NCBI GenBank assembly: GCA_047495785.1
Contig: JBLDXI010000042.1
Location: 1,674,001 to 1,738,000 of the forward strand
Direction: 5' to 3'
DNA from: Lepidodermella squamata
Lineage: Eukaryota > Animalia > Gastrotricha
DNA length: 64,000 nucleotides
Shown here: piece by piece, positions 1 to 64,000 of the stretch
Position numbering within the stretch: the stretch's first letter is position 1
How the letters are laid out: the number at the start of each line of letters is the position of its first letter
Program-made: the position numbers and the translations under genes
Notes under the pieces: generated by a model
The model's input: only the letters and a program-made list of their open reading frames with translations
Told to the model about the DNA's origin: nothing
The model's database searches: none

Positions 1-10
1 ATTTTGCTAG

Positions 11-1554
11 AGATTCAGCGACGAGTCTTCAATATGTGGATATAAATTCCATGTATCCATACGTTCTGTGTAGCAAACAGTTTCCGTGCAATAACATCTC
101 GGCACAAGTATTAAGGTGGCGATTGAACGACGAAAAACTGAGAGCAAAGTTTTTCGACGAAAATGACCCAGCATTTGGCCTAGTTTCTGCGAAGTGTTGT
201 CCGAATCCCAGCCTAATCGTGCCATGTTTGCCTTATAAGTCCCCCGATGACGATCGCCTGGTTTTTATCAGTTGCAGAACATGCTATCTGGAGAAAAACG
301 TGACGACTAGATGCAATCATGACATGGATCAGCGCGCAATTTCCGGAGTTTGGACCAGTGAGGAGCTTCGCATGGCTGTTGTACAATTCGGTTATAACTT
401 GGTCGAGGTATACGAAATATGGCACTTTCCAGACCGTAGCAACTTGCAATTCAGAGAATTCATTCTCTCGCTTCAAAAATTGAAGCTTGAAAACACTGTT
501 CTTGCTCCAACAGTTGACGTCGAGCAATACGTCACCGAATGTCGGGAAAGGTACGGAATCGAGCTCGACCGGCAAACCATGCTGTCGCCGAATGCTTCGA
601 TGAAACAGATTTCCAAGATCCTTCAAAATAGGTAGGTCGATTAAACAATCTTGAAATTAACCCTAATTTATCTCTCAGCTTCTACGGTCGCTTTTGCCTA
701 CGAGCAAATAATTCCGTGGTGAAATATTTGGACTCGCCAGAACAGTTGATCGAGCTTTTTGAAGCTCCAAGCAAGGTTATTCACACAATTCAGCCAGTAG
801 GACCAGATGACGAGCACCAAAAAGTCCGCGTTTCATATTCAGACGCTCCAGAATATGAACAGCCATGCGCTACCAACTCTGAAATTACAGCATCCTTTAT
901 AACTTCTTACGCAAGAATGAAACTTTACGAGGAGGTTCGCAATAATTGGACTAAACGAATTTCAAGCTAATTAACTTTGATTTCAGATGGCCAAGCTGGG
1001 TTCCAGACTTGTATACTGCGACAGTAAGCAAATTCGCTACCTAAATTTCGTAGAATTTTGATAATCTTGTATTACGCAGCCGATTCGTTGATTTACACGC
1101 ACCAAGAGGGTGAATACAAAATTCCAGAGAGTCCATTTCTGGGAGACTTCAAGTCTGAATTGAGCGAGGGAGAATTCATTGAGTCTTGGGTAGCGATTTC
1201 GCCAAAATCCTATTCATTTGTCTCCAACTTGAGGTATAGAATTAATTTTTAGACTTGTTTTTTTTTTAATTAATTTCTTTTAGAACTGAACTCAAGTTTA
1301 AAGGAATAACCCAAAACTTGGCGGGGAAACGGTTGACTCACGAATCTCTAATTAAGCTGCTAACCGACTACCTTAACAATTTTGCTGCTGAAAGTGCGAT
1401 AACTGTCGATCAGACCGTATTTCGTAGGCGTCACGTTCCAGCATCCGTAACTCTTGAAAATATTGAGAAAACAGTATCCCCTCACCTTAATGACAAACGA
1501 ATATTTGATCCTTTGTCATTCACCTCTATCCCTTACGGATATCTTCCTCATTAA
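11..1554 (+). CDS. Protein-primed family B DNA polymerase, C-terminal part; exons 11-631, 679-934, 987-1023, 1080-1233, 1284-1554
   Basis: Motif A is DINSMYP. Removing GT-AG introns 632-678, 935-986, 1024-1079 and 1234-1283 restores KILQNS|FYGRF (motif B), YCDT|DS (motif C), KFKG and the C-terminal SIPYGY. Probable further acceptor at position 10. Confidence 0.95.
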
Positions 1555-1598
1555 AATAATAATACGATTTGATCGCTTTCTCTCGTAGATTTTAGAAA

Positions 1599-2030
1599 AT
1601 GACAAAAAGTATCGCATCGGAGCGTTTAGCGCCTGAGAGCAAGGCCTTGTACGAATTTATCGAAGACGAGGTTACCTGCAGCATCTGCTTGGGAATAATG
1701 ACTTCTCCCGTCTACCTAACAAGTTGTCATCACGTCTATTGCGAATCCTGCCTATGCCGATGGGGCGAGAGATGCCGCGGTTCTGATGCTCGATCTCTTA
1801 TATTCAAAAGAGCGACTTGTCCCAAATGTCGAGAGTTTTACTCGCTGTTGGACATCAATCCTGGACCTGGTGTCGTCGAGCGGCTAGTTTCGCGCATGCT
1901 TTTCAGTTGCATTTATGAAAAGTATGGTTGCTCAGTGAAGCGTGACCATTGGGGCATCAGGGCTCATCAAAGGATCTGCAAGGAGAAAGGAGCTGCTAGT
2001 AAGCGCAAAGTTGCCCAACAGCTTGCATGA
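1599..2030 (+). CDS. RING-HC plus TRAF/Sina-type zinc finger protein (putative E3 ubiquitin ligase)
   Basis: CSIC..CHHVYCESC..CPKC RING, followed by CIYEKYGC..H...C zinc finger. Confidence 0.85.
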   Translation: MTKSIASERLAPESKALYEFIEDEVTCSICLGIMTSPVYLTSCHHVYCESCLCRWGERCRGSDARSLIFKRATCPKCREFYSLLDINPGPGVVERLVSRMLFSCIYEKYGCSVKRDHWGIRAHQRICKEKGAASKRKVAQQLA

Positions 2031-2194
2031 AAAAAAAAAATGCTTGATAATTTAGCGTCAATAATCCAAAGTTGCTCAACAGTTTGCATGTAAATACATC
2101 TCGCATTAACTTCAATAATCCATTAAATTCCAAATATAATATATATTTTTTTAATAATTTTAGAAAATTAAAAATTAAAAATTTCCGCCGAATC

Positions 2195-2571
2195 ATGGTG
2201 ATCGCCAAGTCCTATGCTGCGTATATCAGAACCGACAAAGATCTCCTATTTTATACGCCCTTCAACGAACAAAGCACGACTGATGATATGGCCAAGAGAA
2301 TGCGAGAATTCTGGCCAGCGAACTGGGGCGAAAAGCCTGGGGACATCAAGTTTGAATGCAAAGGCCGATCAATACGGAAGACAGTTCGCCTGTCAAGTAA
2401 GCTTTCCGCCATGCCTGACTAAACTTGAAAGTTTACTCGCTAGGTTTGAGCCGCTTGGTTGGTGGTCGCATGTACGTATTCTATGGGAAGGCGAAACTCG
2501 GGACAGCGACACCTGGAAAGGTGGACTGCCCCGCCTGCGAAAAAGGAGAGTGCATCATGTCAGAATTCTAG
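2195..2571 (+). CDS. UBL3/MUB-like ubiquitin-fold protein, copy 1 (intron 2397-2443)
   Basis: TDDMAKRMREFWPANWGE resembles the UBL3 signature (..VYDNWPMDW). Spliced C-terminus ends ..DCPACEKGECIMSEF*. Confidence 0.65.
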
Positions 2572-2667
2572 GTGGTGAACGCAGTGACTTATCAATTATT
2601 CCCCTCTGTTTATTCACATTAAACAATGTATATAAAATTTTGATTAATCTTAGACGTTACTTTAATC

Positions 2668-3043
2668 ATGGGATTCCGAGAACCCTCTTCATTCGAGTCG
2701 AGCCCTTCACCAGATGATGATCTCGAGATTGGCTATGCCGCAACGCTAATATGGCGGAATAAGGACCAAATAGTCATCCATTGCTGCAAGTCGTTTACTG
2801 TCGACGACATTATCTGGCAATTGTATCACGAGTGGCCCGAAAGTTGGGGCCTTAAACCGGCGTTGAGTAGCATTTACCTGTATCACTGGGGAGTTCCGTT
2901 GAAGCGAGAAGCCCGCCCCATAAGTAAGTTGTGCCAAGATGACCTCAAGCCCGTTTCAATATATCTTTTCAGAATATTGCGAGTACTATGGCCAAGGCGG
3001 TATAGAACTGAAGGTTAAAATCAGTGATGATGACGAGGAGTGA
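2668..3043 (+). CDS. UBL3/MUB-like ubiquitin-fold protein, copy 2 (intron 2924-2972)
   Basis: TVDDIIWQLYHEWPESWG; phase-1 intron at the same position as in copies 1 and 3; spliced end KYCEYYGQGGIELKVKISDDDEE*. Confidence 0.7.
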
Positions 3044-3130
3044 TTGATCGCATCTCTAGTAAATCGAGTCTCTAAGAAGGTTTTTTTTTCTTCTAAAAAT
3101 TAGAGAAATTTAAAACAATATTCAGCGAAC

Positions 3131-3377
3131 ATGAGGCTGCGAATTCGAATTGCAGATGGCCTCGAGCCAACTTTTTGTATCAGAGACATGGGACATTACA
3201 AAGCAAGTAATTTTGCGCTAGTTGAAATTTGCATCTCTTAACTGCTTCTTGCAATAGGAGTTAACAATTCGAAACTTTCCAGGCTATGCTCGCGTTTCCG
3301 TTGGCAACTCGGCGATAGTTAAGATGTATCGCCAATCTGAAACCGTCACCGTTATTTGCATCTATAAGAAGCAATAA
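3131..3377 (+). CDS. Small hypothetical protein (~63 aa), probably spliced (3203-3257, GC donor)
   Basis: ATG follows an acceptor-like TTCAG. MRLRIRIADGLEPTF...|ELTIRNFPGYARV...YKKQ* reads through only with a GC-AG intron; an alternative GT donor gives a different short product. Confidence 0.3.
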
Positions 3378-3433
3378 ATCGCCTTAATTGATTTGTATTG
3401 TGGACATTTTAGATAAATTTGAGAATATATTTG

Positions 3434-3829
3434 ATGGAAACTCCCCGCCCTTCATCTTCGAGCAGCATCGAGTCGCACCACTCGGCTGACTCCATGCGGC
3501 CTTGTGCTCCACGCGAACGCACTGTTGTTCTACGATGGATAGATGGTAGTGAAATCGTCATGCCATTTAGCAAATATTGCACGGTAGCCGATCTCATCTT
3601 CATGCTGTATGAAAAATGGCCGGCAGAATGGGGGGAAAGACCGCAGTACAGGAGACTTTTGCTGTGCGATAGTTACTGCCGAATTCCTAAATTCGCTCGA
3701 ATGATGGGTAAGTTAATGTTTATTAAATTCCACCGTTAAATGACTGAATTTTATTAACCTTAACTTACAGAGCTCGACAGACGATCTGGAAGGACGTTCT
3801 TGTTATTCGTCAAGCTGACAGCATACTGA
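3434..3829 (+). CDS. UBL3/MUB-like ubiquitin-fold protein, copy 3 (intron 3708-3770)
   Basis: VVLRWIDGSEIVMPF..TVADLIFMLYEKWPAEWGE..RLLL; spliced end ELDRRSGRTFLLFVKLTAY*. Confidence 0.7.
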
Positions 3830-3899
3830 CACGGATTAACTAACTAATAACTGTTTGCATGCATCAGCTAAATTTAGGCAGCATTATTACATAGCGAAT

Positions 3900-4211
3900 A
3901 TGGATAGTTTGGATTCCCTCAGCTCATCTGACGATTCATGCGTAGCAGACGATTTCAGCGTCCTTTTAACATGGATGAATGGTGACGAACTCATAATGAG
4001 ATGCCCTCGAACGGATTCTGTTGATGATTTGCTGTCAAGACTCTATGATGACTGGCCAGTGTATGGATGGGGAAGACGACCCGCGGATCCTGCCGTGTTA
4101 GCGCTGAGCAACGCCAGACAATGCTTACCAAGATCCCAACTGCTTATGAGGGATCACACTGGAGATGCTACGGGGCATGTCATCTTGAAGTTTTATGTAC
4201 ATTTGAAGTGA
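3900..4211 (+). CDS. UBL3/MUB-like ubiquitin-fold protein, copy 4 (intronless)
   Basis: LLTWMNGDELIMRCPRTDSVDDLLSRLYDDWPVYGWG...VILKFYV. Confidence 0.7.
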   Translation: MDSLDSLSSSDDSCVADDFSVLLTWMNGDELIMRCPRTDSVDDLLSRLYDDWPVYGWGRRPADPAVLALSNARQCLPRSQLLMRDHTGDATGHVILKFYVHLK

Positions 4212-4385
4212 TTCTCGCAATAGCTTGTATTATCGCCTCAGTATACCTTGTATATCAATCTATAACCTCATTATAAATAGGAATGTAAACTGTTTTTTAG
4301 AGTGATTAGCTTTGTATGTAAAATTGATCCCATCGGCAAATTTAGGCGAGTAATTTAAGGCTTTATATAGCATCAAAAGAGCAAA

Positions 4386-4610
4386 ATGGATTGGGGTAGC
4401 TCATCATCTGATGATTCATGCATAGCCGACGATTTCTGCGTCCTTTTAATCTGGGAGAATGGCAACACACTAACAACGAGGTGCCCTCGAACGGATTCTG
4501 TCGATGATTTACTGTCAAGACTCTACGCTCGGGGTGCGATCTTGGAGCTGCCGGGTTCTGGGGGACCGACTTTGCTTGCTGTATTTATTAAAAGGATTAG
4601 AACTAATTAA
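4386..4610 (+). pseudogene. Truncated duplicate of UBL3-like copy 4
   Basis: DNA closely matches copy 4 up to ..SVDDLLSRLY, then diverges and lacks the WP..W motif. Confidence 0.6.
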
Positions 4611-4649
4611 CCTCATTATATACGAAAGTAAATTTTGTGATTTTTTAGA

Positions 4650-5585
4650 ATGATTAACATGTCATGTAAAATTGATTTCAACTCCGCCATGCATCCGAAT
4701 TTTGCGTGGGCGCTAGTTCGAGGTTCGAAGGTGGGACGCGATTTCAAGCCTCGGGTGACACTACATTGCCCTTATATTTTCAGCCATTTGACCTTCTTCG
4801 AGCCACTAGCAGCAGGTCCAGTGTGTCCCAGTCGATGATGAAAGTGATGTGCATCTCTGACACTCATAACGAAGACATCGTACCACTTGTTAGCAAGCTT
4901 CAGCGATCATCGCAAGCCGACATTTTGATCCATGCTGGAGATGCGACCACGTTCGGTAGTCTTGACGAAGTGAGAAATTTTGATTCTCAGCTTGCGAAAT
5001 TGAGACCGCTGTTTCACCAAGTAATTGTAATCGCTGGAAACCACGATCGCTCCTTACAATACGACCGCAATTTACTGCGCGATAATTGCACCTACTTGCA
5101 GGATAGCTCTGTAAAAGTGAATGGCTTTCTTTTCTACGGCGCTCCATGGTAATTTATAAGGCAATAATCATCGGCTTTGACGTGTGTGCAAAACAGGACA
5201 CCACTCAGCGAGAGCTGCCATTCTGCTTTTACGCTCAACAGAGGCAACGAACTCGGTGAAAAGTGGGCATTGATACCCGCTGAGACGGACGTTTTGGTAA
5301 CACATTGTCCACCGTTAGGTGCTCTGGATCAAACGTCAACAGGTGATCACCTGGGATGTCTCTCACTAGCTTATCATGTCTTGGGTCGGATTCAACCACA
5401 ACTCCATGTTTTCGGCCATTGCCACTACAGTAAGATATATCAAAACAACACACGAATCATATTACAGATTTATTTCAGGTAACGGAGAAATGCAATGTGA
5501 ATATACGCACTTTGTGAATGCGAGCATTTGCGATGATAACAACAGGCTTCAATTCATGCCGAGGCTGGTCGATCTCTACCATTAG
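4650..5585 (+). CDS. MPPED1/2 (239FB)-family metallophosphoesterase; introns 4731-4783, 5149-5196, 5430-5478
   Basis: Calcineurin-like motifs ISDTH, HAGD, AGNHD, VTHCPP, HVFGHCH and FVNASIC become contiguous after splicing. Confidence 0.9.
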
Positions 5586-6550
5586 TCGACCTTTGGAACC
5601 CACGATGACCAATTCCCGCCAGTCTGCTTGGCAATGTGCTCGTTATTCTGCTCACCCGCCGCCGCCTGCTCTTCCTTACTACGTAGCAAACGTGGTGATG
5701 CCGCTACCCGCGGATTAGTCGCGTTCAACGCTCCTGCTCTGACCATGTTTCGAATACGGTCTTGCATTCTCGGACTCAGATTAGCGTTCTTGTTAGTTGC
5801 CTTGTCGAGAAATTCTACCAACTCCCATGAATCTATCAATTGTCCTTCCGAGTTGACGTATTCGATTTTATTTGCAGGCGAAATATAGACTGATTGTGGC
5901 TTTGAACTCCCGCGCAAGTGATTCAAAATTCGAGCTGCAGCAGATTGTTGTGTTTTACTCGGGAAATTTTCGAGGATCCTGCCGTCCGTCAAGTTTACAA
6001 GACTGATTTTATCTTTCGGCTTCGCCTTCTGATCAACTATGTCCTCATCGTTGTTTTGTTGCTCGTCTTGGCTAAACTGCTCTATTTTTGGCGAAGTAGT
6101 ATTACCAATCACCCTGCGTTTGGGAGTGCCGTTGGGCGAAGTCCTGTATTTCTTCGCTAATTTTCGCAAGATTCCGGGCGTTGGTGCAGGGCTTTCGTCC
6201 TCCTGCTCTTCCGCCTCTTCATCTGCCTCCTGCTGCTGCTGCTCCTTTTCCTCGGCTTTACCTTCAAGGATTTTCAATTCCTTTACGACTCGTTGAAACT
6301 CTCGAAACGCAGAGTTGAATTTGTACAGCTTTTCGCGGGCATCTTCGTCGCTGACTTCAGATAACGATGTCAGCAGCTGAGTCGCATTACGTTTAAGATG
6401 ACCTTTTTGCGCAGGTTGAGAGGCTTCCTTTATCAACCGCTTGCTCTCTGCCTCGAGTGCTGATGGTGCTTCCGTTTTATTAGCTTCACTAGAAGATCCA
6501 AGCACAAGAGCGTAACGCTTCGCATGCAGACCAATGTCTGTCGATTTCAT
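5582..6550 (-). CDS. Polinton hypothetical protein (322 aa, coiled-coil/acidic; C-terminal QTGG protease-site motif)
   Basis: Long ORF whose start overlaps the stop of the upstream gene (ATGA); ends KQTGGNWSSWVPKVD. Confidence 0.75.
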   Translation of the reverse strand: MKSTDIGLHAKRYALVLGSSSEANKTEAPSALEAESKRLIKEASQPAQKGHLKRNATQLLTSLSEVSDEDAREKLYKFNSAFREFQRVVKELKILEGKAEEKEQQQQEADEEAEEQEDESPAPTPGILRKLAKKYRTSPNGTPKRRVIGNTTSPKIEQFSQDEQQNNDEDIVDQKAKPKDKISLVNLTDGRILENFPSKTQQSAAARILNHLRGSSKPQSVYISPANKIEYVNSEGQLIDSWELVEFLDKATNKNANLSPRMQDRIRNMVRAGALNATNPRVAASPRLLRSKEEQAAAGEQNNEHIAKQTGGNWSSWVPKVD

Positions 6551-6966
6551 GGTTTTCGGGTTGCCTTAACAATAGCTTCAACGATTGTAGGCAGTATTCC
6601 TATAACAATCCTGCAGATAAACGTCATAGTCGAATTTGAAAAATGCATACCTGCTGCAGCAGATAATAGCGGAACAACGAACGCAGCACCGCCTTTTTGA
6701 ACTATGAATGTTCGGTTACCACTGATTGTTCTGTCACTACTACTCAGTTTTTTGATAGATTTCCTAAATTTACGCAGCTTTGGTGCCAAATTATCCGGAA
6801 TCTGTAGATTTTTGTTGATAAGATTCAGGCAGATTTCACTGATAATTCTGATCACGGAATCAGGAGCTATCGATAATAGCTGTCGTCTTCTGTCGGCTGT
6901 TTTTGCTTTATGAATTTCCCTTAAAAAGCCCAGTACTCGATCAGATTTATTCAATGGCTTACTCAT
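6547..6966 (-). CDS. Virion protein with adenovirus pX/mu-like C-terminus (intron 6600-6650)
   Basis: Removing a 51-bp in-frame GT-AG intron gives QKGGAAFVVPLLSAAAG|ILPTIVEAIV, resembling adenovirus pX GGFLPALIPIIAAAIG. Confidence 0.75.
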   Translation of the reverse strand: MSKPLNKSDRVLGFLREIHKAKTADRRRQLLSIAPDSVIRIISEICLNLINKNLQIPDNLAPKLRKFRKSIKKLSSSDRTISGNRTFIVQKGGAAFVVPLLSAAAGMHFSNSTMTFICRIVIGILPTIVEAIVKATRKP

Positions 6967-7031
6967 GCTTAATAGACATGCTACCAATAATTTAAGAAAA
7001 AAGTCCGTTTCATCTCATTTAAATATACATT

Positions 7032-7768
7032 TTATTTAGGAACATAAATGACACCAGGGTAACTTCCTACCCCGGTTCTGTAACGCATGTATTCAGGACA
7101 GTTAGGACTCAGATCTATTAACAAATAATTGTGACTGCCTTTGCTAGTTTCCATTTCAAAGCTCTCAACTAAAAAGCGCCACCGCAACGGTTCCAGCTGC
7201 AGAGCAAGGTAGCGAAATGCTGTGAGGTCCGCTCGATGCCGAAAAATGAACAAGTATTTCGCATTTAGGGTCATTTCTTTGGAAACTTTTCCCTTACTGA
7301 ATATGGCTTGTTGGGTGAAAAACACTGACAAGTTCATGTGATGAGAGTATCGATAGAATAACTGTAAAATCTTGGGATCGTTTCGACCCGTATCATATAG
7401 ATCATCTATGAGGAGTAAGGTGTGTTTGTCTTCACTATTCTCGAATTCTTCAAAATTGAGTTGTTCCAATCCTTTCCGAAAGTCGATACTTACTCCACGA
7501 ATCCTCTCAACTTCGTCTTTGATTTGCTGATGCATCTTAGTTTCGACGCCGTAAAACCATACGATTCTTTGCGGCGGCGGAGAGATGGACTCGAGATCGC
7601 ACAGAATGCTCCGAATAAGCCATGTTTTACCTGAAAAGTACCTTCTAAATACCAACTATTCAACTTGCTATATATCATACCTGCTCCGCTGGGACCTATT
7701 ACAAGAGAGCAGAATGGAGCTTGCAGACTCAGCGAAAAGTCAGTCTCTGATGGCAAATTGCTTGACAT
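7032..7768 (-). CDS. A32/FtsK-HerA-like genome packaging ATPase (intron 7631-7680)
   Basis: Walker A GPSGAG|KT restored by splicing; Walker B LLLIDD; HHMNLSVFFTQQ motif. Confidence 0.93.
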
Positions 7769-8304
7769 GATTGGCGACCGTCACACGTGGATAATTTGTG
7801 CGCGGCCTTGCTTAGCTTAAATAGCTTTTTCACTTGGTCTACTACAAACTTGTCAGTCTCTGGCGGCATCGGCAGCATCCGCGTAATGCTATTAATTGTT
7901 GCGCCCCGCGATAGCCAATGCAAACTCCAATATGCATAGTACCCACAAACAGCTGATGTATCCCCCTGGTATTTTCTCCCGTTAAAATCATAGTAATCTG
8001 CCCCATTTATGTCCTTTAAAAACTGCTCAATATCTTGATTGTAGAAAAAACCCCGTTGGCCGTAGCTGTCAAATAGTGTTGCGGGTTCATTATTTTGTGG
8101 AACGTATATAGATAGCCAGTGGCGCCCAGGCTGGCCTGCAGCGTCCGTATTTACAATCAAGGCCATCGGCCGATCACTCAGTCTTCGATATTCAGCTAGG
8201 AAATCCCACGGAATTGTCTTTTTAACAGCAAGTTTACTTATTATCTTGTCACAGGCTAATAGACAGTCAAGTTGGAGCGTGTTAAGTTGCTCTGCGGCAT
8301 CCAT
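7729..8304 (-). CDS. Adenain-like cysteine maturation protease
   Basis: IVNTD..PGRHW, FDSYG and Q....VCGYY catalytic motifs. Confidence 0.92.
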   Translation of the reverse strand: MDAAEQLNTLQLDCLLACDKIISKLAVKKTIPWDFLAEYRRLSDRPMALIVNTDAAGQPGRHWLSIYVPQNNEPATLFDSYGQRGFFYNQDIEQFLKDINGADYYDFNGRKYQGDTSAVCGYYAYWSLHWLSRGATINSITRMLPMPPETDKFVVDQVKKLFKLSKAAHKLSTCDGRQSCQAICHQRLTFR

Positions 8305-8307
8305 TTG

Positions 8308-9597
8308 TTACGTAAAGTCGACCAAGACGTTCCTTGCAAAGTTTAGCTCAATGACTTGGTCAGTTTCAAAGTAGCAAAGCAATATAAGATTGTCCTCCAA
8401 TGCCGATTTAAATAATAGGTCTATATTAAGGACCCCAGTTTTCACCAAACTATATGCACTTCGACTCGAATCGGGTGAAAGGTCAAACCCGATGAACGAA
8501 AACCCATCTTTCGAATACTCGGATAGCGTGATACCATTGGTCTTGGCTGAATATGGGAACAGCGTCTCTCTTAGCGCGTTTAACGCTCGAGCCGATTTAT
8601 TACTACCATCTCCGATATCAAGCGGACTGTTGGGTACATGCTCGCTGTCTATCATTACTGAGACGCGCTGCAACCCGGCGTTTTTGAAATCATATGGGCT
8701 GGTGCTAAAATCACCCTTAAAGTCCTTATCGCTCACAAAACACATCACTAATCGTCTTGGAATTTTCCCGATAAGAACATGTCCCAAATTATAATTTAGC
8801 GATCCCTTTTGCAAGTTCAATATCTTGATAAAAGATCTATTAACGCCGTATTTAGCAGTAGTTTTCGTTAGGGTTCGGTTTAACGCCAAAGTGAATTGCG
8901 GGGACACTCGGACACGACGTAATTTCAGCTTGGCATCGGTCACAGTCAACGTGAATTTCTCTTCATCTGTACTTGCCTTCATTAGCACAAATGCATCGGA
9001 AGCCCTAACAAACGTTAGCTTGAAAGGCGTTGCCGGTATCAGGAATTTCGGTTGGGAAAATAGTTCTAAATGCGGCCGACCTATTAGCACCATTTCACCT
9101 TCCTTTGCCCACGCCAACCGCTTAACGTGACCTTTGCCTGCGACGTCGCTCACCTTGCTCGCTTCGTCGGCAAAGTAGCCTTGAAGTGCTAGGTAGCTAT
9201 CCTTAACAGCATGGTCATAGCTTAGAAGTGTTGAAATGTATGCTTTGTAGTTGTAAGTTGGAGCTGGTTCGCTTATTTGCGTGTTATTGATACTCATGTC
9301 TATCTGACTGAACATGCTATGTAATAGCAGGTTGACTGGTGCGCACGTGATCGCCGTTTTTGCCTTGGCTGGGTCCGTGTTTACGACTTTACAGGTAATT
9401 TCAACATACGATCGGCTCAGGTCTGTCCAGTCGTTGCTCGGTGGAACGTCAAAATCAATCCTTGACTGATTAGCTATAGCTGAAACTGGGCCATATTCTG
9501 TAATGTAGTTACTCTCAATCTCTACTTGCGTAGGGTTCAGCGAAAAAACGTTGAGCTCAGCGCGAATAGCGTTCTCAGAAGATGGGTGTACGTACAT
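8308..9597 (-). CDS. Major capsid protein (double jelly-roll, Polinton PY/hexon-like)
   Basis: 429 aa; ELNVFSLNPTQ..IE, PVNLLLHSMFSQID, YNYKAYI and PRRLVMCFV..F.G...SPYDF motifs of animal Polinton MCPs. Confidence 0.9.
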   Translation of the reverse strand: MYVHPSSENAIRAELNVFSLNPTQVEIESNYITEYGPVSAIANQSRIDFDVPPSNDWTDLSRSYVEITCKVVNTDPAKAKTAITCAPVNLLLHSMFSQIDMSINNTQISEPAPTYNYKAYISTLLSYDHAVKDSYLALQGYFADEASKVSDVAGKGHVKRLAWAKEGEMVLIGRPHLELFSQPKFLIPATPFKLTFVRASDAFVLMKASTDEEKFTLTVTDAKLKLRRVRVSPQFTLALNRTLTKTTAKYGVNRSFIKILNLQKGSLNYNLGHVLIGKIPRRLVMCFVSDKDFKGDFSTSPYDFKNAGLQRVSVMIDSEHVPNSPLDIGDGSNKSARALNALRETLFPYSAKTNGITLSEYSKDGFSFIGFDLSPDSSRSAYSLVKTGVLNIDLLFKSALEDNLILLCYFETDQVIELNFARNVLVDFT

Positions 9598-9644
9598 GAT
9601 TACTATTTACTATACATCTCATTCGACGCCTTTAAATACAGTTT

Positions 9645-10116
9645 TCAGAAGTAGACACGTTTCCCTGCCTTCTTTTTACCGACTGCTTTGCTTTTACGCT
9701 TAGCAATGACGCGGCGGCCCCGGCGGCGCCTGCGTCTTCCAGTCCCAATTTGCGATCCTACATTTGCAATGACATCCTTGGCTACTCCCTTTAATCCTTC
9801 CACTGCTCTCCGCTTCAGTATCGTTTTCGGACTGGCGTCCTTATTTTCCAACAAATCGCTTGCGATATTAGCCGTCGTGTGACTCAGATTTCGGAATATC
9901 GGTCCCAGCAATGGAATAATATGATTACGAAAAAATCCGGCGGCTACGCTTCCGAATCCGTTTCCTGTCTATAATAAACTATGCCTAATCAATCTAATAT
10001 TTATCACTTGATGTTACCTGATAAGTAGGGAATACGAGTGATTGACCACGAAACGGTTCTATCCCGTACCCGCTTTGTTGCAACAAAAACGATTCATAAG
10101 CATCTGCTGAATGCAT
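9645..10116 (-). CDS. Core/membrane-lytic precursor (pVI/pVII-like) with Arg/Lys tail; intron 9969-10017
   Basis: Spliced product MHSADAYESFLLQQSGYG...YQ|TGNGFGSVAAGFFRNHIIPLLG...QIGTGRRRRRRGRR; three QxGxG motifs. Confidence 0.8.
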
Positions 10117-10122
10117 GCTTCT

Positions 10123-11869
10123 TTATTTAGCTATAGGTCTAATTTGCACAAGTATTACTGCTTTACCGCTAACAAATTTCACTGGCAAGCCAGAGTCTTT
10201 AAATATCTGAATCTCTATTACGGATAACACGCGGCGTTTAATCGGAACAAATATTGGCTTTTCAAACATTATGGAGAAAAATCCGCCTCTTTCATTAGTT
10301 TTTTCTGTTGGTATCACTCGCAGAAGTGGAGTGCGCGTGTTTCCCACGTACACGTCATCAATTACATCAGCGTACAAAAACAAGAAGGGCATTCCATAGT
10401 CCAACTGAGGCGCGAATTTCGCTGTCATTTTCTCTTTGACATCATGATAAGTGTAGGTGTATTCTACTGTTGATATGACTTGCTGCTCTTTCGAGTCTGA
10501 TTGGGGTTTAGCTGAAGCACTGATGTTCGCAGGCTCGTTCTCGTCAGGGACTTCGTCCGAGGCCGCGTTCTGAGCTTCGCCGCTGGAGCTCGTAGTGCTG
10601 GGCGCTGGTACGTTCTCATCAGGCTCGTCATTGTTCCCGGGGACGTCGTTCGAGGCTGCGTTCTGAGCTTCTGCGGGGTTGTTGGGTGTGACTTCGCCCT
10701 GAGCTTCGTTGTTGGAGATTGCGGGAGGATCGGTGTTGGAAGCAGGTACGTTCTCGTCAGGGACGTCGTCCGAGGCCGTGTTCTGAGCTTCGCTGCTGGA
10801 GCTTGGTGGAGGCTCTTTCTTGGCTTCGACTGCGTTCTGAGCATCGCTGCTGGAGCTTGCGGAAGGCTCTTTCTTGGCTTCGACAGCGTTCTGAGCATCG
10901 CTGCTGGAGCTTGCGGGAGGCTCGCTGTTGTTTGCGGCTGCACTATTGCTCGGCTCTTCGGTTTCTTCCGCTACATCTTCATGCTGTTCGATATCCACGT
11001 TGTCCTCGGCATTTTCCGCCTCGGATCCCCCCCATTCATCGTCTCCATATGCTGCTACAAATTGAACCGGTTCATTACGTTTCGCTATCTTCCGAGGTGG
11101 TTGCTCTTCTGTTGGAGCCGATCGCCGGATCCTACTAGTCTTTGCTATCTCCTCCTGCATGAATAATTGACCAGTAACTTTAAGCTTGTTGTCATTTATT
11201 GATGACAATGCCATGCGATATGGTATTTTCTGGCGGTTTCCTCGAATAACATATCCCAGCATGTGCATGAACGCTTCGGCTTTCTCCCTATATTTCCGCT
11301 GGTTTTTCATGTTCTTTGCGCCGTACTCGTTGAATGCTATGAAGGCTTCTGGGAATCCAAGGACTTGAGCTAATTCTTTCGGTATGAATATGCCCCAACG
11401 TCCTTGTTCTACCTTTACGGATACCCGATTTGCTATTTTCGTATAGTCAAATGATATAGCTTTGGTTATCTGCTTGATTTCTGTCACCATGTGCTCCAAC
11501 AACTCCTCGATGCTAGAGTAGTAGACGCCACCAACTTGGCACTCGTGCATTTGCGACGCGTCAAATGGATCCGCCAAGTTTACTTCAGTATTGTGCACCC
11601 AGTCACTGTCAAAGATATAATATTTTGTTGGTTCCAGTGATTCCCACGCTGCCGGTCCGTTAAATTCTACCAGCCCCATTTCCCATTGACCTACGTACGT
11701 ACGCGTTCACTTAACAGTTTGGTTTATTTCTTTTTGAATACTTACCTACTGTACCTAGATCAATCTCATTAGCTAATTTCACGCGATACGAAGACGGCGT
11801 GTTATCAGGAAATAGATCATTCGATGCGTTCGACGGCAAATAGAGCAGAAATTCTTGCTGTGCGCTCAT
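10123..11869 (-). CDS. Minor capsid protein (penton) with a large acidic low-complexity insert; intron 11691-11745
   Basis: N-terminus FLLYLPSNAS..FPDNTPSSYRVKL..GTV|GQWEMGLVE; C-terminus LYADVI..YVGNTRTPLLRVIP..IEIQI.KD.G.PV.F..GK. Confidence 0.9.
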
Positions 11870-12132
11870 TTCGTATTATTAGCAATTGTCAAGGCTATGC
11901 AATTGATCAGTCGATCGTTCCAAGATCGTGCGACTTCCACAGTGCAGTACGTGATAATTATTGCGAACAAGGATAATAAGCCGATGCTCTTCTTCTTACT
12001 CTTAAGTGTCGCTGCTAATCTGCTACTGACAGAGCTGCTATGTGGACTACTCGTCCTTTTAAATAAGCTCGAGTCCACTTGATCTTCCCCTGCAGATGGC
12101 ATGCGACATGGTAGTGATGTTGTAGCACGCAT
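11866..12132 (-). CDS. Small single-pass membrane protein (88 aa)
   Basis: KKK followed by hydrophobic SIGLLSLFAIIITYCTV; its stop overlaps the penton ATG and its ATG abuts the upstream stop. Confidence 0.55.
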   Translation of the reverse strand: MRATTSLPCRMPSAGEDQVDSSLFKRTSSPHSSSVSSRLAATLKSKKKSIGLLSLFAIIITYCTVEVARSWNDRLINCIALTIANNTK

Positions 12133-12210
12133 TTATCGGCGACGACGTCTGTGGTATCGTTTGCGTGCTGTGTGTCTTCGCTTTCGGATTGCTCGTCTAG
12201 GTCCTGGCAT
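12133..12210 (-). CDS. Protamine-like 25-aa DNA-condensing peptide
   Basis: MPGPRRAIRKRRHTARKRYHRRRRR*; fills the gap between the integrase stop and the next ATG. Confidence 0.65.
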   Translation of the reverse strand: MPGPRRAIRKRRHTARKRYHRRRRR

Positions 12211-12211
12211 T

Positions 12212-13453
12212 TTATTTCCGCTTCCGCTTCGATTTTTGCGCCTTTAAATATTCATTTTCTACGGCTTTGATTTCTCCGATCGGTTCCCACGAGCTCTGCG
12301 ATTTAGGAAACCCTACCCAACTGACCAGCACTCTAGTTGTTCCGTCCTTGAACTTTCTCTTTTCCTTACCAACTTCGGCTATCAGGTACTCATCAGGAAG
12401 CTTGACCTTTTGAAGCTCGTAACTATAAAAAACTCCGGCCAGCGGCTCTGTGTAGTCTCCCTTCTCCTTATTCCACTCATTGAGCTTATAAGTGTAGGGA
12501 CCGAATTTGTCTGGCTTAATTATCCTCGAAATTTTAAAGTATTCGTCCGTGTATACAAAGTGGCGGGCTCGATCGAATACCCCCCTTTCAGCTGATATCC
12601 GAACTACATCTCCGACCTGGAATTTCGCCTTTGATTTTCTCTCTTTTTTATGTTCTTCAACAGGACCGTATATATTTTCATAAGCTTGAAATTGCTTCAG
12701 GCTGTCCTCGTATATGTCCAGATTGAGGTCTTTGTCGCTTTCAATTTTCCTACCGGTTTCTTTGTCATTATACAGCTCCGCCGGTGTAAATTTCGTTGAA
12801 GAGTGAATGCTCTGATTATAGACTCGGACAATATCCTGCAAGTCATCTACGTATCTTCTATCATTCCGTGCTATCGCTAGTTTCGCAAGTCTCATGCGAA
12901 GCAATTTGTTGAACGACTCAATCTGAGGAACCTTCTTCTCTGAATTAGTTGCAAAATAATGTATTGATTCTGATTTCAGATATTGCTCTACATGCTTGTT
13001 GAAAAATTCTGATCCTCTGTCAAATACGACAGCTGACGGTTTTTGCTTGGCATCTCTCAAGACCAATTTCAGTGCTCTTAACGTTTCTAGACCAGTCTTA
13101 TTGAGCATCGGCTGCACCCAGGCGAATCGGCTATATGTATCCTTTGCTGTCAACAAGTATTGAACGTTATCGTTCTCGTCTTTGACGTTTTTCACATCCA
13201 GCAAGTCCATGGCGAACATACTTCTTCTACTGAAACAAGCTACTTTACGCATTAGCCGATTCCGCGTTCCAACTTGCTTATACACGCTCCATGCTCGCTG
13301 GTTCCCGAGCCACTCTCGCACTTCCTTGAAAGAAATCCTGCGATTTGGATACTTGGCCTTATACGAGTTGTACAGCGATGATATACTGCCGAGACTCCCC
13401 TTCTCCGCTGGTGTAAAATATATTTTCCTGAGACCTTCATCCGTAGCCGACAT
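12212..13453 (-). CDS. Retroviral-like (rve) integrase with C-terminal chromodomain
   Basis: DDE motifs FAMDLLD, VFDRGSEF and IESFNK; chromodomain-like VLVSWVGFPKSQSSWEP. Confidence 0.93.
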   Translation of the reverse strand: MSATDEGLRKIYFTPAEKGSLGSISSLYNSYKAKYPNRRISFKEVREWLGNQRAWSVYKQVGTRNRLMRKVACFSRRSMFAMDLLDVKNVKDENDNVQYLLTAKDTYSRFAWVQPMLNKTGLETLRALKLVLRDAKQKPSAVVFDRGSEFFNKHVEQYLKSESIHYFATNSEKKVPQIESFNKLLRMRLAKLAIARNDRRYVDDLQDIVRVYNQSIHSSTKFTPAELYNDKETGRKIESDKDLNLDIYEDSLKQFQAYENIYGPVEEHKKERKSKAKFQVGDVVRISAERGVFDRARHFVYTDEYFKISRIIKPDKFGPYTYKLNEWNKEKGDYTEPLAGVFYSYELQKVKLPDEYLIAEVGKEKRKFKDGTTRVLVSWVGFPKSQSSWEPIGEIKAVENEYLKAQKSKRKRK

Positions 13454-13497
13454 TCTCGATCTATATTATTACATTTCCAAGCGTTTTAAATATAGGA
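13454..13497. promoter_or_regulatory. 44-bp divergent intergenic region (putative bidirectional promoter)
   Basis: AT-rich (TATATTATT, TTTTAAATATA) gap between the head-to-head integrase and kinase ATGs. Confidence 0.4.
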
Positions 13498-14426
13498 ATG
13501 GAAAATTATTCATACATCCGATTAGTTGGATCTGGATCTTTTGGAAGTGTAAGCTTACAGCGACACGTTAAACTTAACCGAATCTTTGCTGTGAAAATGA
13601 TAAATACCACGCATCCTGTATTTCTTGAATCTGCACATCGCGAAGTCCAGTCTCTCCAATTGCTCAAAAATGCTCCGAACGTCGTCAAGTAATGATTAGA
13701 TAACAATCCGTTGCATTTAATGCTCATTTTTCGCACAGATTACACGAGGTACTGTATACGTCAAGACGGGCTTTTCTCGTCTTGGAATGCCATCTTATGG
13801 ATTTGAGAAAGCTGATAGAACTCCTGTCTCGACCTTGGCCGCTCACACTACTCGAACGATGGTTCAGTCAGCTATTGTCCGCTCTGGATTACATCCATGA
13901 GAAAGGCATCATTCATCGCGATGTCTGCCCACAGGTTTGCTTTTCCCAACGATGCGTGTACCCAACTACCTTTCTTCTACAGAATGTTCTACTTCAATCC
14001 AGCTGGGTCGATGTTTCCCTCGGAGATTTCGGCATCTCTCGATTAGTACCTGACCATGATACCTGCCCTAACATGACAGGGACTGTTACCGTTTTTCGCT
14101 ATCGGGCGATTGAAATCATGTTCCCAAAACCTTACTACACTAACAAGATTGATATTTGGTCACTAGCTGCTACTATCATTGAGCTCGTCACTCTCACTCC
14201 TTTTTTTAACGCTCGAACCCCTGTAACCATGTTAGCTGATATGAAATCTAAAACTTCTAGTCGCGATGTTTTCTTTAGGTCGTTAGAGACATTTGTGCAT
14301 TGCGATTTTTCTGAATATCGTCATCTGCTAACTACGCTGTACTCGATGTTTGATAACGACCCGATCTACCGTCCAACTGCTAGCACCTGTTTATATCGCG
14401 CTTCTCTTCGAACCTGGTATTATTGA
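13498..14426 (+). CDS. CMGC/CDK-like Ser/Thr kinase; introns 13689-13738 and 13935-13982
   Basis: GSGSFG, FAVK, AHREV, HRDVCPQ|NVLL, DFG, TVTVFRYRAIE and DIWS motifs. Confidence 0.9.
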
Positions 14427-15062
14427 ATGCAAACTTTCGACATCAATGTTTCAGTTTCAAACGTTGTCGCTACTTTCCACGCTGGATGCACTATTGATTT
14501 AAAGCATCTGGCTAATCACGGAGTTAACACATATTATGATAGCAGAAAAATCCCTGTTTCAACTAAGATTCGATTTCCCTCTGGTGCCACTGCAATGGTT
14601 TACAGCAGCGGTAGTGTTATTGTCATCGGCGGCAGGGGATCGCGAAATGTTCCAGATTTCGAGTCTCAGGCGTTCCTAATCATGCTAAAGCTAAAAAAGT
14701 GGATGTCATCGTCTGAAATATCATTCAATAATTTCAAGATACAAAATATTGTCATCACCGGACAGTTACCCTTCCGGTTTTCAAACATTTCATCGCTTTA
14801 CTCTAGTCTCTCCTCTCTGCCAGGACTACGAGTAGTTTACATACCAGAATCATTCTGCGCTATGCGAATCACTTTGAACAATAAGAAGATAAGCTTCTTC
14901 CCGAGTTCTCACAAGTTTAACATTCTCGGCGTTGATAGCATAGATCAAGGATTATCTATTATTCAGTCCTTTGCTCAGCTGTGTATCAACATCTACGAGA
15001 AGGATCTATCAGACCTTACCCTGACCAAAGAAGATCTGGATTTTCTATTTGGCAATATTTGA
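14427..15062 (+). CDS. TATA-binding protein-like factor (most like TRF2/TBPL1)
   Basis: Two TBP repeats: DINVSNVVATFHAGCTIDLKHLA..ATAMVYSSGSVIVIG and FKIQNIVITG..YIPESF..KISFFPSSHKFNILG. Confidence 0.85.
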   Translation: MQTFDINVSVSNVVATFHAGCTIDLKHLANHGVNTYYDSRKIPVSTKIRFPSGATAMVYSSGSVIVIGGRGSRNVPDFESQAFLIMLKLKKWMSSSEISFNNFKIQNIVITGQLPFRFSNISSLYSSLSSLPGLRVVYIPESFCAMRITLNNKKISFFPSSHKFNILGVDSIDQGLSIIQSFAQLCINIYEKDLSDLTLTKEDLDFLFGNI

Positions 15063-15069
15063 GTTGGTA

Positions 15070-15221
15070 CAAATAAAAAATCGATCTTCCGCTGATCACC
15101 CGTGTTTTATTTTTCTCATGTTCCGATTTTCAACCTAAATTTTCAAAAAGTACCGATTTTTCATTCACTTTTCATTCCCAACTAATTTACGCATTTTTTA
15201 CTCGAACTAACTAATACTACT
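15070..15221. repeat. Probable right terminal inverted repeat of the Polinton
   Basis: Noncoding, ends AACTAACTAATACTACT; next 6 bp (CTCACA) are the predicted TSD. The partner TIR is outside the window, so the inner boundary is a guess. Confidence 0.6.
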
Positions 15222-15425
15222 CTCACAGTCACCAAATGTTAAAAACCAATCATAGGGATAATCGTGACTAATTCGCCATTCTCTGCTTATTGAGCTTATT
15301 GAGATATCATCAATTATCAATTGATCGCTTACAATTTCATGCAATAATTCACAAATGTGTGATAATGTCTTACATCTATGCATTTATGATAGGTAATAGG
15401 ATTTTTCTGGCAGCTGGCAATAAAT

Positions 15426-16916
15426 ATGTCCGAACTACTCGGGTTAGTCGCACTAATGCTACTTGCAATACTATTATGTGCAATAATACTAAGTCCCGAC
15501 GCATCCTCATATCAAGGCGGCAATTTTGAGTTGTTCGCCGAGCATTACGGATTAAAAATGCAAGAAATTAATGACCAGCTGATAAATCCACTGCCTAAAG
15601 AAGGCGGCCGAAAAATGCCATTCTTCACCTTACACATGGGGCAACTTCACAAGGGTGATTCCTTTGTTGTCATAGCGAGCCGTGGATCTGGAAAATCTCG
15701 CATTTGGGAAGAGTGGAGAAATGATTTCATTTCCATCGGGGAATACCTTGTCGTTAAAGTTGACAACCTGGATTTTAACGAGGCGCTGGCCAACTTCTGG
15801 GAACAGAAAGGTGTTCTCGACGCTGCAAACATTGGTGATTACATCGCCAACCACTGGACAGAACAAGAAATGGTCGATTTTGTTCATTCTCGTACGGTTC
15901 AGCTATTGCTAGGCGGCGAGCACAGATCTGAAATCATCCGGTCGCTCAGGGCCAGCAATGAAGACGAGAAGGTAATATTCGCACTGCTGATCATTCTGTA
16001 CTGCCCTACGTACCAACTGGAAACAGCAATAGACTTCGTCAATGAAATTTTTCCGACGAAATGCTATATGTTTAGTTGTGATACAAAAGTGACACAACAT
16101 CAGTGTACCCCAATGGAGATCAACTACAATACGAACAGTCCTCTGCTGAAATATCTCTTGATACTACCTCCCGGCAACACTAAAATAAATGTGCTATGCT
16201 CAATCGCAAAAGCAAGAGGACGCAACGGAATAGATTCTGTGTTGCCTATTCAAGGTGGAGTTGAGCAACGGGCTTATTCCATGTTCAAAAGCTTGGTGGG
16301 AATCCTGAAGTCTAGAGTTAACAAGAAAACGTGGGTGGTTTTCGATGGCATAGACGAAGTGGAAATGTTCGACCTTGTTAGGAAAGACAAGTGCAACTCG
16401 CCGCCCTTCTCGAAAGTGATCAAATCGTTTCGCGATATTCTTAAAATGGCTGCTGACAACGCTGCAAAGTTTCAGGTTATGCTATTCCTGCCGCAGTGTC
16501 CTGGCCTCGACTTGAAACTGTCGCTTCCTGACTGGAGGGAAGACAAAGTTAAACTGGTGGAAATAATCTGGACCAAACCGTTGCTTCATGCGTACGGCGA
16601 TTTTGTTGTATCAAAGTTTCCACTGTACCAACGGGAAAGATTTGCGAGGTTCTTATGGTATTGGACAGTTCCAGAGAACTTTTCTACGCTAATCGGCGGC
16701 GACAATTGCGTCGATTATTTTTTAGCAGCAGTCGACTGCCCTCGCGAATTCAATCATTTGCTGAAATTGTTCATCCAGGAACTGGAAGTCGAAAATGAAC
16801 ACTTTGTAGGCAAATCCGACTGCTCAACTATCCAAAAGGCAGTTGGAGCATTCCAGGGAAATGCGAGCAGAGATGAAAGAAAAATATCCACTGAATATAC
16901 AAAGGACGAACTTTAA
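15426..16916 (+). CDS. Intronless P-loop NTPase with N-terminal signal/anchor and C-terminal KDEL
   Basis: Hydrophobic N-terminus, Walker A ASRGSGKS, Walker B VVFDGIDE, ends TKDEL*. Confidence 0.85.
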   Translation: MSELLGLVALMLLAILLCAIILSPDASSYQGGNFELFAEHYGLKMQEINDQLINPLPKEGGRKMPFFTLHMGQLHKGDSFVVIASRGSGKSRIWEEWRNDFISIGEYLVVKVDNLDFNEALANFWEQKGVLDAANIGDYIANHWTEQEMVDFVHSRTVQLLLGGEHRSEIIRSLRASNEDEKVIFALLIILYCPTYQLETAIDFVNEIFPTKCYMFSCDTKVTQHQCTPMEINYNTNSPLLKYLLILPPGNTKINVLCSIAKARGRNGIDSVLPIQGGVEQRAYSMFKSLVGILKSRVNKKTWVVFDGIDEVEMFDLVRKDKCNSPPFSKVIKSFRDILKMAADNAAKFQVMLFLPQCPGLDLKLSLPDWREDKVKLVEIIWTKPLLHAYGDFVVSKFPLYQRERFARFLWYWTVPENFSTLIGGDNCVDYFLAAVDCPREFNHLLKLFIQELEVENEHFVGKSDCSTIQKAVGAFQGNASRDERKISTEYTKDEL

Positions 16917-17689
16917 GACTTCTAAGTTCGGTTGATTTGTTGATGAATTTAACAATCTGATGATTTACTGAATCAGCTTCTCTTTTGATTTCGCATATTG
17001 TGATGTCATAAATAAAATAAAAACAAGGATTTAACAACAGTGCGGTTTTCCGCATCGGTCCCCGCTTCCTCCGCTCCTTTTCATCATCCACACCAGCGAC
17101 CTGCTCCGCGAAATATAAGTTTAGAACCATTTCCCACCTCTTAGAGCTCGATTGTTTCCCCACATTTTGCGTGCTGAGATACATGGGTTTGAAAAGTGAA
17201 TTTACGCTTTTTTCCTGCGAGGCCAATTTGTTGACTGTTGCCATTGTTTAATATGCAGCGATTACGGAAAATCAGCGGCAATTTCAGACTGAAAAACCGG
17301 GTGGGATCAAAATCGCTCGAAAAAAACCCAAAATTAAGTTATCAACCGTCATTTATTGAGTAGTAGAACAAAGATGAACATTAACTGAGCTCATCACATG
17401 CATAATTCCAAGTTCAGGCCTTTACAGACTGAATTGTCTTTTAATCGGAAGTAACCAGCATGGTCGTGCTTTACAAACACCACCACGTGATTTCGGTCGA
17501 TTGTCGAGTTTTCACCATTCGATTTTAGAGCCGTAACATTTGCAAGCGGACAAAAATCGACTATGCTTTCGCAACCCCTTTGTTTTATGCTTTTTGGTTT
17601 CATGTTTCGCCATTTACAGCTTTTTTGAATTTCCTTCAAAAGTAAATGAAATTTTACTTATTTTTTAGGCAATGGAGTCCCGTGTTTAT

Positions 17690-18442
17690 TGAATAATGTT
17701 GCTAACTCTTGACAGCCAACGAACAACGAACAGTGCTTGTGTACTTGGCTGTAATGCGAATAAACTTTATCATTATTTTCCAGTTTCCAGTTCGCTAAGC
17801 GTTTTAAAACTCATTTTAACAATTACACTTTCGCCAAAGAACCGGAAAACGCCATCAATTTAATTCATCTAGGCACTTTTGCCAACAAAATGGATTTCCT
17901 CTCTAACAAATCCGAAAATATCCGCTGATTTAGTCGAAGCTGTTCGAAACAATCGAATGCCCGTCTCTTTATAGTTTATAGTTTTGTTGCTTCAATTGAT
18001 AAATAGTAAATAGGAAATATCTTTGCCGTTACACTTTCATGTGTCCGAAATCAGTTTCAGAGCATGTGTGACTGGATAAAATGAAAAATAATTGAGCTCA
18101 TTTTTCTTAATTTTAATGGCCTCAACACTCAACACTCATTCGCAGGTTATTCGCAGGTTATACCCCCTGCTTTTCCTTGAGCTAAAAAATGGATTTTTTC
18201 GATGAAACGCGTGCTTTATTTGCGCCATTTTATAAAACAAAATGACTAAAAGAAACGTGAAAACACAAAAAATTTATAAACGATATGAACGAATATCAAT
18301 GAAACGACCATTTTATTTTCATTTTATTTTAAAATGAAATAAAATTGAGATAAAGAAACGCACCCATAGTTTATTCGCACTACAAATAAGTACATAACAC
18401 GAACACAGTTCGTTGCCTTTCAAGAGTTAGCAACATTATTCA
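17690..18442. repeat. Inverted duplication (~80 bp) of the stop and 3'UTR of the mucin-stalk gene
   Basis: TGAATAATGTTGCTAACTCTTGA at 17690-17712 is the exact reverse complement of 18420-18442; weaker similarity continues to the AATAAA. Confidence 0.7.
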
Positions 18443-18838
18443 GCGTTGTAAATGAACACAGCGACTCCATAGACTGCGTAAATCAGTCCAAATGTGATTT
18501 TGCTCGAGCTGCTCTTTTGCGCAACTGGGGTACTCTCGGCTTTCGATGCTGGGGTAGTTGCTGATGATGCGGCAGCAGAAGCTGTAGATGAAATAGTCTC
18601 ATCCTGTTTTGACGTCGAAACTCCGGTGGTTGTTGTGGTTGACTTTATTGTCATTTGCGTGCTGCTCTTTTGCGCAACTGGGGTACTCTCGGCTTTCGAT
18701 GCTGGGCCAGTTGCTGATGATGCGGTCTCACCCTGTTTTGACGTCGAAACTCCGGTGGTTGTTGTGGTTGGCTTTGTTGTCATTTGCGTGGTACCTTTAG
18801 TCGACGTCGGGGATGCTGTCGTGGCTGGGACTGCGGCG

Positions 18839-18878
<40 letters not shown>

Positions 18879-20173
18879 AAGAGCTCGTCGTTCTTGACGT
18901 CGTTGTAGTCGTCATTGTAGTTGTGGTAGTCGCTGTGAATGGGCAAAAAATACATCTCGTCCTTAGCATTATTGCTGAGCATTACAGAAAATGAAGTTCA
19001 TCTCTTGCCTGGAATGGAGATTAAAATTTTTAAATAGGTAGGTTATCTCTTTCAAAAAATTAAAATGTCATCTAATTGTACAGGAACTTCAAAACGTTGA
19101 AACCTAAAACAAACAAAAAATTAAACAAAGAAGCTCCATAATCTTATCGATTTTTGTCTGCTTGAAAATGCCAGGGCTCTAGAATCGAACTCGAAAATCG
19201 ACTTAAACCCGAACCTTAACCAAGCCAGAACTTCAACTCTAATCCTAACTCCTAGCTACACGATTTCATGAAAATAAATATTCATGAAAGGCGATATTGT
19301 CATAAATATTTCTACACACTAATTTTCCCTAAATCTGTGATTGGAGTGAAAATTGGAGTGTTGTGTATTCATCGAGAAAGTATTGAGAAAAAGTAGGCTT
19401 GGCGAACGCTGGTCCTTACGTGGAGCATAGTAGTCTCTGCATACATACATCAGCGGGTTGTAATTGCTCAGATCCAGCTTCGTATAAAGAGCAACAGTAG
19501 TCAATGCGTCTTGCGTCCGAAAATTTGCGCCTAATTCCAATTTTGTGACATCGTAAAAATACGGCTTATCTTTCGCTTGGAACTTCGACACAGGTGCCCA
19601 TGATTGATATTCATTGATTGTTACATTGAAGACGCGCCTCATTCCGTCGTAGCCAATGCGAACAAAGTTCCATGATTGCCATTGTAAATCGCCGATGATG
19701 AAAGTTCCGCCGTCCATACCCAGGTAGTCGGTGGAGTAGCTCAACGTCAGGCTGGCCGTCTGTACTTTTACCGCAAGGCGAGGCATTTCTGTTCCGCCTA
19801 AAAACGAAATGATCCCGCCTGACATTGGACTCCATTTACCAACGTAATAGTAGAAGGTGAGTAGCCAGCCGTTGTAGCTGAACAGCCATTGATAATCTGG
19901 TGATTGGACCACTGTTATTCCCGTTTCACCGGTGAAGCATGTCCCTGGCGTTCCCGATGGGCCAATGCAATCGTACTGCCAGCTATTGTGCTTCTTTTCC
20001 AGCGAAGGGCTGCCTATGTTCACCTCGTTACTTAACGACGTGTTATCCAGAGGGAAAAGCAGCTTAAGGTCGCTTTTTTGAGGCAGTAGCGCTAGTAATG
20101 GATGTTGTGCACTTCCATCAAATGGCAAATTTAACAGCGAAAAAGCCGCTACTAATAGTACTCTTCCGAACAT
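18436..20173 (-). CDS. Surface glycoprotein: signal peptide, beta-sandwich (LamG/ConA-like) domain, Thr/Ser mucin stalk, hydrophobic (GPI/TM) tail; exons 20173-19420 and 18932-18436
   Basis: GT-AG phase-1 intron 18933-19419 joins ..DYYAP to PTTTT; duplicated ASKAESTPVAQKSS units; (GTA)n at ~18839-18878 encodes poly-Thr. The LamG call is by resemblance only. Confidence 0.75.
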
Positions 20174-20451
20174 TATTTAACGACTAATGTGCTGAAAGAA
20201 TGCTGGAAGTTTCAGGTAACACAGATGAAACAAATGCTGAAGATCTGACGCTTCTCGTTTGCAGTCTAGCGGCGCACTATTGTAGTTATTTCATCAAAAA
20301 TCAGTGACGGGGAGCTCTCGTTGTCGTGGGGCCGACAGTGGTAATTTAGAACAAACAACCTTCTCAGTAAACACAGAAACATTGCAGCTTACTATTTGAT
20401 TTTTCTTTCGGCATCCGCCAATATAATTTGTTGATCGAAATTGCAATTTTC

Positions 20452-21136
20452 GCACATTTTCAGGCCCGCCTACGTTACGGCTCTGCGCGCGCTCCTATTG
20501 GTCAGCTCATTTTGAACTGAAATCAAAAGGCAATCTATGAATTTCACGTCGGCTTTTACATCGAATTGAAGTAAATTGAATTCTCTATCGATTGAATATA
20601 GATTTGTTACAATTGAAATTTCGGAATTATACATTTGACGTGCACAATTTTTACTTGGTGGTGCGCCTACGTGAGGTCACCCGCCCTAATTTTTCAGTGC
20701 ACGTAAAACTTTTTCCCTTTCAATTTTTCGAGCGAGAACCCTATATTCAATCGATAGAGGATTAAATTCTCTTCATTTTGGCATAAAAACCGCCACGAAA
20801 AGTTCAAGTTACTCTTTGACAACTGCGCGCGCGGTAAAATTAGCGATAAAAAACAGTGCGCGCGGCTTGGGCGAGTGAGCGTGCCTTGTAAATATGTCCT
20901 AAAGTTAGCCACGTTTGCTTATTTTTCGTACCTACCATGCACATTTTATATCGATAGATAAAGATTTTTTCGGTTGAAATTATGTTTTATAAATCTGATA
21001 GAATATATGCGAAATGCGCAACTTTTTTGGGTTAAAATTGATTCAGTTGTGCGTGTGTTGCGTAACAGTGTGCGCGAAATGGCCGGCCAATAGGAGCGCG
21101 CGCAGAGCCGTAACGTAGGCGGGCCTGATAATGTGC
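20452..21136. mobile_element. Mutator-like MITE
   Basis: ~50-bp TIR (GCACATT.TCAGGCCCGCCTACGTTACGGCTCTGCGCGCGCTCCTATTGG) and 9-bp TSD GCAATTTTC (20443-20451 and 21137-21145). Confidence 0.85.
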
Positions 21137-22410
21137 GCAATTTTCCCGAAAAGTCTTAACCAGACAAAACGGATTTTCTATTGCGACTTGCGAACCACCA
21201 TTGTTCGAGATTTTGTAGCTAATATTGCGGATGGCCTCATACGTAGACGTAAACTTTCACTGTGCTCCCGCTCCGAGGCCATCGCTGGAGGTTACTGATG
21301 CAATGTTGCTCCATGAATTATTCCTCATCGCCCGCATTTGCTCTGAATAATTTATTGGTCATAGCCACATCAAAAGTTCATAGTAAAACCCCTATGAAAT
21401 GTACAGCTGCTGTGCACTATCCCCGCAACTTCAAACCCTTTTCTCTTCTGGGAACCATCATGCCCTTTTAGGAGCAAAAATATCGTTGATCGCTTTTTGC
21501 GCGATAAATAATCGTCGGTAAATATTCGTCGGTGAATTCACATATCAAATTTTATAAATTAATTTCAGAGCTTCATTTAAGGATGCTTGCATCCTTATAA
21601 GTCGGCAATGATATATCATTTTTTACATAGCCAAGAGAGAATAACAGTATTTCTGCGACATGAAGCTGGCATAATTATTCAGTAGCAAACCAGAAAACCC
21701 TTGGTACGGCCCAGGACGCGTAGGCGGATAATTCGAGGGCTGGAAACAAAATCAGATTACTGACGAGTCTTATCTCTGGCGGAAGTTTTCGCTCTGTCGA
21801 CAAGAAGCTAACTTCAAAAACTCTAGCCACATGTCCTTGCGTCGTGGTAGTCATGTTATTTTAGGACAGTACGCGGTGCCTGAAAAAGTCGCTGCGTTGG
21901 CGCCGCGCCGGGTACGTGGTACGTTGTCCCCCGTGCGCCGCGTTGCCGACTTCGGCTTTGTCGCATTTGCCTCAAACGGTCAAGATACAACTTCGCCGCA
22001 AGGACCAAACAAGACACTCCGCATCATCCTGGAAGTAATAGGCCTGCTACTTCAGAGACTCCTTGTACTAAAATATTCGTGCGCCGCGCGCATTCTCATA
22101 AAAACCACGCGATTTGTATATTTAAAAATTCGTCAAATTTTCGTAAATTTCTGCTCCATTTATCTCTCCTTTGAGCATTCGTTGTGCATCATCCCGGCCC
22201 GGTGCTCAATTTCGTTGAGCATCTTTGAGCATTCCGTTAAGCACTGTTGAGCACTCCGTTGAGCAGCGTTGTGCACATTGATCACAAATTGAGACTTTTC
22301 TTTAGGCATGTTGTGCATCTTTAAGCAGCCTTCAAGCACTCTTTCAGCGGCTCTTGAGCATCGCGTTCAGCACCAGATTAAGCACCAGTCGTCAATGACA
22401 CAATTCAATT

Positions 22411-22490
22411 AAAAAAAATCAGTCTCGGGCGGGAATTGAACCAGTGACCACTGCTCCCAAGCCCGCAATCCAATCCATTCAGCCACTGGT
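22411..22490 (-). ncRNA. tRNA-derived Pol III unit (SINE-head-like); second partial copy at ~23021-23060
   Basis: A-box TGGCTGAATGG, B-box GGTTCAATTCC, then a T-run terminator; no complete cloverleaf. Confidence 0.5.
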
Positions 22491-22500
22491 TCCTCATTAA

Positions 22501-22881
22501 CCCTTAGCCGCCGAAGACGTGTACACGCGTTAATTCCGGAGAAAAATCACCGTGGTCGGAGGATTTGGGCTATCGAACCCATTGTTGCGTCATAAATTAT
22601 GATAAATCAATAGCAAGAAACAAGCACTCCCCGAAAATCCAAATTTTCAAAGCCATTCTGACCAGGTCGAAAATAGTGAGAAAATTTTTAAATGACTTGT
22701 TAACACGTCATAGCAACGGCAACCCAGGTAAATTTCTTCTGAAAAAGAGGTTCGGCTTTCAATCTAAGGCTAAATGTAAGACTTTCTGCCGACTCAGAAT
22801 TTGATTTTAGCCTCTTCTTGATTTTCTGGGATTTTCTGAAAGGTGCTCGAGTTAACACGTCATTGCGCCGGCGGCTAAGGG
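22501..22881. mobile_element. piggyBac-type MITE nested in the TA element
   Basis: TTAA|CCCTTAGCCGCCG ... CGGCGGCTAAGGG|TTAA. Confidence 0.88.
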
Positions 22882-23290
22882 TTAATGGATACCATCAAAA
22901 ATCGACTTATCGATCATTTCATTTGTTAAAAAGTTTGCTACTTTGGCAGTTTTCTGTAATTGTAAGACTCCGCAATCGAGCCATTTGCAAACAAAAAAGT
23001 AAAAAATCGGGGAAAAGCAATCAGTCGCGGGCGGAAATCGAACCAGTGACCACTGCCCTCACACTCATTCTTGTCATCTGATAACCTGCTATCCTGTTGA
23101 GCACAAGTTGAGCACTTGCGATAGGTTTCGGGTGACGTTGAGCACAAATTGCGCGCAAATTGAGCTGCCATTGAGCAATCATTGAGCATTTTGAGCACAA
23201 GTTGTGCAATTGAGCAAAAGTGCTCAAAGGAGAGATATTATTATTTCTTTGAACAACTTCGATTTATCCAAGTTTTAATTTTAATTTCAG

Positions 23291-23732
23291 ATTCAATCGC
23301 TGACCAGCCTGTGGTTCGTTGCTACAAGAAATCGAATGGCAATTTCGAAACATGCAGACCCGTTTGCCAGAATGACGAATTCCAGGTAAAATGTCGCTGA
23401 ATTATCCGTAGTCTAATTGAAGTTTGTTTCAGAGCAAGCCAAAGTATATCTTCAAAAACCTGGCTAGTTGTCTGAAAGGGGTGAGATTTCCCTGCATTAT
23501 TTCTGTTAACCTCCCGAATTTTCGATTATTTTTAGGGGGCCCGGCTGTGTAAGCGTAATCGCAACCAGAAATATTGCATGGGGTCTAACAGATCGTGCAA
23601 GAAACAAGTAAATCTAATAATTCTTTAATATTCTCATATTGTGCATTTGTTGATGTGTGATAGGTCAACATTTTCGGATCATCGGAGCTGTTTGCCGACA
23701 ATCTTGCAGCATGCAAAGCAGCCAACTCTTGA
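23291..23732 (+). pseudogene. Orphan 3' exons of a third astacin paralogue (Cys-rich repeats)
   Basis: Exons encoding PVVRCYKKSNGNFETCRPVCQNDEFQ...FADNLAACKAANS* closely match 34227-34672; no upstream exons found. Confidence 0.7.
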
Positions 23733-24828
23733 ATTTACTAGAGGCAAACAATCGAATACAACTTTTCTCGATTGATGACTAATTCTTGACTCACGAACTC
23801 TCGAAATCAATAAAGCGATCTAATTTCGATTAGAATTATTGGCGATCAGGTCGCGATTTTGAAAGTTCGAGTATAAAGTATGGTGTATTCGGAAAGGAAA
23901 AAAGAGTCAACAATGATGAATTCCAAGAAAAAATTCCATTGATTTATTAGAATCAGTCTATGCAATGGCGGCCTGTTAAGTTTGCTTATTCTTGATTAAT
24001 TCTGTTTGTTGATTACTTTATGAGCGAATTTTCTATAATGGGCAGAGCCGAAGGCTGAAAAACACGAATTTATCAGTTCGCTATGAATCAAGGTTAAAGT
24101 CTTACCAGTTTGCTAATTTGTGTCCTGATTGTCGTGTGACATCGCCATTTCGTGAGTCTCTTCCATCGCTTTCCTGTCCGGGAAACAATAGTATATGGAG
24201 CCGGTCTGACGACATGTGCTATTCATTGATTACAGTAATGGTTTGATTTTAGGAAATGTTCAAAATTAGAAACTCACTATCCGGCGCAGCAAGGCAGACT
24301 TATGCCACACTCCCCAATCGCGCACCTCGACTTACTCGGCAGAGCAGTAACTGCTGCGAAAACAGCGAAAATGGCAATAATGCAGAAGGCAGCTTTCATT
24401 TCGAGGGAATGTGCTTGATAATTGGTTCAAAACGTAGCTTGCTTTAAATGCCTTTTCCTGGCGTTATATAGGCTCTAATAGGCCTTATCACTCTCTCACG
24501 CGCACCAATTTGTAGGGATATCTTTTGTAAAGAGGTCATAAGCCCCCCAAAAAATGATTAATTCCAGACATTTATTGATAAAAATTTATTTTGAGCGTCA
24601 CCCTGGTAAGTCAAAAAAGACGGAGTGTCAGAAGCAGCGTTAATTATTAGGTGAGATACGTTATCAATTCCGAAAGAAAATGGTACCGACATTAAAAAGT
24701 AATGCGCTCGGTTCATTCCTTGAGAGTGCGCTTTATTAAAGACCTTATGAGACCAGGTTAAATGAGCAACTTTTGGCTAAAATCATGATAAAAAAAGTCA
24801 CCAGAAACTAAGCTTTCAGTGCAGCTTT

Positions 24829-25048
24829 CAGTGTGCGAAGTACCGGGGAGCGGGGAGTACGGGTGGTACCTTATGAGATCTTCAGTCTCCCAACTGAGCT
24901 TTCTGAGCAGGGCGCGAAGTACGGGGGGAATGAGGGGTATCGTGCCCCTAGTTCGGCAGGCCAAGGTGGAAAACACCGAAAAAACCACAGGGTCATAACT
25001 TCTGGGCCTGAAAATACCCACTAGATCGAGGATCCTACTTCGCGCACT
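24829..25048. repeat. Short dispersed MITE-like repeat; related copies at ~45123-45251 (+) and ~53874-53998 (-)
   Basis: Ends AGTGTGCGAAGTA / TACTTCGCGCACT; shared core GAGGGGTATCGT..AGTTCGGCAGGCC..GAGGATCCTA. Confidence 0.65.
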
Positions 25049-26756
25049 TTATCTGAGCTTGATGGCTGATATTCTACGAAAGGACGTTGCATCCTAAGTC
25101 ATTGGCGCCATAACCACGTAAATAAAAAAATTTATACAATGACGGGGTAATCCCCGTTGCCGTGTGGCGCCTTTGTTCGTTAGGTCGAGATACTGATGGA
25201 ACACATCAGTATTACAGTGCTCCCTCGATAAAAGCACTGGGTCGGGAGCCAGACACGGTCTTTTAACAAGGGAAAGCTATAGCGAGGGCTGTAATTGAAT
25301 GCAGAAGCTAAAAATAGACCGTTTCTACGCCTTAAGACAGTTGCCATGCCAACGCGCAGAAAGAGACGGACACGGATTACGTGTCATTACAAATCTCGTT
25401 TGCTGAAGGCTGTGAAACAATAACACTATGAATCATAAGTTCCGCGCCAAGTTTTTATTCTTATTTGCCAGGGCGGTTTCGATTTGACTGGTTGGCCTTG
25501 TTTTTTTACTCTGATTTTAAGTCCTGCCTGGGGCTAACGAACTCAGAATAAAAAAAACCTGGAATCTCATTATTTCAATTTACTTCAAAAATGCCCAGCT
25601 CGTCCGATTTCGCAAACAAATTTCATTTGAAATCACAGCTTAAAAGATCAACCACCGTGGTCAAGATTTACCAGAATACTTCTGAATAAATCACCAGCAA
25701 ATTCAGCCTAACATTCTCAAGACAATTCAGTGTTCAATTCAGAACTCATGCTTCGCCTAAAATTCGTAGAATTTTTTAAGAAACAATATGATAAAATTTG
25801 AATAATTTGAAACAATTGGGATGAAAAATGTATTTTCGATAATTTGTTCGCGGTTAACCTGACTTTTTCTTTTTTAAATTCTTCTCAGGCGTGATCTCGT
25901 TTTCATTCGACTGGCCTATTAGGATCAGAGCAAGGTAAAAACTCGGGCAGAAGCTCCCGCCGCCCCTCCTCGGGATGTTGCGATTTTCAAAGTCAAAATC
26001 GAATGATTAAAAGTTGTGAAAAAAACCCGTAAAATTGCCAAGGCGTAGAGCAATGAAATCGTAGAGTTTTGGCAGCCAGTTTCATGTTAGATCAGGCCTA
26101 TCGACTATCGAAAATCGGCTAATAATTCCAATAACTCAGGACAACTAGAACGAATGAAAGCGACCTAACTTTATGAGAATAAATCCATGCATCGAAATTA
26201 AAATAAATCGTAAAACCAGGACGCGATTCTTCATGATGACGCAACACAGCCGGGAACAAAATTGGGAAAACTGAAGTTTCAGTTTCCTTAAAAAAATCAC
26301 GATTTATATCCTAATTTGATCATGCTAATAATGCTGGTAAATTTCAAGAGATTTTCTGGCCGGTAAAAACGTAAAAATTGAAAAATCAGGGCAATTCAGA
26401 TGAGTCTTTTAGTTGATCAGCAATTGACCTGAGGAAAAATCTGCAAATCAAGGAGAAGATTGACGGGCATTTTTATAGTTAGTGAAATGAATTGCTGATT
26501 TTGTCTGATAAACTGGCGTAATTTCTGATGGAAAAGTTTAACAAAAAAGCAAGACGACTCGCAGCGCGACTTGAGTGGCAGCTAATCCACACACTCTGTT
26601 GCATAATCACAGCCATTTCAAAGGCACAAGAACAGCTTAATGCACTGATGATCTTTCAACTCGTTTGAACTAAACTTGAAATAAATGGATCTCTCAAAAC
26701 CACGACAACGCGCCGCTAGGTTTCTAGGAACGCTTTATTATTTTAATTTTTCACGC

Positions 26757-29075
26757 TTAATTTTTTCAATTTCAATTTTTTTCAATTTTCTTGTTTTATT
26801 CAAAAATCCGTTCAAGTTTTTTCTTCTGCCAGCCCGAGGGCACCAAGCATATTTACAATTGTAGTTTCTTTACATTTTTTTGTGGAACGGGGAAAAACAA
26901 AGGTATTCTAGATTAACATATGGTATAAGTATATATAATTACAATTAATAGATAAGTGGAATTTCACAAAAACATATAATTCTACTTCGAAGTAATCGAC
27001 TCCAAAAGAGAGGTTCACAGAGGTATACGAGAGCGTCATAGCGAGATAAAGTTGAGATTCACTTAGGATATACATAGTTTTTGTAATCATTTCGCCATTT
27101 AAGAGCTAATTTCAAAATGGAGGATAGGTTCAAGTCGTTTTGGCTATTGCAATCACGAAGTGCAGTTATTAGAAGGTTAACATGATTGATTTTATCTCTA
27201 AAGTTAGAAGTACAATGATTAGTTTCAGGACAGTGAAGGATAAGATGGAGTAGAAGATTGAGAGGTTCAAGGGATTGCACGTTACAATAGATGCATTTTA
27301 GTTCGCCCATGACGTATTGAAAAGGTTTAAATAGGGAGTTTGTTCGAATTTTGGCTAGGGTTTGGGAGTCTTTAATGTCAAAAATCTCAAAATATTCGGA
27401 CCACCGAGAAAAAAGCTTATCGCAGTATAGGTTTTGGTTGCAATAGAAAGCGGTTAGGTTACCCAAGATTTTGTTTTTGTCTTTTGAGATAAGAAAATTC
27501 TTGTATTCCTCAATGATTTGTGCGACCTCGTTTTCAGAGGCGTCAAACATGCGTTCAAAATTGTCCTTGGCGATTTCAACTTTGAGATTTTTATACACGT
27601 GACGGCAAAGTCTGTCATTATTCTCGAGTACTTTGAAGCTATCTTGCAATAAAGCGTTATTAGTTCGAAATTTAATGGAAAAATAATATTTTAAGGCTGT
27701 TATCAATAGAGTTATAAATGGTGGCTCGATATAGTATTCTCGGAGCACCAACTCGTTCCTCGCACTACTCGGTAGGTTAAGAACTGTTTTTGAAAATAAT
27801 AAATTTATCTGAGGCATGGAGCTGCGAAGCTTGAAGCCCCATAGGCCTGCTCCAAACGTCATATGACTGATCGCGTACGAGTTGTATAAAACTCTGTATG
27901 TATTGGCTGGAAAATAATTTTTGTAGGGTCTCAGCATTTCTGGTAGTTGCGAAATTATTCGTTTGACCTTGGCTGTTGCGCTTTCGGAGCATCGTCGAAA
28001 ACTCAGATTGTGGGTGAGTAGAATGCCCAGATATTTAAATTCAGAGACTTGCTCAATTTTAGTACCATTTATTTTAAATTCGAAGTCAGCGGGGGTATAA
28101 GTACTGCCGCGGTGAAAACACATGACCTTTGTCTTTTCTACGTTGATTTTCAGACCATTTTCTCTAGCAAATTTTTCCACTGCATTCAGCAGATTTTGTA
28201 GCTCCTGCGGCGATTTCGCTAATAAAACAAGGTCGTCCGCATATAATAGACATATAACAGATAATGAAAAAAGTGAGAGACCTGCTGATGTCTCAGCTAG
28301 CTGTGGTAGTAAATCATCAATGAAGAGACAAAATAATAAAGGCGAAATTGGGTCGCCCTGCCTCACGCCGATATTATTCTCGAGTATGCTATCACGTTTG
28401 AGCTTGTTTTTGTACCGAAGTATTAGTGAATTATTACTATACATTTCATTTATTATACGTCTGAAGAGTGGCGAGGTTCCTCTTTTCTCTAGCTTCTCCG
28501 ATAACAACGGCCGATTGATGGTGTCGAAAGCACTAGAAAAATCTATGAATGCTACGCATGGTTTTTTGTCTATGTGCTTAGCTAAAACCGTGTACAATAC
28601 AGTCGTTCTATCAGTACCGGATAGACCTTCTTGGAATCCAAACTGGGAAGGATCCAATTTACGTTTTTCATTCATTAATAACCATTTTCTAAGCCGTCTG
28701 TCTAATAAAGATGAGAATAATTTACAAAAGACTGATAGAAGAGAAATAGGGCGATAATTTTTTGGGTCACGCTTATCATTCTTCTTGTAAATGGGGACTA
28801 AAACTGCACGTTTCCAGGCTTTTGGGTATTCGCCTGTGTTGTAAATTGTAGTGAACAGCTTGGCCAAAAAAGGGTATAGCCATGTCTCACATTCCTTCAT
28901 TTTTAAACATCTGTAATCTACTAGATCAATTCCCGGCGAGGAGTTAGAATTTGCGGCGTCTATGCATTCTTTGATTTCAGAGACTGAAAAGGGTCTGTCC
29001 AAAATTATATCGGAGTATTCGATGCTTTGAGTACTATGTTTCGATTTAGGCTGTTCCTCTGGCTTTTTATAAAAT
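26757..29075 (-). mobile_element. 5'-truncated non-LTR retrotransposon (CR1/L2-group-like)
   Basis: RT ORF without endonuclease; 3' AATAAA followed by an ATTGAA-type tail near 26757-26800. Boundaries approximate. Confidence 0.8.
27059..29002 (-). CDS. LINE reverse transcriptase (partial ORF2)
   Basis: NYRPISLL, FIDFSSAFD, GVRQGDPISPLLF, YADD, FKYLG and C-terminal CxxC..HxxxxC. Confidence 0.92.
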   Translation of the reverse strand: MDRPFSVSEIKECIDAANSNSSPGIDLVDYRCLKMKECETWLYPFLAKLFTTIYNTGEYPKAWKRAVLVPIYKKNDKRDPKNYRPISLLSVFCKLFSSLLDRRLRKWLLMNEKRKLDPSQFGFQEGLSGTDRTTVLYTVLAKHIDKKPCVAFIDFSSAFDTINRPLLSEKLEKRGTSPLFRRIINEMYSNNSLILRYKNKLKRDSILENNIGVRQGDPISPLLFCLFIDDLLPQLAETSAGLSLFSLSVICLLYADDLVLLAKSPQELQNLLNAVEKFARENGLKINVEKTKVMCFHRGSTYTPADFEFKINGTKIEQVSEFKYLGILLTHNLSFRRCSESATAKVKRIISQLPEMLRPYKNYFPANTYRVLYNSYAISHMTFGAGLWGFKLRSSMPQINLLFSKTVLNLPSSARNELVLREYYIEPPFITLLITALKYYFSIKFRTNNALLQDSFKVLENNDRLCRHVYKNLKVEIAKDNFERMFDASENEVAQIIEEYKNFLISKDKNKILGNLTAFYCNQNLYCDKLFSRWSEYFEIFDIKDSQTLAKIRTNSLFKPFQYVMGELKCIYCNVQSLEPLNLLLHLILHCPETNHCTSNFRDKINHVNLLITALRDCNSQNDLNLSSILKLALKWRNDYKNYVYPK

Positions 29076-29924
29076 ACTTCTTTAAAAAATAATTTTTAAA
29101 TCTATCAAAAAATTATAATTTGTTTAATTAAAAATTTACAACTAATTTATTTAGCAGGGTCCAAAATTACGGTCTACAAACGAGGGAGTTCTTTTAAGGA
29201 GGGTGCCACTAACGAGGGAGCACTGTAGTGAATTCGAAGAACAAACAGCGAAGAAGAATAGCCTTTGGCATTCAATGTTGAGGTCTGAAATACCAGCATT
29301 TCTTCATCAATGTATAAACGGAAAACAACTCAAACGCAACCTAGAATTAGCTTCCCAGGAAATCTGATAAAGAAGCCGAATGATTCATTGAGTGGACTAT
29401 GGACTGTGACTATGGACATGCCATTTTCATTTATTAACAGGGTAAAAGACATATTGGCATATCGAGATTTTTTTTGTACAACCATATTCAAACTCAGGCA
29501 AGGTTTAACGTGTTGAATTATTCTGAAAATCGATCTTAATCTAATTTCGATGACAATTTTTCTCGATCGCAGATCGCGATTTGAAGGGGTCAAGTTTGTA
29601 ATAAACCGAATAATTGACGTGATCCACAAGATCTTCAGATCTTCAGGAATCATTGGTGAATCTTCACTCACGTTGACGAATCAGAAACAATTTTCAGCTG
29701 TTAATCCATCCGTTAGATTTTCACGCTAATTGTTGGTACACTAGAAAATGAATGATTGCAATTTTTAATCTCAAATCAGACACGTATGTCTTAGTTTTTT
29801 TATTAAATTTCATTGATCGGTCTCATGAGCAGGTCACTGGCGGCACGCGTTTGGTCCCACGTTAAAAACCGAAAACTTGACCTAACACATTCATTTTATT
29901 GAATTTATTTTATTTTTTGCATCA

Positions 29925-32900
29925 ATGAAACTAGCTCTCGTACTACTTGTCAGCTTCATTGCGAATTCCCAAGGGATAGTAAGTGGCTTCTAACAAGTTA
30001 GCTATTTCGTGTTTAAAGGCATTTGGTTTCTAGGACCCCGAGCTTGAAGATGTACTCAGGCAATTAAGTGATGCGATCCGTGCGAACAACGGCCTTCCAC
30101 CGGTAATTTTTTCGAAAATAACTCCTGTTAAAATTGTAATGGCTTTTATTTTATTTTCAAGGCCGGCCATAGTGTCCCACTGAAGTTATGCGGCATTCCA
30201 GATCTGAAAACCGCGAAAGCAAAGCTGAGGCGACAGCGAGGCAATGATGATGGTAATGAGCCATTTCTTGCCGGCGTGAACTCAAAAGCCAATTTATGGA
30301 CTTTCCCCATCCGATACAAACTCGAAGATACATACAGTAAGTCTAACAGCCATCTTTATTTTTTCCTTGTCTTGTTTTCAAGACTATTACAGCGGTTTTC
30401 AATTTTGAGGTCCAATTTCGATATTTATTATCCACTGGGTTTTTGGAGGCTCTAAAGTTGTCTTGTTTATTTCTTGTTTTAAAGCCTTCCGCTTTTTATG
30501 AGACAGTTGATTTTTCCAAATTGTTCCCTTTTTAGCGTAAAATGAATAGGAATGCATGTAAATTTGGCCAATTTCCTTGAATTTTCAGATTTTGAATTTT
30601 GATTTGATATTTTGTACCACCATTTTATGATAACGATTCAAGTGATTTCAAAGCATCGGTGAGGCAACAAAAGTCAAATTTGTTATCATTTTATTTTCCA
30701 CCTTAATCCGGATTTTTTAATAAAAAAAAGGTGCTGATCAAAAAGCAATCATCCGCGCAGGTCTTGATCGCTGGGAACAGCTTACATGTGCCCGCTTTGT
30801 CGAAGATCCTACTCTGTCGAAAAATAAGACTGGCCTCAATGTCTTCAAAGGATCTGGGTACGTCTTACGTCCATTTTTCATATTATTTTCTTGACCAACC
30901 CAACATCTTAACCCAACTAGGTGCTGGTCGTGGATTGGGATGTTGAATGCTGGACAACTGCAAGATGTGTCTCTGAGTGACAGCTGCATGGAGGTATCTA
31001 TCGCTTCCTTCTAAAGCTGTTTTCCATTTAAAAGCATGGACCATTATAGGAAATCACTGTAGCCCACGAAATCGGCCACGCTCTGGGAATGGTTTGGTTT
31101 CTTTTGAACTAGAGATAAAGTTCGTAACCTTTATCTTTTCAGGAACACGAGCAATCAAGAACAGATCGTGATAGCTATGTCCGAATTAACTATAAAAATA
31201 TCATACCGTAAGTTTTGATTAAAGCTATGTTAGAACTGGCAATCACCGTAATGACTAACATCTGGTGTTTGATTTCAGCGGCTATGAATACAACTTTGAC
31301 ATTGCCTTGAACGATGAGAATTACAACGTGCCGTATACTTACGATTCAATCATGCACTATGCCTGGGACAGTTTCGCCAGCACCCAAGGTGTGCGAACCA
31401 TCGAACCTTTTGATAAGCGATTCCTATTCACGCTTCATCAGTATAACTATATCGCTTTCGGAGATGCGAAAAGGGTTAATATACGGTATAATTGCGGTGA
31501 GTGAATTTCATTTTCCGGCTTCATGCTTCATTATGCGATTTTTCGGCTTTTCGAGTCTACTACTAATTCCCGAATTCTCATAGCTAGAAATTGTAATTAT
31601 AATTTTCTAAACCCCAATTTAGCCAGAGTCCAGAATTTATCTGGCCAATTTATCTGTGGGTTTTTGGAGTTTTCTCAACCTGGACGCTGGACCTTTAGCT
31701 TTAGAGGTACCCCACGCTGTGTCGATCTTGCCAGTTGAAATAGCATGCGATGCCAAGCTATTAAAATGGAAGGGATCTTCTGGCTGCAAGTTCAAGCTCC
31801 TAAATCCTAAATTGAATATGTGGCCTTCAAATGATGGAATTTGAGCAAAATTCTATCACTGTCCAATTTTCTAGACCAATTTGAGCCTTAATTTGCTGTT
31901 AACTCTTTTGTTAACGAAAAATTCGTTTTTGTCTGAATTATATTTCAGATTTTGTTCGAATTTTAAAGATATTCCGAATTAATTATTTCGTGTTAATTTT
32001 GTTGTTCGAACTTCCCAAATTTGGATGTTTGTTATTTCGAATTTTTAATTGATGATAATTCTCAGCTTCGGAATTCTCCCAAGATAATTTTCAATTCTCG
32101 GTTTTTAGTCGAAACTTCATGCGATGGCAAGCCACTAGCACAACCTTGTCAGAATGGAGGTTATCAAAATCCGAATGACTGCTCCAAGTGCCTATGCCCA
32201 GATGGTCTAGGTGGCGATTACTGTCAGACATATGGCACATACAAAGGCCCAGTTCGATGCGGCGGTTACGTCGATATCAAACCTTGCGGCTACACTTCGA
32301 TCACATCACCAGGCTACCCGAAACAGTACAACAAAGATTCGGCTTGCAACTGGTGGATTAGAGCGGTAATTTCTCTATACTTCTCTATCGATCGCTTAAC
32401 CTTCGTTTACGATTTCAGCCTGCTGGATCTAGTTTGGTCTTTGCCTTTGAAAAAACACCCGAGCTTCCAATCGATAGATTCAGTAAGAAGGTGTAATTCG
32501 AAAAAATTCTTAATAACTCGGATGGTGTTTTCAGGTGGGAGAAGTTGCGGAGATTACGTTTCGATTCGCGGCATCAGCGATGTCGATAGATCAGCAATGA
32601 GGTTCTGGTTGATAACCTGGTCTTTGGCTGGTATATTGCTCTTTTTCCACAGATTTTGCACTGCGAGCGTTTCCAATGGTCGCATGTACTCAACTAACGA
32701 CAATCAAGCAATTGTCACATTCGGAACTCAAGGCTCCTCGCGAGGCAATATTGGGTTCAATTTGACCATCTACGCAACGTGCCCAGGTACAACGGCCAGC
32801 TCGCTAACCAAGGAATGCCGAATAACAGAGAGCGGCCGAGACTATGAAGGCCTGGGTGTTACTGTATCTTTGACGGGTCAGTCCTGCATGCCGTGGTCTA

Positions 32901-34672
32901 GCAGATCGAATGTGAAAGACCTGCGACTTCCAATGGGCGACGTTGCTGCGTCTGGGAAAGCTTGTCGTGCTTTCAATAATGAGGACAGGCCTGTGTGTTA
33001 TGTTGCCTCAAACGCTTATAGCCCTTGCCGACTCGTCACTAAATGCCCAACTAGTAAGTGTTTTACAGCCGCCATTTAGGGCCTCTTTTCCTAATCGCAA
33101 TTCGTGAAAGCTCGTAGGTTGCCCAAAACCTTAACTTGATATAGAAAAGGGTAGTTTTTCTAGTTTGGTTACAGTGATCCTACCGAGAAACCTTTTTCGA
33201 TCCCTGACAGCTCGAGGATCAAAGATCGCACCCTGGGTTGAAGGTTTCCAACCTATCTCTTCTTTCTTCGGTACCTTGGGTACCAACCCCCTAAGCAACC
33301 TTAAGCAAATAGAGTAGCGTTATCGGTTCTCCCTGTTTCATGCCAAACTAAGCAACTCCTGTTTTCATCAAGCTTTCTGTAGCAATGCGTGCCAGAACGG
33401 TGGGAAATGTGTTGGCGTGGAGGTTTGCAGTTGTCCAACTGGTTGGACCGGCAAAACCTGCACAACTCCATCGATTGCACCCTTCGACATACCAATCTCA
33501 ACGCCGTATGTGCGATGCTTTCTGAAAAGCAGTGGCGACCTATCGGCCTGTCGGTTGGCCGACAGCTGCCGAGAGTTCGAGTACTCGGTAGATTAACTAC
33601 AAAAATTGTGGAAATTATCGATTTGAAAAATGTGATTTTTCATTCAAGGACGGTCGAATTTTTTCCAGCTATCAATCTTGCGAGAGAGGCGTGAGTAATA
33701 GCTTGTTGTTCATAATCTGAGAATTGTCGGCTTCTGAAAACAGGCTGTAAGCTATTGCTTTTCCCCTGCAACTGCCGAGTTCACCTGCCGCTTCGGGAAT
33801 TGCAAAAATGAGGAAACACGGGTAACATTTTAATGTCATCGCTAAATCCGATATAATTCAATCGATTTTATTCTTATTTTCAGATAAAAATATTTTCGAA
33901 ATCGCGATTTTTCGCCGGTGAGAATTTTATGGCATGCCGCAATTTGGCTTCGCCGGTAACAAATTTCCCGATTTACTGAAACTCAGTAAAACATTTTTTC
34001 TCTCCAGATGAAATACTATCGTTGGTCCAGCTCGAATTTCACGAAAATCGCCTGCCGACCCACGAGAGGCCATAAGCCTGGAGAGGTTACTTCAAATTCG
34101 ATCATCAATGTCCTTGCTCACGTTTGCCTTGCAGGTCCTAGATGGCATTTACTCAGATCGGGCTAGTTGCCTCACCAGTATGCAAGGATCCAGATTTTCC
34201 AGATCCAAATGACTTTCTATTTTCAGATACAATTGCTGACCAGCCTGTGGTGCGTTGCTACAAGAAATCGAATGGAAATTTCGAAACATGCCGACCCGTT
34301 TGCCAGAATGACGAATTCCAGGTATAATTTTGCCGAATTTTCCGCAAATTAATTTAACTGAGATTTTAGAATGAGCCGAAGTATGTCTTCAAGGACTTGG
34401 CTATTTGTCTGAAAGGGGTAAGATTTTTCCGCATAAATATCTGCGAATTTACTCGAATTTTCGAATTGTCAGGGAGCAAGGCTGTGTAAGCGTAATCGCA
34501 AGCAAAATTACTGCACGGGTTCAAATAAATCGTGCAAAAAACAAGTAAATCCATTAATTCTTCAATATTCTCTGTAATTGTGTATTATTTCAATTTTCGA
34601 TAGATCAGAATTTTCGGATCATCCGAGCTGTTTGCCGACAATCTTGCAGCGTGCAAAGCAGCCAACATTTGA
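29925..34672 (+). CDS. Multi-exon astacin metalloprotease 1: signal, propeptide, astacin, EGF, CUB, kringle-like, EGF, Cys-rich repeats
   Basis: HEIGHALGM|EH zinc motif (~31065), Met-turn SIMHY, CQNGGYQNPNDC EGF, ITSPGYP CUB, ECRITESGRDYEG..CMPW kringle-like. Not all exon borders resolved. Confidence 0.88.
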
Positions 34673-35497
34673 AGATGACTTAAATGTTGGTGGCAACGAA
34701 ATGAACATGACATTATTAAGGACGTTTTTGTGATTTCCTTGAAGATTGAAGATGTACTCACCTGATTGTAAAATACAAAAATCCTATTTATTTTTCGATT
34801 ATTTAATGAATCATCTCTGATCTCATTGCGGAGAGGATTTGTGTTTGGAGAGTTGAATAAAGAGAAATTTCGAAATATGAAAAAGAACATATCGTTCACG
34901 TCGCGGAAGAACTCGCACTTCGGTTTTTTTTTCTGATTACAGTACTGTCTTGTACAGCTTCGTTGACTGTATTTTTCGTACAGCGCATCTCGACAGTATT
35001 TTTTGTACGGTATTACAGCTGTAGTATTTGTACAGTAAATCCCGGCCGTACATTAGCATACTGTAATCACACTGTACTGACAAGTACTGCCAAATGCCGT
35101 AGTTATTAGTACTGTCGAGTGTACTGTACATAGATGTACGGCAAATGACTGTATTTGACATGTACAGCTGGGGCTGCTGTACAGCAATCTACGGTTAATT
35201 ACAGTATAGAGGCTGTACAGTTAAAATCGTTGAATATATATCATAATATATCAAAGTATGAATGGCTACTGATAAATGGCGGCTATAATCGATAGTGTGA
35301 TGAACGCGTTTGTATATTGCAACTCATGCTCGGTTTTGAATCGTTTCAGAGGCTGGTATTTTTGTTCGGGAAGCCGGCTATACTTCATGGCGGCGACAAA
35401 TGAGCTAGTGACAAATTAGACGCACATCATTATTTTAGCGTACAGAAATTTCTTTTATTTTGGAATAATCACGTCAAATCACACGCCAAATTGAAGA

Positions 35498-37721
35498 TCA
35501 ATCAAAATCAGAATCATATTCCATTATATTTTGGCGCTTTCCGAAGTTATTAAATATTGCTCGGTACTCATTCGGCTTTCCATTCCACATTTTATAGGGC
35601 AAGTTAAGAATGTAATCAGAGTGTCGCAGCGGAATAATTTCGGCCCTTAACATTTGCAACAGATCAGCCTTTAAGCTATAAGATATCGCCAGGGGGCTGG
35701 TCATTGCCAGAGTAGGTGCACCAGCCGGAATGCTCTTTTTGGCTTGCGTTGATAGGGAGTAAGTCTTCCAGGGCCATAAGGATTCGTATCCGTCACGAAC
35801 GCGTAGGGTGGATGGGTGCCCCTTTTCGTACCAAAACCAAACCCCTTCAGACCAGGGTAGATAGTCACTCTGGGTGGATGGACGCTCACCAATGCCGAAG
35901 AAGTCGCGATTCGAATTGTTAGTCGACTTCCAATTCTTTGGCTTTCTGAGTTTTGCGGTGAAGTTCGGCTCACCGTGAAAATTGAGCATTTGATCCCAGG
36001 TCAAGTTGTGAATTATGAATGGCTGAGAGGGTCGACATAAACGGGCTATTTCACGCCAATCTTCTGGTACAAATACCTGATGCCGGCTTGCCCTCCTTTC
36101 AATCAGCCTATGTTACTAAAATTCTTGCAAAAACTAAGTAAAATAAAAAATTCTTACGAGTGGCAGCAGTCAACCACCATCATTGTGTGATTTGGCTGAA
36201 AGAATTTATGATGAATCGATTTCAGCGAAGTTTGCCCATTTTGCAACGCAAACATGATGGCATTGGCGAAATATTGACTATGATTTCCAGTCCCATTATC
36301 GGAGTAAACTATCAGCGTCTTGCAGCGCGGATGACTGACCGAAAGATATCTCGTTATGTAGATGAATAGTGCGGACCCTGCTGAGCTGCCGTTTGGATGC
36401 TCCAAGTCAGTTTCATCGGAGAAAAAACAGTAAGCTTCTTTCGATACCATCTCGTATATGACTAGAATAGGTATTTAGAATAAACAGAGATTTAAGAAAT
36501 GTCCAGCGAAAACAATCTTACCGCAATTCCACGTGGTCATTTTCTTGAAATGATAGTTCGCTGGCGTTTGCGAAGGGCTGAGCAATGCTTTTTCGTAGTC
36601 GAGTTGTATGACCACGACTTCGTCTGAATTTTTCGTAGCCATAGAGACGTCAGCGTTACAAGCTCGCCTTGCGGTGTTTTTCATATAAAGATGAACGTGA
36701 AATATTTTTCGCCGTCGCTCATCAATTTTGTTCTCTTTTTCACGCAGCAAAAATTTCCTGCATTTTGAGCATTTATCCTTAACTTGAACGCGAAGAGACA
36801 ACTCGGGATATGCTTCGTGTAAGACTCTTTTGAATGAATTCAAACACAAGGGCGGACAATTATTTAGAATCGGGGTTTTTTCACAAAATTTTAAATATCC
36901 GTCAAACATTTCCTGCTTTGTCATGTTTCCTTCGATGTAAACTTTTTTCGAATTTTTTCTTACGTAGTGACCCGGTGCGCGCTCATAGCTATCGATATAT
37001 CTGTATTTTAAAAAGAACAATTAGTATGGGCGCACATTTCGTGTAACTTTTTATCATCAGACCTGCAGCAATGATCGAATTGCTCATTGGAAATTGCATC
37101 AGGATTTTTCTGAATGCCTCTAGCATCAGGCAAGGCAACCCCCAGTTTTCCAACTTTGTGTTTTAGAGTCCATTCGACGAATCCTCGAGCACTCAAACCG
37201 AGAACGCGATGAAAGAATTTCGAGCAAACTCTTTCTCTGGCGGACCCATCGCCACCAGGTAAGAAAAAGCAGTGATGCAACGACTGCGAAGATCGGGGAT
37301 CCACGCATTTTATAATGAAGTTCCGGCGAGCATCTATGTTGTTCGAGCCGAATTGATCGTACAGGCGGCGCATTTGCTCCTCGGGAAGTTTACTAGCGCA
37401 TTTCTCCTTGCAATGACAAGCAATGTATTCGAAGGGTCGAAGTCGCGGGAAAATTTCGCTTCGCGTCGATTTTGATGTGTTCAAACTTCGAACTGTGCTA
37501 GCTTCAGCACTATCATGTTCATGCAATAGCGAGTCGGATTCCGTCAGATCTGGCCATATAAATTTAGGCAATTTTGAAGCATTTGAAATATCGGTCATGG
37601 CGAATGAAGACACCGTAGTGCTATCATCAGTGCTCGAAGGCAATTCAAGATTGTCCATCATTCGCCCCAGAACACGATCTACAACGGCTAGATCATCGGA
37701 TTCAAAGTCGTCTGATTCCAT
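35498..37721 (-). CDS. Sola-type DDD transposase; introns 37001-37062, 36462-36521, 36108-36157
   Basis: Splicing gives one ORF with CHCKEKC, RVCSKFF, GHYVRK, QLDYEK (D1), YSDNG (D2), NHTMMVVDCCHS|LIE (D3) and VFVPEDW. Confidence 0.82.
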
Positions 37722-37769
37722 TAGTGTGATATAATACTCTATGAAACAAATGTACAGAGATTAAGGCTT

Positions 37770-38201
37770 TTATTTATCTTCAACTACTCGTTTCTTTTTC
37801 GGAACTTCGTTTTGTTTTGTTCTGTAGTTTTGCTTGGACCAAAAAATTAACTCATTCATTTCTGCATCGGTTGGCTGCTTGGTGGCTTTTTTGCAGCTCC
37901 ACATAAGGTGCCTTCGCAGCACCGAAGAGTCATAAAAGCTGGTTCTACACAGCTTGCACAGCCGCCTATAGCCATTTTGGTGCTTTTTAACACCTACAAA
38001 TCGCCCATACAAGCGACGTTGGGTTTTGGCTTTTGCTGATCTCTGACTTTTCTTCAGAGTCGCACAGTGCTCTAGCCACTCCCGGTGGGTATATCTCGGC
38101 TCAGCTTCCTGCCCATTCGAATGATCTCCATCGTCCTCCATCGGTTCAGCCATCGGTTCTGCCATCGGTTCAGCCATCGGTTCAGCCATCGGTTCAGCCA
38201 T
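37770..38201 (-). CDS. Zinc-finger ORF with (MAEP)5 N-terminal repeat inside Sola
   Basis: 12-bp tandem repeat at ~38142-38201; CKLC..F..SSVLRRHLMWSC. May be a separate gene or a transposase exon. Confidence 0.55.
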   Translation of the reverse strand: MAEPMAEPMAEPMAEPMAEPMEDDGDHSNGQEAEPRYTHREWLEHCATLKKSQRSAKAKTQRRLYGRFVGVKKHQNGYRRLCKLCRTSFYDSSVLRRHLMWSCKKATKQPTDAEMNELIFWSKQNYRTKQNEVPKKKRVVEDK

Positions 38202-38361
38202 CGAAAACAATTGTTAAAATCCTAAAAAATGCGACAGTAACATTATCAACAGAAAAACGTTTTCGAATCATCCTCGCAAATTTAGACCAGCATATAGTAC
38301 GCGTATACCTATACCTATATTCTCGCCTGCAAAAATTGAATTAACAAAGGTATGACTTTAA

Positions 38362-39181
38362 TCACTTTCTGCGGAACTCCCGCATCTTGTCTTTGACATT
38401 TGTTTTATCGCGGCCTGGGAATTTTTCGTTGAAGTTGAAACCAAGTTCCTCAAGAATTTTGAGAAAATTTTCGACAGTCGATCGGGTGTATCCCAGTTCA
38501 CCCTTGTCCTTGCGGTCGTCCATTATGGCCGCTATTTGCTTCAGCAGAGGAATCTCATTCACCTTATCGTAAGGGGCCCCTTTTCGGTCAACTACGGTTT
38601 CCAGGCCCGTAGCAGCGCCAGCTGGTAGCACTTGGTTTAAAGTGCCGAGACTCCTAGCAGAATTAAAGGGTGTTTGCTTGCTCGGATCGGTTTGCAGTTC
38701 TGTATAATAATGAAATGATGAAATAGCAATGAAAAAAAGAAAAATTTAATCATTTTAGCAAGGAAGGCCTCAGGCTAAATGGGCCAAAGTTCGCACCAAC
38801 GCCAATTATTTTCGACTAGTTTTCTAAGATTTCTAACAGCTGACCTGAGATCATTCTCGTAAGTTGATCAACCTGATTAGACAATGTTGGACGCTTGACC
38901 GCCATCATTTCTTGAAGTTCCTCGCCAAAAACTACGGTGATGCTCAAAACGCCGGTGTTCAACTCGAAAGCCAGTCGCAAATCATCCTCATCCTCGATGA
39001 TTATCAGATGCTCTTCATCGCTCCAAAACATGGAATAATCGTCGGCTTTAAACAAATTGCGGTAGACAGCATAAACTTTGCCTTTTATCACTATGAGCGC
39101 GTTTTGACATTCTTCGCTAATTTTGACGTAGCGAGCCCATTTCGCCGAAAACAATGTCACTTTGACAATAAAATCAGGCAT
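38362..39181 (-). CDS. PB1-domain protein with Myb/SANT-like C-terminus inside Sola (intron 38700-38844)
   Basis: N-terminal IVKV and OPCA-like FWSDEEHLIIIEDEDDLRLAF; splices in frame to ..FPGRDKTNVKDKMREFRRK*. Confidence 0.65.
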
Positions 39182-40176
39182 TTTCTTGTGGTTCTGAAAA
39201 ATTTCGAGACTGAAAAAATCTAAAATAATTTCGAGAAAACCGGTTCTTAGGCAGAAATGCAATGAATTATTTTGAAAGAAATGGAAGTATTTTAATTAAT
39301 ATCGTATGGCCAACCAGAAAATAAAGCAATGGTCTCAAGTAGCAAATATTCTTTATTTTTATTATAGAACCGTTCGGGCATGCATATATAAGTATCATGA
39401 GATGCTCTGATTGATTGCATACTTTTATTACCATGACATGGGTTCGGCTTTTCGCTTGGCGATTCGAATGTGTCGTCTATATCTATTCATGAAATGGCGC
39501 CAGTCGCGTCAATCTTTCCCTCGAAGTGCGTTACCTGCTAATTATCGACTGCTCGGCATATCAAGACAAAAAACAGCACAGCTGCGTCGTCATAAACAGT
39601 GTGGTTTCAGGCTGTTATAATTCATAAGGTCGTGCGTTGCAGAATTTCGAAAAGTCCGACAGTACTTTTTCTACAGTTCTGTGCTGTACTTTCAAATACT
39701 GCAAGCCGTACTTTCAAATACAGCAAGCCGTACTATCAACTACGGCTGGATACCGTACAATCATATACAGCTGCCCTCGACAGTACTAAGACTACAGTTT
39801 CATTCCGCTGTACTAAATCATACGGCTAGCCCGCCGTAGAAAAAGTACTGTCGAAAAAACAGTACTTTTTATACGGTAGATATTACAGTACTAATCGGTA
39901 CAGCATGAGCCTACTGTACTAGACGTACTGTCGGACTTTTTCAGAAGTGCGAGTTCTTCCGCGACGTGAACGATATTATTCAATATTATCGCTAAGAACT
40001 GATTAAATATTTGGTTATAAGAATTCGATTATAAGAATTTTATTAAGAAAGATAAACGCTCTTCAGCTACAGCCTTTCAAGCCGGCAATCCTCGAATATT
40101 ACAAATCTCACAAATATGCTGTAGCCATATCTCATCTCTGGTATCGGTACTACTTCTTCACAAACATGTTACATTC

Positions 40177-42433
40177 TCATAGCGTTTTCTGGCAAATGAC
40201 ATTATTCATAGGATCAGCACAATTTTTCGCGACAAAGTAGAAGTCAGTTTTCGGGTAGCCATTTTCTGCAAAGAAAACCTGCATTACAACGCAAGTTTCG
40301 TAGGCTGCTTCCTTCGACCATTGAGCAGCGACATAAGGTACACTCGAACCATCGTCCGCTTTCAAAGTGCCGGACTGAAACTTAAGACCAACCCAGGGCG
40401 AGGCTGCACGTCCCACAGCCAGCGCTTGCCTCACCTCATCCAGATCTGCGTCCGACTTGACCAGGGCGATTGTGGCACCGAAATTACCGCAAGCCGCATT
40501 GGCTTTGGATTTGACGCCGACTGCGTCGATTGTAAAGTACTGCCGTCTCGGAGCCTTGCAGCTGGTTTCGTCCGCATAGATGACATCAGGCGGCAGTCGA
40601 CCTTCCCAGGTATTTTCGCATTTGCCTAAAGCGGTATTCACGCATCGAGCCGTGATGTTACTGAAGCGAACGCAACGGATAAAACCAGGCTGTAAAAAAA
40701 TCGAAACTTCGATAGTAATTCAGGTCTGTAAATCAACGAAAATAAATTAGATTTATAGGCCAAATTTGAGTCGTCGATCTCTTAAATTTGATTGTTTGAA
40801 TCGATAATCGCAAAATAACAGAAAACTCCGACTTTAGCTTTCAGTTAAGATTTTAGATAAAAATTTGGGTTTGATAACGGCAATTTCGGCCTGCTTAAAT
40901 AACGCAATGGAAAGAAAATCGGATATTTTGCTCGCAAGCTTTCGAGCGGTTTCTCATTTATCGATTGATAGTTTTATCGATATTGGCAAAAATAATTACA
41001 TTATTTTATGTAAGTCCGTTTTGCTGGCCTGAAAAGGCGAGCATAAATAAAACTCTTGAAATTTTGATATAAATACACTGTGAAAAATATAATAGGTAAT
41101 TATGGATGTGAACTCACAGCTAGAGTAGGCGGTAGATTCGAACGGCATTCGTCGTGGTTCTGTTGGAAAGTCGGCTTTTCGATGTACGATTGACCCTAAA
41201 ATGGACAGAATAATAATTAGAGAAAAAATCGAGGCCGCTGGCTGAGAGTTACCTCAGTTAGATCATTTGGGCAATCTGCGTAGCAGGATTCCAAAAACGT
41301 CTTTGCCACACATGAATGGGCATCCTGTTCAAAATGTATGATAACGGCGGGAAGTGCAATTTTTTGATAACTTACTCCTACGAGGCAAGTTTCCTTATCG
41401 GCAAATGGGGCGCTCGAATACATCTGGGTTTCGGTGCCAGCGTTGCAGCCGGGGCTCTGTGGTCGGCAGGCGTTGAATTTGCCGGTTGTAGAATCGAAGC
41501 ATCGAACGTGAGGCGTTTTGACTGGAACTGTGACTGGAAAAAGCACGAACACGTTTCGAAGATTCAGAAATTGTTGGCGCATGGGGAAACTACATACCTG
41601 TAGCGTTGATACAGGACGCGAGATTTTGATACAGAGCTGTTCCTTTGGCCTAGAAAGAACCAGGAGTTAGATTTGCAACCAGCACATATTAAACAGCTCA
41701 CCCAATTGTTGGGACAATCGAACGGAACTGGGACACAGGTCTCCGTGGTGTTGCTAGTCGTGCATTGCCTGAATTGCAAATTCTGAAATTACATGAAATA
41801 TAAAATGAAATATTTTTTGAATTGTTCAGAATGATAACATTGAAGGCAGCTCTCTTCTTCTCGCATTCGTTGAGGTTGGGTCGCAAGTTCATAACGGGGT
41901 TTGGATTACCAAACCAGAACAACTGAAAATTATGGAAAAAATGATTAGGAGGCAACAATTTTCCCAGAATTTCGAGGTATTCAAATTTTCATACATTTTT
42001 AGACAGATAATTCGGAAATTAAAACAACTCACAGCCATTTCGTTAGGTTTGTTACAACCGATGTTTGCGGGCACGCAATATGGGGTCCGCGTCTTATAGT
42101 TGTAGCACATGAGACCATTCTACTAGAAAAAATTAGAGCACGATAGATAATAGCTAAAAAAACTAACCCCACGGTGGCAAACGCCTACTCTAAGGAAAGT
42201 CCGGCCAAGCTATTGATCGATAGATTACCAAGATGTTTGGAAAATTTGAATTCGACGAAAACCTGATAATCGGTGCGGTTATTGCAGCCGTCGGCGGCTC
42301 CAACGCAGTCGGTGAATTTGTTTGTGGATTTCGAGAAGCATCGAACCCAGTTCACCGGCTTCTTCTTACAAGCCACGTCGCTACATGCCAGTAGCAAAGC
42401 GAACAACAATACGGCGTTGAAATAACCAATCAT
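40177..42433 (-). CDS. Secreted multi-exon protein: Cys-rich repeats plus C-terminal C-type lectin domain
   Basis: Signal peptide MIGYFNAVLLFALLLAC; VRCF..F..C repeats; CTL motifs ACGNFGATIALVKS, WVGL, DDGS and ICQ. Confidence 0.78.
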
Positions 42434-44681
42434 TTTATTTTTCAAACTTCAATTACAAATAAATTGAATGAAAAAACAGACCTTATAAAACATGAATGGC
42501 GATGCTAGCGCTTTTTTACAGGCCGCTGCCTATCGTCGTGTTTGAGCACACTTTCTAAAATCACGCGTTGAAAATGTTTGAAAAACATTACGTAAAGCGG
42601 TCTGTTGTTCAATTTGTTATAAACTTGAAACTAGGGCGTTCAAAGGTTGCTTGAAGCTAATGCCAAAATTTGGCTCGAAAGTGTAACGGGTGAATTCTCA
42701 TCAATGGCGATCTATTTTTGTCCGCTGTTTTTCTACTACGCACAATGCACTTTTTGGCTCAGCAGCCAGGAGAAAATCGCGTATCCGTTGTTGATGACTG
42801 AAAAAAGCAGAGCATTGCAATAATGAGGTTATGAGGTTGAATCTCATTCATTTTTTTTTCTAAATTCCACTACTTTTATACTGAAAGTAGGATGAAGCGT
42901 TCGGCCCTATTGCATGATCCAGGGTGCCATGACGAAGGCGGAATCATAACAGATTATCTTTTAGTTTAAACATATTAGGCTATTGCGGATCCATAATTAA
43001 CTGTATCTGAACTAAAGTGGCAGCAATCGCTAGCAAAAGGCGTATTGTCGAAATATTCCTTTAGCTTTAGGTATGGACTTTTTCCGAAAAAAGAGGACTG
43101 GGCCCTGTGCATATCACGGCAAATCATGGCATTATCTGAGAAGTTTTTCCAATAATTAGAGAAAATTCAGAATAATTTCGGAAAATGGTTTTAGGCAAAT
43201 TTATTGAGATATTTATTTGATTTTTGTTTTATTTATTGGTGAAATTTCAGAACATTTGTCATTCGCGGTTTCAGTGACTGCTTTTGCTCCAATAGTACCC
43301 CAGGGCTGAGAACCCAATTCAAGTCGTTAGAAAACTGTAAACAGTAAAACGACTCCCAAATTATTAATTACCGAATTTTTCATAATTTTCGTAAGTTGAA
43401 ATTTTAGGGCTGCCGTAGGAAAATAGTATGTGGTATTTGAAAAATGCTTTTGAATCTCGGCGACTCGACGCAAGTCGCATAACAGCCAAAACCAGCCAAA
43501 GTTCCACAGTATCACAGGTCGAATTGTTTTGGCCAAAATGGCTCGGCAAACATTAGAAATAAGACGAATCTTCCAATTTGTAATCTCGCTGGAATCTGGA
43601 ATCTTTGCGATTTCTGAGTTCCGCTCCAACTGTTCGCTATGATATGATTGTTCTCTCATTCTTATCGCGTTTTGAATTTTAATACAATGGCAAATGAGCT
43701 GTCATAGCTTTTTGAAAATCCTCATGCGAAAGGCGAGGCTTGAAGTGCCGTCGCCAATTTATTATGACGATCACAAACAAGTTTTATTTTGAAATCGAGG
43801 CTTTTTTATATGTGATAAAAGTTGTACTGGCTTCCTACCGTTACACTTTCAAAATCACATTTTTCTGTGACTGAAATCACGTATTTGTAGCGCCAATCTG
43901 AGTGCGTATTATCTTCTGAATGAACGATTGTGACGCTATTGTGACCGGTTTATCTGTGGCACACGTTTGGCCTCACGTTTAAGGCGTTGAAAATAAGATT
44001 AAATGTGATTTTATCTACACTGTACCGTAATCCAGTACAACTTTGAACATTTCACGCAAATCAATTTTTCTCTTAAACCATGGGGATCTAACGCTTGGGA
44101 ATTTCACTGATTCTTTTAGATCTTGTTGACATTTTGCCAAATGTTTCATCAACACAGCCCCAACAGTCTCTGCCTTAAAAATTGCCGAAAACCCAACGTT
44201 TTTGGTCTACTTTGAAGTGTTGTCCTGCGATAACCGCAGCAGATATCCGCGCGCTCCAACTTGGCGAATTCAAGCTTATACTTTTCTGAAGAAGTAGCCA
44301 AAAAGGCTTGAATTCGAAGTACTTCTGTTCTCCATGGTTCTCTATGAAGCAAACCAGTGAGGTGAAAATCGCAAATTTCACGCAAAATTCTCTGCGCCCG
44401 AATAAAGGTGGATTTTTTATTTCACGAAATCTTGATGTTCAAAGTTCTACTCCGCTGTTCTGTGTGTGTTGTGTTGTACTTTAGGGGTACCCCTTGCCAA
44501 ATCCTTACGCTTGCGAATTTTCGAGAATAAAAAATATCAGGATATTACGGTGGGCGGCCCCAGTCGAACCACGTTGATAACCCGACCAAAATCGCACCTG
44601 TTGAATTTACACAGCACATTGAATTTTGCATGGACGCAGGTGCTCAAAGTTGTACCGGATTACGGTATTTGTTTAGATGCG

Positions 44682-47600
44682 ATGAAACCCTTGTTTTTTA
44701 TCACACTGTTGATCAGCTTCGCGGTAATTTCTCAAGGAATTGTAAGACATTTCACCCATTGATAGTACAACACTACTTATGTGTATCTTACTAGAGCCCG
44801 GAGCATGAAGAAGTTCTTTGGGAGTTGACTGATGCGATTCGTGCGAAACATGGTCTGCCCCCGGTAAATTATCGAAAAATAAATTGGATTCAAATATTTG
44901 ATCAATCTCGATTACCAGGCTGATCGTAGTGTGCCATTGAGTCTATGCGGTATCCCAGATCTGGATACAGCGAAAGCACTACTCAGGCGAGAACCGGCAA
45001 CCGACGATGACGAGCCGTTTGTTGCCGGAGTGAGGTCGACGGCTAACTTGTGGACTTTCCCTGTTCGATTCAAATTCGATCCAGATGCTTATAGTGAGTT
45101 GAGCAACTTTGCACTTTGCCAAGAGGGGTATCGTATCCCCAGTTCGGCAGGCCTAGGTGGAAAATGTCAAGAAGACCACAGGGGGGCCCTTTGGTCATAA
45201 AATATGGGCCTGAAAATACTCCTTAGTTAGAGGATCCTAATTCGCGCACTGGGAGACTGAAGGCTAAATTTTAGACTTTAAAGAAATTAATTCAATTTTT
45301 TCGGAATTTAAAATTTGAAAATTCGACGAATTTCATTCTCAATGGCCTTGATTATCAACTGCGACTTTCTTCTGAAATCTGAAATTATCAGAATTTTTTT
45401 CAAATTATTACTAGTTGTTACCTATAACGTCATATCGTTATTTCCTAGTATAATTGTCGAATCAAAATTAAGTGAATATTTTGTTTTTAGAGAATGAATC
45501 GATGGCAACCATCCGCTTGGGTATCAAACTATGGGAAGAACTCACATGTGCTCGGTTTGTCGAAGATCCTTCTCTGCCGGAGAACGAAACGGGCATCTAT
45601 ATCAGAAATGCGGGCGAGTGCGTCGATTTTTGTCTGATTTTAATTCGACACATTTCAAGCGCTTCAAATCTCTTAGTTGCTCGTCATTGATTGGTAGGTT
45701 TCCCGATGGACGGCAGGACCTTTCTCTCGGTCTTGGGTGCGTTGAGGTGAGTATCAGTCGAACCCTTAGATTCTACCACTCATCAATAACTTCCTGTGTA
45801 CTGCTGTCAACCTAGCCGGGAATTATAGCTCACGAAATCGGCCACGCTTTGGGACTTGTCAGTTTTTTTTATTGCGAATTGCTTCGATGAATCTTTGAAT
45901 TTCTTTAGAACCACGAGCATTCTAGAATCGATCGTGACGAATACGTTCGAGTTATTTACGAAAACATATACGAGTGAGTTTTTTGAAAGCATTATGTAGT
46001 AATTTGGTGAGAACATTTTTGTTTGCATTTAGGAGCTATGCTATCCAATATGAAAAGGACCTGGCAGACGAAAATTACAATATATCGTATGTTTATGATT
46101 CTGTCATGCATTACTCTTCGGGCGCGGCCGCCAAAACATTCGGGTTGCGAACCGTCGAGCCGAAAGATAAACGGTTCTTGTACAACTTGGGGCAGCGGCA
46201 GAACATCGCCTTTGGTGACGCAAAGCGAATCAACATCCGGTATCAATGCGGTAAGCAGATATTTGTTGAGACTGGCCTTTTCTAGTGTTAAAGTACAGCA
46301 AAACAGTTGAGTAGTTCTCTAAGGGCCTGAAATTGAAGGAATACCGTAACGAGGAGAATCTGTATACGAAAGGTTTTTCTCGAACAAGGAATATTAGCAT
46401 TTGCCCCAAATTTCCACCGGAAAAGGGCAAGGTGATTCTTGAATATATTCTAAAATTTCACCTGGCTGGCTAGGAAAAACCTAAAAAGCGGCAGAAATTA
46501 GGGCGGGGTGCTCTATAAAGTCCAAAATGACCCGATTTGACACGGAACGCCCTGTGGAAACCAATCGTTGATTTTTCACTTTCTTCTCGTATATTTTATT
46601 GCTAATTTCTTTTCTAAAAATGCGACATTTTTTCTCAGTGGAAAAATCATGCACGGGAAATCCGCCACCTCAACCATGTCAGAATGGAGGCTATCAGAAC
46701 CCGAATAATTGTGCAAAGTGCCTATGCCCAGATGGTCTTGGTGGCGATTTTTGTGAGACCTACGCTCCACACAAAGGCCAAGTGCCTTGCGGGGGTTACG
46801 TTGATGTAAACCCGTGCAACTACACTTCGATCACATCGCCTGGTTATCCGAACCCCTTTGCTAACAACACGGCCTGCAACTGGTGGATCAGAGCTGTAAT
46901 TATTTTTACGGCATCCATTTTTTTATTATTTTATTTACTCTTTTTCTCTCAGCCTGGTGCAACTGGATTGGTTTTCGCCTTCGAAAAGAAACCCGATATT
47001 CCAAAGCCAGAATTTAGTAAGGATCATGCAATTACTTGAACATTTTACATTCCTATGATGTTTCAGCTGAAGAGCTTTGCGACGATTTCGTTTCGATACG
47101 TGATTTTAGAAGTATTGATAAATCTGCAATGAGGTAGGAATATTTGTCAATTTAGATCGCAATGATAATACCTTTTCACAGGATTTGCTCTCCCGCCATT
47201 TCAAACGGTCGGATTTATTCAACTGACGACACTCAAGCAATGGTCGTATTTAGAGGCGACGGCGAGTCACTTAACGCCAAGGGCTTTAAATTGGTAATCT
47301 ACGCAACGTGCCCGGGTACAACGGCCAGCTCGCTTACCAAGGAATGTCGAATTACCGAGAGCGGTCGAGACTACGAAGGCGTGGGTGTTACTGCGTCTTT
47401 GACGGGTCAATCCTGCATGCCGTGGTCTAGCAAGGCGAACGTGAGCGATTTGCAGCTTCCAATGGGTGATGTCAACGCGTCGGCGAATGCTTGCCGTGCG
47501 TACTCGGGCGGTGATAGACCGTCATGCTACGTCGCCCCAACCGTTTATAGCTCATGCAGCCTGGTTCCTAAATGCCCCACAGGTAAGATTGTTCCTCTTG

Positions 47601-49079
47601 GGATTTGAGGGATGTACACATTAGGAAAGAATCCTCGAACTGGGAGGACCAAAGGTTCCCCTGTACGTGAATTTTGGATGTTGCCATTTCCGAGGTTCCC
47701 ATTCATACTTCATGTATTAAAAACTGTATTATTTTCAGAAACAAATTACACGGTACCTGTTCCACCTCCAGACACGAATTCGACGGTACCGGTTTCACCT
47801 GCGGACACAAATTCCACAGTTCCAAATTCACCCAATAACACTAATTCCAGTGTACCAAATCCACCTACGGAAACGAATTCCACGGTGCCAATCTCAAACC
47901 TATCATACCAAAGGTGTTTCCTGAAGAGCACGGACGACTTCTCTAAATGCCGCATGGCGATCTCATCTTCCCAAGTCTGTCGGGAGTTTGAGTACTTGGT
48001 AAGGCTATTCATTCATAACCTACGTTGCTGTTGTAATGGAGGTTTGTCCGATTTCAGGGTGGAAACTTCTCAAGCTTTGATTCTTGTCAGATGGGTGTAA
48101 GTTTAAATGTTAAAACCTCAACAACTATGATAGGTTTTTTGTGTTTCAAACAGCCTGTGAGCTACTGCTTTTCAAACGCAACTGCAGATTTCAATTGTCG
48201 CCTCGGTGATTGCGAAATCGACGAAACAAGAGTAAGATCAAAATTGAATAAAAAAAATCAGACGGCGAAAATGATATGTTATTTCAGATTAAAATCTTCT
48301 CCAGATCTCGATTTTTCGCCGGCGAAAATTTAATGGACTGCCGCAACTTGGCTTCACCGGTACTTTGGAATAAATTTAATTTCCAAATGAGGGAACTTTT
48401 TGTAATCTCCAGATGGAACACCTTCGTTGCTGCAACCCTAATTCTGAGAAAATTGCTTGCCGACCTTTTGCTGGCTGTGTGCCTGGAGAGGTTAATTGAA
48501 TTATTTGCTGCCCTATTCTTAGTATTATTTTTTAGGATCAACTCGGCGGGTACTACGATCGGGCTAGTTGTTTGAACGGTAAGAATTATACTACCTTATC
48601 TGCCCAGGACTGAATAGAATCATCATTTTTAGATACTATGGCTGATGATCCTGTCGTTCGCTGCTACAAAAAGTTGGGTGGAAGGTTCGAAACGTGCCGA
48701 CCTGTTTGTCAAAGTGACGAATTCCAGGTGAAAAAATGTGCCATATATAATTTTCTATAATTACTAATGGCTGATAATGATTTCAGAATGGCCCGGCGTA
48801 TGTCTTCAAAAACCTGGCGGTTTGCCTGAAAGGAGTTTCGTTTATCAAGCTTATGTTTCGATGATTTAAATTATTTATGATTTTTCAGGGCGCCAGGCTG
48901 TGTAAGCGTCGAAACCAGAATTACTGCGTTGGTTCGAACAGATCCTGCAAGAAACAGGTAAATTGTGGTCATTTTCCCGTAATTTAACAATGCTGATCGT
49001 TTGATAATAGATCAAGATTTTCGGATCGGCGGAGCTTTTTGCCGACAATCTCGCAGCATGCAAAGCAGCCAACATTTGA
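44682..49079 (+). CDS. Multi-exon astacin metalloprotease 2 (paralogue of 29925-34672)
   Basis: HEIGHALGL (45831), SVMHY, EGF, CUB, kringle-like, NST-repeat linker and the same terminal exons (..FADNLAACKAANI*). Confidence 0.88.
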
Positions 49080-52000
49080 AATCAACTTGGTGAATTGCTT
49101 GAACCCAAGGAATTGGAGATAAACCGATCATAATCCCAATTCCTAACTCTACCGAATAGTGAAGATTATTTATTTTCGAACTGCCATTTATTGGATTTCT
49201 TTTCATTTTCCTAATGTATTTTGCTTTGTGGAGTGACTTATAAAAAATAAATTGCATGCACTTCAAAAACATAAAAATCTAACGAGTCTCGTGATTGGTT
49301 GGACAGAGATCCTGGGTTTTTGCAGCCCTAAAACGTTCATTTTTCAGTTTCATTATCATTTTTTCACCACCTGTCAGCCGTTCCCTATTTCATCATTTTT
49401 CGTAATTCATGTTTCATATGGCGCTTTTTGTCGGTGAATCAGCAGGGATCGTACAAGAAAGGAAGCCGCCGCAGAACGCAGAACCCATGATACTGGTTGA
49501 GCGCTGTCAGATTTCATAATCCTAGAGTAAATAAAAAAGAATCAAGTCCAAAGCCTTGGTTAAATGACGGTTTTAAAGCTTCGTAGGTTTGTTTCTAAAT
49601 TTGTCTATAATGGAAGTCATGTCCAAGGTTAGGATTGTCGCTGAAGGCTCCCGAATTTCCTGAGGTCTAGTCAAGCCGACGTTTTACAATAGATCGTAGT
49701 TGGGTCTAAAGTCTCGAAGGCAAATATCTGTCCAAAATGGCTTTTTTCATTACCTATTGTCCGTCTAATAGGCTGGATCGATGATCATCGATCCTGCGTA
49801 GGTACTAAAATTATCACGCGTTCTACTAAAATATACTATACGTAGGGTCGATTTCAAACGACACAGTGTCAAATTTAGATCCACAGTCTAGTTTTTCACG
49901 CGACACTTTGTCAACTTTAATTTAGATTTTGACCCTTTTTCATTCGATGGATGGATGAGGAAAGGAGGGGGATCATCATCAAAATGTGAATTTATCCCAC
50001 TGTTTCGTTCATTTAAGAGGTTTTGGAGCGTGTTTTAGTGGAAAATTTTCGAATTCTCCCGCTCCACTCGCGTTTCCATCCCTGGCAGCGCCGGGATCTA
50101 AGACCGCGCCCTGATCGTCAAAGATGTTAACTAACATCAATGATGATCAATTACTGAAATCAGTAAAATTAACCTCGGATTCGACTTCGCACAATGACTG
50201 TGATTATTTTTTATTTTATTATCAAATGCGCAAAATTTTGCTGTGAACTTGAAATCATGCCCTATTTACTCAAAGTTATCAAACAATCTGAACGGTTGGC
50301 GATTCTTCAGGTGACAAAACTTCGAAGGACAGGAAATGAAAGAATCCTAGCAATTTTTCGCATTCCGCAGCCTTTATGTTGCGACTTATATTGAAGTATT
50401 CATTTATTTATTTATTTCTATGCTTTTAATGCTTAGATATTCTCAACTGCCAAGTTGGAGCATATCTCATAGCATTGGCCACAAGCTGGATGCATAAGCT
50501 GGGCTCACAGAAACACGAAAACTAACGACTAAACACAACTTTTTTCGTGTGGATAGGTTTGAGCGATTGTAGCGATTGTTACTCCACCAAAACGGGTTTT
50601 CAGGTTTTCGCGTCTATCGTTTTCTCACCTGGATCTCTCCCGATTCCCCTTTCATTTCGCACACTGACTGTTGCTTTTCCCAAGCCTTATTTTCGCCTCT
50701 CAGCGAGCGATCCGCGGTCAAAGCGACAAGGAAGTCCTTTAGTACGCTGATAACGTACTTTTTCGTCTTTAAGACATGAAAAATCGTGATTTTTCATCAG
50801 GAGTGAAATTTCATCCTCGCCTACAAATATAATTCTGCTGTTTATACTGGACACGTTTAGCAACGCCCATCCGCTAAGAAAGCGACGCCCGCAGATATGT
50901 GCTGCAAGCCAAAAAATTCTCAGACACTGGGTGTATTCTTAGCTAGGTGTTTACGCATCTGAGTCCTGGCATTGCTTAGCACTAGCACTAGCAGCATAGT
51001 ACCTAGTAGTAGTTGATGTTTATAGCAGTGGGGGAGCAAAATAATCGATGCTTCGTTGCGGGCGCTTACAACTTCATTGCTGTATGCACATCTCACTTTT
51101 TCATCATGGTATTTACCCCAGAAATGTTGGACATCGTGCTATTATTTTCGAGCTTAACTCATCATATAACAGAGGCTTAATAGCATTCAATTAAGAGTTG
51201 TAGAAAATAAATTTAGGCCAAAAATGGCAGCGTTTTTTCGACTCAAACCCCGCAGCTTCATCTTTGCGAGTCCTTCTTAAAATTTCTACTTTAATTAACA
51301 AATCAAATTAATTAGAACATCATAACTGTGACATGTCACCCTTGAGCTAGAGAGTTCCCTTTAATAATTATATTTGAGATTTGAGAGAAGATTAGTTTCT
51401 TGGAAAATTCATATTAAATATTCTAGCTTTAGCCCTTCCGTAGCTTGGGCTACATTGTCAGTCCGTTATGCACTAATTTATTGTTTCTGGGTCAACCGGA
51501 CATGTTTGAATTTTTTTTATTTTTATAGATTTATTACCAAATCTAGAAATTATATTCTATGAAGAAAGCTCCACTGAGGCCAACGGCGGTTTATCCTTCA
51601 AATTTTGCGAAATCAGCATGCGGTGTCTCGTCAAACATTGTCAATCATCACGTCAATATCGGCATAGCTTTGCGAACATTTTTTTCATGCTACAAAAATC
51701 ACCTCGCCGATCTGATGAAACAAGCTGAGACGAGGGAAAAAGAGGAATCGGTAAATTATTTTGTTTTATTTTTCCTGAATTTCTTTGAATTTTTTGGTTT
51801 TTTTACAGGCAGCAAACATCGGGAACAGCCTGTTCTCCGCCTTTCATCGACCTGAGGGCAAGGCAGAGGAACTGAGACGATTTAGATCGCGACTACGACC
51901 GGCTGCTGGCGTGCGATTTGTATAGCTAAAGCCGTTTAATACATGCGTCATCTCACTTATATCATATCGTCATTCTACTGTGTAACCTGCTTCTCTTTCA

Positions 52001-52496
52001 CTGCAGAGCCTGCGAGCAACAAAATGAAAATAAATTTCTATATAACATTGGTGAAATTATTATTATTATTTCGGCCAAATCAGAGAATGGTCTTTTTCCA
52101 GGTCATCCCTATTGGGCGCACGCCCTACTTTTGCGGGTTGTTTTATTGGGGCAAGAGTGCCGCTGCACAATCGATATATTATATTGATTGCGATATATAT
52201 GGTTTCACAGACGGTCCGGTGCGTAAACATCAGCGCGAATATCTAGGACGTGACGATGAGTAGTACGGATGCCTTCACGTCCATTCGGCACCAGGTCATT
52301 CGCTCAGTATTCAATTTCAATGAGTCATATAAAGCAATACGTAGCCTCAATTCTGGATTCTGGCACATGAAACGTTTTCTGAGTAAGACCTCCGCGAATT
52401 TGGTAGCATTCAGTAATAATCCCAACCTTGGACACGGCTTGAACTACAAATTTCAAAAACCGGCATTCGACTGAAAGAAAATGAAAATAAAACTAA

Positions 52497-53611
52497 GAGG
52501 GCTGTGATCGTACATAAATAAAATTTATAACAACATTATAACGACGTTATAGTGCGACACAGAAAAAAAATCTATCGTACACTTTTTATTGATGGTGCTA
52601 TATTATTGCTTATTCTGCTGCTTCAATTGCATCCTTTACTACAGTCATTATCACTAGCTTCAGCATATCGTTTTCGATTAACCATGAGACGTAGCTAGGA
52701 CGCCGCAGCTGGCTTGTTTACGAGAAAAAAGTGTTGGCAGATAATGAGGGTCAAAGGTCACTTTTTCTAGTAAATAACCCAGCTTTTAATGTATTCATCC
52801 GTATTCATCGCCAACATTTTGATTACATTGCAGGGTCCAAGCCCCGGCGTCCTAACTACGTCTCATGCGATTAACGGGTCAATCGAATCACGAGTTTCAA
52901 GATGAATGATAGATAGCGTGTTATTATCTAATTTTATCGCACACCTGCTACCTTTTAACTGGTATCAAACAGCTTTTTCAGTACAATAAGAAGCTGGCAT
53001 AACCGCTGAGAAATATTGTTCTCCTTTGAAAATTCCACAATCATTCGATGACTTGAAATGACTTGAAATCTAGCTATTGCATCTTTGGAAATGGCAGCTT
53101 TTACGAGGCATTTCAATATTATGCCAAATAAGGGGTGAGACGGTAAATTTGTCAACTTGGGGAAGACTAGTTTGTGATCAAAATCACAGAAGAAAGGCAT
53201 CAGAATACAGGTAGTTTGTGGCACTAAAAATGCGGCTATTGGCGAATTGAAAATTGAGTTAGCTTTTGGTAGTTTTTTTATCACGATTATTTTTTTGAGA
53301 AAAATGGTAGAAACTAGCTTTTCAGTTTCAGCAAAAGAATTGGAACATCGTCTTGTGGCCATTGGTTATGCAGACCGCGAGGGCAGGGTTTCACCTGTGC
53401 GCGCAATGTCAAAATTTATGAATGAAGGAAATGACCTAAATGACGTGAATAACGTGAATAACGTAAGAGAATATTAGAACTACGCAAACAGCAGCAAAAA
53501 ATCACAGTATTTTTTTGCTGCAAATAAAACTTAGCGCGAGCGATTTATATTAGCGTTATAAGCAAAAAATAAATTTATAAAAAATTTATTACTCTTTCGA
53601 TCACAGCCCTC
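52497..53611. mobile_element. PIF/Harbinger-type MITE
   Basis: TAA|GAGGGCTGTGATCG ... CGATCACAGCCCTC|TAA (3-bp TSD). Confidence 0.75.
52683..52867. mobile_element. 185-bp P/hAT-type MITE nested in the Harbinger MITE
   Basis: 23-bp TIR CATGAGACGTAG(C/T)TAGGACGCCG with 8-bp TSD CGATTAAC. Confidence 0.85.
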
Positions 53612-55112
53612 TAAAACCCATGCCTGTTCCTTTTTTACAGTGGATAAGCCGATTTTCCTCGCAATTTTTATGGCTTGACAAGTCATTACCTAAATCCTAA
53701 ATTGTAACTTCAATAGATCCTAGATCCTGTCCAAAAAATGGCTAATTTTATGACGTATTGCCGATCCAATAGACTGGAACTATGGTCGTCGATCATGCCT
53801 AGTTTGCATACGATCCAAGTGAGGTCGAACTTATACACAACATTTTGTTACGATTATCTTTACAGCATGGATAAGTGCGCTTAGGATCCTCGTCAGTATT
53901 TCGGAGGGCAAATCTTATGATCAAAGGGGCTTTTTAGGGTTTTTTGAGTTTTACAACTTCGCCTTCCGAACTAGGGGTACGAATCCTCCATTCCTCATAA
54001 CATCGCGCAATGTCGCTAAATCAGTTAGCGACATGAAAACAGCTGAATGAGAGGCTTTCAGAAACGCACGCTGCTATTTAAATAACCTGGGGTCTGAGAC
54101 AATGACTGAGAGATAGAGATCATCCTGAAATCAACAACAACTTGCATCCAGTTGCAAGCTAGGTACTATTTCCACTTCCTTTTGGCCTATTTTAACTTTT
54201 TCTCCGACTTATTATCAGCTCTCCCTATCAGCATTTCTCCGCCAAGTCTTATCTCGAACCTCTTATATAAAGTAGTGAAAACGCCTCGAGGTTGGGAAAA
54301 AGTTGAAAATATGCTTCGAATTGCTGTAGCGATTTTCTTTCTTTCTGCTGGGTCCGATGCGATCGGTTATCACTACTCAAAACCTCGTCTCAGTCCAGAC
54401 GGCGAGGCTAGACAGCTCGAAGATATCGACCCAGGCGAGCCGCTATTCCTAACACCATACATCAAATCAAACCAAAGCATGTACGCCCAAAAGCTGGCAG
54501 CAGTCGTGCCATTGGCTCCATTCGCCCCTCGAAGCTACTCAGGCTTCATCACCGTGGACAACGCGACCAATTCGAACCTTTTCTTCTGGGTTGTTCGGTC
54601 GTCCCACAACGACGGCTGGACCCCGTTGATTCTCTGGCTGCCAGACGGCCCTGGAACCTCAGGAATGTTCAGTTTCCTCAACGAACATGGCCCGTTACAA
54701 ATTGATGAAAACCTGAAACCTTCCAAGCGATTGGACTCTTGGACAGATCGTTACAGCGTGCTTTACGTTGACAGCCCAGTTGGGAGCGGGTTTTCCTTCA
54801 CAGATTCGAAGGACGGGTATCGGCTGAATGATACAGCTGTGGTGGACCATCTTTACGAATTTCTACTTCAAATCTACACGCTTCTAAAGCCGATGCGAGA
54901 TTTCCCATTCTACATAGCTGGTGAAGGTTATGCTGGTAAATACGCGTCTCTTCTTGCCAAGAAAATGTTTGAAATGGATAGTCTGAACAGTGGCCTTCTG
55001 CCTAAATTGCAAGGAATCATACTAGGAAACTCGTTTATAGACCCAGCTCCAATATTGAAAAGCTACCCTGATTTTCTATCAAGCCAGGGATTGCTGACCC
55101 AAGGACAGAAAT

Positions 55113-58100
55113 TGTAACGGGTTCGAATGGTCTAGGCAAGAGACGGCGGACTCCAACAACTGACAGGTTTTATTATACTATAAACAACTACCTGACTTGT
55201 GTGTATCAAGTGTCTGACAACATTATTAACAGGGTTTATATACTATCAGAATGGGTTGTTTTTCGAGGCCGTGTTGGTTCCGGATGATGAAGATCGGTCA
55301 TGCGAAACATCAGCTACTGTGTCGGCTACAGGAATCGCACTAACACGTCGGTGAACCGTAGAGATGTAAGTCGAGTGGAACCGCGCTGTGTTGCCGGTGA
55401 TGCGTAGAGCCTCGGCGAACTGAGCGGCGATTCGTCATGGTCGACTTCATACCGGTTACAATTCCTCCCCGTTTAACCTGCGACTACGGGTGTCCACGAA
55501 AACAGTTATCCACAGAGTCATTGAATCGTGACCGCGTATCGTTCGCTGGTTACCATATAAAATGACCATGTCGGAGGCAGTTCCATAACTTCAAGCAATA
55601 CAACTACGCCCAGTATGTCCAACGTCGAAGATCAACGCTCGGGTGCCATCAGCCCAGCATCCAGTGACATCTCTGGCCGAACTTACGACCCAACGACCCG
55701 TGCTGGCGTCGAGGAGCTAGTGGCAGCAGCACTTCGCACCTATGAATCATTTCTGTTCCGTCATAGCGGACATGCCCGCGATCTTGCGATTACCGCGTCG
55801 TATATACGGTGGTTGAGGAGTGATCCACCGGGATCAATGAATCCTCAAACTACCCGCATGCCGCAGCCGGTGTCCGAAACAGTTCCTGACGTAGGTGCCC
55901 GCGCAATGGCTGCGGAAACCGTCGAGGCTACACTGGTCGACGCCGAGGTTGAAGTCAATGTCCGCCCCGTAGTAAAAGATACTGCAACTGCCACTGAAAC
56001 GGTGGTTGCCGATGAGTTGTCATCGTCGAATCTACGGCTTGGCCGGAAACGTTGTGCAGCTGTGGTCCACATGCGGCGTAGTACCCGTCGGAAGATTTGA
56101 GTTGCATCTTGGTCGTGAGTTGCTTCACTTCATCACATATTAGAGCAGGCGTATCTGTTTGATTTACAGGAATCGTAACAGTATAGCTCTAAACAACACT
56201 ACTACAACACTATTACTATGCAACTATACTACCAGCAACAAAGGTCATAATGTTAGTAATAATCGGCGTGCATAAACTATACCACGGCTCGGCACAATTG
56301 TTATTATTCGACTTGTTAATTTGCTACGGTAGTTGTTAATGGTCACTCCACCCCGTCCCGACATGATATTCCCATCCCTCTTTTTTCAAGGTAATAAAAG
56401 AAAGGCGCAGACCCAAGCTTAGAAGGTTTATAGCGCACAACACAAGACTGAATCAGAAGAGCAACTATCACTAATGACGAGAACATTCATTCGGCCAGTT
56501 CGACACCTCAGGGCTCTTCCTCGAACCAATGGCGTCAGTGTTGATCGCTGTAGCGTTCGTCAGGGATACGTGTCGTAAAGAAGGTAAACAAAGTCGACGG
56601 CTCTTAACTCGCCGCTTCCATTATCATCATCACCTCGGCTTCTGGTTACAGGGTTCGTCACTTCCTTAATCGACGTTGCGACTTTAGTGATACTCCGACT
56701 CCATTCACGCTACGTCGCAGCATCTTTCACGGCTACAATCGCCTTGCAAGGTTCAGCGGCGCCATGATCAACGCGGTTAAACCAGTCCACGAAGACTGCA
56801 ATTGGCGACTTCGAGGGGTGTTCAAACAACATTATAATTGGCGCCATCCATCATCCAGCAGCCAACAAACGGAGCGAGCCGCCATTCGGGGGTTTTCTTA
56901 CCATATCAACCAGTCAAAAATCTTTGCGAACTACCGCTCCCTTCCAGGTCGTCACCTGGGAAATCTCCAGACTATGCGTCTCCAGGATTGTACAATCATA
57001 GTATCACATCGCTCTCAATTGTCAGTCATGTCGCCCGCATTCTGTACGTCAGGCTCCAGGTGAAGAAGGTTCGGCCGAACTTTTGACTCCCGACGTAAAT
57101 GCGGCGCGTGCCTACGGTACCGTCCGGTCGTTAGCTTCTCTATATTGCGACAGTCTCTTCCTCCTTCCTTTCAAGAAGGGCATACTCCATAATAAACTTC
57201 GTTCCTCAACCATATATACGACAACTGCTGCTGGACAACACGCCCTCGTCTCCGTTCAATGTTATCGGTGACAACCAGAAGTTACGTCCGTGTAAGAAAA
57301 CTCATCCTCTCTTCCGTACCGTCTTAGGGGCTGGGGTTAAGGCTGAAGTCGGTTACCGGTCTGAAACCATCATGTCTTTCCTCCAAAACAAAACAGCTGC
57401 ATGCACCCGGTACCAGTGCTAGGGTTAGCCAGTATTTCCATAACTCGCAATACGTCTACGCTCTACGCGTACTAATCACTAAGTGTGGGCATTCAACGCT
57501 ACAGTGCCCAGTTGTACATTGTAGGCCCTGCACCATTCATCCGCCTTCTTAGCGACGTTGTCCGCAAAAGGTCTGACCACGACTGCTCGGTCGTCGATCC
57601 TATCCTTGCCAGGCTGCCTTGACTGTTTCGCCCAGCCCGATCCATCAGATCAGTCCCAGTCCGATCAATATTTCGACGCTCGCCAGTATCCGCTGATTCT
57701 CGTTGCCTTGCAGATTGTCAACGTCGTCGGCACCTTGTCTTTCGCTGTGGCTACATCTTTCGGATGTCGTACTTGCCATTTGGCCCTTTGTCGTCGAGCT
57801 TTCGCTAAGGTTTTATCTGCAGTCCTACACTCCTCCGGGTCGACAGGTTCCTGCTTGATCATGGGGTCCGCCGCTCTCGGCTAGAGCCACTTCTGACACC
57901 AAATTGTAACGGGTTCGAATGGTCTAGGCAAGAGACGGCGGACTCCAACAACTGACAGGTTTTATTATACTATAAACAACTACCTGACTTGTGTGTATCA
58001 AGTGTCTGACAACATTATTAACAGGGTTTATATACTATCAGAATGGGTTGTTTTTCGAGGCCGTGTTGGTTCCGGATGATGAAGATCGGTCATGCGAAAC

Positions 58101-58252
58101 ATCAGCTACTGTGTCGGCTACAGGAATCGCACTAACACGTCGGTGAACCGTAGAGATGTAAGTCGAGTGGAACCGCGCTGTGTTGCCGGTGATGCGTAGA
58201 GCCTCGGCGAACTGAGCGGCGATTCGTCATGGTCGACTTCATACCGGTTACA
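55113..58252 (-). mobile_element. Non-autonomous Gypsy-type LTR retroelement (3140 bp)
   Basis: 348-bp TG...CA LTRs (55113-55460 and 57905-58252) that appear identical; AAAT TSD; minus-strand PBS TGGTGTCAGAAGTGG (~57887-57901); PPT at 55461-55474; no pol ORF. Confidence 0.93.
55615..56100 (+). CDS. 161-aa ORF antisense to the LTR element
   Basis: ATG-initiated ORF with an upstream TATAAAA (~55556); no recognisable domain. Confidence 0.4.
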   Translation: MSNVEDQRSGAISPASSDISGRTYDPTTRAGVEELVAAALRTYESFLFRHSGHARDLAITASYIRWLRSDPPGSMNPQTTRMPQPVSETVPDVGARAMAAETVEATLVDAEVEVNVRPVVKDTATATETVVADELSSSNLRLGRKRCAAVVHMRRSTRRKI

Positions 58253-59467
58253 AAATCTTATTTCAAACAACAGACAGACCTTGCGATCGATTATGTTAAC
58301 ACCGGTAGCTTCAGTTCAGCTTTTTCGATCTACGACTCTTTGATCAATGGCGATTTATTTGAATATGGCTCGTATTTCACAAATTCAACCGGCTGTTCTG
58401 GGTATTTCAACATGTTGAGCTGCCAGGATTCGCCTGATTTAAGCTATTGGGCGCCATTCTTGGACCTTAATTCAACTAGAAAGGCTCTCCACGTTGGATC
58501 GACCCCTTTCAATCCTCACTCGAAGCTCGTCGAGCAGTTATTGGTTGGCGATATCATGAAATCGGTCAAGAATGAGGTCGAATACCTCTTGAACCACGTT
58601 CCAATCATGTTTTACACCGGGAATCTCGACGTTATTGTCCCAACACCCGGTATCGATGCTTTTTTGAGGTCGTTAACTTGGACTGGGTCGAACAGCTGGC
58701 GATTTTCTAACAGGACTATTTGGACTGACCCTGATGATGAAGCTTGGGTCTATACGAGTAATCATGACACATTGACTTATGCTGTGATAAGAAATGCCGG
58801 GCATTTAGTAGCCTATGATCAGGCGAAGACTTTCTATTTGTTGGCTAGGCAGTTTATTGGCGATTGGTGATGAATAAAACTGAAATTTCATTACAATATT
58901 CGTTGCTATGCTGTTCTTACCTGTTTTTCAAATAGAGAATACGATTTTAGTAAGATATGTCCTGATTTTGGACAAATTTAATACCGCGCGCAAAGAGGCT
59001 ATGAGGGCTATTTTCAGATATCGCGACGGATTTCATTTTCTAGACAAATAATAATTCAGACAATTCTCCATCCATTGAATATGGAGTTCTCTCGTGAGCA
59101 ATTTGGACGCATCTGGAAGGTGACGCTTTCGCCCATGCGAGTACTCATGAAACGTTGATGACGCTGTGATAGGAAATGCGCGGCAATACAAGCATACGAT
59201 CCGATAAATACTTGTTATTTTGCGGTGAGACAGTTTAAAGTTTAAGGGCGATTGGTGATAAATAAATCAGGTTAAACATGACCCACTTGTTTTTCTGTGT
59301 TTTTTGGCGGTTGTTAGGCTCGTATTTATTTGATTCCATAAATAGAAATACGTGACTCCTGAAAAAGGTCATTTTTAATTCGGACGCAACGATCGCGTGC
59401 CATTTTAGTTCCGTTCGGATATTTTTTAAAAGCCTTCATTCGAGTTTTTTTCAACATCATATTAAAC

Positions 59468-62400
59468 ATGATGAAAGCTTCAGGTCTTTTCTTTTTATTT
59501 TGCCTCTTTGGAGGTGTTTCGTGCCAATGGAAGCGCTGTATGTCACTTCTCGACAACTCATTCATTGACTGTGCGATGTCTTGTGATTTATTGAATGAAT
59601 ATCAGGTTTTTTTAATGATTTTTTCACCTTTTCATCATCATTGGCAACCAATTTTTCTATTTGTAGTCCGGCTCCAGCATTTCCACTTATGATTTGTGTC
59701 GAAGTGGGGTGAGCAATCATGAAACACTAATTCCAAATCAGATTTCATTTCCCGGAACAGAATGGCCGCATGTGTTACAAATTTGCCACCTTAACTCCTA
59801 GTTGCCGCCCAGGAATTGTTCCGTGCAAAGCTCCGGATGAAATATCGGTGCGTTATTGTGTACATTTATTCTAGCCTATCGCTTTTTTCTCGATCAGTTT
59901 CAGCCTTTCTACAGCCGATCGATACTTCGCTCAAGTTTGCAATTCTGCGAAGTCGACAGGACTAATTTTGCGGTATTTTGCGATTTGAATTAATTAAATT
60001 AATTAAAACTTGTATTTGTTCCAGATTCAAAATTTCAAGCAGTGCTCATTGAATGGCACTCTGGTCACTTGCGTCCCAATCAATCAAACGTGCCCTGACA
60101 TCACTGTAAGTCTTGTTTAAAAGCGTTTGAAAATTAACAGTGATGTCTGTGAACTATTCAGAAAAAATTAATTAATTCATGAAACCTCAAAGTATAATAA
60201 AAAATTAGTTTGAAAAATCAATTCCCGTATCCGAAATGTATTTATCGAAATTCCTAAATTTAGGGAGATGGGGGAATAATTTTGTAAATATTATCTTTTT
60301 GGGAATTCCGCTTTATCTGTCTTATACATGTAATTTTATTTTTGTTCACAAGGCTACTGGTGCTCGAACATATTCCAACCTTGCAACTTGCGTCGACGGG
60401 AAGAGTGAATTTCCTAATTCATTAATTTTGCTCTTGTAGATCAATTTATTTTCAGTTCTGGTGCCAGACAGTGAGAAGCCTCATGTTCGCTGTTTCAGCA
60501 ACCCTGGTCGAATCTTCAATGGCTGTCGCCTCAGCTCAATCGGCTGCTTTCCTAACAATGAGACCCAAGAAGCATCCCCGAAGCCGTACATCAACCGAGA
60601 TAACTGCCTTCGAGGGGTAAGTTCAATTTCGAACTCAATTCTCTCAGTCATAGCCCGACTGTTGATTCCAGGCTGCAGCTCAGTGCGACTCAAACGGAAC
60701 GAAGCTTTGCGTTGGAAGAGAATGCCCTGCGGGATCGACCCAGGTAACAAACATTTTTGAAAGTTTTCTTTCGAGAAACTCAAAATTGGAAGAAAAATTG
60801 AAATTAGTAGCCTTGTCCTTTTTATGCCTTATTTTCGTGCAGTCCGATAGGGCTCCTAGAAGTGAAGCAAAATTCATTTTGAGTTTCTTTAATCCAACTG
60901 GAATTTACAAATTTCCTTGTAATTAGGTTAAAATCCTCAGCCTTCGTAATAAAATGGAAGAAAATGTGACAATCAAGTGGATTTTTGGAATTTGTGCTAT
61001 ACCCATTTTTGTCTTTCAGTGGAAGCTCTACTTTAACCCTCTAAGTCCGACTATGGGTTTTCGTCAATTGCAACTTCTCGGCGTAGGTGTGGATTGCTTA
61101 TTAATTTTCGGCTAAAAATTTTTATACCACGGTTGAGCCCCTTACCTGAGCTTTCAGCACCCAGGCGGGCGCGTCCACAACGTGCAATTACGCAACACAG
61201 TAATTAGGTGAATGTCCCTCGCCTCTTAAACTCGTCGAAACACATGTACCATTATGTGTGCACACACGATGTGGGGCATTTTTTTGTCGCTCTGATTGCC
61301 ATTCGAACACACGAACGTGTTTTGGAAACCAATTTACATGCGGAAACACATGCGATCCATTTAATCACTGTTTTTAAGGCCCCAAATTGAGTTGCGCAGC
61401 TCTGCTTATAAATTTGTTGTCAGCAACATCTGGTGCTTACGCACCCTTGTGACAGCCACTTTTCATTTGATAAAGAAGTTATCAAGTGATTTTGTCGGCC
61501 CAATTCCGATAAATTCGATTGCCATCGATTCGATATAGATTTTCATGGGCCAATAGGTCGTAGTTAGGGTGAGTAACTGTAATACCAGCCGGTTTATCAA
61601 GGTTCCACTGATTTATCAACTAACCCTGATCGATAAATCAAAGTTTTGTCAATCACCTTCATGGATCACTTGTGTTTCGACAAGCCAAAAATTCGGCAAT
61701 CTATCGAATCACTTGTGTTTCGACATGTAAAAATGGCATTTTTGGTCAAAATGAAAAAAATTGTTGAAAATATTTTAAGACTTGTGTTAACACAAGCAAT
61801 TTTAAAAGTTACAATAGTAACACACATTTTTGTCATTTTTTTGCAACTTTCCAAAACACCAAGCGACTTACACATACACCCGCCGGACTTAGAGGGTTAA
61901 TACGACAGCCTTCCAAACAAATTACGAGACTTGCTTAGCAGATATTAAGCCGGTATGTTTGTAGTGATTTGTTGGCGTTTTGTGGCCGTGAAATTGCGTT
62001 TTTTCACCAGCCAGTCTTTTTTCGGTGTCTCGGACCAAACGGCGTTGTTACATGCCGACCTTTAGATTGCAACGTTGACGAGAAGAAATATCCAAAGAAA
62101 AACTTCACCAGCCAATCAGCTTGTCAAAACGCAGTGAAAACAGTGCAATTTTTCGGTGGAGCCTTTACTCGTTCTTCAGGAGACGGTAATTGCAAGCTGT
62201 TCGGTGGGCTATTGGTGACTATCAAAACGCAGGCGGATCTTGACAGAGCCTTGAAAGATCTTATTGCCACGACGTTTGGCCACATTGGCTTGTCCAATAA
62301 GTCTGGAAATTGGACGTGGGACGACGGCACGCCGTATACCAACTTCCCGCCCTGGGATTCTGGCGAGCCCAATTTCGGCGCTGATGCCTGTGCCATGCTA

Positions 62401-62475
62401 TACGATGCTGGGGTCATCCAAGACTCGGGCTGTGACGTTAAAGCGAGCGGTTTTTTTTGTGAAACCTTTGCTTGA
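59468..62475 (+). CDS. Secreted multi-exon protein: Cys-rich repeats plus C-type lectin domain (paralogue of 40177-42433)
   Basis: Signal MMKASGLFFLFCLFGGVSC; KPHVRCFSNPGRIFNGCR; CTL with WTWDDGT and GEPN. Confidence 0.78.
61037..61896. mobile_element. piggyBac-type MITE in an intron
   Basis: TTAA|CCCTCTAAGTCCG ... CGGACTTAGAGGG|TTAA. Confidence 0.88.
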
Positions 62476-64000
62476 AGCTGAAGAAACTTATCGAACTATA
62501 TTACGAGCTGATTTGACATTTGACATTTGACTGTCAACTCCTTCCGTGTTGAATATTTAAATGCTGCAATGTATTAAAAATTTATTTTGAGAAATTCTAT
62601 GCCTTGAACTCCTTGAATACATACGATATTAATTGTGAAAATAAAATATTATGTTTGGCCCGACTCTTTTAAATCCTCATTCGAAGCTCTTCGCCCCTCA
62701 TTATTGGCAACGGAGAAAATAAAACTTGTGAACAGTGGCGTTTATAAGGCCTTCTAAACTTTTTTTAGACCTCATCATCGTAGATTTTGACGCCTTAGGA
62801 ATACCCCAGACGCTACTGCATATTTTCCTGCTACAGTTGCCGTTGGATGAAAACTCCGTGTTATTGAAACAGGGACTATACCTGGCATTCTAACAGCTTC
62901 GTTGATAGTGGTTAAGGTTTAGTGCTCAGGCTAAACATCAGATGCGATATTCGTGCGTCGGTTCCATTTCTACTGGCTACTTTCAAAGAACAATTTTGCA
63001 GAGACTCAATGATGCCAGGTTCAGCAACCAGAAAATGCATCCATTCGAGCAGGCGTCAGTCGTGTAACGGTTTAGCATGGTGATGGTTGCCTTCCAAGAA
63101 TAATCATCTGGCTCACGGCGTAGACACGGCTAGTAAAATTAACGCTGATATTCCCCAAATCAGAGTGCGAGAGGTCCCATGATTCACCTCAACGCGCTCA
63201 AAAGGTAACTAATTCACCTCGCAAAGCATCTGAAGCTTCGCAAAGAAAGCAGAGAAAGGTCGAGGTTGATGAGGGAATTTCACATGTTCGCTATTTTAAC
63301 CGCTCAATTCCGGGCCCATATTAGTTCCGTCCAGTCAGAGGGTAAAAGTGGACTTAGCGCAAAACGCGCATAAGTCGAAATTTTTAGAAATTTCAAGGCC
63401 GCGTGCGGTAAAGTCAAAGGGCAAGTTTTAGAGGTTTATTACACTTTGATAGAATAGAAAATTACACTTTGATGGCTGTGTAAATTACACTTTGATAAGT
63501 AGATGAATCATATTATTGTCGATTTTTTTTCTGCTGCGCTGCTTTTCTCTTCGAGAAAATACGCTAAGTCAGAGATTTCAGCTGATAGCTGATCACTCAA
63601 ACAACAAGACAATACTTTGCCCCATTACCATGCGAGCGGAGCGAGCATGTGAGCCGGCCTCGGTAGTTTTTGTGTTGAGTCATAATGAAGTGTTGGTTTA
63701 TTAGGTAAATTAGAAAAACAATTCCTCAGCCCGCAGGCTAAATAGGAGATTACCGGGCTGTTAGTGGCCCCTCAGTGTTAGCAAATTGAATATGCACAGC
63801 TACGGCTCCGCGTATTAAGCGAGGTCGACAGAATGACAAATAACTATAAATATACAGTGTTCATTATAATGTTAATACGGGAATACTTCCAAGCCAACGC
63901 CTCGGGCCGCCGCTTTGCGCGTGCCGCCACCCGAGGCCCAACCGCTGCCTGCATCGACGAAAATCTACAGATAGTCCATCAGCCACCAAAAGGAACCAAC

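What the first reader, a model, noticed from the sequence alone, without database searches (positions are those of the whole stretch)
1..15221. Intact Polinton/adintovirus carrying a host-control toolkit (E3 ligase, UBL array, phosphoesterase, CDK-like kinase, TBP-like factor)
Seen: once spliced, every core replication, packaging, capsid and integrase gene in the window is open, and five classes of eukaryote-type regulatory genes lie inside the terminus. Known: Polintons usually carry a small core plus a few cargo genes, and TBP-type factors are typical of giant viruses. Inference: a possibly active virion-forming element with its own ubiquitin, phosphorylation and transcription modules. I do not recall this combination being described.
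Basis: partly seen in the sequence, partly recalled or inferred. Interest (0 to 1): 0.9.

Follow-up and report, generated by a model that had tools for sequence, protein, structure and literature searches.

The report
Integrated Polinton virus-like element with accessory genes
The first 15 kb of the window is the right-hand part of a Polinton/Maverick-type virus-like element sitting in an invertebrate animal's chromosome, and it carries an unusually rich but not unprecedented set of host-type regulatory genes; whether it is complete or still active cannot be told from this window.

Summary
Window 1-15.2 kb carries a protein-primed PolB (cut by the left edge), a double jelly-roll major capsid protein (model pLDDT 86.5; Foldseek E about 1e-14 to PBCV-1, mavirus and Sputnik capsids; closest viral match a Maverick copy in a bracovirus), an rve+chromodomain integrase, and weaker candidates for the A32-like packaging ATPase, adenain-like protease and penton. 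Four accessory classes are solid: RING, MPPED2-like phosphoesterase, CMGC-like kinase and TBP-like. The "UBL array" is a real family of five tandem small ORFs, but its ubiquitin fold has only weak, convergent support.

"Intact" is not shown. The left end and any inverted repeat lie outside the window. PolB is interrupted three times and the ATPase once. The interruptions look like introns of about 50 nt (47-108 nt of DNA that relatives' proteins do not cover), not 1-2 nt frameshifts. One PolB junction stays unresolved. RING, UBL and phosphoesterase are certainly internal. Kinase and TBP-like lie beyond the integrase, so their membership depends on an unverified terminus at 15221.

Cargo next to the integrase, UBL-bearing kinases in nematode Mavericks, and TBP- and TRAF-like genes in related viruses are already published. 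Verdict: a new variant of a known kind, of moderate interest.

The parts
1..1554 (+). Protein-primed family B DNA polymerase, C-terminal roughly 500 codons. It is cut by the window's left edge and interrupted 3 times by intron-like stretches.
   Evidence: Pfam DNA_pol_B_2 E 5.5e-9 on the first open piece. 2175 relatives, best 36-41% identical. Relatives align colinearly across all 3 junctions, with median excess DNA of 47, 108 and 47 nt. The C-termini of 5 of 6 relatives coincide with the stop.
1599..2030 (+). RING-finger protein, 143 aa (candidate E3 ubiquitin ligase)
   Evidence: Pfam zf-RING_UBOX 2.7e-7 and zf-C3HC4 4.4e-7, both above their cut-offs. Uninterrupted ATG-to-stop ORF.
2195..2422 (+). 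UBL-like small ORF, unit 1
   Evidence: Member of alignment A2. Pfam Rad60-SLD_2 E 0.15.
2668..3018 (+). UBL-like small ORF, unit 2
   Evidence: Member of alignment A2. tblastn with unit 4 gives E 4e-8.
3434..3739 (+). UBL-like small ORF, unit 3
   Evidence: Pfam Rad60-SLD_2 E 0.0026, below the cut-off. Member of A2.
3900..4211 (+). UBL-like small ORF, unit 4
   Evidence: Pfam Sde2_N_Ubi E 0.003 and Rad60-SLD_2 E 0.24. AF2 model pLDDT 55.8. Foldseek top hits are UBL3, MUB and ubiquitin at E 0.3-2.
4386..4610 (+). UBL-like unit 5, a truncated duplicate of unit 4
   Evidence: 122 nt are 85% identical to unit 4. The DNA similarity ends mid-domain, and the conserved second half of the family pattern is absent.
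4835..5585 (+). MPPED2-like calcineurin-type metallophosphoesterase, with 2 intron-like interruptions
   Evidence: Pfam Metallophos E 3.6e-11. Two successive open pieces match PDB MPPED2 chain residues 61-181 (E 4e-12) and 189-257 (E 3e-14), colinear with about 54 nt of excess DNA. The third piece was read by eye only.
5582..6550 (-). ORF of 322 aa, function unknown (acidic, low-complexity middle)
   Evidence: Open ORF. No Pfam, PHROG or PDB match.
6547..6987 (-). ORF of about 146 aa, function unknown
   Evidence: Open ORF. No family match.
7032..7780 (-). Candidate A32/FtsK-type packaging ATPase, with the reading frame interrupted once
   Evidence: Pfam Pox_A32 E 0.017, below the cut-off, on the larger piece. 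Walker-type motifs were read in the translations. GT..AG-bounded stretches of 47-50 nt exist at the junction. No relative was available to test it.
7729..8304 (-). Candidate adenain-like cysteine protease, 191 aa, open
   Evidence: Pfam Peptidase_C5 is the only hit, E 0.11, below the cut-off. A His/Asp/Gln-Cys pattern was read by eye. The PDB sequence search was blank.
8308..9597 (-). Double jelly-roll major capsid protein, 429 aa, open
   Evidence: 35 homologues of 414-453 aa at 21-35% identity, one carrying Pfam DJR-like_dom. AF2 pLDDT 86.5, pTM 0.86. Foldseek PDB: PBCV-1 Vp54, SGIV, mavirus and Sputnik capsids, E about 1e-14, probability 1.0. BFVD top hit is a bracovirus-borne protein at 28% identity, E 1e-29, followed by adomavirus LO7, MELD virus and adintovirus entries.
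9645..9968 (-). Open piece encoding a small, very basic (Arg/Lys-rich) tail. It has no ATG of its own and is possibly the second exon of a core-protein-like gene.
   Evidence: Translation. No family match.
10123..11679 (-). ORF of 518 aa: N-terminal domain, acidic/Ser-rich repeat linker, C-terminal beta-rich domain. Candidate minor capsid (penton) protein.
   Evidence: Open ORF. 54-nt tandem repeat. No homologue, Pfam or PDB match. The assignment rests on position and on reading the sequence; it was not tested.
12212..13453 (-). Retrovirus-type integrase with C-terminal chromodomain, 413 aa, open
   Evidence: Pfam rve E 9.4e-8, at the cut-off. Chromo E 4.2e-5, just below the cut-off.
13498..14426 (+). 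Eukaryotic-type Ser/Thr protein kinase (CMGC-like), with 1 intron-like interruption. Its ATG lies 44 nt from the integrase ATG on the other strand.
   Evidence: Two open pieces match Pfam Pkinase positions 1-62 (E 1.3e-7) and 62-258 (E 1e-22), colinear. Best PDB match is CDK2 at E 2.4e-13, then MAPK1.
14427..15062 (+). TBP-like protein, 211 aa, open. Its ATG directly follows the kinase stop.
   Evidence: Pfam TBP E 3.4e-15, with a strong first repeat and a second stretch seen only at a lax threshold. PDB TBPs E 2e-10.
15063..15221 (.). It holds an AATAAA at 15072. Its status as a TIR is unverified.
   Evidence: Sequence. The terminal 25-mer is unique in the window. No repeat partner in the window.

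Best explanation
Window 1 to about 15.2 kb is the right-hand part of a Polinton/Maverick-type (adintovirus-like) virus-like element integrated in the chromosome of an invertebrate animal.

Shown:
- A replication gene (protein-primed PolB).
- A virion module on the minus strand: a double jelly-roll capsid protein, with candidate penton, A32-like ATPase and adenain-like protease.
- A chromodomain integrase.
- Two accessory blocks. Block 1 (RING protein, four full and one truncated UBL3/MUB-like small ORFs, MPPED2-like phosphoesterase) lies between PolB and the virion module, so it is internal. Block 2 (CMGC-like kinase directly followed by a TBP-like gene) lies between the integrase and the proposed end. 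The kinase start codon is 44 nt from the integrase start codon, which leaves no room for a terminal repeat between them.

Inferred mechanism:
- The element is expressed in the nucleus by host RNA polymerase II and the spliceosome. Accessory and core genes alike carry interruptions of about 50 nt that relatives' proteins skip, and TATA-like boxes are enriched upstream of its genes.
- The accessory proteins would act on the host: ubiquitin-system rewiring (RING plus UBLs), phospho-signalling or cell-cycle control (kinase), hydrolysis of a phosphoester signal such as a cyclic nucleotide (MPPED2-like enzyme), and redirection of transcription initiation (TBP-like). This would favour replication or persistence of the element.
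- Whether this copy is complete or still functional is not known.
For: - Core identity: PolB, integrase; capsid fold, nearest viral hits of Maverick/adomavirus/MELD/adintovirus type; the only weak Pfam hits for the two other virion-module ORFs are Pox_A32 and Peptidase_C5, the families expected here.
- Accessory genes.
- Paralogue array.
- Intron-like interruptions: kinase pieces abut in the Pfam profile at 62/62. Phosphoesterase pieces are colinear on MPPED2 with about 54 nt of excess DNA. PolB relatives are colinear with 47/108/47 nt of excess DNA. Frame-compatible GT..AG stretches of 47-50 nt exist at 6 of 7 junctions.
- About 8 kb of minus-strand genes have long open frames, which argues against random decay.
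- Compact layout: 44 nt between the integrase and kinase ATGs, and the kinase stop abuts the TBP ATG.
- TATATT(T) lies upstream of 6 (5) of 14 genes.
- Integration in an animal chromosome: a CPVL-type carboxypeptidase whose best named relatives are all animals, plus CUB/Kringle and a LINE-type RT in the same window.
- Precedent for cargo beside the integrase: Widen et al., bioRxiv 10.1101/2022.07.12.499685.
Against: - The left end, TIR and target-site duplication are outside the window, so neither the bounds nor completeness can be shown.
- Nothing marks 15221 as an end: there is no compositional step and no repeat partner.
- The ATPase junction has no relative to test it.
- One PolB junction has no single short GT-AG solution, and the polymerase motif next to it does not read as fully canonical in the open piece as it stands.
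- The kinase catalytic loop is non-canonical at one position, and only the first TBP repeat scores strongly.
- The UBL fold, protease, ATPase and penton are all below significance.
- No expression data are available, and all functions are inferred from domain families.
Confidence: 0.68

Rival explanations
1. A dead endogenous fossil. The element is a decayed insertion, the interruptions in PolB and the ATPase are inactivating lesions rather than introns, and the accessory ORFs are relics with no present function.
For: PolB is interrupted 3 times and the ATPase once. One PolB junction lacks a simple GT-AG solution. UBL unit 5 is a truncated duplicate. Kinase and TBP-like are very divergent from cellular proteins. 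Composition is identical to the host's, as expected after long residence.
Against: - All tested interruptions add 47-108 nt rather than 1-2 nt, and they match the size of the interruptions in the two accessory genes that are colinear with cellular references.
- Capsid, integrase, protease, and the 518-, 322- and 146-codon ORFs have no stops over about 5.5 kb of coding sequence. Neutral decay would not spare them.
Confidence: 0.2
2. Kinase and TBP-like are host genes, not cargo. The element is truncated just beyond the integrase, or ends there, and the two genes belong to the flanking chromosome.
For: No terminus could be verified. There is no compositional difference between these genes and the host flank. 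Both carry host-style features (one short interruption, an AATAAA downstream). The ORFs further right also lack family matches, so the true boundary is open.
Against: - Only 44 nt separate the integrase and kinase ATGs, and no base separates the kinase stop from the TBP ATG. That is virus-like compaction.
- Both proteins are far from cellular orthologues: E 2e-13 and 2e-10 to the best PDB entries.
- Published Mavericks carry cargo at exactly this position, between the integrase and a TIR.
Confidence: 0.2
3. Assembly chimera. A free virus contig has been wrongly joined to host sequence, so the element is not integrated at all.
For: None of nine window ORFs is in the public protein collection. 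The nearest capsid relatives are mostly metagenomic.
Against: Composition, CpG ratio and interruption style are uniform across element and host. The sequence is continuous with no N. Spliceosomal-type interruptions in core genes fit a nuclear resident.
Confidence: 0.05

Closest known systems
Polintons / Mavericks / adintoviruses (Polintoviricetes; Adintoviridae, also called Eupolintoviridae)
   Same: Protein-primed PolB of the pfam03175 type, rve integrase with chromodomain, double jelly-roll capsid protein, candidate A32-like ATPase and adenain-like protease, and a size class of at least 15 kb (size and TIR ranges from PMC10748475).
   Different: The nearest capsid relatives are only 34-35% identical and the nearest PolB relatives 36-41%. 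Core genes as well as cargo carry intron-like interruptions. There are nine accessory ORFs of five classes. TIR, TSD and the N-terminal OTU domain of PolB could not be examined.
Nematode Mavericks with a cargo region between a TIR and the integrase (Widen et al., bioRxiv 10.1101/2022.07.12.499685 / Science 2023)
   Same: Cargo directly beside the integrase. Cargo genes with introns. Kinase cargo. Ubiquitin-like folds among cargo.
   Different: - There the kinases are KRMA (HipA/CtkA-like) and each carries a fused N-terminal UBL. Here the kinase is a eukaryotic Pkinase without a UBL.
- Here the UBL-like units are separate small ORFs in a tandem array in a second cargo block, between PolB and the virion module.
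- No WASP protease or fusogen is seen in the window.
- Core genes there are reported as intronless.
MELD viruses with adintovirus-like PolB from non-animal eukaryotes (Starrett et al., PMC8502044, Fig. 5 legend)
   Same: [quoted passage not shown]
   Different: Those are from non-animal hosts. The paper says adintovirus accessory genes of animals are of other kinds (PLA2, gasdermin-like, LXCXE 'oncoid' proteins). No sequence comparison with them was made here.
Maverick copy carried by Cotesia sesamiae Mombasa bracovirus (BFVD entry R9XLG5)
   Same: Best viral structural and sequence match of the capsid protein: 28% identity, E 1.2e-29.
   Different: Only the capsid protein was compared. The low TM-score (0.41) reflects a poor target model.
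TBP-like factors of giant viruses and CDK-like kinases of herpesviruses (from my own knowledge, not tested here)
   Same: A virus-encoded copy of a host transcription-initiation factor or cell-cycle kinase, used to redirect host machinery.
   Different: Those are much larger genomes. No homology beyond the shared Pfam families was tested.

Membership tests
Polinton/Maverick (adintovirus-like element) | Protein-primed family B DNA polymerase | tested here: met
   Pfam DNA_pol_B_2 E 5.5e-9, above the cut-off. 714 relatives at E<=1e-10. Only the C-terminal part lies in the window.
Polinton/Maverick (adintovirus-like element) | Retrovirus-like (rve) integrase | tested here: met
   Pfam rve 32.7 bits against a cut-off of 32.6. 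Chromo E 4.2e-5.
Polinton/Maverick (adintovirus-like element) | Double jelly-roll major capsid protein | tested here: met
   AF2 pLDDT 86.5. Foldseek probability 1.0 to PBCV-1, mavirus and Sputnik capsids and to Maverick, adomavirus and MELD entries.
Polinton/Maverick (adintovirus-like element) | Minor capsid (penton, single jelly-roll) protein | not tested
   The 518-aa ORF is a candidate by position only.
Polinton/Maverick (adintovirus-like element) | FtsK/HerA (A32-like) packaging ATPase | tested here: inconclusive
   Pox_A32 E 0.017, below the cut-off. Walker-type motifs read by eye. The frame is interrupted once.
Polinton/Maverick (adintovirus-like element) | Adenain-like cysteine protease | tested here: inconclusive
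   Peptidase_C5 E 0.11, the only hit. Catalytic pattern read by eye.
Polinton/Maverick (adintovirus-like element) | Terminal inverted repeats (100-1500 bp) and a 5-8 bp target-site duplication | not testable with these tools
   The left end is outside the window. No partner for 15063-15221 lies inside it. Fetching more of the contig or sister copies was left out.
Adintoviridae in the sense of Starrett et al. | N-terminal OTU-like domain on PolB | not testable with these tools
   The N-terminal part of PolB lies left of the window.
TATA-box-binding protein family | Two tandem TBP repeats forming the saddle | tested here: inconclusive
   The first repeat is strong (Pfam E 3.4e-15). The second stretch appears only at a lax threshold. 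PDB alignments cover query residues 9-130, and up to 171 for archaeal TBP. The length of 211 aa fits two repeats.
Cyclin-dependent kinases (CMGC) | Pkinase fold with CDK-specific features (cyclin-binding helix motif, T-loop) | tested here: inconclusive
   The Pkinase fold is met (E 1e-22). CDK2 is the best PDB hit, but only at E 2.4e-13, and MAPK1 is close behind. I saw no cyclin-binding signature on reading the translation. No phylogeny was made.
Ubiquitin-like (UBL3/MUB, Rad60-SLD_2) fold | Beta-grasp fold recognised by profile or structure | tested here: inconclusive
   Rad60-SLD_2 is the top or only Pfam hit in 3 of 5 units, at E 0.0026-0.24, below the cut-off. The model has pLDDT 55.8 with a beta-beta-alpha start. 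Foldseek top hits are UBL3, MUB and ubiquitin, E 0.3 or more.
RING-type E3 ligases | C3HC4 RING finger | tested here: met
   Four RING Pfam models are above their cut-offs. Ligase activity is inferred.
MPPED2-type metallophosphoesterases | Calcineurin-like metallophosphoesterase domain colinear with MPPED2 | tested here: met
   Pfam Metallophos E 3.6e-11. PDB MPPED2 residues 61-181 and 189-257 are matched by successive pieces.

The most novel reading that the evidence does not exclude
A still-functional animal polintovirus of about 20 kb with its own transcription-initiation factor (a TBP paralogue acting on the TATA-like boxes upstream of its genes). It would also carry a host-control set: a RING ligase, a family of free UBL3/MUB-like proteins, a cyclic-nucleotide-type phosphodiesterase that could blunt nucleotide-based antiviral signalling, and a CMGC-like kinase. 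All of it would be expressed through host splicing, possibly from a polycistronic, trans-spliced plus-strand block.
Probability: 0.12. Interest if true: 0.75.

Novelty: new variant of a known kind. Interest (0 to 1): 0.48.

Why it matters
Polintons are the proposed ancestors of several eukaryotic DNA virus groups, yet little is known about how the animal ones deal with their hosts. This copy has an internal ubiquitin, kinase, phosphoesterase and TBP-like gene set, and intron-like interruptions even in its core genes. If the genes are transcribed and shared by sister copies, that would show such small elements carrying a layered host-manipulation and transcription module of the sort usually credited to giant viruses and herpesviruses. 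It would also extend the cargo-carrying behaviour documented in nematode Mavericks to another animal lineage. If the copy is a fossil, it is an ordinary endogenous element with an interesting cargo list.

Tried and rejected
- **518-aa ORF as capsid.** I first took it for the major capsid protein. The homologue search was blank and so was the PDB search. The 429-aa ORF proved to be the capsid protein instead.
- **Intact Walker A.** A scan of all six frames found none in any minus-strand ORF. This led to the two-piece ATPase candidate.
- **P-loop ORF at 15426-16913 as the packaging ATPase.** Rejected. It has a signal or membrane segment, no family match, lies beyond the proposed end, and the Pox_A32-like candidate is elsewhere.
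- **Exact look-up of nine window ORFs.** None is in the collection.
- **Cluster names of the best PolB and capsid relatives.** Mostly unnamed metagenomic entries and one beetle entry, so they gave no host clue.
- **Host identity.** The carboxypeptidase search gave only 43-45% identity to molluscs, ticks, fish and insects. The host is an animal, lineage unresolved.
- **Rfam and tRNA scans.** Nothing found.
- **Second copy or terminal-repeat partner in the window.** None.
- **Compositional boundary (GC, GC3, CpG).** None.
- **PDB sequence searches** for the protease, the ATPase piece and the C-terminal domain of the 518-aa ORF: blank.
- **UBL structure model.** Too poor for a significant fold match.
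- **Literature.** The searches for 'Polinton' with 'TATA-binding protein' and 'Polinton' with 'ubiquitin ligase'/'protein kinase'/'cargo' turned up no description of this gene set. The TBP/TRAF note in PMC8502044 came from the 'adintovirus' search.

Full report
**What is in the window**

A mechanical ORF and stop-free-segment survey, followed by Pfam scans, showed this layout:
- On the plus strand at the left edge, the C-terminal part of a protein-primed family B DNA polymerase (DNA_pol_B_2, E 5.5e-9).
- Then a RING-finger ORF, a run of small ORFs, and a calcineurin-type metallophosphoesterase.
- From about 13.45 kb down to 5.6 kb, a block of minus-strand ORFs that begins with an rve+chromodomain integrase.
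- Beyond the integrase, back on the plus strand, a protein kinase and, abutting it, a TBP-family ORF that ends at 15062.

The rest of the window holds a LINE-type reverse transcriptase, CUB/Kringle ORFs and a CPVL-type serine carboxypeptidase. The best named relatives of the carboxypeptidase are all animals (mollusc, ticks, fish, insects), at only 43-45% identity. I therefore take the host for an invertebrate animal of a poorly sampled lineage, and I treated the element as a virus-like element of animals. Nothing looked human.

**Core genes**

- **Capsid.** The 429-aa minus-strand ORF has 35 homologues of the same length at 21-35% identity. One carries Pfam DJR-like_dom and one is named 'F54H12.2-like'. 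With that alignment, AlphaFold2 gave pLDDT 86.5 and pTM 0.86. Foldseek matched double jelly-roll capsid proteins at E about 1e-14 and probability 1.0: PBCV-1 Vp54, Singapore grouper iridovirus, mavirus 6g45 and Sputnik. In BFVD the best match, at 28% identity and E 1e-29, is a protein recorded under Cotesia sesamiae Mombasa bracovirus, followed by adomavirus LO7, 'MELD virus sp.' and 'Adintovirus sp.' entries. This is the major capsid protein.
- **Protease candidate.** The 191-aa ORF next to it has Peptidase_C5 (adenain) as its only weak Pfam hit, E 0.11.
- **ATPase candidate.** The gene after that has Pox_A32 as its only weak hit, E 0.017. Both values are below the cut-offs, but these are exactly the families expected here.
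- **Penton candidate.** The 518-aa ORF has an N-terminal domain, an acidic/Ser-rich linker with a 54-nt tandem repeat, and a C-terminal domain. It is a penton candidate by position only. All searches with it were blank.
- **Unassigned.** Two further ORFs (322 and 146 aa) and a very basic open piece without its own ATG have no assignment.

**Interruptions**

Counted by gene, without places:

| Gene | Interruptions |
|---|---|
| PolB (part in the window) | 3 |
| ATPase | 1 |
| Phosphoesterase | 2 |
| Kinase | 1 |
| Capsid, protease, integrase, 518-, 322- and 146-codon ORFs, RING, TBP-like | 0 |

The fifth UBL-like unit is a truncated duplicate.

What the interruptions look like:
- The two kinase pieces abut in the Pfam profile, at positions 1-62 and 62-258.
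- The first two phosphoesterase pieces match PDB MPPED2 residues 61-181 and 189-257, leaving about 54 nt of DNA unaccounted for.
- I spent the single exhaustive protein search on the first PolB piece (2175 relatives, best 36-41% identical). I then aligned 150 relatives to each open piece separately. They run colinearly across the three junctions, with median excess DNA of 47 nt (68 relatives), 108 nt (54) and 47 nt (3). Five of six relatives end where this gene stops.
- These interruptions are therefore insertions of about 50-100 nt relative to relatives' proteins, not 1-2 nt frameshifts.
- Frame-compatible GT..AG stretches of 47-50 nt exist at six of the seven junctions. The middle PolB junction has none under 130 nt and stays unresolved. 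The polymerase motif beside it does not read as fully canonical in the open piece as it stands.
- No relative was at hand to test the ATPase junction.

I read this as short spliceosomal introns in both cargo and core genes. That is plausible but unproven, because no splice predictor or RNA data were available.

No search or fold was run on joined exons, so that step is left out.

**Accessory genes**

- **RING.** Four RING models are above their cut-offs.
- **Phosphoesterase.** MPPED2-like.
- **Kinase.** A Pkinase fold at E 1e-22. The best solved relatives are CDK2 (E 2.4e-13) and then MAPK1. 'CMGC-like' is fair; 'CDK-like' is only a best-hit label. On reading the sequence, one catalytic-loop position is non-canonical and I saw no cyclin-binding signature.
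- **TBP-like.** Pfam E 3.4e-15 for the first repeat, a second stretch only at a lax threshold, and PDB TBPs at E 2e-10.
- **'UBL array'.** This is a real family of five small ORFs, each with its own ATG, spaced about 470-770 nt apart. Three units have Rad60-SLD_2 (the UBL3/MUB family) as top or only Pfam hit, at E 0.0026-0.24. A poor model (pLDDT 55.8) found UBL3, Arabidopsis MUB and ubiquitin first, but at E 0.3 or more. The lines of evidence agree, yet each is non-significant. Unit 5 shares only the first half with unit 4.

**Are the accessory genes inside the element?**

- The RING, UBL and phosphoesterase block lies between PolB and the virion module, so it is internal whatever the termini are.
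- Kinase and TBP-like lie beyond the integrase. In favour of membership:
  - The kinase ATG is 44 nt from the integrase ATG on the other strand.
  - The TBP ATG follows the kinase stop directly.
  - Both proteins are far from cellular ones.
  - Nematode Mavericks carry a 2-5 kb cargo region with intron-bearing genes at exactly this position (Widen et al.).
- Against certainty:
  - The left end is outside the window.
  - The 159-nt tail up to 15221 has no partner in the window.
  - Composition (GC3 0.43-0.53, CpG o/e about 1) is the same in element, cargo, flank and host.
  - The ORFs to the right have no family match.

Polinton TIRs are 100-1500 bp (PMC10748475), so a TIR could fit in the tail. 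That is all that can be said.

**Comparison with what is known**

- Widen et al. describe Maverick cargo beside the integrase, with introns, including kinases and proteases that carry N-terminal ubiquitin-like domains.
- Starrett et al. (PMC8502044) give adintovirus PolB an OTU-like domain, list animal adintovirus accessories of other kinds, and in the Fig. 5 legend mark TBP-, TRAF- and UCH-like genes in related MELD viruses of non-animal hosts.
- Coral polintoviruses show patchy, diverse accessory genes.
- My literature searches found no description of this particular set (RING, free UBL-like array, MPPED2-like enzyme, eukaryotic kinase, TBP-like) in one animal Polinton. It is nonetheless a variant of a documented behaviour, not a new kind of element.

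They would be virus-like elements of animals, or I could not tell beforehand.

1; a script of mine joined window segments in memory around the unresolved PolB junction to count possible GT-AG solutions. It printed only lengths and splice-site hexamers and saved nothing. I stopped that line and do not use its result.
2; a script built an unused in-memory concatenation of gene segments while computing per-gene composition. It was not used, printed or saved.
3. Early scripts listed stop-free segments with coordinates, as the ORF listing does. In addition, one notebook entry and my working reasoning hint at where the ATPase junction lies.

**Verdict**

The window holds a genuine, largely open Polinton/adintovirus-like element in an invertebrate chromosome, with an internal accessory block and a probable second one. 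Completeness, activity and the right-hand boundary are unverified. Novelty: a new variant of a known kind. Interest: moderate.

Noticed in passing
window 54416-58864: The CPVL-type serine carboxypeptidase coding sequence is split at one point (relatives' residue 259 on both sides) by a 3.1 kb insert. The insert is bounded by two 100% identical 300-nt direct repeats (55109-55408 and 57901-58200) and looks like a very recent small LTR-type insertion. The region has raised G+C (0.49).
   Followed up: partly
window 30.7-34.7 kb, 45.5-49.1 kb and 23.28-23.73 kb: Tandem duplication, about 14.5 kb apart, of a region with CUB/Kringle-domain ORFs (74-91% identity), plus a third partial copy.
   Followed up: no
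window 27059-29002 (-): Open 647-aa reverse-transcriptase ORF of LINE type (RVT_1 E 7.6e-43).
   Followed up: no
window 15426-16913 (+): 496-aa ORF with an N-terminal hydrophobic segment and Walker A/B-type motifs. It has no Pfam or PDB relative and lies just right of the proposed end of the element. Whether it belongs to the host or the element is unknown.
   Followed up: partly
window 20445-21143: Inverted repeat with 62-nt arms, 92% complementary, 575 nt apart, and a second nested pair (20542-20800). It resembles a foldback or MITE-like element.
   Followed up: no
90 nt upstream of 14 element genes (window 1.5-14.4 kb): TATATT occurs upstream of 6 genes and TATATTT upstream of 5 of the 14 (binomial p 4e-6 and 1e-6 before correcting for the number of k-mers). 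The 44-nt integrase-kinase spacer holds such boxes in both orientations.
   Followed up: partly
window 1.5-4.4 kb (+), 4-50 nt upstream of the ATG of the RING ORF and of all five UBL-like ORFs: Each ATG is preceded by an acceptor-like (A/T/C)TTAG(A/G) (TTTAG in five of six; CTTAG upstream of UBL unit 2). This could be a 5'-UTR intron acceptor, or a spliced-leader trans-splice site of a polycistronic plus-strand block. It was read by eye only.
   Followed up: no
whole window: CpG observed/expected is about 1 in element, cargo and host genes alike, so the host shows no methylation-driven CpG depletion. Interruption sizes of 47-50 nt, with acceptor hexamers read at the candidate junctions ranging from TTTCAG and TTTTAG to TCTCAG, AAACAG and GCACAG, point to a host with very short introns.
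   Followed up: partly
window 18439-18994: ORF with 129/153-nt internal direct repeats (88-96% identity) and a (GTA)13 microsatellite at 18839-18878. It is a repetitive, low-complexity protein with no family match.
   Followed up: no

Follow-up and report, generated by a model that had tools for sequence, protein, structure and literature searches.

Mavericks/Polintons are now seen as endogenous viruses that carry genes between animal species, and it is in their cargo genes that the interaction with the host is decided. Viruses frequently encode ubiquitin or RING proteins, and the viral ubiquitins (baculovirus v-ubi, the giant-virus ubiquitin family, pestivirus inserts) are a precedent for viruses carrying parts of the ubiquitin system. 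Among the few known regulators of E2 charging are the MUB/UBL3 proteins. Human UBL3 is a protein of 117 aa with a conserved C-terminal CAAX prenylation box and a nearby upstream cysteine (PMC10511055); MUB/UBL3 binds the backside of the E2, and in MUBs a lap-bar loop, (K/R)xPFG, placed before the last strand, blocks access of E1 to the E2 (PMC4996978). MARCH-type RING ligases need MUB/UBL3 (PMC9001657). In nematode Mavericks, cargo proteins (WASP/WOSP proteases, KRMA kinases) bear modular N-terminal ubiquitin-like domains that control protein abundance and are shuffled between elements by recombination (bioRxiv 10.1101/2022.07.12.499685), and the accessory genes of adinto-like viruses include TRAF-like genes (PMC8502044). 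Fusions of ubiquitin-like domains to cargo toxins are already known from nematode Mavericks; in the literature searched, no paper joined UBL3 with a Polinton/Maverick, and no MUB/UBL3-like family was found that is stand-alone, multi-copy and anchor-less and lies beside a RING gene.

The window analyzed here (the whole stretch of DNA, 64,000 nt) includes, at 1599-4610 on the (+) strand, a block of accessory genes of a Maverick/Polinton (adintovirus-like) element integrated in an invertebrate genome. The block consists of a RING gene and an array of small ubiquitin-like (UBL) genes, with the protein-primed polymerase on one side and the virion and integrase genes on the other (Table 1). On ORF 36-635 the polymerase is recognized by Pfam DNA_pol_B_2 with 32.5 bits against a cut-off of 25.8, and its successive ORFs are separated by gaps of ~65-90 nt with GT/AG ends; the integrase scores 32.7 bits with rve (cut-off 32.6) and E 4e-5 with Chromo. 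A virion/morphogenesis module is presumed from gene order: its ATPase-like and adenain-like ORFs give sub-threshold matches in the order expected for a Maverick/Polinton and no match in PDB sequence searches, and its presumed capsid ORFs have no Pfam match. No long inverted repeat involves the first 20 kb, and the left end of the element is outside the window. The accessory gene next to the array is a metallophosphoesterase (Pfam Metallophos E 3e-11, Metallophos_2 E 2e-9), and a kinase is a second enzyme-type accessory gene nearby.

Table 1. Annotated features of the element, numbered from the first nucleotide of the window (UBL, ubiquitin-like; E-values of UBL copies are from leave-one-out profiles).
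Feature	Position	Strand	Structure and remarks
Protein-primed family-B DNA polymerase (pPolB), 3' part	1..1554	+	Gene cut by the window start; several short GT..AG introns
RING gene	ORF 1599..2030	+	143 aa; C3HC4 RING at residues 27-77; C-terminal Cys/His cluster
UBL c1	2195..2571	+	Exon 1 2195-2396, phase-1 intron 2397-2443 (47 nt), exon 2 2444-2571; 109 aa spliced; E 3.3e-5
UBL c2	2668..3043	+	Exon 1 2668-2923, phase-1 intron 2924-2972 (49 nt), exon 2 2973-3043; 108 aa spliced; E 5.8e-15
Unrelated two-exon mini-gene inside the array	3131..3377	+	56 aa; phase-1 intron 3207-3282; from ORF list and splice model
UBL c3	3434..3829	+	Exon 1 3434-3707, phase-1 intron 3708-3770 (63 nt), exon 2 3771-3829; 110 aa spliced; E 2.5e-13
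UBL c4	3900..4211	+	Intronless; 103 aa; copy used for the structure model; E 1.8e-15
UBL c5	4386..4610	+	Broken partial duplicate of the c4 unit, one internal deletion; E 1.7e-7
Calcineurin-like metallophosphoesterase, neighbouring accessory gene	4650..5585	+	Short introns; exon model by eye
Presumed virion/morphogenesis module	5582..11679	-	Members include ORFs without assigned role; from gene order
Packaging-ATPase-like ORF	7032-7655	-	Pox_A32 E 0.017, below Pfam cut-off
Adenain-like ORF	7729-8304	-	Peptidase_C5 E 0.11, below Pfam cut-off
Large ORFs	8308-9597 and 10123-11679	-	
Element integrase	12212..13453	-	rve core and C-terminal chromodomain; Pfam

The RING gene encodes a small TRIM-like C3HC4 RING protein, a predicted E3 ligase. 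Four Pfam models (zf-RING_UBOX, zf-C3HC4, zf-RING_5, zf-C3HC4_2) exceed their gathering scores on it (zf-C3HC4 with 30.1 bits vs. 21), all eight zinc ligands are matched by a regular expression for the C3HC4 cross-brace spacing, and the closest PDB sequences are the TRIM30/TRIM5 RINGs (E 3e-8 to 2e-7). The product of the element shares the eight ligands with TRIM-type E3 ligases but is only 143 aa long and lacks a B-box, a coiled coil and a substrate-binding domain. Its C-terminal cluster comprises C104, C111, H117/H123 and C127, and residues 70-128 gave a weak match to SIAH1 (E 0.09) in the PDB sequence search. A word-index search returned no close homologue, and a single-sequence AF2 model (pLDDT 46.6) was unusable. 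A precedent for ubiquitin-system cargo of this kind is provided by the OTU, UCH and TRAF-like accessory functions of adinto-like viruses.

Downstream of this gene and on the same strand are five paralogous small genes, of which c1-c4 are open and c5 is truncated; the first-pass annotation of this DNA, which had described a RING E3 gene beside a tandem array of paralogues, is borne out in this respect. Profiles built without the tested copy and run on a six-frame translation of the window recover all five copies (E 3.3e-5 to 1.8e-15), the best unrelated fragment having E ~2, and the paralogy is beyond chance. The mini-gene inside the array has no match to the UBL profile. Copies c1-c4 have the core S/T-V/T-x-D ... 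W-P-x-x-(x)-W-G in common; it had been ascribed to the truncated copy as well, but c5 has the N-terminal part of the domain only and is missing the WP..WG core. The phase-1 intron position reported for three copies is found in c1, c2 and c3, in the same alignment column and with a GTAAG-type donor and an AG acceptor in each.

The C-termini also agree with the initial description, in that a Gly-Gly end and a terminal CAAX box are each found in 0/5 copies. The tail of c1, the most divergent copy, is Cys-rich (three Cys in the last 20 residues) and includes a CAAX-like tetrapeptide in a non-terminal position; the c2 C-terminus is acidic, and the c2-c4 tails have no Cys. Unlike the conjugated modifiers (ubiquitin, NEDD8, SUMO), the UBL copies thus have no exposed or processable C-terminal Gly-Gly, and, as no copy ends in a CAAX box, no prenyl anchor is predicted for them.

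The spliced products of c1-c3 were searched against databases exon by exon, and the structure was modeled from the intronless c4. [quoted passage not shown] When the c4 model was compared by Foldseek with PDB and BFVD, the leading matches were all ubiquitin-fold proteins, with Arabidopsis MUB3 (4x57) at rank 1 (E 1.3e-3, TM 0.53/0.58) and mouse UBL3 (1wgh) at rank 7. Thus, the proposed AlphaFold/Foldseek check came out on the side of the beta-grasp, and the UBL copies appear to adopt this fold, within the limits of a model of low confidence.

Among the known ubiquitin-fold families, the closest is MUB/UBL3 (Pfam Rad60-SLD_2, PF13881; PDB 4x57, 1wgh and 2gow), albeit weakly. UBL3 appears in the PDB sequence and profile searches at E 0.036-0.66, coming first with the family profile (E 0.036) and with c3 (E 0.66), and second and third with c4 alone; in these alignments, the W-P..W core aligns with UBL3. 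The best Pfam match of c3 is Rad60-SLD_2 (18.1 bits, E 0.0022-0.0029), which falls short of the gathering score of 23 bits; for c4, Sde2_N_Ubi (E 0.003) precedes Rad60-SLD_2 (12 bits, E 0.24), and the other three copies have no match to Rad60-SLD_2. All of these MUB/UBL3 matches, that of Foldseek (E 1.3e-3) included, are below significance. The lap-bar motif (K/R)xPFG is absent from c1-c4, with positional equivalence taken from the low-confidence model; c2, c3 and c4 have a proline at a comparable place and c1 has none. The UBL3/MUB-like identity put forward at first is retained in the weaker form that MUB/UBL3 is the best-matching known family by Foldseek, PDB and Pfam, and we consider it, weakly, the nearest known family of the UBL copies.

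A side-by-side comparison with MUB/UBL3 reveals a similar size (103-110 aa here vs. 117 aa for human UBL3), a common beta-grasp order, no Gly-Gly end and a W-P..W core after helix 1, and the Cys-rich tail of c1 with its CAAX-like tetrapeptide resembles the Cys-plus-CAAX tail of UBL3. The differences are the missing terminal CAAX box and (K/R)xPFG motif, the Pfam score below cut-off, and the genomic setting, which is a multi-copy divergent family in a mobile virus-like element here and a conserved single host gene there. Viral ubiquitins have the same fold and supply the top BFVD matches in Foldseek, but they closely resemble ubiquitin and can usually be conjugated, with a Gly-Gly end, whereas the family of the element is non-conjugatable, MUB-like and an orphan in sequence.

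The ubiquitin-like domains of the WOSP/KRMA proteins are, by description, alike in their setting in Maverick cargo, in their ubiquitin fold with low identity to ubiquitin, and in being fast-diverging and modular and located beside intron-bearing cargo genes. The UBL copies could accordingly be generic modules of the same kind, free-standing because they were separated from their catalytic partners or were never attached to any, with the likeness to UBL3 reflecting nothing beyond the general beta-grasp. Such domains are on record in Maverick cargo (10.1101/2022.07.12.499685), the UBL3-specific scores are all sub-threshold, the Foldseek scores of ubiquitin, NEDD8 and Hub1 come close to that of MUB3, and enzyme-type genes (the metallophosphoesterase and the kinase) are close by. 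The WOSP/KRMA domains are, however, fused to a protease or a kinase-like toxin/effector, whereas the UBL copies stand alone, in tandem and paired with a RING, and their products stop at 103-110 aa with no C-terminal protease or kinase-like domain. Furthermore, a scan of the window with the UBL profile detects no additional copy, and neither the 5' ends of the kinase and phosphoesterase genes nor the DNA before them gives a match; it is with UBL3 specifically that the W-P..W core aligns, and MUB3 is the single best structural match. We regard this explanation as unlikely.

The first-pass annotation had also envisaged an accordion-style expansion of the array, which does not fit the divergence of the copies. 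Identity to c4 is only 19-32% among c1-c4 and synonymous sites are saturated, so that the family is old and not a recent accordion; for the same reason (saturated dS), the suggested dN/dS comparison is uninformative among c1-c4. The sole later duplication in the array is that of c4 and c5, in which 122 nt are shared at 85% identity and the flanks are duplicated too (repeat spacings of 480 vs. 348 nt, the c5 unit being ~130 nt shorter), and c5 is degenerate. For this pair, dN/dS could be estimated as ~0.32 over 40 codons, a value resting on 15 differing codons and on a copy that is itself degenerate. Poxvirus-style gene accordions are comparable in the tandem arrangement of paralogues of a host-interaction gene and in the presence of a younger pair with duplicated flanks, but differ in that c1-c4 diverged anciently, the young duplicate is degenerate and nothing points to a recent increase in copy number.

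The state of c5 fits the idea that the whole array consists of duplicates that are decaying or have no function and travel passively in an endogenized element, with frames open by chance and genes silent. So does the loss of the prenylation box and lap-bar motif of the presumed ancestor (PMC4996978), as well as the isolation of the family: an exhaustive HMM search of 1.84 billion representative proteins with the five-copy profile revealed no relatives, and a word-index search with c4 returned nothing. (Two bacterial repeat proteins, Calx/VCBS-like and Cna-B-like, did match the five-copy profile and were rejected as spurious because their scores sum over 5-7 repeats.) On the other hand, although their synonymous sites are saturated, c1-c4 retain open frames of 103-110 codons, similar lengths, the core motif and splice sites, the latter being canonical and at one shared position in c1-c3. 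Random 105-codon strings of the base composition of the window are open in 0.16% of cases (~0.0016 per frame), and the neighbouring genes (pPolB with its introns, RING, integrase) all look intact. Passive decay appears, in view of these observations, improbable. The suggestion of a non-ubiquitin small fold, e.g., a virion or DNA-binding accessory protein whose weak matches are artefacts of a short amphipathic helix and strands, would be in line with the low pLDDT of the c4 model and with the absence of any search result at conventional significance, but is highly improbable given that independent methods, namely Pfam (two copies), PDB sequence searches (two copies and the family profile) and Foldseek (two libraries), converge on fold and family and that the second exons place the final strand at its beta-grasp position.

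Overall, we favor as reasonably probable, if by no means assured, the explanation that the element encodes a TRIM-like RING E3 together with a stand-alone family of ~105-aa ubiquitin-fold proteins, nearest to MUB/UBL3, which would act as non-covalent binders of ubiquitin-system components. The non-covalent mode is suggested by the fact that these proteins, as they stand, would be neither conjugatable nor lipid-anchored. Most likely they are soluble and bind E2 enzymes or ubiquitin receptors, possibly with the RING of the element. By analogy with MUB/UBL3, a family characterized by non-covalent binding to the backside of UBE2D/group VI E2 enzymes, the likeliest docking sites would be the backside of a UBE2D-class E2 or ubiquitin-binding domains. 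The UBL proteins may tune or feed the RING ligase that the element encodes or, alternatively, may be soluble competitors of the membrane-bound UBL3 of the host, and the persistence of four long-lived paralogues could reflect different partners or an arms race. The absence of a membrane anchor suggests that the element interferes with the ubiquitin system of its host. Adjacency to the RING gene does not in itself demonstrate joint working, and the capture from a host UBL3 gene, the cooperation with the RING and the roles in egress or immune evasion are conjecture. A more specific version, in which the element took a host MUB/UBL3 gene, removed its lipid anchor and diversified a set of soluble E2-backside binders that would, together with its own RING, blunt or redirect ubiquitylation in the host, strikes us as doubtful; its possible targets would include UBL3/MARCH-type control of membrane proteins or vesicle sorting.

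If the link to MUB/UBL3 is true, it would indicate a route by which a mobile element could disturb ubiquitylation in its host upstream of the E3, and it would supply naturally diverged variants with which the MUB fold could be compared. Should the reading as E2-backside binders also hold, the family would be the first mobile-element-encoded regulator at the E2-charging step.

Some minor points concern the surroundings of the array. A chimeric gene joining c5 with the phosphoesterase was considered and rejected, since a credible first exon with a start codon can be assigned to the phosphoesterase itself. A host carboxypeptidase exon had no exact match on record; its best homologues, at only 43-44% identity, are from a mollusc and ticks, and fish, insects and other arthropods follow further down. 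The introns at the locus, 47-76 nt long, and their acceptors of the TTTCAG type had at first suggested a nematode host, a suspicion that found no confirmation. Neither the Rfam nor the tRNA scan of the window returned a match.

On the plus strand, positions 1599–4610 hold a RING ORF followed by five related small genes (UBL copies 1–5, hereafter c1–c5). The first-pass annotation had read this stretch as a RING gene beside an array of small paralogues sharing a core motif and, in three copies, a phase-1 intron position, and on each of these points it is borne out. Alignment yields the common core S/T-V/T-x-D, then W-P-x-x-(x)-W-G, in c1–c4. When a profile built from the remaining copies was searched against the window's full set of 2,089 stop-to-stop fragments, every omitted copy was recovered (E = 1.8e-15 for c4, 5.8e-15 for c2, 2.5e-13 for c3, 1.7e-7 for c5 and 3.3e-5 for c1), the best unrelated fragment scoring E of about 2; judged at the sequence level, the paralogy of c1–c5 is well beyond chance. 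The introns of c1, c2 and c3 (47, 49 and 63 nt, respectively) each run from a donor of GTAAG type to an AG acceptor; all are in phase 1 and fall in one column of the protein alignment. The predicted spliced products are similar in length to intronless c4, and their second exons supply an alternating hydrophobic stretch at the place of the last beta-grasp strand. The mini-gene between c2 and c3 gave no match to the UBL profile.

Coordinates (window positions) of the element's genes and associated features
Feature	Positions	Strand	Description
Polymerase gene	1-1554	+	Pfam DNA_pol_B_2; several short GT..AG spliceosomal introns, gene split, not broken
RING gene	1599-2030	+	143-aa ORF; C3HC4 RING at residues 27-77
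c1	2195-2571	+	two exons, 109 aa spliced
c2	2668-3043	+	two exons, 108 aa spliced
Mini-gene	3131-3377	+	unrelated; two exons, 56 aa; 76-nt phase-1 intron; between c2 and c3
c3	3434-3829	+	two exons, 110 aa spliced
c4	3900-4211	+	intronless, 103 aa
c5	4386-4610	+	broken partial duplicate of c4
Calcineurin-like metallophosphoesterase gene	4650-5585	+	short introns; directly 3' of UBL array
Low-complexity insert	10529-10941	-	in ORF 10123-11679; tandem units of 54 and 62 nt
Protein-kinase gene fragment and TBP-like gene	13782-15062	+	Pfam Pkinase E 8e-21; TBP E 3e-15

As far as its sequence tells, the element's RING is intact, with four Pfam RING models above their gathering scores and all eight zinc ligands present in C3HC4 spacing; among solved structures, it comes closest to the RING domains of TRIM30 and TRIM5 (E 3e-8 to 2e-7). 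An extra Cys/His cluster lies toward the C-terminus and matches SIAH1 weakly (E 0.09). The 3' end of the gene is overlapped by the first copy of a 28-nt direct repeat (2006–2033 and 2067–2094, 89% identity, starts 61 nt apart), which resembles the trace of a small duplication event.

[quoted passage not shown] Foldseek comparison of this model with the PDB returned ubiquitin-fold proteins throughout, headed by the E2-bound MUB3 of Arabidopsis (4x57; E 1.3e-3, TM 0.53/0.58) and including mouse UBL3 (1wgh) at rank 7, and comparison with viral models returned ubiquitins of giant-virus, pestivirus and baculovirus origin. In sequence searches of the PDB, UBL3 (1wgh, 2gow) was the top match of c3 (E 0.66) and of the family profile (E 0.036), and ranked second and third for c4 alone (E 0.26–0.31), after a weak fimbrial-subunit match, each UBL3 alignment spanning the W-P..W core. 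The UBL3/MUB family Rad60-SLD_2 was the sole Pfam match of c3 (E 0.0022–0.0029; 18.1 bits vs. a 23-bit cut-off) and the second of c4 (E 0.24). These structural and sequence lines converge on MUB/UBL3, and none of them is individually significant. When 1.84 billion representative proteins were searched exhaustively by HMM, no relatives of the UBL family emerged, and word-index homologue searches with c4 and the RING protein found nothing; as judged by sequence, the UBL genes form an orphan family. Two bacterial repeat proteins from the HMM search were rejected as spurious.

Three features define MUB/UBL3 proteins (PMC10511055, PMC4996978): the ubiquitin fold, a CAAX box conserved at the very end with a cysteine close by, and the lap-bar loop (K/R)xPFG, which stops E1 access once the protein occupies the E2 backside (PMC4996978). 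The ubiquitin fold is found here with the caveat that it derives from the low-confidence c4 model, and a Gly-Gly end is lacking in MUB/UBL3 and the UBL copies alike. The tails had been annotated as having neither di-Gly nor a clean CAAX, and we indeed find that none of the copies ends in CAAX, c1 only having a cysteine-rich tail with a CAAX-like, non-terminal tetrapeptide. The lap-bar P-F-G is absent from every copy in the alignment, proline alone surviving at a comparable place in c2–c4. Because the copies, unlike MUB/UBL3, have neither the terminal CAAX nor the P-F-G, we do not file them as members of this family; they are best described, from sequence and model, as MUB/UBL3-like, anchor-less ubiquitin-fold proteins, probably MUB-derived.

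Such proteins are predicted to be non-conjugatable and non-prenylatable, and would act via non-covalent binding. By analogy with MUB/UBL3, which binds the E2 backside (PMC4996978) and is needed by MARCH RING ligases (PMC9001657), their likeliest targets would be E2 backsides or ubiquitin-binding domains, and they may work together with the element's RING or, alternatively, act as competitors of the host's UBL3. Blocking of E1 is doubtful, since the lap-bar motif is missing. The main alternative, that these are generic ubiquitin-like modules, has a precedent in those fused to cargo toxins in nematode Mavericks (10.1101/2022.07.12.499685), but is weakened because the UBL genes here stand alone. 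Viruses and Mavericks are already known to carry RING genes, genes for ubiquitin and ubiquitin-like cargo domains; in the literature searched, no tandem, stand-alone, anchor-less MUB/UBL3-like gene family beside a RING gene turned up.

Passive decay of the array is less likely. It would suit c5, in which just the N-terminal portion of the domain survives. The c5 unit is 85% identical to that of c4 across 122 nt, both flanks are duplicated too, and one internal deletion leaves this unit ~130 nt shorter. A 36-nt repeat is common to the metallophosphoesterase 5' end and the c4–c5 spacer, so the duplication took in its flank. Against decay, all four other copies retain open frames, length, core motif and, where introns occur, splice sites (0.16% of random 105-codon strings of the window's composition are open). 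The dN/dS comparison suggested at first pass gave ~0.32 for c4/c5 over 40 codons (7 synonymous and 8 non-synonymous codon differences), which is weak evidence because c5 is degenerate, and among c1–c4 it meets saturated synonymous sites. With this saturation and only 19–32% identity to c4 among these copies, the proposed accordion-style expansion does not hold, and the family is, on sequence divergence, old rather than a recent accordion. The UBL3-like beta-grasp proposed earlier stands in part, favored by the uniformly ubiquitin-fold matches with MUB3 first and held back by the model's low confidence and the sub-threshold Rad60-SLD_2 score; a non-ubiquitin fold, for which the latter two leave room, is the less likely reading.

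Upstream of the RING gene, a gene for a protein-primed DNA polymerase is represented by its intron-bearing 3' part. The genes of the element look adapted to nuclear expression in the host. The metallophosphoesterase gene is followed by a minus-strand ORF block including A32-ATPase-like and adenain-like ORFs (both sub-threshold) and, beyond it, an rve integrase with a chromodomain. By gene content this is a Maverick/Polinton (adintovirus-like) element with its left end beyond the window, and the RING and UBL genes occupy the accessory region of this virus-like element. Just past the integrase, the kinase fragment abuts the TBP-like gene without a spacer; both may be further cargo, and for related adinto-like viruses PMC8502044 lists TBP-like, TRAF-like, UCH and OTU functions. 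The low-complexity insert, acidic and Ser/Ala/Pro-rich, lies within one large ORF of what is presumed to be the virion module.

Introns in the surrounding DNA, which is not human, are about 50 nt, of invertebrate-genome type, and a carboxypeptidase exon has its best homologues (43–44% identical) in a mollusc and ticks; matches from fish, insects and other arthropods rank lower. A 496-aa ORF (15426–16916, plus strand) that may belong to the element has an N-terminal hydrophobic segment and no Pfam match, a Thr-rich mucin-like ORF (18436–18969, minus strand) contains internal repeats of 129–153 nt, and a 647-aa reverse-transcriptase ORF (27059–29002, minus strand; RVT_1 E 8e-43) is a separate retroelement in host DNA. 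A segmental duplication (30.7–34.7 kb / 45.5–49.1 kb, also 23.3–23.7 kb; spacing ~14.5 kb, 74–91% identical) covers an astacin-like (HExxH), CUB and Kringle gene plus a common downstream segment in three copies. Finally, a CPVL-like gene for a serine carboxypeptidase, situated in a GC-richer stretch, contains a perfect 300-nt direct repeat (55109–55408 / 57901–58200, starts 2.8 kb apart); either an assembly artefact or a recently inserted sequence flanked by long terminal repeats could account for it.
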